DNA from: Chiloscyllium plagiosum
Taxonomy: Eukaryota
DNA: 64,000 bases
Assembly (NCBI RefSeq): GCF_004010195.1
Contig: NC_057723.1
Location: 39,033,425-39,097,424 of the forward strand
Direction: 5' to 3'
In this document: piece after piece, positions 1-64,000 of the stretch
How positions within the stretch are numbered: the first letter of the stretch is position 1
Layout of the letters: every line of letters begins with the position of its first letter
Program-made: the position numbers and the translations under genes
Notes under the pieces: model-generated
Databases searched by the model: none
Seen by the model: the letters and a program-made list of their open reading frames with translations, nothing else
What the model was told of the DNA's origin: nothing

Positions 1-352
1 ATGAGAAGATGCAGTAACTTTATCCCAATCAGTAATCAGGAGTTTTAGATTTAAGGTACTTGGTAGCAGTATTGGGCAGGAAGTTGAGAAATAATTTCTT
101 CCAGAAGATGGTGGGATCGGGAATTCATTGCCTTTAATGGTTAAGGAAGTTAAGGAAAGCATTAAACTCGAGGAAAAGAAGTGCAAATATGTGTGTGAGG
201 CCAAATGATTGGACACAAAATAAAGGATACTGGAGCATGATTAAAAATTTAATCAGGAGAAAGAATTAGAGTATGAGGGGAACATAGCCACAAATTAAAA
301 TACTGACACCAAAGGTTGCTACAGGTATTTATAAATTAAAATAGCAAGGGTT

Positions 353-2383
353 GTGTGGAGCCTCAGGAGATGGAGGAAATACAAAACGAGTATTTTGCAT
401 CAGTGTTTACTAAGGAAAAGGACATGGAAGATATAAAATGTATGGAAATAGATGGTGGCATCTTGAAAAATGTCCAAATTACAGAGGAGCAAGTGCTGGA
501 TGTCTTGAAATGCATAAAAATGGATAAATCCCCAGGACCTGATCAGATTTACCTTTGACGTCTGTGGGAAGCTAGGGAAGTGATTGCTGGGCCTCTTGCT
601 GAGATATTTGTATCATCGATAGTCACAGAAGACTCAAAGTTGGCTAATGTGGTGCCACTATTTAAGAAAGGTGTTAAGGAAAAGCCAGGGAAGTACAGAC
701 CAGTGAGCCTGATGTTGGTAGTGGGCTGGATTTACATGTATTTGGAAAGGCAAGGACTGATCATGGATAGTCAACATGGCTTTCTTCGTGGGAAATCATG
801 TCTCACAAACTTGATAGTGGTTTTTTTAAGAAGTAACAAAGAGGATTGATGAGGGCAGAGCAGGAGACATGATCGACATGTTTCCGTTAGACGAGGAGAT
901 TAGGACCTGTGGACACAGCCTTAGAATTAGAGGGGGTCATTTCAGAACAGAAATGCGGAGACATTTCTTCAGCCAGAGAGTGGTGGGCCTGTGGAATTGA
1001 TTGCCACGGAGTGCAGTGGAAGCCGGGATGCTAAATGTCTTCAAGGCCGAGATTGATAGATTCTTGTTGTCTAGAGGAATTAAGGGCTACGGGGAGAACG
1101 CTGGTAAGTGGAGCTGAAATGCGCATCAGCCATGATTGAATGGCGGAGTGGACTCGATGGGCCGAATGGCCTTACTTCCACTCCTATGTCTTATGGTCTT
1201 ATGGATATGGACTTCAATAAGACATTCGACAAGGCTCCCCAGGGGAAACTGGATAGCAAGGTTAGATGTCACAGAATACAGAAAGAACTAGCCATTTGGA
1301 TATAGAAGTGGCTCGAAGGAAGAAGACAGAGGGTGGTGGTGGAGGGTTGTTTTTCAGACTGGAAGCCTGTGACCAGTGAAAGTGGCACAAGGATTGGTGC
1401 AGGGTTCACTACTGTTCATCATTTATATAAATGATTTGGATGTGAGCATAAGAGGTATAGTTAGTAAGGTTGCAGAAGACCCCAAAATTGGAGATGTAGT
1501 GGACAGCGAAAAAGATACCTTGGATTACAATGGGCTCTTGATCAGATGGGCCAATGGGCTGAGGAGTGGCAGATGGAGTTTAATTTCCATAAATGCAAGG
1601 TGCTACATTTTGGGAAAGCAAATCTTAGCAGGACTTACACACTTAATGGTAAGGTCCTATGAAGTGTTGCTGAACAAAGAGACCTTGGAGTGCAGGTTCA
1701 TAGTTCCTTGAAAGTGGAGTCGCAGGTAGATAGGATAGTGAAGAAGGCATTTGGTATGCTTTCCTTTATTGGTCAGAGTATTGAGTACAGGAGTTGGAGG
1801 TCATGTTGCGGCTGTACAGGACATTAGTTTGGCCACTACTGGAATATCGTGTCCAAATCTGGTGTCCTTCCTATCGGAAGGATGCTACGAGGCTTGAAAG
1901 GGTTCAGAATAGATTTCCAAGGATGTTGCCAGTGTTGGAGGATTTGAGCTATAGAGGGAGGTTGAATAGGTTCGGGCTGTTTTCCCTGGAGCATCGTAGG
2001 CTGAGGGGTGACCTTATCGATGTTTACAAAATCATGAGGGGCATGGATAAGGTAAATAGATAAGATCTTTTCCCTGCGGTGGGTGAGTCCAGAACTACAG
2101 GACATAGGTTTAGGGTAACAGGGGAAAGATATAAAACAGACCTAAGGGGCAACTTGTTCACACAGAGGGTAATGCGTGTGTGAAATGCTAGAGAAAGTGG
2201 TGGAGACTAGTACAATTGAAACATTTAAAAGGCATCTGGATGGGTATATGAATAGGAAGGGTTTGGAGGGATATGAGCCGGATGCTGGCAGGTGGGTCTA
2301 GATTGGGTTGGGATATCTATTTGGCATGGACGAGTTGGACTGAAGTGTCTGTTTCGGTGCTGTACATCTCTATAACTCTATGA
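353..2383 (+). mobile_element. CR1-clade LINE (HER1-like), 5'-truncated, decayed ORF2 (RT) plus 3' tail; interrupted by a younger LINE fragment at ~879-1203
   Basis: Frameshifted ORFs give CR1 ORF2 motifs: KSPGPDQIY, ANVVPLFKKG..KPGKYRPVSL, SQHGFLRGKSCLTNL, VQGSLLFIIYINDLD, LYRTLVWPLLEY, RRLRGDLIDVYKIM. Ends in a ...CTCTATAACTCTATG tail. Confidence 0.92.
879..1203 (+). mobile_element. Young CR1 LINE 3' fragment (second family) nested in the older LINE
   Basis: Encodes ..LRIRGGHFRTEMRRHFFSQRVVGLWN.. and ends in (CTTATGGT)n. Splits the host RT sequence, which resumes at ATATGGACTTC (~1205). Near-identical to 12859-13183. Confidence 0.9.
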
Positions 2384-2449
2384 AAGGGAGTGTCTCAACT
2401 GTACAGAGAGAAATGAAAATTTAATAGAAATTAAAGAAGATACAAATAA

Positions 2450-3850
2450 AAAATCAGTAATAGATATAAACCTGGAGCTTGAAGGAAGAGAGGAACTCAG
2501 TGAAATTACAATCGCAAGGGAAGTGGTACTGAGCAAGCTGATGGAGATGAGGCCTGACCAGTCCCCTAATGCTGATGGCCTTCATCATAGAGTCTTGAAA
2601 GAGGTGGCTAATGTGTCAGTAGATGCTTTGGTGTTAATTTTCCAAAACTGACTTGATTTTGGGCAGATTCCATCAGACTAGAAAACAGGAAATAATAACT
2701 TCTATATTCAAGAAGGGGAGACAGGCAAAAGACATAAACTGTGGGTTTGTTAGCTTGGGAAGACGTTCAAATCAGTCACTAAAGAGGTTATACCTGGGTA
2801 CTTACAAACATTCAAGGTAATTAGAAAGAGTTAGCATGGTTTTATGAGAGACAAATAAGATTTAATTGATTTGTTGGAGCTCTTTGATGGTGAAAGGGGA
2901 GTCTAGCAAGAGACTGTGCTTGGATTTCCAGAAGGCATTTTACAAGATGCCACAAAAAAAAAGTTATTGTGCACTCTAGGAGCTCAAGGAGTAGGGTTAC
3001 ATATTAGCATGGATAGAAGATTGGCTACCTGCCACAAAATCAAAGAATATTCTTTTTTTTTCTGATTCACAGAATGTAATGAGAGTAATCTTGCATTGTT
3101 TTGTACTGGCCCTCAGCTTTTTACAATTTATATCGATGACTCAGATGTGGGGAGTGAAGGCATGGTAGCTAAATATGCAAGTGACAGGTTGAAAAGTATA
3201 TTGTTAAGAAGATATAAAGGGTATGCAGAACAATATACATAAGTTGAGTGAGTGGGTAAAAAATCCAGCAGATAAAATACACTATGGGAAAATGTGAAGT
3301 TTTTCACTTTGGTGGGAAGAATAAAATAAAACTATTATTTAAACAGAGAATATAGAATTCTGAGGTGCACAGGAATCTAGGTATTCTAGTGCATATGTCA
3401 CAAAAAGTTAGTACACAGGTACAGCAAATAATTAAGAAGAATAATGGATACTCTCCTACATTATGATAGGAATTGATCACAAAAATAACAAAGTTATGCT
3501 TTAGCTATATAGGCCATTGTTGAAACGACATCCCAAATACTGTGTGCAGTTTTAGACTCCTTATTTAAGATGAAATGCATTGGATACAATTCAGAGGAAG
3601 TTCATTAGATTGATAATTGGAATGAGTGTGTTGTCTTAATATTAAAGTTGGGATGAACTGGGTTTGTTTTCACTGGAGTTTAGTAGGTGAGGGTTGACTG
3701 ATTGAAGTCTGTAAGAGCCTAAATAGTCTTAACAAGCTGGATGTAGAAAGAATACGTTCTCTTGTGGGTGTATCTAGAACTGGGGGCACCATTTTGGGGA
3801 TGCCTTTTTAGGATAGAGATGTGGAAGAAATATTTTCTTAGAGGTTGAGT
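2450..3850 (+). mobile_element. Old, heavily decayed CR1-type LINE ORF2 remnant
   Basis: Degenerate nucleotide equivalents of SP..DGLH.RVLKEVA, LDFQKAF, LAWIEDWL, FTIYIDD and YCVQF..PYL, in the expected order with many stops. Confidence 0.75.
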
Positions 3851-4461
3851 CATGCTGTTTTTACAGAATGGACAAAGGTCCTTTGTCCCATCATGTCTGT
3901 GCCAGTCATCAATTATGATCCTATTTTCCAGTGCTTGGCCCATAGCCTCAAATGCAATAATATTTCAAGTGCTCATCTAAATACTCTTAAATGTCATGAC
4001 GTTTGCTACCTCTCGGCAAATACCCATCACACTTTGGATGAAAAACCTTTTTCCTTAAATCTCTTCTAATCTTCCTGCTCCTTACCTTTAAAACTGGTCT
4101 CCCTAGTTATTGACCTATCTACAAAGGTTATCTATCCTATCCATGTTGCTCATAACTTTGCATACCTCAGTCAGATCCCCCTCAGCCTTCTCTGTTCTAA
4201 GGAAAACAATCCTTTTCCTATGTAGTCTTTTTCATAGTCTAGACACCATCCTGGTGAATCTCCTCTGCACCCTCTCTCAAGCATCCTTCCAGTAGTGTGG
4301 CCACCCAAACTGCACACATTAATTCATCATAGCCTCCTTACTCTTGTATTCAATGTCTTGACTAATAAAAGCAAGTATCCCATATCACTTCTTAACCACT
4401 TGTCCAACATTGGAGCTCTCTCTGCCTCAGAAGACATTGAATATTTTTAAGCTTGACGCAG

Positions 4462-4560
4462 AAATGCCATCCCGTAATCCCAATTCCTCTACCAAAATGC
4501 CATCCCGTATTCCCAATTCTTCTACCAAAATGCCATCCCGTATTCTCAATTCCTCTGCCT
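4462..4560 (+). repeat. Three tandem 33-bp copies at the truncated 5' end of the PLE
   Basis: AAATGCCATCCCGTA(A/T)TC(C/T)CAATT.. starts at 4462, 4495 and 4528. Confidence 0.9.
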
Positions 4561-5336
4561 CCGCCGTATCTGCTCCCAGGAGGATCAGTTCCACCACAGA
4601 ACACACCAGATGGCCTCCTTCTTTAGAAACTGCAATTTCCCTTCCCACATGGTTAAAGATGCCCTCCAACGCATCTCGTCCACATCCCGCACCTCCGCCC
4701 TCAGACCCCACCCCTCCAACCATAAGAAGGACAGAACGCCCCTGGTACTCACCTTCCCCCCAACCAACCTTCGCATAAACTAAATCATCCACTGACATTT
4801 CCGCCACCTCCAAACAGACCCCACCAACAGGGATATATTTCCCTCCCCACCCTTTTCTGCCTTCCGCAAAGACCGTTCCCTCTGTGACTACCTGGTCAGG
4901 TCCACGCCCCCCTACAACCCACCCTCCAATCCTGGCACTTTCTCCTGCCAACGCAGGATTTGCAAAACTTGCGCCCACAGCTCTTCCCTCACCGCCATCC
5001 AAGACCCTAAAGGAGCCTTCCACATCCATCAACGTTTTACCTGCACGTCCACCAATATCATTTATTGTATCCGTTGCTCCCGATGCAATCTCCTCTACAT
5101 TGGAGAGACTAGACACCTCCTAGCAGAGCTTTAGGGAACATGTCCGGGACACACGCACCAATCAACCACACCACCCTGTGGCCCAACATTTCAACTCTCC
5201 CTCCCACTCTGCCGAGGACATGGAGGTCCTGGNNNNNNNNNNCCCTCCCCCACTCACCTATTGTACTCTATGCTACTTTCTCCCCACCCCCACCCTCCTC
5301 TCACTTATCTCTCCATACTTCAGGCTCTCTGCCTGT

Positions 5337-5372
5337 ATTCCTGATGAAGGGCTTTTGCCCGAAACGTTGATT
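5337..5372 (+). ncRNA. Minimal type-I hammerhead ribozyme motif (PLE-associated)
   Basis: CTGATGA (5341-5347), stem II GGGC-TTTT-GCCC, GAAAC (5361-5365), then a GTT triplet. Stem III is the palindromic ACGT type. Confidence 0.7.
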
Positions 5373-6169
5373 TTACTGCTGCTCGAATGCTGCCTGAACT
5401 GTTGTGCTCTTCCAGCACCACTAATCCAGAAACAGATTCTTGTGAGGCAAGCGTTTCAAAGATTATCCAGTGGTAGATGGCAATATGCAATTCAAAACAC
5501 AAACAGATCAGCCATGCTATTATTGAATGCCAAATGCTCCTAATTCACATGTTTGTAAAAAGTAAAAACATTGCATCTAACTCACTACTTCTTTAGATCC
5601 ATCTTCATCTCCACTCCTTCCCACTGCTTTCTCTTATTCTGCTCTCTCCTCTCATTCCAGCCCTCCCATTTCACCCTACTGTCCTATTTCCTGCCCTTGC
5701 TCCCTCCCCACTGCTGTATCCAGCAGCCTCCCTCATCGCTCTGCATGTTGTTCCTTTTCTACTCTTATTGTCACTTTTCTGCCATTCCCTCATCGCATTT
5801 TGCATTAAAATTACTTTTAATATTCAATCCTTGTGCACATTGCACAGGAGATCAACAAGTACCATTAAAAATATTTTGCTGTCATTCATTTTACTACACA
5901 TGTTTCTAACTCTTTATAATATGGCAACAATTATTTACTTGTATTGCTAGATTGCTTTATATGGTTATGGCAGATCACTCAATACTAATATTGAATATTT
6001 TCCTAGTTATGCATGTTAATTAACAATTGCCATTCTAGCATGTTTTATGTTAAATTGGGACATTTCCCTGTTGGTTGAAATAGCTACAAATATGCAAGCT
6101 AAAAAGTCCATGGGGTCAAATCAACATTACCCAAAAATATCAAGGAATATCATTTAGTTATCATAACTA

Positions 6170-6400
6170 AAAAAAAGTTATATTTACATGGTGTTTCTAG
6201 TAAAATATCCCAAAATGTTCCACAAACCATAAGGAATTACAAAGATGTCAAGCCAAGGAAGGAGATATAAGGAACTGTAGTCTAAAGGTAAGTCAATGAG
6301 ATGAGTTTGAGGAAAGATGTTAAAGAGGAGAGAATGAGGCCTAAAAGGCGAAAGTCATGACTTAACTGGGGGATAGGGAGAGGCGAAATGCACAAGCGGT
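6170..6400 (-). mobile_element. Very old LINE (L2-like) 3' remnant
   Basis: TTATATTTACATGG..CATCCC/TATCCCAAAATG.. layout is shared with the similar remnant at 22080-22340. Highly diverged. Confidence 0.4.
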
Positions 6401-7049
6401 TGAAATCAGAATTGTTATTTCTTTTTTTCTATGGGCGGGGAAAGAGTGAAGAAGTGTGACGTTTAGAAGAGGATGTGTTAAGAAATGATGTCATCAGTGT
6501 ATAAAGCACTGTGCTAATATAAAACTGCTGGAAATGAAGACGATGTAGATTGGGGTAGATATGAGATGTATGGGGCAACATTATTTAAAAATGCATTGAT
6601 GAGGCATTTTAATAGATGCGACATATGAGATTAAAACAATTTCCCGGTAAAGAGGAAACTATCGGTCTCGGGTTGAAATAGTTTGAGCCGAGTTAATGGC
6701 ATGGACGGGTGGCGCGGGAGAGTTTTTAAAGAGTTTGTGGCAAATGCGGAAAACGACTTTTCTGTTCCTTTTGTAATGCCGTTTTTTTTAAAGAAAAGAG
6801 TACATTCTAGGTTTATATCTTCGATACAATTCTAAGGCAGGATGAAAATTACAGCGCACTCAATGATAACCATCATAAATTACATTACTGGGCTCTAAAC
6901 ATATAACACCCTTAAATAGAATGAGCAAATGATGAACATACACACCAAACCAGGCAGCATCACAACGGACAGAGGTAGAAATTTAACCGTTCATTAGCAA
7001 GGGCAGACGGGGAGGGGTGAGGGTGTTGAAGTTATACCAAAAACACTTT

Positions 7050-7260
7050 TGACATTAATTAAAGCCCGAGTTTGAGGGCAATTGCATGGCATATTGTTCA
7101 CAGCCAGCGGCTAACAGCAGCCGTTGTAACTCGTTCAGAGGCTGACCTGACCTCGGCTTGTACTTCCCTCATTGGTGCAAACGCTGTGGTGTACAACAGA
7201 CAGCTTTGTGCGGGAGTTTGGGACACCAGCAAACAAATGTTGCAGCACATCCGTAAGTAG
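7050..7260 (+). promoter_or_regulatory. Putative promoter / 5' non-coding exon region of the mucin gene
   Basis: Locally repeat-free and CpG-retaining. Reverse CCAAT (ATTGG 7171-7175), TGACCTGACCT (7143-7153) and a consensus donor CC|GTAAGT at 7253, about 450 bp upstream of the ATG. Confidence 0.4.
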
Positions 7261-7706
7261 ATTGGAACACCTCCTGCAACAGGTTAATTACTAATAGATA
7301 GCAAACTGTTTCATGTTTTTTTTAGCAATCCCCCTTTTTAACATTGGACTAGAGCGTGTTAAGATGTCTCGCTTTTGCTCGATTTCCTTCTCTTGTGGTG
7401 GACCGATCAATGTCGGAGATTGTAGTGGGTTGGGTCTGTTGTCAATCTGACGCACCGTACCAGTTTACGCTGAGGTTAGTACAAACCTCGGCTGATTCCT
7501 TTCAGTTCCGGCAGCAGGCAGTTGCTGTTCAGATGGGTTGCGTTGTTTGCCGCACTATTTGTGCAGTTTCTGTTCTGGGAGAGATGATTGCAGATTCGAA
7601 TGCTTGCATTTCAGATCTCACGACCTGGTCTTAAGTTTTTCTTTTAACTGAACGACTGGATTGATTTTGTGGGCAAACCGAAAGGACCTGAATAATCTGA
7701 GAAACA

Positions 7707-7758
7707 ATGTGGGCGAAGTTTGTGCTGATTTTATGCCAGCACTTTATTCTTTCCTTGG
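7707..7758 (+). CDS. First coding exon (signal peptide) of a PARM1-like type-I membrane mucin
   Basis: ACAATGT Kozak-like context (A at -3). Encodes MWAKFVLILCQHFILSL + G, followed by a perfect donor G|GTAAGT at 7759. Phase 1 matches the next exon. Confidence 0.82.
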
Positions 7759-8329
7759 GTAAGTATAGCATGTTATTAAATTGTGATCTGCTATTATATT
7801 TAAGCTAAAGGGAAAAGCAGTTTAAATTTCAGTACAATAAAACTATTTGTTGCAAATTGTCAATGATCAGTCTGACGTCCATATTCCAAATGTAGTTTTC
7901 TAATTGTTCGACAGCGAATGCATTTATATTAAACACAGAAGTCATCCTTTTACTGAATGAACCTCAACTATATTAAGTAAATCAGGAAATAAATATTCAC
8001 ATGAAATGTTATGCCGATAGATTGCAGCCCGGGATGCAGTCATTTCGTGGTGAACCTTACAGTACTGGACATTGACGACCTACCGTTCAGCCAAAGTCTT
8101 CTGTCAACTTTGCGAGATATTAAGGGTTTGAGTGCTTAACAAGCAGAAATAATGTCAGTTGAGTGGTGGAGGAAGTTCGAGAGGCGAATGAATTGACAGC
8201 ATGAGGAAGTGCCTGTGGTTTAAACCAGCAATGTAGCAAATTAGATTCCGCATCCTTGAATTTCAGAGGTGAATGTTTTTTTCCCAATGAACTATGTCTC
8301 CAGTAAACGTTCTCTTTTTTTTCCCCTAG

Positions 8330-8995
8330 CAACTAATAGTCCGGCTCCGCACGGAACTGCACAAACTGGTTTTACAACTACATTTACATCAGAAAATTCA
8401 TCTACCAATTTTAGCTCACAAACGCCTCTCACCACAAACTTACAAAACACAGCAGCAACAGATGTAGAAACATATCCTTCACCTTCTTCCTTCACCCCAA
8501 CTATCTTGACAAACACAAGTCACGTAACGAGCACTGTGTTATCATCTGCATCATTGAACACCACTTCTCAATACCTCTCTCCGCATCTTAATGCTACAAC
8601 CATGTTATCAACATCAGCTCCCAACATAACTTTGAATAGCTCAGTCGTGGTGACCAGTTATTCACTCAATGTAACAAATAGCTCATCTCAGACTGATAAT
8701 GCAACCAGTGTAAATAGTACAACATACAGTCCTATGACAAGTAACACGACCCATACAACGTCACTTTATACTATTGACACCAACAATTCTTTCACAAGTA
8801 TGAAACCGACATCCATTCCAAATAGCACACAGCACAAAGAGTTTACCACTATAAAAGTCTTTACTACCACCTTTACAACACCAGAAGCTATCACCACCAT
8901 TCTATCATCCTCAAACACAACATATTTGCCAAACACCAGTACCACGACCAACAATACAGAACATCAGGATAGGATTGCATCTCCAAGCAAAGCAG
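8330..8995 (+). CDS. Mucin-like Ser/Thr-rich ectodomain exon of the PARM1-like membrane mucin
   Basis: Acceptor TTCTCTTTTTTTTCCCCTAG| at 8329. 666 nt open, encoding (A)TNSPAPHGT...RIASPSKA, with 17 N-X-S/T sequons counted. Donor CAG|GTAAGA at 8996. Phase 1-1. Confidence 0.9.
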
Positions 8996-9669
8996 GTAAG
9001 AATGAGTGTGACTAGTTCAAAGATGCTTAGGATATGAGGAGTCTGTGCATCAGTACTTTCAGAAAAAGTAAAATCATTGCAAAGATTTAAAGTGACCTCT
9101 GTCTATTTCCATTGGGTTCTGTGTATTTTTGTTGAAAAACTGAGAGATTATGCAATCAGCATTACTGGCAGAGAGATGGGACAGTGGCCAGTGACTAAGG
9201 GCATTGAATTTTTAATTTCAGTTAAATGGATAACTCTTGGAAAGAATTTAATTCAATAACCATAAGGCTGTAAAGTGCTAATGGATTTCTAGGCTTCATC
9301 TCAAGAGGTACAAAAGATAAAAGCTGATCATTATCTCTTTGCCTATATAAAATCTTAAAATGTCAGATTACTGTCTGCTGTATTGGTTTCACAATACAGG
9401 GCGGATGTTGAGGTTTAGGAGACAATATGATACATTTTATTATATTACTTCCTGGTAGGGTGAAATGTCAATATGGAGAAAGACTTGAGTTCAATTGGAT
9501 AAATTGAAAAACGCAGATCACAATTTTTGAATATTTGAGTTCACCTCTACATCATCTGACGTTCCCATAAAAAACAAGGACAACCAGCCTTTACCATTAC
9601 GTTGACAGCAAATTATGTTGTGTTATTCCAGAAAATGTCCACAAGAATGTTCTAGATGTTCATTATCAC

Positions 9670-10055
9670 AAAACCAAAATACTGCAGATAATGGAAATCT
9701 GGAATAAATATAGAAACATGCTGGGAATACTCAGCAAGTTAGGCATCACCTGTGAAGTGAGAAACAGAGTTAGATTTCAGGTTGTTGACCCATTTATCAG
9801 AAACAATATATATGAAAATGAAAGGCTCTGTTGAAACCATTTTATTTCTTCATCATCCCAGATTTCTGCATTTGTATGTCTCTCCGTGACATTCCAACTG
9901 TCTGAAAGTCTGAGATTGTCTTCGCATCATTCCGAAGAAGTCATTGGGCTCAAAACACTAACTCTGCTTCTGTCTTCATTGATACTGCCAGACCTGCCAA
10001 ATTTCTCCAATACTTTCTGTTTTTATTTCCAATCTCTAGCATTTATGGATTTTGC
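9670..10055. mobile_element. Decayed PLE-derived terminal repeats in inverted orientation (left arm minus ~9670-9805, right arm plus ~9925-10055)
   Basis: GAAACAGAGTTA..TTATCAG on the left mirrors CCGAAGAAG..AAAACACTAACTCTGCTTC..GATACTGCCAGACCTGC on the right. Both carry degenerate hammerhead-like cores. Confidence 0.55.
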
Positions 10056-10156
10056 TTTTATTTAAGTAAATCATACATGTTGGATAGGACCATTTTCTGC
10101 AATTTTCCCCCTTCTATACTAAATGTCATTTGTTTCCTGTATCTATATCTCTCTAA

Positions 10157-10496
10157 ATTAGAGTGCTGCTGGAAAAGCACAGCGGTTCAGGCAGCATCCA
10201 AGGAGCAGGAAAATCAAAGTTTCGGGCAAAAGCCCTTCATCAGGAGGGGTGAGATGAAGGTGATAGGTCAGAGAGGAGGGTGGAGTGGATAGGTGGAAAG
10301 GAAGATAGGCAGGTAGGACAAGTCATGGGGACAGTGCTGAGCTGGAAGTTTGGAACTTGGGGTGAGGTGGGGGAAGGGGAAATGAGGAAACTGGTGAAGT
10401 CCACATTGATGCCGTGGGGTTGAGGTGTTCCGAGACGGAAGATGAGGTGTTCTTCCTCCAGGCATCGGGTGGTGAGGGAGCAGCGGTGAAGGAGGC
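10157..10496 (-). mobile_element. PLE (Neptune-type) 3' fragment with a 9-bp target-site duplication
   Basis: Same terminal sequence as 5337-5430 on the opposite strand (hammerhead core 10216-10243, cleavage triplet mutated). TCTCTCTAA flanks both sides (10148-10156 and 10497-10505). Confidence 0.82.
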
Positions 10497-11910
10497 TCTC
10501 TCTAAGTACAGTGACTGTGTTTTGGCGTAATCGATCCAGGTATTTTTCTGCCTACCTTGAGTTGAGAGTGTTTCTAACTCTTACTTTAGCTCTTTACTGA
10601 GCTGGATTGACTCAAGGGAGAGAAATTTTCCACATGTCCTGAGATTCTCACATTCTTTAATTCTGACATCTGCCTGTCCTGACATTACCTTCTCTGTATT
10701 TACTTTGTAGTTAATTATGCATCCATATAGTTATATGCTAAAATGTGAACAAATTGCTGAAAACTGAGCTTTTACTTCTCGGATTCTACAACTTCTTGCT
10801 CTGTGGTGTTCAGTCTATTCCCTGCTTTTTGTCCTCTCTTCTTTCCCTTTCTCCTGAAGCTACATTGCAATTCCCCTTGGCTTCACATTCTATCCCAATA
10901 GCCTTCATATTCAAAGGACCATCCTCCACCAGTTCCATCCTTCAACATGATGCTACTACTGAACACATCTTCCTCTCCCCTTCTCTGTCAATTGTCCCAA
11001 AGGAATTGCTGCCTTCATGACACCCTGGTCTATTCCATCAACACCGCCAAAGCTCATCATACTTCATCCCCTTGCTTTTATACTGCACGTCATATTAACG
11101 TCAGCTATTAATACTTATTCTGGATATATGTTATCTGGTTATTATTCTGGATACCTGTCTGTAATCATTGCCACTCCTTTTACCTTTTGTACTTTGGTTT
11201 CTAATCTCCCTTGCTCTGCAATCTTTCCCTTACCTTCCTTTCTGTTCCACTTGGACCTCCCCACCAGTTTTTACATTATAAAATCCATCACTTTCCCATG
11301 TATCTTCTGTTCCAAAAAAAAAGTTGATTCTGTTTCTTTCTCCATATGATGCCAAACCTACTGCATTTCTGCAGCATTTTCTGTTTTTATTTCTTCATTT
11401 CAGACTCTTTTGTTTCAGTGCTGTAATGACTGTGATCCTCAATGGTCTACCTAAGTATTCATTTTGCTCACTGCTTGAGTGCTCTCATGTTCCTATAAAA
11501 CACCTTGGGATGTTTATCTATTTAAAGATGGTATATAAGTGCAATTTATTGATGTTGGATAGAATCTGATCAACTGCACTCACCCCCATTATCAACAGCA
11601 TGTAATCCCGACTCCCGATATTAAGAGAGTAAGACTATAAGACATAGGAGTGGAAGTAAGGCTATTCGGCCCATTGAGTCCACTCAGCTATTCAATCATG
11701 GCTGATGGGTATTTCATCGCAACTTACCCGCACTCTCCCCATTGCCCTTAATTCCTTGTGAGATCAAGAATTTATCAATCTTTGCCTTGAAGACATCTAA
11801 CATCCCGGCCTCCACTGCGCTCCGTGGCAAAGAATTCCATAGGCCCACCACTCTCTGGCTGAAGAAATGTCTCCTCATTTCCATTCTAAATTGACCCCCT
11901 CTAATTTTAA

Positions 11911-12129
11911 TTTTTTTTTGGATTAGTGGTGCTGGAAGAGCACAGCAGTTCAGGCAGTATCCGAGGAGCAGCAAAATCGACATTTCGGGCAAAAGCCCTT
12001 TATTCCTGATGAAGGGCTTTTGCCCGAAACGTCGATTTTGCTGCTCCTCGAATGCTGCCTGAACTGCTGTGCTCTTCCAGCACCACTAATCCAAAATCTG
12101 GTTTCCAGCATCTGCAGTCATTGTTTTTA
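11911..12129. mobile_element. Mini PLE foldback insertion (inverted terminal repeats, arms ~82 bp) with a 15-bp TSD
   Basis: 11919-12000 is the reverse complement of ~12012-12093 with about 3 mismatches. CCCCTCTAATT(T/C)TAA lies at 11896-11910 and 12130-12144. Confidence 0.85.
12002..12037 (+). ncRNA. Minimal type-I hammerhead ribozyme motif with intact core and GUC cleavage triplet
   Basis: CTGATGA 12006-12012, A-GGGC-TTTT-GCCC stem II, GAAAC 12026-12030, GTC 12031-12033. Short stem I ATTC/GATT. Confidence 0.75.
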
Positions 12130-12325
12130 CCCCTCTAATTCTAAGGCTGTGCCCCAGGTCCGAGTCTCCCCGCCTGACGAAAACAAATTCCCAGCATCCA
12201 CCCTTTCTCGGCCATGCACTATCTTGTAAGTTTCTATTAGATCTCCCCTCAACCTTCTCAACTCTAATGAATACAATCTCAGGATCCTTAGCTATTCATC
12301 ATATGTTGGGCCTACCATTCCAGGG

Positions 12326-13345
12326 ATTAGATTAGATTCCTTACAGTGTGGAAACAGGCCCTTCAGCCCAACCAGTCCACACCGACCCTCTGAAGAGTAA
12401 CCCACCCAGACCCATTTCACTTTGACTAATGCACCTAACACTATGGGCAATTTAGCATGGCCAATCCACCTGATCTGGGAGTGCTAGTCGAGGATTCTCT
12501 AAAGGTAAACATGCAGGTTGAGTCCGTGATTAAGAAAGCGAATGCAATGTTGTCTCTTATCTCAAGAGGGTTGGAATATAAAAGCAGAGATGTACTACTA
12601 AGACTTTATAAAGCTCTGGTTAGGCCCCATTTGGAGTACTGTGTCCAGTTTTGGTCCCCACACCTCAGGAAGGACATACTGGCACTGGAACGTGTCCAGC
12701 GGAGATTCACACGGATGATCCCTGGAATGACAGGTCTAACATATGAGGAACGGCTGAGGATAGTGGGATTGTATTCGTTGGAGTTTAGAAGATTAAGGGG
12801 AGACTTAATAGAGACGTACAAAATAATACATGGCTTGGCAAAGGTGGATGCTAGGAAATTGTTTCAGTTAAACGAGGAGACTAGGACCCGTGGATACAGC
12901 CTTAGAATTAGAGGGGGTCATTTCAGAACAGAAATGCGGAGACATTTCTTCAGCCAGAGAGTGGTGGGCCTGTGGAATTCATTGCCACGGAGTGCAGTGG
13001 AAGCCGGGATGCTAAATGTCTTCAAGGCCGAGATTGATAGATTCTTGTTGTCTAGAGGAATTAAGGGCTACGGGGAGAACGCTGGTAAGTGGAGCTGAAA
13101 TGCGCATCAGCCATGATTGAATGGCGGAGTGGACTCGATGGGCCGAATGGCCTTACTTCCACTCCTATGTCTTATGGTCTTATGGTCTTATCTTTGGATT
13201 GTGGGACGAAACCGGAGCATCCGGAGGAAACCCACGTTGACGCGGGGAGAATGTGTAAACAGACGGTCGCCCAAGGCTGGAATCGAACCTGGGACCCTGG
13301 TGCTGTGAGGCAGCAGTACTAACCACTAAGCCACCTTGCTGCCCC
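12326..13345 (-). mobile_element. HE1-like V-SINE split into 12326-12472 and 13190-13345 by a LINE insertion
   Basis: TTAGATTAGATT tail, V-domain (GGAAACCCACG..CGGGGAGAATGTG) and tRNA-like head with A/B boxes on the minus strand. Confidence 0.88.
12473..13190 (+). mobile_element. Young CR1 LINE 3' fragment (uninterrupted ORF2 C-terminus) nested in the SINE
   Basis: ORF ..[51 protein letters not shown] is open to 13098. (CTTATGGT)n tail. CpGs retained. Confidence 0.92.
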
Positions 13346-14559
13346 ATGGATCATCTGTGTGAATCTCCGCTGGACACACTCTAGTGCCAATATGTACTTC
13401 CTGAGGTGTGTGGCCCAGAATTGGACACAGTATTCTAAATGGGGCCTAACCAGAGCTTTATAAAGTCTCAGTAGATTTTACATCGCTGCTTTTACATTCC
13501 AACCCTCTTGAGATAAAGGACATTACATTTGCTTTCTTAACCACAGACTCAACATGCAAGTCAACCTTTAGAGAATCCCGGACTAGCCCTCCCAGATCTC
13601 TTTGTACTTTGGCTTTATGAATTTTCTCACCGTTTAGAAAATAGTCCATGCCTGTATTCTTTTTCCCAAAGTGCAAGACCTCGCATTTGCTCACTTTGAA
13701 TTTCATCAGCCATTTTTTGGACCACTCTCCTAAACTGTCTAAATCTTTCTGCAGCCTCCCTACCTCCTCAGAACTACCTGCCTGTCCGCCTAACTTCATA
13801 TCATCGCTGAACTTCACCAGAATGCCCCCAGTCCCCTCATCCAGGTCATTAATATATAAGTGAACAGCTGCATGCCCAACACTGAACCCTGCGGGACACC
13901 AGTTGTCACTAGCTGCCATTCTGAAAAAGAACCTTTTATCCCAACTCTCTGCCTTCTGTCAGATTGCCAATCCTCAATCCATGCCAGTAGCTCAACTCGA
14001 ACACCATGCGCCCTCACCTTACTTAGCAGCCTGCCTTGAGGCATCTTATCAAAGGCCTTTTGGAAATCTAGGTAGATAACATCCATTGGTCTAACCTACT
14101 TGTTACTTCTTCAAAGAATTGTAACAGGTTTGTCAGGCACGACCTTCCCTTACTAAATCCATGCTGACTTGTTCTCATCCAATCCTGCACATCCAAGAAC
14201 TTAGAAATCTCATCCTTAATGACGGAATCTAGAATTTTTCCTACAACCGAGATTGGCCTATAATTTTCCATCTTTTGTCTTGATGAATGACCCTTCATCC
14301 AGATATCCACAGCACTGTGACTCCTGACCCTCATATCCAGAATGTTCTGAACACCAGTTCAGAAGATTGAACAGAATTCAAAAACTTGCAAAGAATGACT
14401 TTTAAAAAAATATAGAGAAATTAAAGTAATAAAAAAAGACTAGAAATGTAAAATCAGACACTAACAGTTTTTGCAGGTACTCAAGAAGGTAAAGCGAATC
14501 AAAAGTTTGCTTGCACTCATTGTAAAAGATACAGTTGAGACCCATGAAGAAACATAATC

Positions 14560-16420
14560 AAAAAATTTAAAGGGATGCAGGGTCTTACAACAATTACAAT
14601 TACCAAAACAATGCTGACATAACTATTGGAACAAAAGACTCAAGTCTCGGGGGCTGATCGATTACCTCCTCTGATCTTGTAGAAAGAGGCCATGGAGATA
14701 GTAAATGCATTGGTCATAATTTTCCAGAACTCCCTGGATTTTGTAAAGGTCCTACCACATTGGAAACTAGTAAATGTGACTCTACTCATAGAGTCATAGA
14801 GATGTACAGCACGGAAACAGACCCATTGGTCCAACTCATCCATGCTGACCAGATATCCTAAACTAATCAAGTCCTATTTGCCAGCATTTTGCTCATATCC
14901 CTCTAAACCCTTCCTATTCATATACCCACCCGGATTCCTTTTAAGTATTGTAATTGTATCAGTCTCCACCACTTCCTCTGGCAGCTCATTCCATACGTGC
15001 ACCACCCTCTGCATGAAAAGGTTGCCCCTTAGGTCTCTTTTATATTTTTCCCTTCTCACCCTAAACGTATGCCTTCAAGTTCTGGACTCCCTCACCTCAG
15101 GGAAAAGACCTTGTCTATTTATCCTCTCCATGCCTCATGATTTTGTAAATCTCTATAAGGTCACCCCTCAGCCTCCGACGCTCCAGGGAAAACAGCCTCT
15201 ATTTAAGAAAGGAGGGAGACAGAAACCAGGAAACTATAGGCCAGCTTAATGTCTCTCAAGAGGAAAATGTTAGAATTTATTATTAAGGTAGTTATGGCAG
15301 GGCACTTAGAAAAGCGTATTACAACCAGGCAGAATTAACATTCTTTTGGGAGATTGTATTTGACAATACCTAATCAATTTAGTTGTAGTGGAACCTGAAG
15401 ATCTGGTGTACTTGGATTTCCAAAAGGTTTTTGATAAGGTGCTACATCAAAGGTCACTGCACAATATAATTATTCATGGTGTAAGGAGTAATATATTAAT
15501 CTAGATGAAGGATTTGTTAACTAACAAGACGTAGAAAGTAGTGATAAATTGGTAATTTTGGCGTTAGCAAGTTAGTGGAGTGCCTCAGTGATTAGCAATG
15601 GAGCCATAACTGATAACAATCCACACTAATGAGTGTTTGGAAGGCACAGAATGTATGGTTTTTACATTTGCTGATTAACACAGTCAGATAGGTAGGAAAG
15701 TAAGAAAAAATGGTGAAAAGGACGTAAAAGAAAAATAGGTTAAATGAGTGGGCAGTAATTTGGCAGATGGAGCATAATGTCAGAAAGTATGAACTTTGGC
15801 AGAAGAGTAGAAGAACAGGATATTACTTAAACGAGGGAGATTGCAGAATTCTACAGTACAAAGGGATCCAGGCACTTGAATCATTAAGTCCATATGCAAG
15901 TTTGGCAAGTGATTATGAAGTAAATGGAATATTGTTATTAATTACAAGAGGAGTAGAAATTAAAGGTAAGGAAATTTTTTGACATTTTACAGGGTTTTGG
16001 TGAGACCACATCTGGAGTACTTTGTGCAGTTTTAGTCTCCTTACTTGGGAAAAGATATAATTATATTAGAAGCAGTTCAGAAAAGTTAACTAATTCCTAG
16101 GATAACAAATTTTCTTAGGAGAAACGGTTGGACATTGGGCCTATATCCATTGGACTTTAGTAGACTGCAAAACAATCGTTATGAAATGTATAAGATCCTG
16201 AAAAGTCTTGACAGGGTCAATGATGAGAAGTTGTTTCCTCTTGTAGTCTAGAACTAGCAGACATAATTTAAAAATAAGGGGTCTCATATTTAAGACATAT
16301 ATAAAGAGAAATTGTATCTATGTGGGTTGTTAGTCTGTGGAATTATCTTCCGTAGTGAGAAGTGGAGGAAAGGTTATTGAATCTGTTTAAGACTGAGTTA
16401 GATTTTTAATTGTCAAGGGA
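14560..16420 (+). mobile_element. Old decayed CR1 LINE, interrupted at ~14787-15198
   Basis: Degenerate KSRGLIDY/LVIIFQNSL, then LFKKGGRQKPGNYRP resuming at ~15198, LDFQKVFDKV and [12 protein letters not shown]. Confidence 0.72.
14787..15198 (-). mobile_element. CR1 (HER1-like) LINE 3' fragment
   Basis: CATAGAGTCATAGAG tail. Minus ORF YKRDLRGNLFMQRVVHVWNELPEEVV. Confidence 0.88.
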
Positions 16421-18399
16421 TGACTTAAAAATGCTCCTCCATAAGGAAACCTGCCAGTTATGACCACTTATTTTTCCTGTTTCTCACACAATCAGAGTGT
16501 CCCTTCATCTTGAAATGCCCACTGCTTCCTACACCACTCATATCTGGCAGGGGACTAGCTGGTGATTGCCCGGAGCCTCAGGCACACCTATTCCTCCTCC
16601 TACCGACAGAGACAGACTGCTATCCTTAATTAATCAGGCCCCCCTGCCTATAGTGCTCAGGAAAATCAATCATCAAGGCAAACTCAAATGCCATTGGGAT
16701 TGGGATCTGCATATTGTCTTCATGCCTGAAAATCTTCTAAATTGTGATGTTTCTGTTGTATATGAGTTCTGCATTAGTATGAGACAAAACTGGGGATGTG
16801 CTTGAGCAGCGGTAAAGGAAGCTCTTTGAAGTTAGTCACAGGTTGTATTTGTCACTCACTATAATTTCAATGCCTCAATTTATTCCATGAGAAGGGAAAT
16901 GCAATCCTTAAATACTTGCATGAGATTCTACCTCTGTGTGAAACTCTTATCCAACCCTGTGTCCATTTGATGATAATGTGATTGAATACCTAAAATTACT
17001 CAATCATTAGCAAAGTTTTAGTGGCCACTAATTGGAGGAGTGTATTAATGAGCTATTTGCTAAAGGTTATTAAATAGTTTAAACAAAATATTAAACAACA
17101 ATCAAACTGAAATAGCAGTTATAAATTCCATTTAGAGATTAAGACAAAGGATTAAGAAATAATGTTAGTCTCTGTTTTCCACTTTATCCTTCTTTTATTG
17201 CTTTTAAGTTGTTGGAATTCAAACTTTCAGGTATAAAAGTCACTGATTGCCACTATTGAGATGTAAAATTTAAATAGTTAAGTAATGGGTATGTTAGTGG
17301 AAAGGTAAAAAGTGCAACAATTTTCTCCTAGTAGCAGCCAATATTGACAGCAGAGAGCAAAATCCAGGCCCTGAAGGAATGCACTGATGGTGATATTTTA
17401 CTTTCAATTGTGTTGAACTTTGTCACTATATAGAAACACAGGTTTCCATTAGATAAAAGCTTTAGCAACATTTTGTAGAGTAACATGCATTGAGTATATA
17501 ATTAACCAGTTCTAGAATTTATTGAGAGATTTAGTAGTTATCCAACTTACCTAACAAAATAAAGATTTTGATTCACATTACAAGGAATAGCAGGGGTTGA
17601 GGGGTTTAATTTTTACTGTATGTAACAGTGTAAAATAAATGGTGATAGTGAATTAGTAGTTCCTGTTTTATATTTCCCCAGATTTATATTTCTATTGACT
17701 TCAGCAGTTCAAATAAAATCCTAATTTCAAAAGGTGACATTTAAGAAATGTGAAAGTAAGTTTAAGAAAAGCCCTTTTGATTTCAATTGGTATATTTTGG
17801 AGAAACCATAGCTGGCATTTTCAGGAATATATTACTTATGAAGTTGTTTCAACACAACAATGTCTGGTCAGACAGCCAAACCACACTGAGATCCAAATGG
17901 AAAATCCCTCTTTAAAAAGAAGGAAGTTGATGTTGGAAATTGTAATTTGGTGTGATGTTTGGGAGTAACTTTGTAATATTTGGATTCCATATAACATACC
18001 AAACGAACCTCTTAGTCACAAGAGAGTGCTTAGAAATGACTTGTTAGCTGCCAAGTATAAGTGATGTATTTGAACAGAACCTTCCAACAGTAGAGATGTA
18101 CAATGCAAATGAACTTAAGAGGATATTTAAGATAGTAAGGGTTTGTGTGTGGCTGTACATTCAAATATAAAAAAGGAAGTACTAGTATATAATTTGCTTG
18201 AATATATGTGAAAGTTCCAATCATACTTATCAGACTATAAAGAAATATTTAGTTATTTACTGAAGGAATTAAGTTAGATGGTGCAGGGGAAAAAAAACAA
18301 TTTTAGAGTGAGGAATTGTGTCTGCAGTACCATCATTTTTAAATGAGATAACCTGATTAAACAATTGCATTGCTGACCCATATTTACCTCATAATTTTG

Positions 18400-19610
18400 T
18401 TTTTTTTTTCTGAAAAGTGAGACAAGTTTCTGATGCTTTTCATCTTGCACTTATCATTGCCAAATCTCAAATGTTCACAAGAATTCATACTGCAGAAGAG
18501 GAGGGCACTGATTGGTTGCTAAGCAGACTCTGGTTGGCTGAGATGTTGCTGTGGAGAAAGCAATAGGACTGTAGGTTTAATTCAGAAAGGCACAAGGCTT
18601 GCTTGTTTATCTTTTGTTTGTAGAGAACAGGTCTGTTCATATGAATGTATGTCACATCTGGCAAGCACTAAATGAACCACACTGTGGGCTTGATTGATTA
18701 TCTTAAATTGTTTGTTAGTGTAGTGTGATTGGTGTTGTGTGATGTTAGTGTAGTTATTAACACACTCAGGATTATCGAGCATGTTGGTTTTCAAAAATGA
18801 CTAGAAATGTGAACATGTTAAGCAAGTTGTTTCACACTGCTATTAGGCAGTGGCTACACATATGATATTTTCCCTTAACAGAATGCTGCTGTCATTCTAC
18901 AAAGACTTGCTGTCTGTCACACAACTGATCAGTGGAATATTTGAATTTCAGTGCCAGTGCAATGCCAGATATGTATCATATATACCAACGATTGGCTGAT
19001 TGAAGCAAACAGTGCTTTCCTTTGGCTTTTTAAAATACAGACTATACTCAACAATCTCGCATTTACAAAATATAAAACAAAATATCTACCTTTTAGATTT
19101 GATTCTGCAATTGGGCAGCATTGTTGAACAATTCTGAGTGCGCTAATAGTTACAGTGACAACCAATTTCAGATAATCAGATGAACTTGTAACATGGCTCA
19201 TTTACATTTGTTAGAAGTGACATACATTTGCATTCCCTGTTGCTTTCTCTGTGTCAATGTCTCAGCCAATCAGAGTTGTCTTGTCAACTAATTAGTATTA
19301 GAATCATAGAGATCTGTAGTACAAAAAAAAAGCCCTCCAACCCACCAAATCTGCACTGGTCAAATACAACCGCCTAACTATTCTAACCTGATTTTCCAAA
19401 ACTTGGTCCACAGCCTTTTATGCCTTTTGACATCACATGTGTACATTTAAATACTTATTACAAACACTTTTCTTCTATAGTACAACTTATCCTGATCATT
19501 TGAATCTTGGCATTCTTATGTTTATCCTGATGAATGCAAGATGAAAATCTGAAGAAACATGTCTTTTCAGTCTCTCTCTTTTCAGTAATGTTTAAGTTCA
19601 GCACCAACAA
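18400..19610. mobile_element. Third PLE family as an inverted pair (minus ~18400-18790; plus ~18880-19610, interrupted by a LINE tail at ~19295-19455)
   Basis: Plus arm encodes a decayed GIY-YIG (..FEFQCQCNARYV..QRLAD..DSAIGQH..NNSECANSYSDNQFQII..AHLHLLEVTYI). Minus arm encodes LDNPECVNNY..QFKIINQAHSVVHL. CTCAGCCAATCAGAGT mirrors ACTCTGGTTGGCTGAG. Core CTGATGAATGCAAGATGAAA at 19527-19546. Confidence 0.7.
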
Positions 19611-19881
19611 ACATTTGGTTGTTCATTTACCAGCATATTGTTGAGTCATGCTACATTGCCTCATGTTTATAGCATGTTATAATGAATGAGAAATGCAGGA
19701 TAAATTGAATGAATTATGTATATGTACAAGGGAGCAGATCTTGACAGTAAGTGTGTTTTATCAATATGAGATCAAACTTGGATGCAATAATACTTTATAA
19801 AGTACAATTCTGATGGGGAGAGAGACAAAACGAAGTTTAATTTTTACATTACATCTTTTTTTTGAACATGAGATTGAACGT

Positions 19882-20194
19882 GGGCGGCACGGTGGCACAG
19901 TGGTTAGCACTGCTGCCTCACAGCGCCAGAGACCCGGGTTCAATTCCCGACTCAGGCGACTGACTGTGTGGAGTTTGCACATTCTCCCCGTGTCTGCGTG
20001 GGTTTCCTCCGGGTGTTCCGGTTTCCTCCCACAGTCCAAAGATATGCGGGTCAGGTGAATTGGCCATGCTAAATTGCCCATAGTGTTAGGTTAAAGGGGT
20101 AAATGTAGGGGTATGGGTGGGTTGCGCTTCGGCGGGTCGGTGTGGACTTGTTGGGCCGAAGGGCCTGTTTCCACACTGTAAGTAATCTAATCTA
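19882..20194 (+). mobile_element. Full-length HE1-like V-SINE (tRNA-derived)
   Basis: A box GGTGGCACAGTGGTTAGC, B box GGTTCAATTCC, V-domain GTGGAGTTTGCACATTCTCCCCGTGTCTGCGTGGGTTTCCTCCGG, LINE-like 3' end and TAATCTAATC tail. Confidence 0.93.
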
Positions 20195-20290
20195 AAAAAA
20201 ATTATGACTTTTAAGTGTAAATCTTCCCTTCCTCTTTTTCTAATGCTGTTCATTAACTATAGTTGAAGGAAACTGTTCCCAGTTTCTATA

Positions 20291-20860
20291 TAGACAATAG
20301 ACCATAGGTGCAGGAGTAGGCCATTCTGCCCTTCGAGCCTGCACTACCATTCAATATGATCATGGCTGATCATCCTTAATCAGTCTCCTGTTCCTGCCTT
20401 ATCTCCATAACCTTTGATTCCACAATCCTTGAGAGCCCTATCCAATTCTTTCTTAAATGAATCCAGAGACTGGGCCTCCACTGCCCTCTGCGGCAGAGCA
20501 TTCCACACAGCCACCACTCTCTGGATGAAAAAGTTTCTCCTCATCTCTGTCCTAAATGGTCTACCCGTATTTTTAAGCTGTGTCCTCTGGTTCGGCACTC
20601 ACCCATCAACGGAAACATGTTTCCTGTTTCCAGAGTGTCCAATCCTTTAATAATCTTATATGTCTCAATCATATCCCCTCTCAGTCTTCTAAACTCAAGG
20701 GCATACAAGCCCAGTCGCTCCAGTATTTCAGTGTAAGGTAATCCCGCCATTCCAGGAATTGACCTCGTGAACCTATGCTGCACTCCCTCAATAGCCAGGA
20801 TGTCTTTCCTCAAATTTGGAGACCAGAACTGCACACAGTACTCCAGGTGTGGTCTCATCA
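20291..20860 (-). mobile_element. CR1 LINE 3' fragment
   Basis: Minus ORFs [26 protein letters not shown] and RRNFFIQRVVAVWNALP. TAGACAATAGACCATAGG tail. Confidence 0.9.
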
Positions 20861-22079
20861 GGCCATATGGCATGATATATCTGAAAGGGGTAATTAGAAA
20901 TGCATATTAGATTCTGTTGTTGTTGTATAGCATATAAGTGCCTCAGTTAAGCCTCCATAGATCATACTTCGTTATTTAATTGTTGCCCACTGTCCATTAA
21001 ATGATTGGTCATAGAAATCTTGTGTTTGAGAGTAAGGTTTGACTCGATCATGGTGTAATGGTCATTCTGTGGCGTGTTGTACAGTCTTGGAAATGTTTAC
21101 TGTGTATTCATTGAAGAAAGATGTTCTAAAGGGTATGGATGGCACTGGCAAGATTGCAATTAATTCCCATTTTAGTTGCCTGTAAAGACAGTATTGTTCC
21201 GTAAGTTCAAACCACTGTTGTTTTTGTAGTATTGTGCTGGTATTTAAAAGTAATTACTATTTTTAATTATCCTAAATCTAGTCTTTATTAAGTGTCGGAA
21301 AAGAACCCTTTTTGATTCAGTGAACAGTTGCAGTGAGATGAAATGTATTCAAGACTCCGTTAAGCATCTTGTCTTAACAAGTGGCAACACATTGGTTTGG
21401 ATTTCAATCCTTTGCTCCTCCTCTTCAAAAATGCAGACACATTTGTAAAGAAAACTATTATTGTTTCCTGTGGAAAATAGTAGGCAAATAATGCCAGCCT
21501 CAAATTGACACACATGTTAAAAATGAAAACTGATTAAAAAAACCCATAAAAATTCCCTTTGCGAAACAAATCACACATAGAAGGGATGTAAGTTTTCATC
21601 CTAATTTAAATAAATTGACTTGAAATCTACAGGTGCTTCCTGTGGCTGCCGAAACAGCAATCTGAAATTTGCTAGAAAGTGGGCAACAATTTGGTGTATG
21701 AGAACTCATTTTCCAACTGCACCTCTGCAAAACTTATCTATTCAGTTGCGAAATTGACATGTCTTACTTAAATGACAGTGAGGATATATTTTGTTGGGAT
21801 TGCCAAATTTAAGAATAACCAGTGAACAGGAAACCCTTTAGAAAATGCATAGTAATATCCAGGATACGGAACTCAACATTTTTGTTGTCTTTTTTCCACT
21901 TTTTAAAAATAGTTACAGTCCCAAAAAAAGTGGTAATAATGCATTCCTTTCCATCTACTGATGGCAAAAATAAGGTGCATAATTGCTTAGTTAATGGATT
22001 TGCTGAGAAAGATTCCAGTTCCAGTCTATCGTGATTTTAGAGTTATTATGCAAAGAAAGGTGTGGTCAGGACAATCAAC

Positions 22080-22340
22080 AACAACAACTTGTATTTATGG
22101 AGTACTTTTCCACTGTAATTTGTTGCAAACTGCTTCACAGGTGCATTATCAGACATGTTTTGAGAATGGTGTGGAAAGAGCTATTAGAACAGTTTAGTCA
22201 AAGAGTTACATTTTAAAGAGAGACTAAAGTATGAAGGTAGAAAGATTTAGAAATGGAGAGGGAAGGATTTGTGGAGGGACTTCCAGACCTTGGGGCCCAG
22301 ACAATTGAAGGTATAGTGGCAAATGATATAGCAGACAAAT
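22080..22340 (-). mobile_element. Old LINE (L2-like) 3' remnant
   Basis: ACAACAACTTGTATTTAT.. tail-like start and GGAGGGACTTCCAGACCTTGGGGCCCAG (WNSLP-like motif on the minus strand). Confidence 0.45.
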
Positions 22341-24019
22341 TGGGGTTGTGTAACAGGTCAGAGTTAAGCTTTACACCTTGATAAGGGTCACAGTCCATAT
22401 CTGTATGCCATGCATCTCCGATCTGGCAGTGGTCAGGGAGTGCTGTCTTCACAAGTACTGGGTGTCAATTTTTTAAGTTACTTCACAGGATATGGTGTGA
22501 AGTTGCCAATTCCTATTTGCTTCACATGTGATCAAGGTTCATAATAAGTTCAGGTGCCTGTTGACTCTTTCCAGAGAGCATCATAATTCTTGTTACTCAG
22601 ATTTTTTAAAAAAATCCCCTTTTTAATGTTTTACTCACATAGAATTTTCAACTCTGGCCACATTTGCACTTCTTGAAAATATCAAAATCAGACTTGGGCT
22701 TCTTGCATAATTTTGGTAATGAATTGCCTTTGCAAGAGTGTTGGAAAGATACACTACCATTCAACTTGGTGCAAATGATAGGTCATGAATTTTTTGATGG
22801 AGTTCCAGCTATTTTTGTGAAAGAGCCACAGAAACCTTAAAAGAAAACTGTGTAAGTACTGCATTTTAACCATTTCCAAGGCACTGCAGCTACTTCTCTG
22901 GCTTTCTAATCATTTGCTTGGAAACTGCATTTACATCGGCTAATTTTCGCTCACAAGTATTCCTTATATCAATACATTACAAGAAAAGTCATAAATGTTG
23001 GCAGCTTATAATGCGGCATGAGTCCTTTACAACATTGACATTATTATTTCAGCATTATGTACATTGCAGTTTGTCTTTAATCAGAAAGAACAACATGAGT
23101 TCCCAATAGTATATTTTACCCAGAGCCTTCTGGCAAGTAGAAAGTGCTTTGTTTTTGATGTTGCTACTCAGAGATATAGGCAAACTGGTTTAACTGGTAA
23201 ATGAATTTAGAAATGTTAATTTGTTGGCTGGGAAATTTTATTCTTTAACAATATGTTTCCTCATCCTTCTAAGTCAATAACTCATCACACGCATGGCATA
23301 GAAAACTAAATCCTAGGGAAACTACTCTTTCTTGAGGATTATATGCTTATGAGGCTGTATCCAGGGGCAGAATGGTTTTATTTTACCACAGTGGATGCTG
23401 GGTAAGGTATTTCCCAATTCCATAGAATAATTTGAAATTACATAGTACAGGGTATGACCATTTGGAAAATATGGACACCTGCAAAACGAGAGAATGATAC
23501 AGGTGTCAAATGTACTTACACATCACACTAGTGCACAGGTAGAAAGAATATTCCCTTCCCAGTGAACTATCCAACATGAAATGCTTGGGAGAAAGACTTT
23601 GGGGTAAATTTGATCAAAAATCAGCTAAGGTCCTTGCATTGTTCACCAGTAAAGTCTATGTGTTCAGACAGACAAGATCCACCCACCTTGGGCATGGCAC
23701 AGTCATTTTTCGATCCTTTGCACATTTGTGGTTTGGTTGAAGATGAAAGACCACACAGGTTGCATGTCACAGAGTGAGTCATAAGCTCAGTCTGTCAATC
23801 TATGTGATCCCCAAAGCTTGATGTTCTCCACTGCGTTCCTGTTGATCCCATCAATTCTGAGAATCCTCCAAATCTTATGTTTTAAGATTTCATCTCCCCA
23901 CTTTACCTCCTCAACCCCAGACCTTTGATTTAGTTATGGCAAATGTTGTGATGCACTGTCCCACCCATTAAAGGTTTGTGATGGCCATTGGTAACTCATG
24001 CCCTTTAATGGTCTATCAT

Positions 24020-24360
24020 CTAGGGTGTAGGTTTGCTCGCTGAACTGTGTAGGTTTGATATCCAGACGTTTCAGTACCTGGCTAGGTAACATTATCAGTG
24101 GCGACCTCCAAGTGAAGCGAAGCTGTTGTCTCCTGTTTTCTATTTATATGTTTGTCCTGGATGGGGTTCCTGGGATTTATGGTGATGACATTTCCTGTTC
24201 GTTTTCTGAGGGGTTGATAGATGGTATCTAGATCTATGTGTTTGTTTATGGCATTGTGGTTGGAGTGCCAGGCCTCTAGGAATTCTCTGGCATGTCTTTG
24301 CTTAGCCTGTCTCAGGATAGATGTGTTGTCCCAGACGTAATGGTGGTTTTTTTTTCATCT
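24020..24360 (-). mobile_element. PLE (second family, Poseidon/Penelope-like) 3' fragment with hammerhead motif
   Basis: Minus strand encodes WDNTSILRQAKQRHAREFLEAWHSNHNAINKHIDLDTIY. Hammerhead-like CTGATAA-TGTTACCT-AGCC-AGGTACT-GAAAC-GTC at 24098-24065. Confidence 0.8.
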
Positions 24361-25964
24361 CCAACTCTTATATATTGTGTTGCACCTACTGACAATTCTT
24401 GTTCCTTCTGCATTCCACCATGTTGCATCCAATCCCTCCACTCTTCAATTTGCCCACCACAGCCTTGATTTCAGGAAACAGACCCCTGGACTAACCATGG
24501 CCAATACCTGAAAGATTTGGAAAGACAACCATAACTGATGAGTGACTAAATTCCTGACTGATTTCTGTGCAGCTCCCCAACAGACATACAGCTAATCCCT
24601 GAACTAGTTGCACTGGACTTGCAGAATTGATATCGCCCACTCCCCAAACTAATAATGTAGAACCTCTGACCCTGAATGTACCACATGGCCGATTGACCTT
24701 AGATTATGATTGGACAATGTCCTTGATGACTGGTGGTATCCTTTGACCTGATTAAGGACTACTTCCTTTAGACTTTGACACGGTCATTTGGTACCTTCAG
24801 CATCTTTGCTGCACAAGCTGCTGGCACTTGTAGGTGTGACAGAACACTGTGCCACAGAAGTATGTCCACTCCCTTGACTGATGGCAACTGTGACAAGCTA
24901 CCTGGCTTTATGTCTGCACTATGAGGTAAGGTAAAACAAACATACTATGAGGTTCTCAAGTTCTTAATGATACTGCATGTGCTAAAAAATAGTATGACAA
25001 AAAAGCACAAAGTGAGTGAGTGCTAAGAAGGCAAGCTAAGAGCCCTTATGCACCCAGTAAGGTGCATGCTTCTCATTGAATGCAAAGTGGCCTGGCAGCA
25101 GGATTGCAGTGAGAGGTGTTGATGATTTGCAAAGCGCAGAATTGAAATGGTGAAGTGTATTATAAATGAGTCAGAGATGTGCCATAATGGTGGCAGGAGG
25201 CTGTAGTGTGCTGTGAAATGCTGGGGAATGTTAACCAACTTGGACACCCAGCGGAGCAGGTGGCAAACTCGACCTGCCAGGTAACCAGTCAGACTTTTAT
25301 GTTACAAATTGTAGCCATCTAGGTTTTCTCTGTGGCACAGGAGAATAGGAAATTGTATATAAATAAGATGAGATCAAGTAATAATGAGATGCCAATACTT
25401 GTCAGTACCGCTCAACATTGAAACTTTGTTGTGAAAAAAAAAGTCTGATTTTCCACTCATCGAGAATCTGATTTCATCATAATTTCCCAACCGACTCACC
25501 ATTGACAATGTCATTGAAGGTTGGGAAAATTACGCCCTATGTGTGCGGTATACAAACTATGCAACTGGCAGAAAAGAAGGTCAAGGCTGTATTTCCCTCA
25601 TTTGCAAAATAATTTGTGTGTCTGTGCTTACAATGCATTCATGGTATTAAACCCTGGAACATGTTGGATAGATTTCACTTCTTCCTGAGGGTTCCATGTA
25701 TGTACATGGGGTCTCCCAGTGATTCTTCTTGTGCCTAATGTAGATGATATAAGGATTTGCTTTGATATATCTGTGAGAGTTTTCATGCCATACTTTGTTG
25801 GGATGTTTGAAGGTGAAAGTAACAAAATTTATGTAAAAATTGGAATAGACTGTGGGAATGAGCACTATTGGTTTGTTGGGAATTTCACTGAATTTCTAAA
25901 ATACTGATGTTGGTATTAGATATAGGAAGAAAAGTTGTTGGGGAATGACCAGTTTTAATTTTGA

Positions 25965-26112
25965 TTTAGATTTAGATTCCCTACAGTATGGAACCAGGCC
26001 CCTTCGGCCCAACAAGTCCACACTGACCCACCGAAGAGTAACCCACCCAGACCCAACCCCCTAACCTGTATTTACCCCTGACTAATGCACCTAACACCAT
26101 GGGCAATTTAGC
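25965..26112 (-). mobile_element. HE1-like SINE 3' fragment
   Basis: TTTAGATTTAGATTCCCTACAG..GGCCCAACAAGTCCACAC matches the 3' half of the other SINE copies. Confidence 0.85.
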
Positions 26113-27119
26113 AGGGACAATATTTCTATTAAAGTTTCTTTGTAATACATGGGTCCCAGACTCTGCAGAGCTCTGCTCTTGTATTTTCAGCATACATTTT
26201 AAAATTCACTAATCTTTGAAGATGTGAACAACTTGTTAATTTCAGTCAATGATACATTCCAATTTGCTGCATGGCCAGGCACAAATCCACCTTAAAAGGT
26301 CAATGCTCCCAACTATATGTGGAAAAAGACAAAGTACAATTTCTTAATTACCATTCATATTAAATTCAGTGAATATACTCACCTTGTGCCATATGGAAAA
26401 ATAGTAAATCAATTGCTGATCTTGTGCATCAAATTCAAAACTACTATATCCAGCTCGCACATTGTGATAACACTCCCTTAGGGTGGCAGAAGCCAGCAGT
26501 ACTGACCTTGCTAGAGTTTTGTGTCTTGACAAATATGAATAAACTCACATCTCTTTGAAGATTCATGTAACTTTACTGGCCTTTACATCAGCTGACGGAC
26601 CCAAACGGCAGCTCAGAGTGGCTCACAATGGTCAGAACTTCATTCACATGTAGTCTTGAGTGAGACATTGCAGTAGAAATTCCAGTAGCTCCACATCCTT
26701 AGCAATATTTATGTTGTGAAGGCCATATAGCACAATTGTCCATTAGATCAGGCACCTTGCTGGGTTCCCTCAGAATTATTTCAGATGTTTGATGGCCAAA
26801 GTATCTTGACCATCATCATCAAGAAATAACCTAATTTTAGGTTGTGGAACCACTAATCCATATAAAAAAAAACTGTTGGGAGACTATTCCTAGCTTGTTT
26901 CAATGGCAGATTGCTAAGGAAAAGTGGATAGAACAGAGCACAAAGGAAGATGGTTATGATTGTTGGAGGTCAATCATCTCAGCTACAGGACATCACTCAG
27001 GGTATATGTTTTCTAATCAAGCTGCTCAGCAATGTTTTGACACAGCTCTCTAAGAGGTGGGACTTGAACCCTGGCCTCCTGCTTGAAAGGCAGGGATACT
27101 ATCCACAAGCATCAACTCC

Positions 27120-27505
27120 CTCCACTACTGATGCTCAGTAGCAGCAGTGTGTACTATCTGCAAAATGCACTACAGAAATTCACCAAAGATCCTTAGACAG
27201 CATCTTCCAACCCATGACCACTTCCATCTAGAAGGACAAGGGCAGCAGATACATGAACACTACTATCTGCAAATTCCCCTCCAAGCTACTCACCATCCTA
27301 AACTGGAAATATATCATCAATCCTTCACTCTCGTTGAGTCAAATTCCTGGAACTCCCTCCCTAATAGCATTGTGGATCAAGACACAGCACATGGACTGCA
27401 GAGTTTCAAGAGGCAGCTCACCATCACCTTCTCGAAATCAATCATGGACAAGCCATAAATGTTGGCCAGCCAGCAAAGCCCATGTCTTGGGAGTGAATAA
27501 AAAGA
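27120..27505 (+). mobile_element. LINE 3' fragment (CR1/L2 group)
   Basis: AAVCTICKMHYRNSPKILRQHLP..SWNSLPNSIV..LQSFKRQL C-terminal ORF2-like sequence, ending in GTGAATAAAAAG. Confidence 0.65.
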
Positions 27506-27899
27506 AAACACTACCACACACGACTCCATGCTGAAGGAACACTGCAAATGCACCAATGAAATGTGTTCCTCAGTGTAGATATCATATAATCAACCTGTTC
27601 AGAGATGTTATTACTGCTAGCCTTGAAGGAGAGGCACTACCACTGCACCAAGTACACCACATGAAACTTCAGGTGTTCAAAATGAGGGCTCACTAAGACC
27701 TTCACAATAGATTTTGGCCTAAATAGCAACTCCCACATCTTGCGAATGGAACATGGCAGAGAATAAATCCTGTTTCATTTTACTGATTTGTAATACTAAC
27801 GACAGGAGAGAAATGTAAATAAATACTTTTGTGGACAGGATGATGTTTAGCTCTGTGGTTCTGTAGTATAGTGTTACACCTGTTTAATTAGGCATCTTT

Positions 27900-28245
27900 A
27901 GTTTTATTTATTCATAGGATGAGGGCATCCCTGGCTAGTCCAGCATTTATTGCCCATTTCTAATTGCACAGAGGACATTTAAGAGTCAACCACATTGCAG
28001 TGGGTCTGGAATCACAGATAGGCCAAACCAGGTAAGGATAACAATTTCCTTCCCTAAAGGACATTAGTGATGGTTTTTATCTGACAATCAACAATGTTTC
28101 ATGATCATCAGTACACTCTTAATTCCAGATTTTTAAAAACTGAATTCAAATTTCAGCATCTGACATGGTGGGATTTGAGCCAGAACCTTACATGGGTCTT
28201 TAGATTAACAGTATAGTGAAAATACCAGTAGGCCATCACCTTGCC
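27900..28245 (-). mobile_element. tRNA-derived SINE with a LINE-like 3' tail (diverged)
   Basis: Tail TTATTCAT..GGCTAGTCCAGCATTTAT is complementary to the 3' end of the 27120-27505 LINE. B-box-like GGGATTTGAGCC lies near 28170-28181. Confidence 0.6.
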
Positions 28246-30140
28246 TTAAATGTTTTTCCAGAATGTTTTCTTAAAGTTTCATAATTGTGCTTTAACAGTA
28301 TTGTTACTTTTGCAAGATTAGATTGGAAGCTAATACAAAAGCGACAGGTTGTATTAGGTATTCAATGTTTACATTGGAGAATTACAGCGCGGCTTTAAAC
28401 ATCCTTATATGCCCTTGTATTTAAGGTACTTGTAGAAAGTTTTCTGCCATGCTGATTTGAGATTAGTGATGTCATTTTGGAGCACAGCCCTCCAGCTGGC
28501 ACCATTTCAAGTGCAGCAGCAGCAAAACCCCCTTAGCACAAATCAAAGGGATCATCAACAACTTAGAACTCTGTTACTGATGGATTTATTTCTGCCTGTT
28601 GTTATGATTGTATAAATGTTAGGTGCTTTTTACAGTTGTTTCAAGTTATGTAAAATCCACAGGGAGTGATGTAGCAGGTGGTAAAGGACTTCTTGCTGAT
28701 TTCAAGGCTTCTGCACAAAACAGTCACTCTGAGACATGAGTGCGCAAATAGACATTCCCCTTGGAATAAAGCGCAACTAATGCAAATGATCTATGCAGAG
28801 TAGGATATGTTGCTGGAAAAGGAAGAAGGTGAAAGACTCTCAGTTGGAGACCATATCTACTCGGGATGTTCAGGGAGAAATAGACTGAAATTTAGGGACC
28901 CCACCAGGAGAGTGGGGATAGGCAAAGTATAAAATGAGTTGCATTGCCGTGGGTGGTGTTCCCAATACTTGCTTTCCTGACTCCATCCCACTGCAATTTT
29001 ACCCATACTGAGGGAATTGTTGAGAGGCCTGTCTGTCTTGACCCTTAAGTGATTAAATTACATTTAAGGGTTTTTTTTCTCTCTATCGCTGGAATTATCT
29101 GCTCTGGCTTGTAATGGACAAAGGAGAACTCTCCCTTTAGATGTCCTGTAGGCCCATCTGAGTCTTTCCTGCCCTGTTTCCCTTTCCACCCTCAAGATTA
29201 GCACCTGTAAGTCTCCACTTCACAGCCATTTCCAGTGCTGATGTGTGGTTAAGGTCCCAGCAATGATCACTGCTCCCAGTGGCACTCCTTGGACTGGAAA
29301 GCTGCCAACCATTTGATTGGGCTCATGTGAAGTGCTGGCCAGTTTGTACCATTTCTGTAAGAATGTCTTATCTGAACTGTGTCACTTGCTCTGACCACAT
29401 GTTCTCTCTCAGTCCAAAGACAGGACTTCATTGCTCATGGACAATGAACTTTCATGCACCTAGCTCCTCCAAGTTGGAGCTGGAGTTATTTGTAACATTT
29501 TGTTGTTCACTTGTATAAGAGAGTTCATTGACATTTTCCATCTTTTAGAGTTAGATACATTTTGTTCTTGCTTGCAAGAGAGAAGAAGATATGTTGACAA
29601 GTCAGCTAGTATGGCTGACTTTTCCATGTTTCAGGATGCCATTAACTGCATGGAAGTCATTTTAAAGGCAAAACATTCAACTCTGTCCTATGCCTGACAT
29701 CTAGCTGATGTGTAATGCTAGGCAGAAAATCAAGTAAGTCAATGCCAGTATTCTAGCAGTCAGAATGAATCCATTCTGCAGTTCACTGTTCCAGCTGCAT
29801 TTGAGTCATCAGAACAAAGTAAAGGATGAACACTAAATGGCAAGCGCTAACTATCTACACACTTACAGCATTGAAATAATGTAAACTACTTTCACACAAA
29901 ATGTGATAGAGCAAACCCCCAGTAGCATGATAAAACACTGTCTCCACTTTTTCTACTGAACTGCAGGAGCCCTGCCACACTCGGCAAAGTGGGTATCAAA
30001 ATTCCTCACAATCTATTGCTTATTCTACACTTTACCATAATACTTGCCACTAGCTCCTGAGAAACAGGACCTTAAGAAAGAGATGGAGAGAAGGAAAGAA
30101 GGAAGGAGACAACGTAATCAGCAACTGCCAGTGGCTCAGA

Positions 30141-30400
30141 GTGGCACGGTGGTTCAGTGGTTAGCGCTGCTGCCTCACAGCGCCAGGGACCTGAGTTCAA
30201 TTCCCACCCTCGGTTGACTGTCTGTGTGGAGTTTGCACATCCTGCGTGTCTGCATGTGTTTCCTCACGGTCCATAGATGTGTAGCTTAGGTGGATTAGCC
30301 ATTATACTGCAGGGTTACAGGGATAAGGTTGGGGTCTGGGGTAGATGCTGTTCAGTATGGTCTTGATGGTCAAATAGCCTGTTTCCACACTAGGGATCCT
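30141..30400 (+). mobile_element. Diverged HE1-like V-SINE
   Basis: GTGGCACGGTGGTTCAGTGGTTAGC head, GAGTTCAATTCC B box and V-domain GTGTGGAGTTTGCACAT. Confidence 0.85.
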
Positions 30401-30968
30401 GTGAACTTTCCGTGTAGAAAGTGTCAAAGCACGAAAGCAGTCTCAAGAACCCCAATTCATCTTGCACAGCATCCCTCCCTTTCTTACTAATTATCACGCT
30501 ATCGGTTTGGCTGCAATGCAAAAAAGTAAACATTGTAAATTAGCAGTTTAATTTAATCAGTATATATTGCATACAAATTTCAACTGATCATTCCTGCATT
30601 TTCATAGTGACATCTTTTATGCCTATTCAACTGTCTCTGCACAGTACTCCCCCAGTAGGCACAGCATTGATGGCAGAAAGTTGCTGTCTTTCAGTGGAGA
30701 AGACGGCTTAATTATGGCATAGGTCTGCGCTGGCTGGATGATACAAACAGAAGGGTCCGAGTGAAATGGCAGGGAGTGAGGATGGTTGTTGTGATCCTTG
30801 GATAGTGAAAAGGTTTTGAGCTCTGTAGACCCACCACCAGAGAGCTGCACCTTAGTAATTTTATTAATGTGCTGGAGGGTAGATGCTGACTGCTGTATCA
30901 TTCTGCAAGTCCCTGCAATCCACAGCCATGAAAGCAGCAGCAACAGCAACAGCAGAACCTATTCATGG

Positions 30969-31074
30969 AGTGAAAACAACAGATGCTGGAGATCACAGCA
31001 GGTCAGTCTGACCCAATGTGATCTCCAGCATTTGTCATTTTCAGTACAGATTCTAGCATCTGCAGCAATTTGTT
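30969..31074. mobile_element. 106-bp foldback mini-insertion made of PLE-type terminal sequence, with an exact 11-bp TSD
   Basis: GAAAACAACAGATGCTGGAGATCACAGCAGGTCAG mirrors CTGACCCAATGTGATCTCCAGCATTTGTCATTTTC. CCTATTCATGG lies at 30958-30968 and 31075-31085. Confidence 0.75.
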
Positions 31075-31499
31075 CCTATTCATGGGGTCTCTATTAGTTG
31101 AACTTGTATCTACAATATCCTTACCCTTGCTATGATTGTAGCCAATGTGTGCATATTGTTTCAGTATACATAAAATCCCCCTCTACTCTGCAAGATAAAT
31201 GCATTGTTAGCACATGAACTGATGCTGACGAGTGCAAAATCAAGTGATGGTGCCATATCTTCATTAACTCTGTCATCTTAGCATTCCTCCATTGATTGAT
31301 CAGGTTGTACCTTTTATTTACCTAAAAAGGAAAGGACACAAGGATAAGGATAACAGTGGAAGTAACGTAACAGTTTCATGCTTACATCATCTACACTTTG
31401 TGAATCAGAAGAGATTATGTGCTGCGGAGAAGTTGGATGTGGGAAGGAAACCAAGGTACAAGGGCATAATAATCTTTGATAGTTTTATCCTCAGTGGCC

Positions 31500-31630
31500 A
31501 AGGCTTCAGCAATGAACATTCCAATAATGGCCAGCATCGTTTCCTACATGAAGGTCAGTTCATTCAGGTGCACATCTCCACACTGGTTAGTTATTGATCC
31601 CTCCAGTGTGCACCACCCTGTCCTGCAAAA
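31500..31630 (-). mobile_element. Possible Harbinger Myb/SANT-type ORF relic
   Basis: Minus strand TTGCAG|GACAGGGTGGTGCAC.. followed by DVHLNELTFM*ETMLAIIGMFIAEA. Resembles the segment downstream of the Myb/SANT domain in Harbinger second ORFs (recognised from memory only). Confidence 0.3.
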
Positions 31631-33219
31631 TATATTATACAACACTGATTGTCATGCTTTCCTTAATGAAAGTGTGACAATCAGTGCTGTATGATCTATT
31701 TTGTTCATGCTGCTGTCATGGTTAAATAGCTGGATTGTGTGTGAGCTGTATGATGAGTAGGGCTTGCAGCAGCAGTCTTGCTGTGATGGCACAGTGGAAT
31801 ACATAATGTTAGGAATGAGCCCCAATGGATAGATTGTTGATAGGTGAATGATGATGTGGTAGTCGTTTGAGTTATTGTCTGAGGCAAGTGGTACAGCTGA
31901 TGGGATGTGGCATTTGAAGATACATTCACTGACCTTGACCACATGTGAGGTATTTGAACTTCTTTTAACATTATATCCTTGGGGTTTGACTCCTGGAATT
32001 GAACTCCATGGCTACCTGGTCCCACTATTTTCTGAGAATTTGTCTGGAAGGCCTAGAAAGATACTAGATGAAGTGCAGTACTTAAGCCATAGAGGTACAA
32101 AAGCACGGAGCATAAGCTAAATATGGTATGTTGGTGTAGTGGTAGTGGTAGTGGACTGTAATCCAGAAGATAGGGCTAATAATTCAGATAACATGAGTTC
32201 AAGCCCCATTCTGGTGACTTGAGAATTTGAATAATATATGTTATTTGGTCTCAGAATGCACTGGCTGAAGCGTGCATCTTGGTGAGCTGCCAGTTTGAAC
32301 TACTGCAAAGGCTGTGGTCTGGTTTGCTAGGTCTTTAAGGAGGACAGTTAAAATTTGCTTTGGATTTGAAGTCATGTGTGTGCCAGACCATGTAGGGACA
32401 GCAATTTTCCTTCTCTCATGAGAAATAGAGGACATTAGTAATCCAATAGTTTCATTTTCACTGTGGTTGCAGTGTTGGGGAGGGACGTGGTGTTGTGCTC
32501 TCAAAGTGACACTGACAGGCAGCATGGAAAAGGGCAGTGGCTAACAGCTCCTGGAGGTGGTCTGAGGCCTGGCGGATGAACAGTTTCTGTTGCAGACTTC
32601 AGGAGTTGATATATTATACCAGAAGCCACAACTTGGAAGGCTGATTATTGGGTGTGGGCTAAAATCTGACAGTTGGAACTGTTGAACCAAAATGCCACCA
32701 ATCAAGTAAGGTACTTTTCCACAGTAAACACTGTTAAAATGAATCTCATGATGCTGAATGAGATTTTCAGTCACAATAACTTATCAATGTCAACAATCAG
32801 CAGAACAATAAATGGGGAAACATTAAACACAGACTCCTTGTATCCTTATAACATTGTCTTGAGGTATGTACACTAACTCAATATTGCCATTCTATCTTTT
32901 CTTTTTTGTGATATGGCAATTTAACTGAATTAGTGGTGCGATTGTATGAAATCCATTAAACAGCCAGCCAATATTGCAACTGGTTCAGTTTCTTATTTTA
33001 TGCCCAGTTAACTATAGTTAATGCTGATTTCAGAATTGGGCTGCCTGTCTTCCAAAGTTCTTCCATATTTTCATTTTGGTACAATTTGTATTTTTTTGAA
33101 AAAATTAAAGTTGACCTTAAATAAAGCAAAATTCAATTATGAATGCATTCAATTATATTTCCTGCACTCATAATTCTGCAAACTTAAGACATGAAAATAT
33201 TCTTCATTTGCATATATTG

Positions 33220-33828
33220 ATGGTGAAGAAGGTGTTTGGTATGCTTTCCTTTATTGGTCAAAGTATTGGATACAGGAGTTGGGACGTCATGTTGCGGCTG
33301 TACAGGACATTGGTTAGGTCACTGTTGGAATATTGCATGCAATTCTGGTGTCCTTCCTATTGGAAAGATGTTGTGAAACTTGGAAGGATTCAGAAAAGAT
33401 TTACAAGGATGTTGCCAGGGTTGGAGGATCTGAGCTACAGGGTGGGGCTGAACAGGCTGGGGCTGTTTTCCCTGGAGTGTCGAAGGCTGAGGGGTGACCT
33501 TATAGAGGTTTACAAAATTATGAGGGACATGGATAGGATAAATAGACAAAGTCTTTTCCCTGGAGTCGGGGAGTCTAGAACTAGAGGGCATAGGTTTAGG
33601 TGAGAGGGGAAAGATATAAAAGAGACCGAAGGGGCAACTTTTTCACACAGAGGGTGGTACAACTGCAACATTTAAGAGGCATTTGGATGGGTATATGAAT
33701 AGGAAGGGTTTGGAGGGATATTGGCCGGGTGTTGGCAGGAGGGACTAGATTGGGTTGGGATATCTGGTCAGCATGGACGGATTGGACCGAAGAGTCTGTT
33801 TCCATGCTGTACATCTCTGTGACTCTAT
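33220..33828 (+). mobile_element. CR1 (HER1-like) LINE 3' fragment
   Basis: LYRTLVRSLLEYCMQFWCP..RRLRGDLIEVYKIM..SRTRGHRFR and a CTCTGTGACTCTATG tail. Confidence 0.9.
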
Positions 33829-34037
33829 GCAGCTGAAGCAGAAAAAACATGTCAGTAATACTAGGCTATTTAACTTGCTAAATAAACCCACAAGTCAAAG
33901 AAAAAAGTAATTGAGGTTTAGCATATTATAGGTAAATACTGTTATTAATTTTAAATTTTTTTTGAAAGATGACTAGCTATTCATTGATGAAATAATGTGT
34001 ATTTAAGTTATTAATATTTTTGTATTTTTATTAACAG

Positions 34038-34113
34038 GAACAGCTTTAACTGTTATAGTGTGTTTGCTTGTTGTCGTCGCAATAATTGGGTTGGTGATAT
34101 ACTTAAAGAAACG
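34038..34113 (+). CDS. Transmembrane exon of the PARM1-like membrane mucin
   Basis: Acceptor TTTTTGTATTTTTATTAACAG| at 34037. In phase 1 it reads (G)TALTVIVCLLVVVAIIGLVIYLKK(R), a hydrophobic helix plus basic stop-transfer. Donor CG|GTAGGT at 34114 (phase 2). Confidence 0.85.
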
Positions 34114-37100
34114 GTAGGTTCATACAATTTAATGAGGTCAGTGGAATAGTACTAACCAGAATCCATTAAAAGAATACCAGCATGTCTCTTCCATAGAGAC
34201 TCTATGCTATTAAAGTAGGGAATGTCAATGCTCAGAGATCACCTTTCAGTACCATGGGTCTGTGCCAATCCTCCTGGGCCATGTTCTCTCCACACTGTCC
34301 TATGGGGCAAATCCTAAAACAGGCAATTATTAAACATCTATAATGATGAATAAACATCTTTCTACTCTGTCCCAACAAATTGCTTTAATCCTATCCTCAA
34401 AGCACCTCCAATATTATGACAGACATTTTCATATTTCCTATACCAACCATTTTTACTTCCTAAATAAGCAAAATTGACTATAACAAATTTAACCAGTTTT
34501 GTCCTGTAGTCTTTTGAATGCTGGGTATTACAGAATCATAGAATACACAAGACGCCCTTCGGCACATACAGTCAACACAGACAGAAATGGCTCTAAATGT
34601 ACACTAGTTCTACCATTCAGCACTTTGCACATAGCCAAGAATGTTATGAACATTTCAAGTTGCCATTCCAAGTACTTTTACAAATTGAGTAGAATTCTCA
34701 CAGATACCACTGAAAAGTATTTTCATGTCATTCTGGGTTACAGCCAAACTTGGTTCCCAAAAATAAAAGAATAGTGATAATAGTTTTTCCCACTGTAATC
34801 ATATTGAATGATGGTCAGAAATTGATTACCAGAAAAAAAGTTAGGTGTATATAATGTAATGGCAATACACATCTTACAGATGTTACTAGAAATTTATTGT
34901 TTTAATTAATTGACTTTGTCTCAGCATGAAATGCAAAGCTTAAATCTATGTTGCTATGAATTTATAAATGTACAACTCAAGTCGATAGTACTAACAGATC
35001 TTGTGTTCCTTGGGTCCACAATTTTCAAACTGCAAACCAATAAATAAAAAATCTAACAATAATTAAGGATGATATTTCCTAATTTTCAAGGACTGAAATG
35101 CCATGGTGCCAGGACTGCAAGTCTTCATGTGATTTATAAGCTACAGTTCAGATATCCCACTTCTAGTCCATCTTAAGTATAAAAATAATGACTGGGGTAA
35201 AGTTTGTCCTCAGTGGTGCGGGTTTTCATGGTGTAATTCAACGAAAATTTGTGTAACTCTTCAAACAATAGCAGATTTTTAAGTGCAAATAATATTCAAC
35301 ACAAACTGAGTTTCCACAAGGTCTCGAGGAACCTGCAAAGATTCAACTTATTTTTCATGCAAGTACTCCAAAAGGCACATTTTAAAAGATGTCAAACTGA
35401 TTACTTCAATATAACTGGTATAATGTATCTAGAACAAAAAAAATGCCAACTCCTAATAATATGACAGCAGTGTTTTGGCATTGACATGCCTGTCTTTAAA
35501 ATTTGCCTTTAAAAACAACTGTCTTTAAAACAACTTGGTACAGATGAATTTCAATTGTTCTTGCCGGGAATACTTTGTTGTGACAGGAGTATGCTTTCTG
35601 TGTATTGAGATTTCACTTAGCTTTCCTTTGACTGAAAATCCAGACAATAAAACATTTCCAATTCCTTCCTCCATCAATCAATTCTATCTTAAATAACATT
35701 AAACAATACATGTGACCCAATTAAATGGAAGTTGTAACCTTTGGATTTTTGTATAAGACATTTGAAACCAAAAACTAGGACTGGCCAAAAAATTTAGAAA
35801 ATTCGTTTGAATTTATTTTCAAGAGTGTGCAGATGTATTAATGAATGTACATTGATTTACCTTGGATAGATTTGAGAATTCTGAGCTGAAGGTGATTTGC
35901 TGTTGCCAGTGATTTAAGAAAATATGCAATCGTATTCCCTTGACAAAAATATTAAAAATCCTTCTTGCCTTATTGTAGGAGAGTGTTCTATAGCCGCCTG
36001 GAGGAAGACTATACAACTGGATCTTGGAGCAATTACAACAATCCTGTGTTTGAAGATTTATGACAACATTTTTTTAAGTTATTACTTTTACGTACAAGAG
36101 GCATCAAGCAACAAATGTACATATCAAGCATTTTCTTGAAAACAATGTTAAATTCTGAATGCTTTTTCATTTTGTTGGAAGCTGGAAAACAAGGTGAAAT
36201 TAGTCTTGGGTGCTAGCAAAAATTGGTAATTGTAATTCAGCAGCCAATGTGCTTTATTTACCTTGTTGGCTGCTTTGAGTTACTCCCCAGTCCAATTTAG
36301 TGCTCTCGTACCCTAGTACTCAACAGCTTTATTTTCACTCATAGAATCTATTTAAGGCTTTTAACTTGACAACATCAACAGTACTTGATCAAGTTATCAA
36401 ATTACAGTGGCAGATCCTGGTATATAGCAACTGCAACCTGAGCTGGTGTTTTATATGTCAACCTTGCAGACTTGTTTTTGAAAATCTCAGCTTCATTTTC
36501 TTTAAACTTGCTTAAGAAAGAAGTTGGCTGCATGGTTAAAATGTACTTTATTTTCTGCTGATATAAATAATGTTAATATTCAAGCTTGACTATAATAACT
36601 AGCCCATGTAGTTATTGTTACATACATACAGCAAATTTGACTAACTACAGACTAGCATGTAGAAAAGTAGTTTCTGTTCCTAACAGGAATGTTTTGTGTT
36701 TTAGTGGTCAACTGATATCATCAAAGATGCAGCTGAAAAGCTAAACACTTTGTCGCCAACCTTGGATGCACAGTATTTACTATAACGTTTATTTAAAGAG
36801 AGGGACCTTGATTTTATGTTGACTTGATTTATTACTGATGCATGATTTAACATTGGTCAAGTTACCTTAGATTAGTTAAAAGTATATTTCAAACTACTGC
36901 AAAATCTATCTTTGAATACAGCTAAAGTTCTTAAAAAATGAGAATACCTCAACCAAAACAGGTTATTAAACTGTAAAGATAGTCAGGAATCAAGATGTAG
37001 ACATTTTGATTGTATATTTATGCAGAAAAAGGAATCATGATAATGCTTCCTGTCAAACATGCTGGATAATCATAACCTGTCCTTTTTTAGCTTGCCTGTA

Positions 37101-38057
37101 TAATATGAAGAAGGAATACAGGTGGTGTTTTTACTGTGCAGAATGCCAAATATGACATTGTATCTATGATGTCATGATTGGGCTCAATGCTTGCTTCAGA
37201 GTTTTAAGGAATATCTAGCCTAGATACAAGTTAGAATGTAGTATAAAATAAAACACATGGTAAATGGTGGTTTCAAGGCTTTTATTCAATAAGCAATTAC
37301 ATGTAATGATATTTATATGTAATCTATGAATTTGGATGTGGTCACACTATTATCCGTTTTCCTGAGCGTTATTGCTGATAGAATGGATATGATGAGGAAC
37401 ACCATTTGTTACAATAAAATACTTTTTTAAATGACTATTTTGGAACAATTTTGGCATAGGTTCAGATTTTTTTATGTCCTACACTATTCAGCAAAGCATG
37501 GAAGAAAAGCAGTCTTCCTTTTTGCTCAAGAATCCAAATTTCTACCTGATCTTAGTTCACCATTGGTGCTTAACATGAACTGGTGAGACAAGAGATCAAC
37601 AGACAAATTTATTTTATTCCTCTACAGCTGATGAAAAAATTAGAACAGAATAAATTTGGCTCCCCCAATGTAAAAAATAAAAATTTGCTCATTGTTTATA
37701 TATAATCATTTTACATAAAGACTTAGCCTAGCCACCTACAGGCATTTCGACCAAGCCATTTTCCAAGAAGAATATGATTTTAGTTTTGAAAAATGAAAAA
37801 ATAGTTGCATATGGTTCTTTGTGAGTAAAATTACGAATCTAATAATAAGGAAATGACTAAACAATATTGCTCATTATTCAATAATGAGAATATTAATTTT
37901 TATTTACTAAAAGATGGTTGTTTATTAAAAATATTAATGTAATCTTTCAAAGAGCAGCCTAAAATTCCAAATTTTCTCCAATTTATGGCCTCCAAATGAG
38001 ACTTGTGTTTGGTGAAGGTTTTTGACTGACTTTGAAAGGAAAAAAAAGTGGGTGTCC

Positions 38058-38190
38058 TTAAGACCGTAAGACACAGGAGTGGAAGTAAGGCCATTCAGCC
38101 CATTGAGTCTACTTCATCATTCAATCATGGCTGATGGGCATTTCAATGCTTCATACCGCACTCTCCCCATATCCCTTAATTCCTTGTGAA
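38058..38190 (-). mobile_element. CR1 LINE tail fragment
   Basis: TAAGACCGTAAGACACAGGAGTGGAAGTAAGGCC.. is the same tail as 11630-11760. Confidence 0.8.
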
Positions 38191-41100
38191 TTCGTTCCCA
38201 CTAATCTATCTCCCATATTCCAGTGATGGGCAAGGAATCAAGCAGCATGCTTTTCCTTACATCCATGAGGCCCTGAAATGGCCAAATGAAAACCATTTAA
38301 TGGATTATTCCACTTCTTCAGCTATTTTATCTGTGGTAAAGAAAAGGTGGAGCAAGGCAGGTAGCCTGTCAGATTTTACTGTGTGGGTTGCTTTTAGGAC
38401 GCAAGGAAGGGGAACCTTTTTGGGGAGGGTTCCCTGTGCTAATCACAGGAACACCCCATCTGAAAGTTGTACCACATTTTAACCCTCCTTGCCAGTTTGT
38501 CAAACTTGATACCACAACTCTCTTTTCTCCACCTCACTGCTGTCTGCCAGCTGTCTCTACCCAACATCACAAATTTACCTTTCTCCATGTTTGCACTCTT
38601 TCATTACATCTCCTTGGGAACTGCCTGTTTTCCCATCAGTGGCTGCCAAATCATTCTGGCACTGCTGGGACTACAGAAAAGCTGGCCAATCTGGCAGGCA
38701 CAACGATGGCACTTCCTCCAAAATGAAACTAGAAGACCACTTTGAAACAACTAAGGCTGCTTCCAATGTAATATTGCTTCAGATCAATGGGGTTTCAGGT
38801 GATAAGGCTGACAACTAACTTTGCATTTGGTTGGGGGATGAATTTGGAAATGTGGCACACCTAAATATCCAGTGTTAGAAAGGAGCCAAACATGTGAATG
38901 ATAATCCATCTTCCAACTAATTGTCACTACTGCATGATTATATATCTATTTGTAAGAATGATATATTCTTCTCTAGAAGTGGACACCGAATCCTGCAAAG
39001 TGAGTCTTGGACATCATAGGTTTGTCCCTGTTTATTCACTATGCCCAAGGCGGCAGACAGGCTGACATGTCATCTCAGCATGAACCACAACTGGAAAATT
39101 TAGAATTCAGTTAAACCCTTGGACAACACATTAGATCCTTCTAATGGTCTGTGAATTCAAAGCCTCTGGAAAAAACACACTGGAAGGACACAATAGGTAA
39201 TCCCAGCATAACTGACAGTGATTCAAAGTGAACATAGCAAATATTTTGTTTTATTTGTGATAAGAGCTTTGTGAGACATTACTTTCTCAAATCTCCAAGA
39301 ACAACTTGAAGAGATGTCATCAGAGACAGAATTTTCAATGGAGAGACAGAGAAAAACAATTCAGTTGAAAGACTGGTATACTTAACCATGTTACCAAGGA
39401 CCACAACCCACAGTGACACAAAAACAAAATGAAGGACCCTCAAACAGCATTCCTCCTAATTTTCTTACTGGCTGGATGGGCCTCCCATGTCAGCAACTTT
39501 CCGAATCAGAAGTCAATGCCACTTTCAGAACATTGGAGCAGCTACAGTGCATATAGCCGTACAGCTTAGAGGAAAGATTGCCTTCCACTTTCTCTCAATA
39601 CCTGTGCTGCTCAGTTCACCTGAGGGAGAAACATTCAACTATTCAATTGCAAAAGCTATAACAGCTGCTGAATGTAGTTTTTAACATCTTCACCTCAGAA
39701 AGCGACATCTTCAAGTAAGCAACAGACATGCAAAGACAGCCGAATGATCCTACTTTCATCCTCTTAAGTAGCTTTCTTTTCTCCTGACCTACTTTTAATC
39801 TTTGTATCCCTATATTTTAGCTAAAAATTGTCACTTTTTTTTATTTAACTTTCGGCAATAGTTGCATAATAAATAACTTTTAACTTGTTTAATACTGAAG
39901 TTTTCTCTAATTATTTTTAAATTAGAACACTCAAAACTAAAAGGGGGCTAAATGAGCTACACAAATTTGTAGTTCATGGACCAGTCTGCAAACATGGAGT
40001 TGTGATTTAAGGATTGAAATGTTTTCCTCTTTGGGACTATTACTGCGACCTGTATGCTAGGTTAGTGCTGTAGTTTGGAGAACTGAACTGATCAGTTAGG
40101 TTTTGCAAAGCTCATTTGAATACTTTTCCTGCACCATAGTACATAAAGCTTTGACTCAAACTGTGAATGGCCAAAGTCAGCTAAGGGCTGCTGGGTGATT
40201 CTCAAGCACCTGTAATACTTTCTGCTGTTGGGATAGAAACAGCACGGGACAGGAGGCACAGAGGTATGTTGACAGGGGGCCTTGGTCCTTCAACTTAAAA
40301 AAAATTGAGGTCTTCCTTCACTAGCTCTGTTGCAAATGACCAGTATGCAACTAGTGCAGGAATGCTTGAAATAAATACTTGAAGGCAAAATGTTTAAGGC
40401 TATGGGAGTTGGACTGATTAGATTGGTCTTAGATATGGTATAGGATCAATGGGCCAAGTAGCCTTCTGTACTGCATTTTCTGAAAATACATTCTTCCACT
40501 CCTGGAACTCTGACTGATGATACATGTACCTTACTTTCTCCTGCTATTGGAACACATTGTCATATCTTCATCATCTTAAAGATCAATTTTACTTTAGAAG
40601 GCAGCATGCTATATGAACTAATGGTTTGTTACATACAGTCAATCGGGAAGTAACATCAATAGTGCTAATAAATACTGCAGGGGACAAGATTTGAACTGTT
40701 GTCTCTGGGCCAGGAAAATTTTAGATGCAGAGTCTTTCACTAATGGGTTTATTACAGAAAATGATATTCACAAGCAACACATGACAATGCACAGGCTGCG
40801 GGAGACTTCCCATCGCTTTTGTTGAACTTAATCAAGGGTAATTAGCTTTTGGTTCATCCCAAAATTGTAATAATTTTGCTTTTAATTTTCAGTTGAAAAG
40901 CCATTAGATTATATTGTGGGTTTTGTGAACTTTACACTTAGGTTAGTTTAGCTATTATGAACTCATAATTTCCCTGATTTGTCATCAGTGGGTGAAAGTT
41001 CTATAATGGGACTCAGGACAAACTAAAAGCTGGCATTCCTCCCTTGCATGCATAGAAAAGATATAAACATTTTGGCCCTATTCTTTGGTCAGCCATGAAG

Positions 41101-43679
41101 GAATGGTGCTTGCCATTCACTTTGTTGACAGCTGCCCATAAGGTTTTCTCAGACTTTTGAACAGAGACTTGCATTACTCTAGCACCTGTTCCAGAATGAC
41201 ATCCTCTGCAGGGGATTTCTGGGTTGTGAAAGCAGGGCATGCAATGGTGAGGCTTTTCAACCAATGAGATTGAGTAATTGTTATGAAGGTACATAAACAG
41301 AATTCTCACTGACCTGACCTGCAGACAGTGGGTTAATCAGAAAATCAGAGAAGACCTAGTATAGGGATATGTCTCATGATATTGAGGTTAAATTCCACAG
41401 TGTGTTAGTCATGTCAGTGATCAGTTCCCTGCCCAGAGGCCAACTAGATTAACAAACATCTCCTAGGGGCAAGTATGTATGTTTTGCAGACAAAGAGAGA
41501 CATCAAAGAGAGACAATCAGGCTGAACATGATCCTCAGAGTAAAGGAACACACTGTGATTGCAATATCTGGTTGAGTCAGCCCTTCTGAAACAATGGAGT
41601 ATCGGCAACACCTCAAAAAATAGCATTCTTGTTATGATTAGAATACTCCATGTTAATGTTTGCCAGCTATATTTCTTACAGATTAGAAGTCCTTGTACAT
41701 ATTCATGTTAGATCATATTGTTTTTTTTTAAACCAAAAAGCATATGATAAAAATGCATGCTCATAGATTCTATACACTCATGTAAACACATGATTACATA
41801 AGTCATTGTCATCACGGCAAGTGATGCAGTATGTAACATGATGCAGCAGCCATCATAATCTGCACACAGTGTTAGATAAAGCAATGGTAAGAAAAGGCCT
41901 CCATTAAAGGTCGTGCTCTACCTCTACATCTGCCTTCAGTCTTATCAGTATCTAAAAGAGGTAACAAGCAAGGAGGTTTGATTACAGGTATGGCAATTAG
42001 GTAAAATACAATTGAGTGAGGATGTGGGCGATCAATAACTGCAATCAGTATGGGCCAACAAGTAGGGCAAGCTGTTGATCACAACAATATTTTCATGAGA
42101 GGGAAAAGGCTGTGGGTAGGGAAGTATCTGAAGGCCTTAATGGGTGCTTTAGAAGGGGCTTCCAGGTCTGATTTGATGCCAGGGTGGTTAAGTGGAGGAA
42201 ATAAGATCTTTGGAGGGGAAAAATTGTTGGGGCTAGGATTAATGAATCTTCATCACACTGCTGGATCTGGGGGTAAACATGAAAGCACTTAACTTCTTTA
42301 TCCTGCCTATCTTCCTCACTTTGAGGAAGCGTCTGTGGCTTCGGAAATCTGGCCACAGTAGTGAAAATCCAAAATCTGCATGGCAATACTGCCATTCTGT
42401 GAAAAAGTTACACAAGTGCACTTAAAATGAATTTTCACTGTTGTTCCAGCACTGTCATACTAAAAGGGGACTTATCACCCTACTTTAGGTGACAGGCCAT
42501 TTTAATTTGTGAGAAAGACCTGTGCAGACCTGGTTACAAATCTGACAGAAACCTGCATGGAACAAGTGCTGCATGGGCTGGGGTCAGTTTTACCAGTTTA
42601 CAAAATAACAGGTGCAAAAATGTTCACTAAAAACTTATTTCTGTGGAAGTCCAAGAGCAGGAATACTGTTTTGACCATCACAAGATAATGTGGGATGTTG
42701 ATGGCTTGCCCTTTTCTCCATTCACATACGAGCACTATATTAAGCTGTTCCCTTCACTTCCTCCCATTTGACAATGTTGGCCTATAAATTGCCTGATAAT
42801 GAGACAATCCAGAGTTGGTAAACTGAATGTGACTCGGAGAAAGTCAGGATTGCAGATGCTGGAAATCAGAGTCGAGAGTGTGGTGCTGGAAAAACACAGC
42901 TGGTCAGGCAGCATCCGAGAAGCAGGAGAATTGATGTCTCAGGCATAAGCCCTTCATCAGGAATGAGGCTTGTGAGCCTTGTGGGTGGAGAGATAAATGG
43001 GAGAGGGGGTGGGGCTGGGGTCAAGGTAGCTGAGAGTGCAATAGGTAGATGAAGGTGAGGGTTATAGTGATAGTTTGGAGACGATGGTGGAGCGGATAGG
43101 TGGGAAAGAAGATGGACAGGTCATGAGGGTCGTGCCAAATTGGAAGTTTGGAACTGGGATAAGGTGGGGTAAGGGGAAATGAGGAAACTAGTGAAATCCA
43201 CTTTGATGCCATGAGGTTGGAGGGTCCCAGGATGGAAGATGAGGTGTTCTTCCACCAGGTGTCAGGTCATTAGGGTGTAGCGATGGAGGAGGCACAGGAC
43301 CTGCGTGTCCTTGGCACAGTACGAGGGGAAATTGAAGTGTTTGGCCATGGGGTGGTGGGGCTGGTTGGTGCAGAGGACACTCCCCCTCCCATTCCACCAA
43401 GGACATGCAGGTCCTGGGCCTTCTCCATCACCACACCCTAACCACCTGACACCAGGAGGAAGAACGCCACAACATAACGGCCCGATGCCTGGAGGAAGAA
43501 CGCTTCATCTTCCTCCTTGGAACCCTCCAACCACATCAATGTGGATTTCACTAGTTTCCTCATTTCCCCTCCCCCATCTTATCCCAGATCCAATCTTCCA
43601 GCACCGCCCTCATGACCTGTAGTAACTGTCCATCTTCCTTCTCACCTATCCACTCCACCCTACCCCCCCCAACCTATCC

Positions 43680-44010
43680 NNNNNNNNNNNNNNNNNNNNN
43701 NNNNNNNNNNNNNNNNNNNNNNNNNNNNNNNNNNNNNNNNNNNNNNNNNNNNNNNNNNNNNNNNNNNNNNNNNNNNNNNNNNNNNNNNNNNNNNNNNNNN
43801 NNNNNNNNNNNNNNNNNNNNNNNNNNNNNNNNNNNNNNNNNNNNNNNNNNNNNNNNNNNNNNNNNNNNNNNNNNNNNNNNNNNNNNNNNNNNNNNNNNNN
43901 NNNNNNNNNNNNNNNNNNNNNNNNNNNNNNNNNNNNNNNNNNNNNNNNNNNNNNNNNNNNNNNNNNNNNNNNNNNNNNNNNNNNNNNNNNNNNNNNNNNN
44001 NNNNNNNNNN
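43680..44010. other. Assembly gap (331 N)
   Basis: Run of N in the sequence. Confidence 1.
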
Positions 44011-44090
44011 TATTACCCCCATCTTCATTTACCTATCCCACTCTCATCTACCTGCCCATTTACCTCACTACCCCTTGGCTCAGAAGCCTC

Positions 44091-44126
44091 ATTCCTGATG
44101 AAGGGCTTTTGCCTGAAATGTCAATT
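44091..44126 (+). ncRNA. Minimal hammerhead ribozyme motif (slightly decayed)
   Basis: CTGATGA 44095-44101, GGGC-TTTT-GCCT, GAAAT, then GTC at 44120-44122. Confidence 0.6.
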
Positions 44127-44307
44127 CTCCTGCTCTATGGATGCTGCCTGACCTGCTGTGCATTTCCAGCACCACACACTCGAAACAACGTGACACCTAT
44201 TTAGTGCTCCTTCAGGCGTTAAAATGACAAATGAGGAGTAAGTATGCATCTTTTGTTTTGTCCAGTGTCTACTACATTCAAAGTGCTAATTTCTGTAATT
44301 GTACTAA

Positions 44308-44905
44308 TCATAGAGACTTGGAGCTGTACAGCACAGAAGCAGACCCTTCAGTCCAACTTGTCTATGCTGACCAGATATCCTAAATTAATCTAATCCTATT
44401 TGCCAACTCTTGTCCCATATCTCTCTAAACCATTCCTATTCATATAACCATCCAGATGCCTTTTAAATGCTGTAATTGTACCAGCCTCCAGCACTTCCTC
44501 TGGCAGCTCATTCCATAAATGCACCACCCTTTGCGTAAAAATGTTGCACCTTAGGTCCCTTTTAAATTTTTCCTCTCTCACTCTAAATCTATGCCCTTTA
44601 GTTCTGGACGCCCCCACCCCAGGGAAAAGACCCAGACTATTTACACTATCCACACCCCAAAAACTCAATCAAGTTAGTGAGACATGATTTCCCATGTACA
44701 AAGCGATGTTGACTATTCCTAATCAGTCCTTGCTATCTAAATAAATCCTGTCCCTCAGATTTCCTTCCAACAGCTTGTCCACCAGTGATGTCAGGCTCAC
44801 CGGTCTATAGTTCCCTGGGTTTTCCTTACCACCTTTCATAAATAGTGGCACCACTTTAGCCAACCTCCAGTCTTCTGGCACTTCATCTGTGACTACCAAT
44901 GATCG
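44308..44905 (-). mobile_element. CR1 LINE fragment with a large internal deletion (3' end joined to the RT N-terminal part near 44660)
   Basis: Tail and FTQRVVHLWNELPEEV lie at 44308-44657. They directly abut GTGAGACATGATTTCCC / CTATAGTTCCCTGG (GKSCLTN and PGNYRP on the minus strand). Confidence 0.82.
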
Positions 44906-45409
44906 AAATCAGGTTCTTTAACTATGAGGAGATTTCCCTGTGTTCATTTCATGGACCAGAATAAGACTTTGTCTAAATTATACAATGGAAGTAGTACTCG
45001 ACATAAAACTTGCTGTGCAGCAGATTAACTTTACAAAAGTAATGCCAAATATTATCAGAATTATGACAGTATGTATCTGTAGAGATATTCCTCTTACACC
45101 CTCATTGCCCAGCTGCTGCTTTTCACATGAAATATTCACGATGTCAAACTGTTAAAGTCAGCTGAGCATTCCATAAAATCTCCTACATAGGTTCCCACAG
45201 AGATATAAGATTTTTAAAAAGTGGGCATATTTATGCATTCTTATATTTTTTCATAATATTTAATTTCCTTAGAGTCTGGTAATGATAGTAATAAACACTG
45301 AAATAAAATCAAAATTTATATTTTGACAAATGATGAGAAGGAAAGACAGTGTGCTGCCTGGGGAAAGTAGTGTCATTCTTTTGACAACATGTTTTTTTCC
45401 CGTCTTGTC

Positions 45410-46460
45410 AAACCCCGCATCCTGCAAAAACTCCATCAGTTTTCCCAATCTTCTTCTCCGTTGTATCTGTTCTGACGAGCTGTCCGCCTATTTTAAACAA
45501 TGCGCTTTTCCCCACTTCTGTCAAACCCACTTTACTGCTCTTAACCCCTTCCCCTCCAAACATAATAAAGATAGAGTCCCCCTTGGCTTCACTTTCCACC
45601 CCTTTAGTCTCAGCATCCAACGCATCATCCTCAAATACTCCTGCCAACTTCAGTTAGACCCCACCAACCAGAACATCATCTCCTCCCTGCCTTCCACAAG
45701 AACCGTTCCCTTTGTCACTCCTTAGTTCGCACCACTTCTCCCCACCAATCCCCCAGTACCTTCCCCTGCAACTGTAAAAGATGCAAATCCTGCCAGCACA
45801 CCACCTCCCTCACCTCCACCCAGAGCCCCAAACAGTCCTTCCAAGTGAGACAGAGGGTCATCTGCCTCTCTCCAACCTAGTTTACTGTATCCGGTGCTCC
45901 TGATGTAGTTTTCTCTACCTTGGTGAGACTAAACATAAAGTTACGAGAATGTTTTGGCAAATATCTCAGCCGGGGTTGTAAGGGCCAGCCTGACCACCCA
46001 GTCACTGCCCATTTCAATTTCCCTTCCCACTCCTTCTCCAACATGTCCATCCTCAGCTTCCTCCATTGCCACAGTGAATCAAATTGTAAATTGGAGGAAC
46101 AATACCTCATCTTCCTCCTGGGCACCTGTAGCTCAGGGGATTCAACATTGAGTTCTCCAATTTCAAATAACCTTTCCACCCATCCCCCAACTCCCTTTCC
46201 AGCCCCATTTCCTTCCTTTCCAGGCTACTTCCTCCCTTTTATTCCACCTACCGAGCTTTGCTTCCAGCTACCAACCAGATTCACCCCTCCCATTGACCTA
46301 TGAACATTGACACCTATGCCTCACCACTCTGCCCCTCTCTCCGCCCAAAACCCTTCCCTCTTCCCTCCAACCCCACCTCCATTCCTGAAGAAGGGTTATA
46401 CCCAACTCTTCTCCACTTCCTGATGCTGCCTGGCTTGCTGTGTTCTTCCAGCCTCCTGCT
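45410..46460 (+). mobile_element. Older PLE (Neptune-type) 3' portion
   Basis: HPASCKNSI..LLLRCICSD, TFPCNCKRCKSCQH, NLVYCIRCS*CSFLYLGET (GIY-YIG) and KLEEQYLIFLLGT. Degenerate core CTGAAGAAGGGTTATACCC at 46385. Confidence 0.82.
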
Positions 46461-46502
46461 ATCCACTTGTTCTTTCGACAGTCATAAGTGTTGTACAAAG
46501 GA

Positions 46503-46990
46503 CAGGACAAAAACAATGATATTTAGAAGGAATACATTACAAGAAACTAGAACAAAGATTGAAGTGGATGACAACACACTGGAACAAATAGATAAATTTG
46601 TTTATTTTGGATAAGTGATAACAGAAGAAGGCAGATGTGAGGTAGAAGTTAAGATAGAGATAGCCAGAAGTACTTTTGTGACATTAAAAGATGTGTTAAC
46701 AGCATGAAAATTCAAACTTGTAACAAGGAGAAAAACCATAAAATGCTTATTCTATGCAATTTCTTGGAGGCCTCAGGAGCCTAACTATTAAGTTAAGATT
46801 ATGAAGAAATTTGAGATTATGAAATGTGGATGCTAAGATATACATTTAAAATTGAATTATACACTGAGACAATGAAAAGGTGCTTGAAATTGCAAGAGCA
46901 AAAACATACTTTAAAAAAATGCCAAGAAAAGAATTTGTAAGTATTTTGGAAATTTTGGATATATATGAAAAACTACAGATCTCCTGATAA
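46503..46990 (+). mobile_element. RTE-clade LINE remnant
   Basis: KTMIFRR..IEVDDNTLEQIDKFVYFG*VITEEGRCEVEVK..IARSTF is typical of the RTE ORF region C-terminal to the RT. Confidence 0.7.
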
Positions 46991-48627
46991 GACTAGTTAC
47001 AAGCAGCAGGAGGGAAAGGGCAGAAATTTCCTGGTTTTAGGACCTCAATGTCAGGAGCAAAGAAGGGTTTGAGCCTGCATTTGCTAAGAACTAGACCAGG
47101 GAGTTCTATTTTCCCACAGTCTTCTAATTGGCCATGTCGGAGTTTGTAGTTCAATTCAGGATATGGAGCAGGTGCAGAACACTACTCACCCTCTCACAGA
47201 ACCAGTAAATCCAGAATCTTGGCAGGCTCACTAAGTGAGTTGGGTGTTGGTTTGAAGAACATGGAGGTGTCTAGATATAAAAGCAATTCAATATTTCATA
47301 GGGACCAAGCATGAATGCCCCTGTGATCAGGTACGCTATTCCTCCAGCAGGAGGGTTTCGGGGTGGTGAGGGCAGCACCATAATTGAGGGATGGAAATTC
47401 TGTTGAGGTTTCAGGAAGGGCACACTCCATTGCTGGGAAATTATCAGTGAGCACTTCAAATAGTTTGTAATTGCTGTTTTAAGTGTATAGATATGCTGGC
47501 TGGCTCTGTTTCTGCCTCCCAGTGGCAGGAATACATTGGGGAACCATCCCAACATGGCTGCTGGCAATTTTCTCAAACCAACCACCATGCATACACCCTC
47601 CCCCACTGCCTCCCCCCACTTTCCAGCTGCCATGTACCCTAGAACTGTGAAAAGACATTTATAAGTCTTGTGCCTTCAAAACTGAAATGATCATGAAAAG
47701 ATTTCAACATATTAGAGTTATGTAGCACTGTAAATAAAATATTACATCATTGACTTTGTGTTAATGGCTTCTTTCATTGTCATGGTTCTCCTGTTGCAAA
47801 TGCTACAATGTTAAAGTCATCCGTACTGTCGTCAGAATATATAATAGCGAACTGAAACATGAAGGTCTGTGAATGTTATTGACCTGCCTGTAGTTTGGAA
47901 AGGATTTCCTTATTAGGTAAACTATATCATGCTCAATTTTCAGAACAGGAAATACATTTGTGGCTTCATTAAGAGCTTTTCATTTTTTTGATGAAAATAT
48001 CTGACTCTTTGACCCACTCTCTTGTACTGTTTTTTATGTACTATGGGAATCCAAACTACACCACATACTGTACTCCAGAGAAGGATGAGCTAATCTGCAC
48101 AAGACCAGGCTGTGGGAAACCACATCCTTCCCACAACTTTCCCATAAGTTTTATTGCTGCACATTATATGGACAGCGTAAGGATGATTAGCGGCAACTAT
48201 CTGATATCTATTAGCACAGTATGCCTATAACAGACAGAAGAACAATATGCTAAATATTTAATTCTAAAAATACATGATTTAATAGTGGATTTGGAAACAA
48301 AGCACCTCCAAATGCTGCCCATTAGTGTAACTGCATTAATGCCAGGCTCAAATCATTAAACAATAAACATTTTAAATCATAATTTTATATTATCAAATGC
48401 ATAAACTACACCATCTAAGTAATCTACTACTAATAATATATAATAGCTTCATGTAGGTTAACTATATTTATGTCTTAATATTTTTATTGAAACTACATTC
48501 ATCGTAATGATAACAACCTTCCTATGGCATTGCTCAAAAGAATTTAGAGGATGTACATTTCTACAATGTAAGCAGCATCATGCCTCTCCCTGCAAAAGTA
48601 CCTAATTTTCAGTGTCACTTATTTAAG

Positions 48628-49090
48628 TTATAGAGTCATGAAGTCATACGGCATGGAAACAGACCCTTCAGTCCAACTAGTCCACACCAATCACATTCCC
48701 AAATTAAACTGATCCCACCTGCCTGCATTTGGTCTATAAACCTTTCCTATTCATGTACTTATCCAAATGTCTTTCAAACATAGTAACTGTACCTGTATCC
48801 ATCACTTCCTCTGGCAATTCATTCCACTCTCTGTCTTTTTAAAATTTTTGGCCTCTCACCCTAAAAATATGCCCCCTAGTTTTGAACTCCCCCAACCTAG
48901 GGAAACAACCTTTGCTATTCGCCTTTTCTCTGCCTCTCATGATTTTACAAACTTCTACAAAATCACCCCTCAACCTCCAATACTCCAGTGAAAAAGTCCC
49001 AGCCTATCTATTCTATTTTCACAACTCAAACCCACCATTACCAGCAATACTCTAGTAAATCTTTTCTGAACCCTCTCCAGTTTAGTAATA
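48628..49090 (-). mobile_element. CR1 LINE 3' fragment (diverged)
   Basis: ATAGAGTCATGAAGTCATA..GGAAACAGACCCTTC tail and TCACCCTCAACCTCC (LRGD on the minus strand). Confidence 0.8.
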
Positions 49091-49159
49091 AATTGACTGG
49101 GATTTTCTGTTTCTCAGATCTGTTCAGACCTCTGCATTCCGTAGAGATTCAGATTATAT

Positions 49160-49320
49160 GACCATAACAGGTAGGAACAAGAATAGGCCCTTTGACCCCT
49201 CGAGCCTGCTCCACCATTTAATAGAATCATGGCTGATCTAGCTTTCCTCATATCCACTTTCCTGCCTTTTCCCCACAACCATTGATTCCCCTACTGACCA
49301 ACAATCTGTCTGTCTCAACC
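49160..49320 (-). mobile_element. CR1 LINE tail fragment
   Basis: ACCATAACAGGTAGGAAC..TAGGCC..CGAGCCTGCTCCACCATT..ATCATGGCTGATC tail. Confidence 0.7.
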
Positions 49321-49954
49321 TTGCCAAAGAGAGCTGTGGGGGCAGAGTCCTTGTGTTGAACATTGAACTGCAAACAAATTCAAATCACAGCTTTTATATA
49401 TTCTAATGTTTGACAATGCCAATGAGACACGGACCCTACCCTCCAAAAAATAAGGATGAAAAATTTGGCAGTTACTTTGGAATCTGCTGCAGGGTGGGAC
49501 TTTAACCGATACCCAAATCATTAATCTTGGTTCCTGGGTTACTCGTCCTATCATTAACCAGCCATAAGCAATATCTTGAAGACTGCACTCAATGATAAAT
49601 GCATTAAAATCTGCACCTCTGTTGAATTAGAAGTGAACAATGAGGTATAATGATTATAAATTTGCTGATTGATGAGATTTCAACATCAGTTTATTGTGGT
49701 TTAAACACTAGTAGAACAGAAATCAATTGTGGTTTTTGGGAATGGTCTGATAAAGGTTTGTTATAAGGAGATCTATTGTAAATGCATCAAACAACACATA
49801 CTGACAAGACGTAAATTAGAAATGAGACCACTGGGATCAGAGTAGATTCATCATGCAAGAGAAACTGGCATATCTCTACCTCATAACTATTCACTGCAAA
49901 TCTAATGAAGCAATATGTGTTTTTCAAAAGTTATGAAGACCGATTGGTACTGGT

Positions 49955-50265
49955 CATATAGGAGAACTGTACAGCATGGAAACAGACCCTTAGGTTCAAT
50001 CCTTCCATGCCCACCAGCTATCTGAAATATCCCCTTTGCCAGCAGTTGGCCCATATCCCATATACCCTTCTTGTTCATATACCCATCCAGATGCCTTTTA
50101 AATGTTCTAATTGTATTAGCCTCCACCATGTCCTCTGGCAGCTCATTCCAGACACACATCATCCTCTGTGTGAAAAGGTTGCTCCTTAGGTCCCTTTTAA
50201 ATCCTTCCCCTCTCACCTTAAACCTATACCCTCTAATTCTGGAGTCCCGCATGCGGAAGAAAATA
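49955..50265 (-). mobile_element. CR1 LINE 3' fragment
   Basis: Minus ORF FKRDLRSNLFTQRMMCVWNELPEDMV..FKRHLDGYMN. Confidence 0.85.
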
Positions 50266-52474
50266 CCTAGCTTACTCACCCGTGTTACAGCACTGTTTTA
50301 CTCATCTCTTTATGGAACTGAAATCTATTGATTATTTCTAAAGTTTCCTGACATCTGCATTCTCCATCTTGAAAATAACCTTTTCTTACTTCTGATATGG
50401 TCTTTGCTTCTTTCAAATGATCATTGCTTATTGCTTCATTGGCTCAACTGTTTTTTCAAAGATCAATGCAACTATATTTTTCTGTAGGAACAATCCTCTG
50501 GCCTCTGTTCAGTATACACCGGGGAAGGCTTGCCCCTATTCAGTGAAGCTGCTCAGTTTTATGTTTACTTCGCTGAAGTGTATTTTTTGGTCAATTTTAT
50601 CTTGACACTTCAAGACTCGATAGAAGCTTTGTTCCAAACATAGATTAAGATGAGAATTTTAATTATATTTACAAGAACAATAAATAAATTTGGCATTCCA
50701 TGACTTGTTTCTAAAATTTCAGTCAAGTCACTGCTGGAGCAAAATGTAATGCATTTGTTGCTCTTCTGTAGGTCATCAAATCACTGATTACTTTTCTTTA
50801 AAAATGTAATCTCTTCATAAACTTGGAGCATTCTGAAATACTGTGCAAAATCATAATTGAAATAATTTTATTAGACTATGCACTTCAATCAGATTAATTA
50901 ATAATTAATACCATGGTACAAAGGCTGTTAATTATCCCATTATCTGGCACATGTTCATGTTTATTGCTTCAATACAGATATGAGTATTTCAAATTGTTTT
51001 AATCAGTATCTGCCCTGTGTCAATGTCGTTCTAAATTGGAGTTAAGCTGCACCTTATCAAAATTAACAAGGCCCATGCTATCTTTACACTGTTCTGGATT
51101 TTGATGTCACTGTCTTGTGTTGGAAAACTCTTCTTCTGCAGAATGTTTTTAAAAAAAATCAGACACCTCACACTCATAGCCCTGTATAACCCTAATGCAT
51201 CTTACTTAACTAATGGGCATGTGAGCATAATATAGTGATTTATAGTCTGTAGCTGAATATCACAATAACTGCAGTCCGACTGTTTTTTTCTAAGCTCTGC
51301 TGCTTATGATAGAAGCTCAAATATATACAATTAACTCAAGAGTTGTGGAAAAATGATTATTAGGTCATGTATTATGCCATGAAAACCTGCTGTTAGGATT
51401 CCCAGTACAAATCTTCAGAAGCTATACCCATTGTCACACACAAATGGCCCATCAGGTCTGTGCAACACTCAAATTGGCCAAAACGCTTCCTCTCTTCTTC
51501 TCTCCCCCATTCTCTACCCTCCCCATTTCTGTCCTCCCACAGCCATGTAATCTTTTGGGAAAGTTATGGGTAGTGGGAACAATGGAAGGGGTAATTGTGA
51601 AATGTCATTAGAAGCTGGTACAAGAAACTGCTATAATACATGCTGGATTAATCGTTATTACCCAATTTATTTACTAGCATCATTCAGAGAAGGAAATCTG
51701 CCACCCCAACAATGACTGGGCTACATGTGACTTCAGACCCATGCTGCATGTCTTGATATTTAAAACTTTGGTGGCGACTAGGGAAATGATCATAACCCAG
51801 GATAAACTAACCAATCTCACTCCCATAACTGTTTTGCCATACCTTGTAATGTTAATCCTCAGCTTTCACTTAGCACAAACAATGAACCATCAGAAAGAAA
51901 GATATGTTTAAGGGTGTTGAAGTATAGAGCAAGGAAGTCAGAAAGGGTTGACATGAAACTACACCTAGGGCTGGTCTGCCTTACCGTACTTGAGAAGTTA
52001 CTCTGCAGCTGTCATCTGGTCATTGAGCTGTTAATTAGTCCAAAGCTGTTGATTATTTCTGGAAAATAAGTCTCACCTCCAAGAGCTGTTGACCAATCAA
52101 ATAGCAATCCCTTAGAAAGAGATTCCATACACCTCAGAATTGAATCCCTTCCTGCTTCAGAATTAGACAAAACAATGAAAGTTCAATATTGAGCAACTTT
52201 ATCATGAGAAAAGCAGGACAAACATATACCTAGGATTCTGGAAGTGATTGTCAGAGCAACACAAGCTATATTCTACCTGTATTAAAATTGGATGGAGATG
52301 CACCCTTTTATCCTCACTATAGTCTTCAGTTCTTCTTGGTTCTCTCTTGTTCATTTTTATTTTTGCTTTCTTCTATGTCTTCTCCATTGTATCAGGTAGT
52401 GGAAAGAGAGCTTCTTATGCAGCAATGTCTCCAGTGGACTCCGCCAGAAGAACCAATTTGGATCGTCCCTGTGT

Positions 52475-52992
52475 AATTCACTCACTTGTATATAGGAAGA
52501 ATCTTATTTAATTGGAGGGGGTTCGGCAAAGATTTACCAGGATGTTGCCAGGAATAGATGGTTTGAGTTATAAGAAGAGGCTGGATAGGCTGGGACCTTT
52601 TTCACTGGAGCTTAGGAGGTTGAGGGGTTGAGGTTTATAAAATCATAAGAGGCATAGCTAAGGTGAGTAGCAAGGGTGTTTTCCCTAGAGTGGGTGAATT
52701 CAAAACTAGGGGGCAAATTTTAAGGAGAGAGGAGAAAGTTTTAAAAAGGTCATGAAAGGTAACATTTCTGCACACAGAGTGGTTCATGTGTGGAATGAAC
52801 TGTCAGAGGAAGTGGTGGATACAGGTACAGTTACAACATTTAAAAGTCATTTAGATAAGTACATGAATAGGAAAAATTTGGAGGGATATGGGCCAAATGC
52901 AGGCAAATGGGTCTAGTTTAGTCTGGGAACATGTTTGGCGTGGGCTAGTTGGACCAATTGGCCAGTTTCCATACTGTATGACTCCATGGCTC
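52475..52992 (+). mobile_element. CR1 LINE 3' fragment
   Basis: RFTRMLPG..RLDRLGPFSLE..TQRVVHVWNELSEEVV equivalents, followed by the tail. Confidence 0.82.
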
Positions 52993-53619
52993 TATTTTTC
53001 CTCAGTGAAAACAGTTGCTTTTGTTATTTCATTATCTCACATTTCTAACCAACATAAATAGACATAAAGCACGACAACTTTTTTATAATACATTCACTGA
53101 GACCATTATACAAAAGAAATTCCTCCAACCTAGACTTAAGACTGCGGTTTAACTGGGACGAGGTTAGCAAGTCCTGGTGAGAGGTTGGGGAATTGTAAGA
53201 ACTTGGGAGGTGGGAACTACCTTGATGGGGTCCTCTATTGAGCACAGAGTCCTTTATCATAAAGGACCATTCTCTTCAGTTCACAAAAAGGCTGCATGAT
53301 GAAGGCTTTCCCTTATCCCACCATGGATAAAATCCTAGTGGAGATGGGTGGATATTCTTAAGTACCCATTAATTGGCCCATGGGTGAGCTGGTTGTCCAA
53401 TGTCTCTCCCACTGCAGGTAAAATTGAAACAGAAGTGAGTAGATGACAGGCCCAGCACTTCAACAATGGCTCCTATTGTTACCTGTAACCCTCTGCCCCT
53501 TCCCCTTCTCTCCCCACCAACACACAGACATATCCCGAAGGGTGCAACGTTCCTCTCTAAAGTTAGAAAGTTGTAGTTTGGCATATATAAACTTTGCAGT
53601 TTGTTGTTTAAAAATTGAA

Positions 53620-54410
53620 TGTTTAGATTGTAAATTTGCTCGCTGAGCTGGCAGGTTTGTTTTCAGACCTTTCATCATCATGCCAGGTAACATCATCAGT
53701 GAGCCTCTGGTGAAGCGCTGGTGTTCTGTCCTGCTTTCTATTTGTGTGTCTTGGTCTGTTACAGTGGGTGATATCATTTCCAGTTCTTTTTCTCAGAGTT
53801 TGGTAAATGGGGTCCAAATCAATGTGTTTATTAAAGAAGTTCCAGTTTGAATGCCAGGCTTCTAGGAATTCCCGTGTGTGTCTCTGTTTAGCCTGCCTTA
53901 GAATTAAAATGTTGTCCGAAGTGGTGTCCTTCTTCATCTATTTGTATGGATATTAGTGATAGTGGGTCATGTCTTTTGGTGGCTAGTTGGTTTTCATGTA
54001 TCATGGTGGTTAGTTTTCTGCCTGTCTATCACTATCTGTCTGACCAACTACCACTAGTATCCTTACATACAGATGAAGGAGGACACCACTTCGACTAGGA
54101 CAAGGCTAAACAGAGACACACACACGGGAATTCCTAGAGGCCTGACATTCAAACTGGAACGTCATCAATAAACACATCGATTTGGACCCTATTTACCAAC
54201 TACTGAGAAGACGAACCGGAAATTATATAACCCACCGTAACAGACCAAGACATAAATTGCAAGTGGGGACAGAACACCAGCGCTTCACTGGAGGCTCACT
54301 GATGAAGTTACCTAACATAGTGATGAAATGTCTAAAAACAAACCTGCCAGCTTAGTGAGCAAACTTACAACCTGAACCTCAAACTAAGCAACACATCTTC
54401 TCAAGAATCG
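53620..54410. mobile_element. PLE (second family) inverted pair: minus arm ~53620-54026, plus arm ~54040-54410
   Basis: Minus ORF ..RQAKQRHTREFLEAWHSNWNFFNKHIDLDPIY. The plus arm is the same sequence in opposite orientation. Hammerhead cores at 53699-53666 (minus) and 54299-54332 (plus: CTGATGA..GAAAT-GTC). Confidence 0.85.
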
Positions 54411-55572
54411 CAATAAAATGGTAACTGATGTTGTACTCTATTAGTCATGTAGGTTAAGGTCATACAGGAAAGGATGTGTTTAAACCATGCAGATACAAAC
54501 AGATTATTATTGACTTTGTCATTCAGAATCAAAGAGGTTGGTGTGTTGTCATGTTCTAGGATGGGTACTGGATTGGAACCGTCTGTTTTGAAGTCGAGGA
54601 AGAAATAATTAAGATAATCAAGACCAAGACATTCTATTAAATAATGAGGAGCCTTAGTAATCAGCTGTGCTCTGATGCCCTTTATAGTAGTCATTAAGGA
54701 GTTCTCTGTGATGGTCATAATGATGCATGATGCTCTTTTCCAGCTACTTTCACAGAAACTGCTGGGGCTTCTTCTGAGGATGTTCCAGTAAATGCTTCTT
54801 TCAATAGAAAAACGGTACAGGATAATGAACCTATACAATGCTGGTATTGATTTGAAAATATGCTTTTGGCTTCCTGGATAGCTAAAGTCTGGTGATGCTG
54901 ATTTATTAGTGAGTTGTACACCCGCTTAAGCAGTTTTTTAAAAATTAATGTAAAGCTCTCTGTGCCTATTGCATTTAATGCTGCAGTGTCAATGCTATGT
55001 CTTCTCCTAACATTATTCTAGGACAGGTGTAGACACATCACAATAAAATGATATTCTATTCTGTAAGTTGAAAATAGAAAATAAAAGTGAAGGTGGGACC
55101 ATCCATGAGTATAAGGACAGATGTAAATTTGGCAATGGCTTTGGCTGAAGTTATGGGCATTTTTATCAAAGCCCTAATAGTCTTTGACCAAGAGGGATCC
55201 AGAATTAGTCTTCAAGTCACATGGAACAAGAAGAAAATGCAATTGTTGGGAATATAATGGAATTCCAGCTGCCTTCATAATATATGACAATCCGTCAAAG
55301 GCAGCGGAATCAGTGACACAATTATTTACTTAGACAGCACTACTTTTTTCTTCTTCATCTACAGGATGTGGTGGTCAAGGTTTCCTGTCCTTAATTGCTT
55401 TTAGGAAGGTTGCAGGGACCTGCTTCCTTTACCTGCTACAATCTGTATGATGAATGTATTTCCATGTTGTTCTGAGAGATGGCGGTCCAAGATTTTCACC
55501 CAGTGGCAATTAGGATTGTTTTTCTGAATGCCACAGGTACAGTGTATTCACAAGCTTTACAAACTCTCCATT

Positions 55573-55680
55573 AGGGCTCTTTTGTGGCACAGTGGGAGGT
55601 CATTTTGCCTGGACTAAGAGATCTGGATTCAAGAACCACCTGCACCATATCATGTCCAATCAGGTTGATTAGGAAAAACA
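55573..55680 (+). mobile_element. Short tRNA-derived SINE (diverged); related copies at ~27010-27110 and ~27585-27652 (minus) and 63196-63310
   Basis: GGGCTCTT..GTGGCACAGTGG (A box), GGATTCAAG (B-box-like) and a shared 3' end CAGGTTGATTAG.AAAA. Confidence 0.55.
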
Positions 55681-56160
55681 AGGTTAAATAAAAAGCAAAT
55701 GAATCCCCACCACATATTTGAAGCTTAGACGTAAAACAGAATCTTAATGCTAAGCTCCACAACCCATTTATGACTAAATTAAAATATGACTCAAATACCA
55801 CTAATTATCAAATTAACAAATAGGCAAATTTATAAATGTCATTTTATATTGTTTCAAACACTGCTAAAGGCCTGGCGACAAAAACTTAAAGGAGATTATG
55901 CATAATCTGACTAACCATTCTGACCTGATCGGTTGATTGTCAACGATTCTTCTGCTATGGACACTTTGAGGAACCCAAACTAAACATCATTGAACAGGTT
56001 ACTGCAGAGTAAGTGCTGCTTGACAGCAATATCAATGACACCTCACTTTGCTGATAATTGAGAATAAACTGATGGGGTGATAATTAGCTGGATTAAAGTT
56101 CTATTGTTTATTGTGGATAATACATACCCAGTCAATTTTCTACATCATTGGGTGGATGTA

Positions 56161-56375
56161 ATTCTCCCCGTTCTGCGTGGGTTTCCCCCGGGTGCTCCGG
56201 TTTCCTCCCACAGTCCAAAGATGTGCAGGTCAGGTGAATTGGCCATGCTAAATTGCCCGTAGTGTTAGGTAAGGGGTAAATGTAGGGGTATGGGTGGGTT
56301 GCGCTTCGGCGGGGTGGTGTGGACTTGTTGGGCAGAAGGGCCTGTTTCCACACTGTAAGTAATCTAATCTAATCT
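56161..56375 (+). mobile_element. 5'-truncated HE1-like V-SINE
   Basis: V-domain and 3' end nearly match 19981-20194. (TAATC)3 tail. Confidence 0.9.
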
Positions 56376-58109
56376 ACTAATCATGGGGCCAGAACCCATG
56401 AATTAACTCATCATCCACAAATTAGTTGTTAAGATAATTTTCTTCCTTGAAATGATCATGGAAAGGGGACTTTGGAAGGAAAAACACATCTTGACAGCTT
56501 CTTGGAAATTTCAATTTGACATACAAGATCTTAAAAATGCCATCAATATTAGGAAACACTTTACAAGTGTTCCATAGTCTTGGTTTCAGGTCACCTCGCC
56601 TTGCTTGGAGTTGCTTGGAGATAGAAATTATGAAAAAGTCAACATCAATTTTTTTTCAGTAAATTCTTTAGTAAATGCTTGAAAAAAATTTCACGTATGC
56701 TAGACTTCAGTTAAGACCTGCTAGAGGAACAGAAACATGAAGGTTAAATACTTTAGTCGTAATTTCACAAGGAGCAGTCAGAATTATATCAGAGCCAGCC
56801 TGTGAAACATTTGGAAATCAAATTAGTTTCTAGTCATGTGATATTAGACAGTAATGTATTTGCTATTGCACAACTTATTCACAAAATCATGTGGCCTCTT
56901 TCTTTTCTCAGGGAAGAAAGGAGAATGACATCATGAACCAAAATTAGCACCTACAAATTTGTGCCCAGATTCCTTAAACTAGTTTATGTATCCAAAATAT
57001 TTTGTCCATTGTTAACAAACATTTGGATATCCTAAAGAAGGATATTTCCTATTTTTTTCTTTTGAATGAAAAATTTAGATGAAGGGTTAAGCCAAAAACA
57101 AAAAAAAACTATTTTCTATTCTCTACCTGTTTTGGATGGGCAGCTGGCTGACTGAGAGCAGGTTAAATATGTAGATGCTACATGAGTTGCAATCTATTTG
57201 GTGGAGAAGATCTAAGGCAGTAGAATCAGCAATTCTGAGAAATCAGAAGCAACCTTTTGATTTTGTTTAGAAGGTCTCCCTCCTTTGCTACCAGGTTTTA
57301 CTGAACAGGCTGCCCAAGGCCCACTCAGTCAGCAGCAGAAATATCATTGGAATTCTTTGGATGTTATAGGTTCTAAGATCTAATTATAAAGGAGGCTCCT
57401 AACTGAGGTAGGTTGGAACCTCTGGCGCTTAATAAAAGGGACCAACTAAGAAGGTAGTATATGGAAATTGAGCAAGATCAAAAAGGGAAATCAATGCACA
57501 GGTATTTTAATTGTCCAACTGTGCCATTCCCAGAATGGGTTCACACTATGCCCTATCCCATAATAATGCTTGATGTGTATACGCATATGTGAAATTCTTG
57601 GCAATAAAATGTAATGTATACCATTAAATTAAAAGAAATAATGAGGATATAAATGAATCAATTTCAGAAATTCATCTGAGGTTTCAATTAGATTAAATCA
57701 AGCCAATGATAACATAAATTTTACATTCCAGAGAACAAAGTTCTATGTTTCTATTTGCAAATTCTTAAAGGGTTCAAATGCAAGTTTGAAGTACACTACT
57801 GCACACCTCACAACCTGTTGTGGAAAAGTAAAAAATTTAACTGCAGCAGACTGTAAAATGCTCAGTACTCAGGGATTACCCACTGGGAATGGGATTAAAT
57901 TTGGAAAAGTCAATTTTGCGACATTATTTATGGACACTGAAAAAGGATTTTAGGAACTTTTAAGGTGTCTTGGCTAGAGTCAGTGCAGGAGCTACTGAAA
58001 AATGTATGACGGCACCTTCAGTATAGAAGAAATTTAATTCTCTGTAATTCGTCACAAAGTAAATGAACATAATACCCCAGAATCAGTGTTTGATGTACAG
58101 CAGAACCCC

Positions 58110-58520
58110 AAGTGGAATAAAGGGAATGTAGGAAGTGTAGAGGAGAAGCAGTGATGAGTGAGGAGAGCGAGTAGGAGTGGGAATGAAATAGGAGGGAGTT
58201 GGAAAGAACATAATGGGAGGAAAAGAAGAAAGAGGGTACAGAGGGAGGGACTTTGGATAAGGTAAGGGGTATGTGGATGGGATGGAGGGGCAAGAGCAGG
58301 AAGGGAGGAGCAAGGGGAACAGGGAAGAGTGAAATCAGCAAAGAGGGAAGCAGGGATAGGATGGGAAGAGAAGAGCAGGGTAGATGTGAATGGTCTAGAA
58401 GAGGGTGGGGAAGAAGGGATAAGGCAAGGAGAGAGGAAGGAGAGGAGGTGGAGGAATGTGGAGGGGCAAGTAGAAGAGCGAAAGGAAAGTGGGGGATGCA
58501 AAAAATGGAAGAGCGGTGTT
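58110..58520 (+). repeat. Purine-rich (G/A) low-complexity tract
   Basis: About 400 bp dominated by GGA/GAG/GAA on the + strand with no clean periodicity. Confidence 0.8.
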
Positions 58521-58854
58521 GTGAGGGATTTGAGTGACATGCACAATGGCAAGATATTTGTGAGAACACAGCAAGAATGGAAGAATTAGATTCTCCATAC
58601 CTGGATAATAAAGTCTGATTTTCTCTTTATGATTTTAATGGTTAAATAAGAATTTCACTAGTGAGTAGTGAGGACCCTATTTTCATCTTATTATTGGTTA
58701 ATCTTGTCCCACTCCTATGCAGTGTGTGATTCCTCAGCTGGAAGGCCCCAGTTCCTGAGTTGAACATTTGAGCTTTTATTTGGTGGCTGCAGATCACTGG
58801 TGTGTTCTCTGGAGCATCCTGCTGGCTATCATTTACCAACATTTCAGAACAACA

Positions 58855-59120
58855 GGGGTCCTCAAGATGAGCTTCTGATGTTTGGATCAATCTGGACGGG
58901 CCTTGCGATACACCCTCTACACAGAATGGGCTGCATAATCTGACCCTGTAAAACTGCAACAGACAACCTGGACTGTCATGGACATCGAGGAGCTGGGGGG
59001 GGGAAGAGAGAACAGCAGACTTCTGAGGAGGAAGATGAGGACAATGACCAGGAAGGGCATCATTTTCACCATGATAAACTGATTCAGCATCAGATAAGAC
59101 AAGCCAAACAAGAATTAATT
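58855..59120 (+). mobile_element. Harbinger/PIF (HARBI1-like) transposase C-terminal relic
   Basis: 58855-58914 reads GVLKMSF*CLDQSGRALRYT, matching the HARBI1-family motif G.LK.RFRCLD.SGG.LQY. An acidic stretch SEEEDEDNDQEG follows. Confidence 0.6.
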
Positions 59121-59124
59121 AACT

Positions 59125-59250
59125 GGGAGAAAGTAAACACTGCAGATGCTAGAGATCAGAGTCGAAGAGTGTGGTACTGGAAAAACGCAACTGGTCAGGC
59201 AGCATCCGAGGAGCAGGAGAATCGATGTTTTGAACATAAGCTCTTCATCA
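59125..59250 (-). mobile_element. PLE terminal fragment with a degenerate hammerhead core
   Basis: GGAGAAAGT..TGCAGATGCT..GGTCAGGCAGCATCCGAGGAGCAGGAGAATCGATG..TTCATCA is the same terminus as 42836-42960. Confidence 0.8.
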
Positions 59251-59364
59251 ATCCAAGATAAGTGAGTACATCAGTGAATATAGATTTATTTTCATTAGAA
59301 ATGTAAGCAGCCCCTTTATAATGAACAAAAGCAAATGTACGTACTTTGTTTGTCCTTTCTTAAA

Positions 59365-62300
59365 GTCATAGAGACATAGTGATGTACAGCATGGAAACAG
59401 ACCCTTCGGTCCAACCCGCCCATGGTGGCAAGGTGGCACAGTGGTTAGCACTGCTGCCTCACAGCACCAGAGACCCGGGTTCAATTCCCGCCTCAGGCGA
59501 CTGACTGTGTGAAGTTTGCACGTTCTCCCCGTGTCTGCGTGGGTTTCCTCCGGGTGCTCCGGTTTCCTCCCACAGTCCAAAGATGTGCAGGTCAGGTGAT
59601 TTGGCCATGCTAAATTGCCCATAGTGTTAGGTAAGGGGTAAATGTAGGGGTATGGGTGAGTTGCGCTTCGGTGGGGCGGTGTGGACTTTTGGGCCGAAGG
59701 GCCTGTTTCCACACTGTAAATAATCTAATCTAATCTAATCTAATATCCCAACCTAATCTAATCCCACTTGCCAGCACCCGGCCCATATCCCTCCAAACTC
59801 TTCCTATTCATATACCCATCCAAATGCCTCTTCAATGTTGCAATTGTATCAGCCTCCACCACTTCCTCTGGCAGCTCATTCCACATATACACCACCATCT
59901 GTGTGAAAACATTTCCCCTTAGGTCTCTCTTATATCTTTTCCCTCTCACCCTAAACCTATGCCCTCTAGTTCTGGACTCCCCAACCCCAGGGAAAAGACT
60001 TTGTCTATTTACCCTATCCATGCCCCTCATAATATTGTAAACCTCTGTAAGTTCACCCCTCAGCCTCCGACGCTTCAGGGAAAACAGCCCCAGCCTGTTC
60101 AGCCTCTCCCTGTAGCTCAAATCCTCCAACCCTTGCAACATCCTTGTAAATCTTTTCTGAACCCTTTCAAGTTTCACAACATCTTTCCGATAGAAAGGAG
60201 ACCAGAATTGTACGCAATATTCCAACAGTGGCCTAATCAATGTCCTGTATAGCTGCAACATGACCTCCCAACTTCTGACTGATAAAGGAAAGCATACCAA
60301 ACGCCTTCTTCACTATTCTCTCTACCTGCGACTCCACTTTCAAGGAGCTATGTACCTGAACTCCAAGGTCTCTTTGTTTAGCAACACTCCGTAGGACCTT
60401 ACCATTAAGAGTATAAGTCCTGCTAAGATTTGCTTTCCCAAAATGCAGCACCTCGCATTTGTCAAAATTAAACTCCTCCTACCACTTCTCTGCCCATTGG
60501 TCCTAACTGGTCAATATCCTGTTGTAATCTGAGGTAATCCTCTTTTCTGTCCACTACACCTCCAATTCTGGTGTCATCTGCAAACTTACTAACTGTACCT
60601 CTCATGCTCACATCCAAATCATTTATGTAAATGACAAAAAGTAGAGGACCCAGCACCAATCCTTGTGGCACTCCACTGGTCACAGGCCTCCAGTCTGAAA
60701 AACAACTCTCCCCCACCACCCTCTGTCTTCTACCTTTGAGCCAGTTCTGTATCCAAATGGCTAGTTCTCCCTGTATTCCATGAGACCAAACCTTGCTAAT
60801 CAGTCTCCCATGGGAAACCTTGTTGAATGCCTTACTGAAGTCCATATAGATCACATCTACCACTCTGCCCTCATCAATCCTTTTTGTTAATTCTTCAAAA
60901 AACTCGATCAAGTTTGTGAGACATGATTTCCCACGCACAAAGCCATGTTGACTATCCCTAATCAATCCTTGCCTTTCCATATACATGTATATCCAGTCCC
61001 TCAGGATTCCCTCCAACAACTTGCCCACCACTGACATCAGGCTCAATGGTCTATAGTTCCCTGGCTTGTCCTTACCACCCTTCTTAAACAGTGGCACCAC
61101 GTTAGCTAACCTCCAGTTTTCCGGCATCTCACCCGTGACTATCGATGATACAAATATCTCAGCAAGAGGCCCAGCAATCACTTCTCTAGCTTCCCACAGA
61201 GTTCTAGGGTATACCTGATCAGGTTCTGGGGATTTATCCACTGTTACGCATTTCAAGACTTCCAGCACTTCCTCCTCTGTAATATGGACATTTTGCAAGA
61301 TGTCACCATCTATTTCCCTACAGTCTATATCTTCCATATCCTCTTCCACAGTAAATACTGATGCAAAATTCACGTTTAGTATCTCCACCATTTTCTGCAG
61401 CTCCAGACAAAGGCCGACTTGCTGATCTTTGAGGGGCCCTATTCTCTCCCTAGTTACCCTTTTGTCCTTAATGTATTTGTGAAAACTCTTTGGATTCTCC
61501 TTAATTCTTTTTGCCAAAACTATCTCGTGTCCGCTTTTGCCCTCCTGATTTCCCTGTTAGGTATACTCCTACTTCCTTTATACTGTTCTCAATCTATCCT
61601 GTCTATACCTGACACACGCTTCCTTCTTTTTCTTAACCAAACGCTCAATTTCTTTAGTCATCCAGCATTCCTTATACCTACCAGCCTTTCCTTTCACCCT
61701 GACAGGAATATACTTTCTCTGGATTCTCGTTATCTCATTTCTGAAGGCTTCCCATTTTCCAGCCATCCCTTTACCTGTGAACATCTGCCCCCAACGTTTT
61801 AAAGTTCTTGCCTAATACCGTCAAAATTGGCCTTTCTCCAATTTAGAACTTCAACTTTTAGATCTGGTCTATCCTTTTCCATCACTATTTTAAATCTAAT
61901 AGAATTATGGTCGCTGGCCCCAAAGTGCTCCCCCACTGACACCTCAGTCACCTGCCCTGCCTTATTTCTCAAGAGTAGCTCAAGTTTTGCACTCTCTCTA
62001 GTAAGTACATTCACATACTGAATCAGAAAATTTTCTTGTACACACTTAACAATTCCCCTCCAACTAAACCCTTAACACTATGGCAGTCCCAGTCTATGTT
62101 TGGAAAGTTAAAATCCCCTACCAAAATCACCCTATTATTCTTACAGATAGCTGAGATCTCCTTACAAACTTTTCTCAGTTTCCCTCTGACTATTAGGGGG
62201 TCTATAATACAATCCCAATAAGGTGATCATCCCTTTCTTATTTCTCAGTTCCACCCCAATAACTTCCCTGGTTGTATTTCCAGGAATATCCTCCCTCAGC

Positions 62301-62790
62301 ACAGCTGTAATGCTATCCCTTATCAAAAATGCCACTCCCCCTCCTCTCTTGCCTCTCTTTCTATCCTTCCTGTAGCATTTGTATCCTGGAACATTAAGCT
62401 GCCAGTCCTGCCCATCCCTGAGCCATGTTTCTGTAATTGCTATGATATCCCAATTCCATGTTCCTAACCATGTCCTGAGTTAATCTGCCTTCCCTGTTAG
62501 GCTCCTTGCATTGAAATAAATGTAGTTTAATTTATTAGTCCTATATTGTCCCTGCCTGCCTTGAATGTTTGACCGCTTCTGTTCTCGATTGTACCAGTCT
62601 CAGATTGATCTCTTTCCTCACTATCTCCCTGGGTCCCACCCTGCCACCTTACTAGTTTAAATCCTCCTGTGCAGCTCTAGCAAATTCCCTGCCAGTATAT
62701 TAGTCCCCTTCCAATTTAGGTGCAATCCATCCTTCTTGTACAGGTCACTTCTACCCTAAAAGAGATTCCAATGATCCAAAAATGTGAATC
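59365..62790 (-). mobile_element. Long CR1 (HER1-like) LINE: ORF1 esterase C-terminus plus essentially all of ORF2 (APE endonuclease and RT), inactivated by stops and frameshifts
   Basis: Minus strand: GFTFLDHWNLF*GRSDLYKKDGLHLNW (SGNH-type DGLH, ~62790-62710), YFNARSL..IIAITETWL (APE), ASDHNSIRF, PGNYRPLSL, YMDFSKAF, GVPQGLVLGP, KFADDT and the C-terminus to 59758. Tail at 59365. Confidence 0.95.
59424..59742 (+). mobile_element. Full-length HE1-like V-SINE inserted into the 3' tail of the CR1 LINE
   Basis: A/B boxes, V-domain and (TAATC)4 tail. The LINE tail stops at ..CCAACCCGCCCATG and resumes at ATATCCCAACCTAATC. Confidence 0.93.
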
Positions 62791-63081
62791 CAGCTCCTCA
62801 GCCTTCTTCATCTTTCCTGTTGAGTAATAAATGTTACTATTATTAGCAGTTTGAAGTCTTTACAGAATCTGCTGCTCCCACATTCAAGAATCATAGCACT
62901 ATCTGTTTTAATGGGTTTGAGGCAAAGAGTAACAATCAGCCATACAGAGTTCCACATCATTTGGTGCAGAGGAAAGTTAGCTTCTGAGATATGCTTCATG
63001 ATCTAGTGTCTGGGACCTGTGTACTCAATTCTGCCGTGGCCATTATCCATCTGAGAAGCAACGTGACATTAATCCGACAGT

Positions 63082-63195
63082 GCCTATGGCCATACTAGTC
63101 TGCAAGTGTCTAATGTAGTCTGAGCTTGCAAGCTAAGTAGATGCAGGCCTAGTTGATGCTTGGGTGACTACCTGGGAATAGCAGGTGCAGTGGAA
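63082..63195 (+). pseudogene. 5S rRNA pseudogene / 5S-derived SINE head
   Basis: GCCTATGGCCATACTAGTCTG..AAGCTAAGTAG..GGCCTAGTT..CTTGGGTG..ACTACCTGGGAATAGCAGGTGCAGT aligns along the whole vertebrate 5S. It has many substitutions, a ~4-nt deletion in box C and no oligo-T terminator. Confidence 0.82.
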
Positions 63196-63310
63196 GGAAG
63201 CTCTTGTGACACAGTGGTAGTGTTCCTACCTCTGAACCAGAAGGCCAGGGTTCAGGTCCTAAATGCTCCAGAGATTTGATAGCATCTCTGAACAGGTTCA
63301 ATATAAAAAC
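63196..63310 (+). mobile_element. Short tRNA-derived SINE directly abutting the 5S copy
   Basis: GCTCTTGTGACACAGTGGTAGTG (A box), GGGTTCAGGTCC (B box) and 3' end ATCTCTGAACAGGTT, shared with 27585-27610 on the minus strand. Confidence 0.65.
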
Positions 63311-64000
63311 AAACCTCTCCAAACCATCAGCATCAATATCTGTGACTTTACACAGACACAGAGGTAGAAATGAACTTTTGCAACCCAGAGAGGTGTGTAG
63401 CCATGAATGGTCACTTACTCACATTCCCAAAGCGCTCAGAAGCATGGAATGAATAGAAGCAAGGATCTAGCACAAGGCATTTTCATTGTATTTGCATCAA
63501 TAATCTCCTCACCAAAGTGTTAAGTCTTGGCTGCAGTCATGAACATAAGTGTGGAATCTGTAGCTATCCCGGATATTTCTCAGAAGCAATACCTTGTCAT
63601 TATAACTTTTACCCTCCTTCTAATTTATTAAGAGGCTGCTTAACTCCGACATAGTATCCAATTAACCCACACTACAACTAAGATAATAGTCAAAATGATA
63701 GGTGAGGATTAAAAGTGCATCTATTTACAGATATAAGACACATAAACTTGAACACAACCATAAGCTCACCTGCCTGTGTCTTAACTTGCACTGAGTCCTA
63801 TTCCCCTTCAAACTCTATGCTCAGTGACCTGTTTAGCTCCTGGTGTGGATTTTGAAATTCTCTTCCTTGAGTCCAAACATTCCATTGAGAAGAAACAGGA
63901 AATTGGCAGAAATGATGCTCATTTGGCACAGACATGATAGGCCAAAAGGCCTCCTTCTGCACTATAACATTTTTGTTCTTTGATTCTGTCTTGTTAGCAA

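What the first reader, a model, noticed from the sequence alone, without database searches (positions are those of the whole stretch)
5337..59250. About a dozen hammerhead-ribozyme motifs from several PLE families scattered through and around one gene
Seen: the core CTGA(T/A)GA-stem II-GAAA(C)-GTH recurs with different stem II sequences. Family A (GGGC-TTTT-GCCC): 5341+, 10243-, 12006+, 42960-, 44095+, 46385+, ~59250-. Family B (TGTTACC..GGTA/GTGA): 24098-, 53699-, 54299+. Family C (TGCAAGAT): 19527+, ~18457-. Family D (degenerate): ~9800-, ~9932+. Established: Penelope-like elements carry minimal type-I hammerheads whose loop-less palindromic stem III (GAAACGTC) is thought to need dimerisation. 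Inference: a conserved catalytic core with unrelated stem II across families argues for real ribozymes, and this density implies a very large genome-wide ribozyme load that protein-based annotation would miss.
Basis: partly seen in the sequence, partly recalled or inferred. Interest (0 to 1): 0.72.

Follow-up and report, generated by a model that had tools for sequence, protein, structure and literature searches.

The report
Penelope hammerheads, with traces of cutting
These motifs are mostly worn-out copies of a known tiny self-cutting RNA (minimal hammerhead) in the end repeats of Penelope-type jumping genes; this genome holds about 208,000 intact-looking cores, and a few copies elsewhere are fused to U6 RNA exactly at the predicted cut, which likely records real cutting in living cells.

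Summary
All 14 motifs exist, but only 2 (12006+, 5341+) keep every core position. They are minimal type-I hammerheads in the end repeats (pLTRs) of Penelope-like elements, a class described in 2014. A and D are one lineage; B and C are separate; GIY-YIG remnants lie upstream (weakly shown for C). The window is ordinary for its genome: 16 remnants against a mean of 21 per 64 kb, with no special tie to the PARM1-like gene. Genome-wide there are 207,923 intact-core matches (157 in reversed controls) and about 1.2 million remnants by extrapolation. Selection acted on source elements: a 1,493-copy subfamily swaps C3-G8 for U3-A8 (98 of 100 listed). Inserted copies decay, are mostly lone or head-to-head, and 12006+ is predicted to be locked in a hairpin, so the active load is far below the count. 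Copy 5' ends pile up at the ribozyme's front edge, not at the cut. But 7 of 7 U6/family-A junctions (6 insertions) join at the first base after the cut, indirect evidence of cleavage in vivo. The scan had already noted the count, the pile-up and the U6 fusions on other DNA; I re-tested them. No cleavage assay was possible.

The parts
5341..5368 (+). Family A minimal hammerhead, all core positions intact, GUU at the cut site; lone copy 2.2 kb upstream of the gene
4952..5258 (+). GIY-YIG endonuclease remnant of the same 5'-truncated PLE (broken frame), directly upstream of the 5341 motif
   Evidence: tblastn 85%/71% to a family-A EN that passes Pfam PF01541 cut-off; window piece E=0.0097, below cut-off
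7517..7758 (+). Exon 1 of host gene (predicted signal peptide)
   Evidence: contigs of two runs guessed to be RNA, GT..AG joint to 8330; translation
8330..8996 (+). Exon 2, Ser/Thr-rich mucin-like stalk
9715..9800 (-). Family D remnant (A/D lineage), G8>A, palindrome lost; head-to-head with 9932+
9932..10022 (+). Family D remnant, both boxes damaged
10162..10497 (-). Family A copy: EN C-terminal remnant (10393-10497) then hammerhead at 10243 with broken palindrome
11318..11386 (+).
11896..12140 (.). Palindromic family A stub inside a CR1 LINE: 11-bp target duplication (11896-11906, 12130-12140), inverted arm 11919-12003, direct arm with tail
12006..12033 (+). Only fully intact GUC hammerhead, sense strand of intron 2, predicted to be locked by the inverted arm
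   Evidence: stem II probability 0.0 with the arm, 0.99 without; hairpin -167.5 kcal/mol
18407..19615 (.). Old family C head-to-head insertion: motifs at 18457- and 19527+, both damaged, with element body between (18587-18781 -, 18813-19230 +)
24019..24351 (-). Family B copy: EN C-terminal remnant then hammerhead at 24098 (G8>A)
34038..34113 (+). Predicted exon 3, transmembrane helix
   Evidence: script prediction only
35979..37680 (+). Predicted last exon, PARM-type tail, and 3' UTR
   Evidence: Pfam PF17061 E=1.8e-5, 25.4 bits, below the cut-off of 35; poly(A) signals at 37649/37676 fit the 2,646-nt contig
42875..44177 (.). Family A head-to-head insertion: damaged motifs at 42960- and 44095+, EN remnants 43193-43369 (-) and 43384-43533 (+)
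45782..46452 (+). Divergent A/D subfamily: EN remnant 45782-46126, motif at 46385 with second box deleted
53624..54376 (.). Family B head-to-head insertion: damaged motifs at 53699- and 54299+, EN remnants between
59168..59250 (-). Family A stub that begins inside the first catalytic box; G12>A

Best explanation
The motifs are minimal type-I hammerheads in the end repeats of several Penelope-like retrotransposon families; they likely work only in the RNA of intact source elements, while the copies in this window are decaying insertions that are predicted to be inactive. Shown: motif anatomy, link to GIY-YIG remnants, paired changes between subfamilies, decay in copies, copy number. Inferred mechanism: a source element with two end repeats is transcribed from just before the ribozyme; two cores pair through the palindromic helix III (ACGU, AGCU or AAGCUU), probably helped by the element's own protein, and cut slowly after UH, leaving a 5'-OH. 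Most new insertions are copied from uncut RNA, starting in the tail and running off its 5' end, which gives 100-130-nt stubs and head-to-head palindromes that start at the ribozyme's front edge. Occasionally the cut 3' piece is ligated to U6 snRNA (likely by RtcB) and then inserted.
For: GIY-YIG remnants upstream on the same strand for 5 of 7 family A window sites and 3 of 3 family B sites, and for family E. Core unchanged at 11 of 11 positions among 13 family A subfamily consensuses while N7 and loop II vary at 4 of 5 and the flank at 15 of 47 (Fisher p=0.05). Compensatory stem II pairs (G-C to A-U, C-G to U-A); palindrome CG in A/B, GC in E. U3-A8 subfamily: 1,493 copies; of the first 100 listed 98 are U3-A8, 1 C3-A8, 1 U3-G8. 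CpG core positions decay in copies like flank CpGs (14 of 105 vs 33 of 257, p=0.87). 5' ends: 48 of 91 non-inverted A copies at risk and 9 of 18 E copies end 12 nt before to 3 nt into the core (4.3 and 3.9 per 100 nt vs 0-1.2 elsewhere). U6 junctions: 7 of 7 at the first base after GUC, six different subfamily sequences, 0 at the front edge. Literature: single min-HHR inactive, dimers weakly active (PMC4209133); Anolis PLE ribozyme needs the protein and uncut RNA is the main substrate (PMC11167929); U6 ligation needs a 5'-OH (PMC6789731).
Against: No cleavage was measured. 957 raw reads laid on 5245-11600 showed no place where many molecules begin or end (poly(A) single-cell library, mostly reads of other copies, 2% of the run). 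Ordinary copies show no clear pile-up at the cut (11 of 127 ends at +28..+32, mixed on inspection). Non-CpG core positions differ less than flank within subfamilies (21 of 1,144 vs 193 of 5,611, p=0.004): I read this as unresolved sub-lineages and HMM ascertainment, but some selection on copies is not excluded. Family A stem I is weak (C-G, U-A, a U.U mismatch) and monomers are predicted to misfold. The U6 set is small and only the A/D anchor was tested. The extra-G (cap) signal is partial: 8 of 10 at one position in A, 18 of 54 overall, 2 of 12 in E.
Confidence: 0.85

Rival explanations
1. The inserted copies themselves form a large active ribozyme load that cuts host transcripts, for example 12006+ cutting the intron of the PARM1-like gene.
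For: About 208,000 intact cores; 13 same-strand intact pairs within 6 kb among 104 intact cores in 180 stretches; lower non-CpG divergence in the core.
Against: Only 104 of 601 remnants are intact; 12 of 14 window sites are damaged; 244 of 452 A/D remnants have a head-to-head partner, which puts the two cores on opposite strands; 12006+ is predicted locked; monomers were inactive in vitro (PMC4209133); CpG decay is neutral.
Confidence: 0.08
2. The motif is kept as a protein-binding or promoter/start signal of the pLTR and no longer cuts; the hammerhead look is inherited.
For: Copy 5' ends sit at the front edge of the motif in two unrelated families; cleavage was not needed for insertion in vitro and no cut-site reads were found in Anolis (PMC11167929); Naiad elements spread without canonical hammerheads (PMC8557442).
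Against: The C3-G8 to U3-A8 swap keeps a pair that matters in the catalytic fold; U6 junctions sit exactly at the scissile bond.
Confidence: 0.06
3. Chance matches to a short consensus.
For: The descriptor is short; Rfam hammerhead models do not hit.
Against: 207,923 vs 157 in reversed controls; 63 vs 0-5 in Markov controls; fixed position in PLE ends.
Confidence: 0.01

Closest known systems
Minimal hammerheads (min-HHR) in pLTRs of metazoan PLEs (Cervera and De la Pena 2014, PMC4209133)
   Same: Type I, bulged base between 9 and 10.1, G10.1-C11.1, palindromic 15.2-16.2, several families per genome, mostly single truncated copies, opposite-strand pairs, and a U3-A8 variant (reported there in Schistosoma).
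   Different: Count: about 208,000 here against about 4,000 (coelacanth) and 9,000 (Xenopus) there, with different descriptors and assemblies; family A stem II is 4 bp, not 7-8; no shark in the parts I read.
PAc Poseidon element of Anolis (Frangieh et al. 2024, PMC11167929)
   Same: pLTR hammerhead, internal reverse-transcription start giving a tail, uncut RNA as main substrate.
   Different: No cut-site reads found there; here U6 fusions mark the cut. Families A/D and E carry a CxxC linker before the EN (Neptune-type by the description in PMC8557442; clade not tested by a tree).
EN+ PLE insertion layout: inverted pLTR, tail, target duplication (PMC3846280; PMC8557442)
   Same: The 11896-12140 stub has all three.
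   Different: Here reduced to about 100-nt arms joined at the ribozyme, at very high copy number.
U6/LINE-1 chimeras made by RtcB (Moldovan et al. 2019, PMC6789731)
   Same: U6 ending in five T joined without extra bases to a retrotransposon 3' part.
   Different: The partner is a PLE and the join is fixed at a ribozyme cut site.
Non-LTR retrozymes (bioRxiv 10.64898/2026.07.22.740005)
   Same: Type I hammerheads derived from PLE pLTRs, found in one chondrichthyan.
   Different: Retrozymes are head-to-tail tandem arrays; the window copies are not.

Membership tests
PLE minimal hammerhead | CUGANGA and GAAA boxes, UH, type I order | tested here: met
   all family consensuses; 2 of 14 window copies
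PLE minimal hammerhead | Unpaired base between 9 and 10.1; G10.1-C11.1 | tested here: met
   A/D, B, E; family C has G-C but no bulge
PLE minimal hammerhead | Palindromic helix III | tested here: met
   ACGU, AGCU, AAGCUU
PLE minimal hammerhead | Location in pLTR downstream of a GIY-YIG/RT ORF | tested here: met
   A: Pfam PF01541 over cut-off, window remnants; B and E by tblastn similarity to that EN, RT by Pfam in the E locus
PLE minimal hammerhead | Same, for family C | tested here: inconclusive
   majority sequence of 10 old copies reads like a GIY-YIG domain by eye (recalled motif); no Pfam or profile hit
PLE minimal hammerhead | Covariation among families | tested here: met
PLE minimal hammerhead | Self-cleavage as dimer | not testable with these tools
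   indirect only: U6 junctions
Canonical hammerhead (Rfam models) | Stable helix III and loop I-loop II contacts; Rfam match | tested here: not met
   no hammerhead hit at E<=10
Non-LTR retrozyme | Head-to-tail tandem units each with a hammerhead | tested here: not met
   no same-strand tandem motif in the window
Domesticated intronic hammerhead (amniote RECK type) | Single-copy, conserved across species | not tested
   no relatives held; 12006+ is one of 18,175 identical 28-mers, which argues against

The most novel reading that the evidence does not exclude
This genome holds the largest single-genome set of hammerhead cores that I found on record, and its DNA records both ends of the PLE RNA life cycle: stubs that map the transcript start to the ribozyme's front edge, and U6 fusions that fix the in-vivo cut at the predicted bond, the first genomic evidence that animal PLE minimal hammerheads cleave in germ-line cells.
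Probability: 0.7. Interest if true: 0.72.

Novelty: new member of a known kind. Interest (0 to 1): 0.55.

Why it matters
Whether the weak minimal hammerheads of animal PLEs cut in vivo is open: the 2014 paper had no in-vivo evidence, the 2021 paper calls their function unclear, and the 2024 paper found no cut-site reads. The U6 fusions, the U3-A8 subfamily and five natural families give exact substrates and a predicted bond to test. The count shows that roughly one remnant per 3 kb of this genome derives from a ribozyme, though most are dead. The window itself and its gene are ordinary.

Tried and rejected
Rfam scan: no hammerhead hit. Local enrichment around the gene: rejected. Pile-up of ordinary 5' ends at the cut site: not convincing. 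RNA ends at the cut: none in one raw-read run, a weak test; a second run laid 0 reads. No RNA holder on record was listed. RNA support for exons 3 and 4 was not obtained, so they stay predicted. Genome-wide PF01541 search gave 1 match of 150 scored, uninformative. tblastx for coding links of C and E in the sample found none; later solved for E. Automatic alignment of 12 motifs misplaced family B, so no pair count was run on it. First blast-based end mapping was confounded by palindromes and redone. ESM Atlas on the mucin exon: one weak hit, ignored. Lunse et al. 2017 is not held: only its title was seen; its figure of about 150,000 variants over many genomes is recalled, and it may include sharks. 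One of three supplementary files of PMC4209133 could not be searched; bioRxiv supplements are closed.
Full report
Observation. All 14 named motifs are in the sequence within one base of the stated places. Position by position, only 12006+ (GUC) and 5341+ (GUU) keep both boxes, stem II, the palindrome and UH; 50 Markov controls of the window gave a mean of 0.08. Rfam finds no hammerhead at E<=10. Profile HMMs built from the window and sample copies find 16 remnants, none in reversed sequence.

Families. A and D cross-hit and share the downstream flank, so they are one lineage with varied stem II; B and C are separate; a further family E (palindrome GC) is common in the genome but absent from the window. 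GIY-YIG remnants lie upstream on the same strand at 5 of 7 family A sites (5341, 10243, 42960, 44095, 46385; query passes Pfam PF01541) and at 3 of 3 family B sites. Family E is tied to an EN and an RT in locus L235. Family C is old: 53 exact matches to its 26-base pattern, 51 with the CpG decayed; homology runs about 900 nt upstream and the majority translation looks like a GIY-YIG domain by eye, without a Pfam hit. The organism is likely a shark; this rests on recalled repeat types and earlier scan notes, not on a call of mine.

Gene. Contigs from two runs guessed to be RNA show exons 7517-7758 and 8330-8996 joined GT..AG on the + strand, in a 2,646-nt contig. Scripts predict a transmembrane exon at 34038-34113 and a last exon from 35979 that matches Pfam PARM below its cut-off; poly(A) signals fit the contig length. 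So the gene is PARM1-like. Seven motifs lie in intron 2, one upstream, six downstream. The one intact sense copy in the intron, 12006+, is half of a palindrome with an 11-bp target duplication; its stem II has probability 0.0 with the inverted arm and 0.99 without.

Scale. One exact 28-mer occurs 18,175 times. Patterns with both boxes and a CG or GC palindrome match 160,714 and 47,209 times against 139 and 18 in reversed controls; these patterns enforce only the first pair of stem II. In 180 evenly placed 10-kb stretches (1,736,124 non-N bases) there are 601 remnants, 104 of them intact, giving about 1.2 million by extrapolation; resampled 64-kb windows hold 21 on average (5-95%: 12-31), so 16 is ordinary. 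Cervera and De la Pena reported about 4,000 in coelacanth and 9,000 in Xenopus (PMC4209133, parts 1-2 of 4 read).

Selection. Copies were clustered on the downstream flank; 165 of 309 A/D, 13 of 35 B and 45 of 70 E copies fell in clusters under three and were dropped, and one cluster of inverted arms was skipped. Among 13 family A consensuses 0 of 11 core positions vary, against 4 of 5 at N7 and loop II and 15 of 47 in the flank (p=0.05); the two varying stem II positions are one G-C to A-U pair. One A consensus shows CpG decay in the palindrome and one B consensus at G12. A subfamily of 1,493 copies replaces C3-G8 by U3-A8: 98 of the first 100 listed carry both changes, 2 carry one. The same swap was reported in Schistosoma (PMC4209133; the only paper with that term). 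Within subfamilies, CpG sites decay equally in core and flank (14 of 105, 33 of 257); non-CpG core sites differ less (21 of 1,144 vs 193 of 5,611, p=0.004), which may reflect unresolved lineages or ascertainment but is a result against pure neutrality.

Arrangement. Of 452 A/D remnants 244 have a head-to-head partner within 1.5 kb and 139 a same-strand one; only 13 same-strand intact pairs lie within 6 kb. The inverted layout with tail and duplication is known (PMC3846280, PMC8557442; passages). 5' ends of non-inverted copies fall 12 nt before to 3 nt into the core in 48 of 91 A and 9 of 18 E copies at risk, four times or more the rate in most other bins; duplications flank 14 of 48 and 5 of 9 of them against 4 and 0 in controls. 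No clear pile lies at the cut. An extra G, as expected from a cap, precedes 8 of 10 A copies that start exactly at stem I, but only 18 of 54 over all nearby starts and 2 of 12 in E.

Trace of cleavage. Earlier scan notes pointed to U6 fusions. Using this genome's U6 end and an anchor 17 nt past the cut, with a free gap of 4-34 then 30-60 bases, all 7 matches have the same gap: five T joined to the first base after GUC, in six different subfamily sequences; two are arms of one palindrome; none lies at the front edge where ordinary stubs start. Four overlap full-length U6 hits. Mature U6 ends in five U with a cyclic phosphate and RtcB joins it only to a 5'-OH (PMC6789731, passages), the end that a hammerhead leaves (established knowledge). 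I tested the A/D anchor only. Raw RNA reads gave no end pile-up, a weak test.

Mechanism and status. Most likely the ribozyme acts in source-element RNA as a slow, probably protein-assisted dimer (PMC4209133; PMC11167929, parts 1-2 of 4 read), most insertions come from uncut RNA, and inserted copies decay. The class is known. In print I found no shark PLE hammerhead survey, except one chondrichthyan in a retrozyme preprint (parts 1-2 of 5 and passages), and no U6-PLE fusion; Lunse 2017 could not be read. Other papers seen as passages: PMC6155905, PMC6765202, PMC4494074, PMC4350176. Verdict: new members of a known kind at an unusual scale, with good indirect evidence for cutting in vivo; the window and its gene are unremarkable.

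Noticed in passing
G000 genome-wide; loci L226-L233: A/D subfamily with U3-A8 in place of C3-G8, 1,493 copies, with a self-complementary 4-bp stem I.
   Followed up: yes
G000 C1:38728242, C3:3076509, C7:109202579, C10:45249799, C11:5559496, C31:9507338-9507641: U6 snRNA copies joined to family A pLTRs at the first base after the predicted cut; the C31 case is a palindrome.
   Followed up: partly
L121-L145; window 18457-, 19527+: Family C has a 2-bp stem II; 15 of 25 copies carry the complement of loop II 5-22 nt upstream, a possible pseudoknot.
   Followed up: partly
L235; sample-wide: Family E, not in the window: 47,209 intact-pattern matches, palindrome GC, 5-bp stem II, linked to EN and RT.
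   Followed up: yes
L001-L020, about 16 nt before the core: In one young A subfamily a pyrimidine tract plus CAG precedes the ribozyme like a splice acceptor; in Drosophila Penelope an intron ends at helix I.
   Followed up: no
L039:2224-2450 (-), L095:2259-2593 (-): Short same-strand pairs of intact cores 226 and 334 bp apart, natural dimer candidates.
   Followed up: no
window 63082-63196 +: Degenerate 5S rRNA-like piece, 27 bits, below gathering score.
   Followed up: no
window 60468-62479 -, 12439-14358, 351-2400: LINE fragments with RT and endonuclease domains (CR1 type by recall); the 12006 stub is inserted into one.
   Followed up: no
window 19877-20091, 30134-30208, 56172-56331, 59418-59693: Copies of a tRNA-type SINE (type recalled).
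   Followed up: no
L029:4217-4289: 36-nt tandem repeat made from the pLTR flank downstream of the ribozyme.
   Followed up: no
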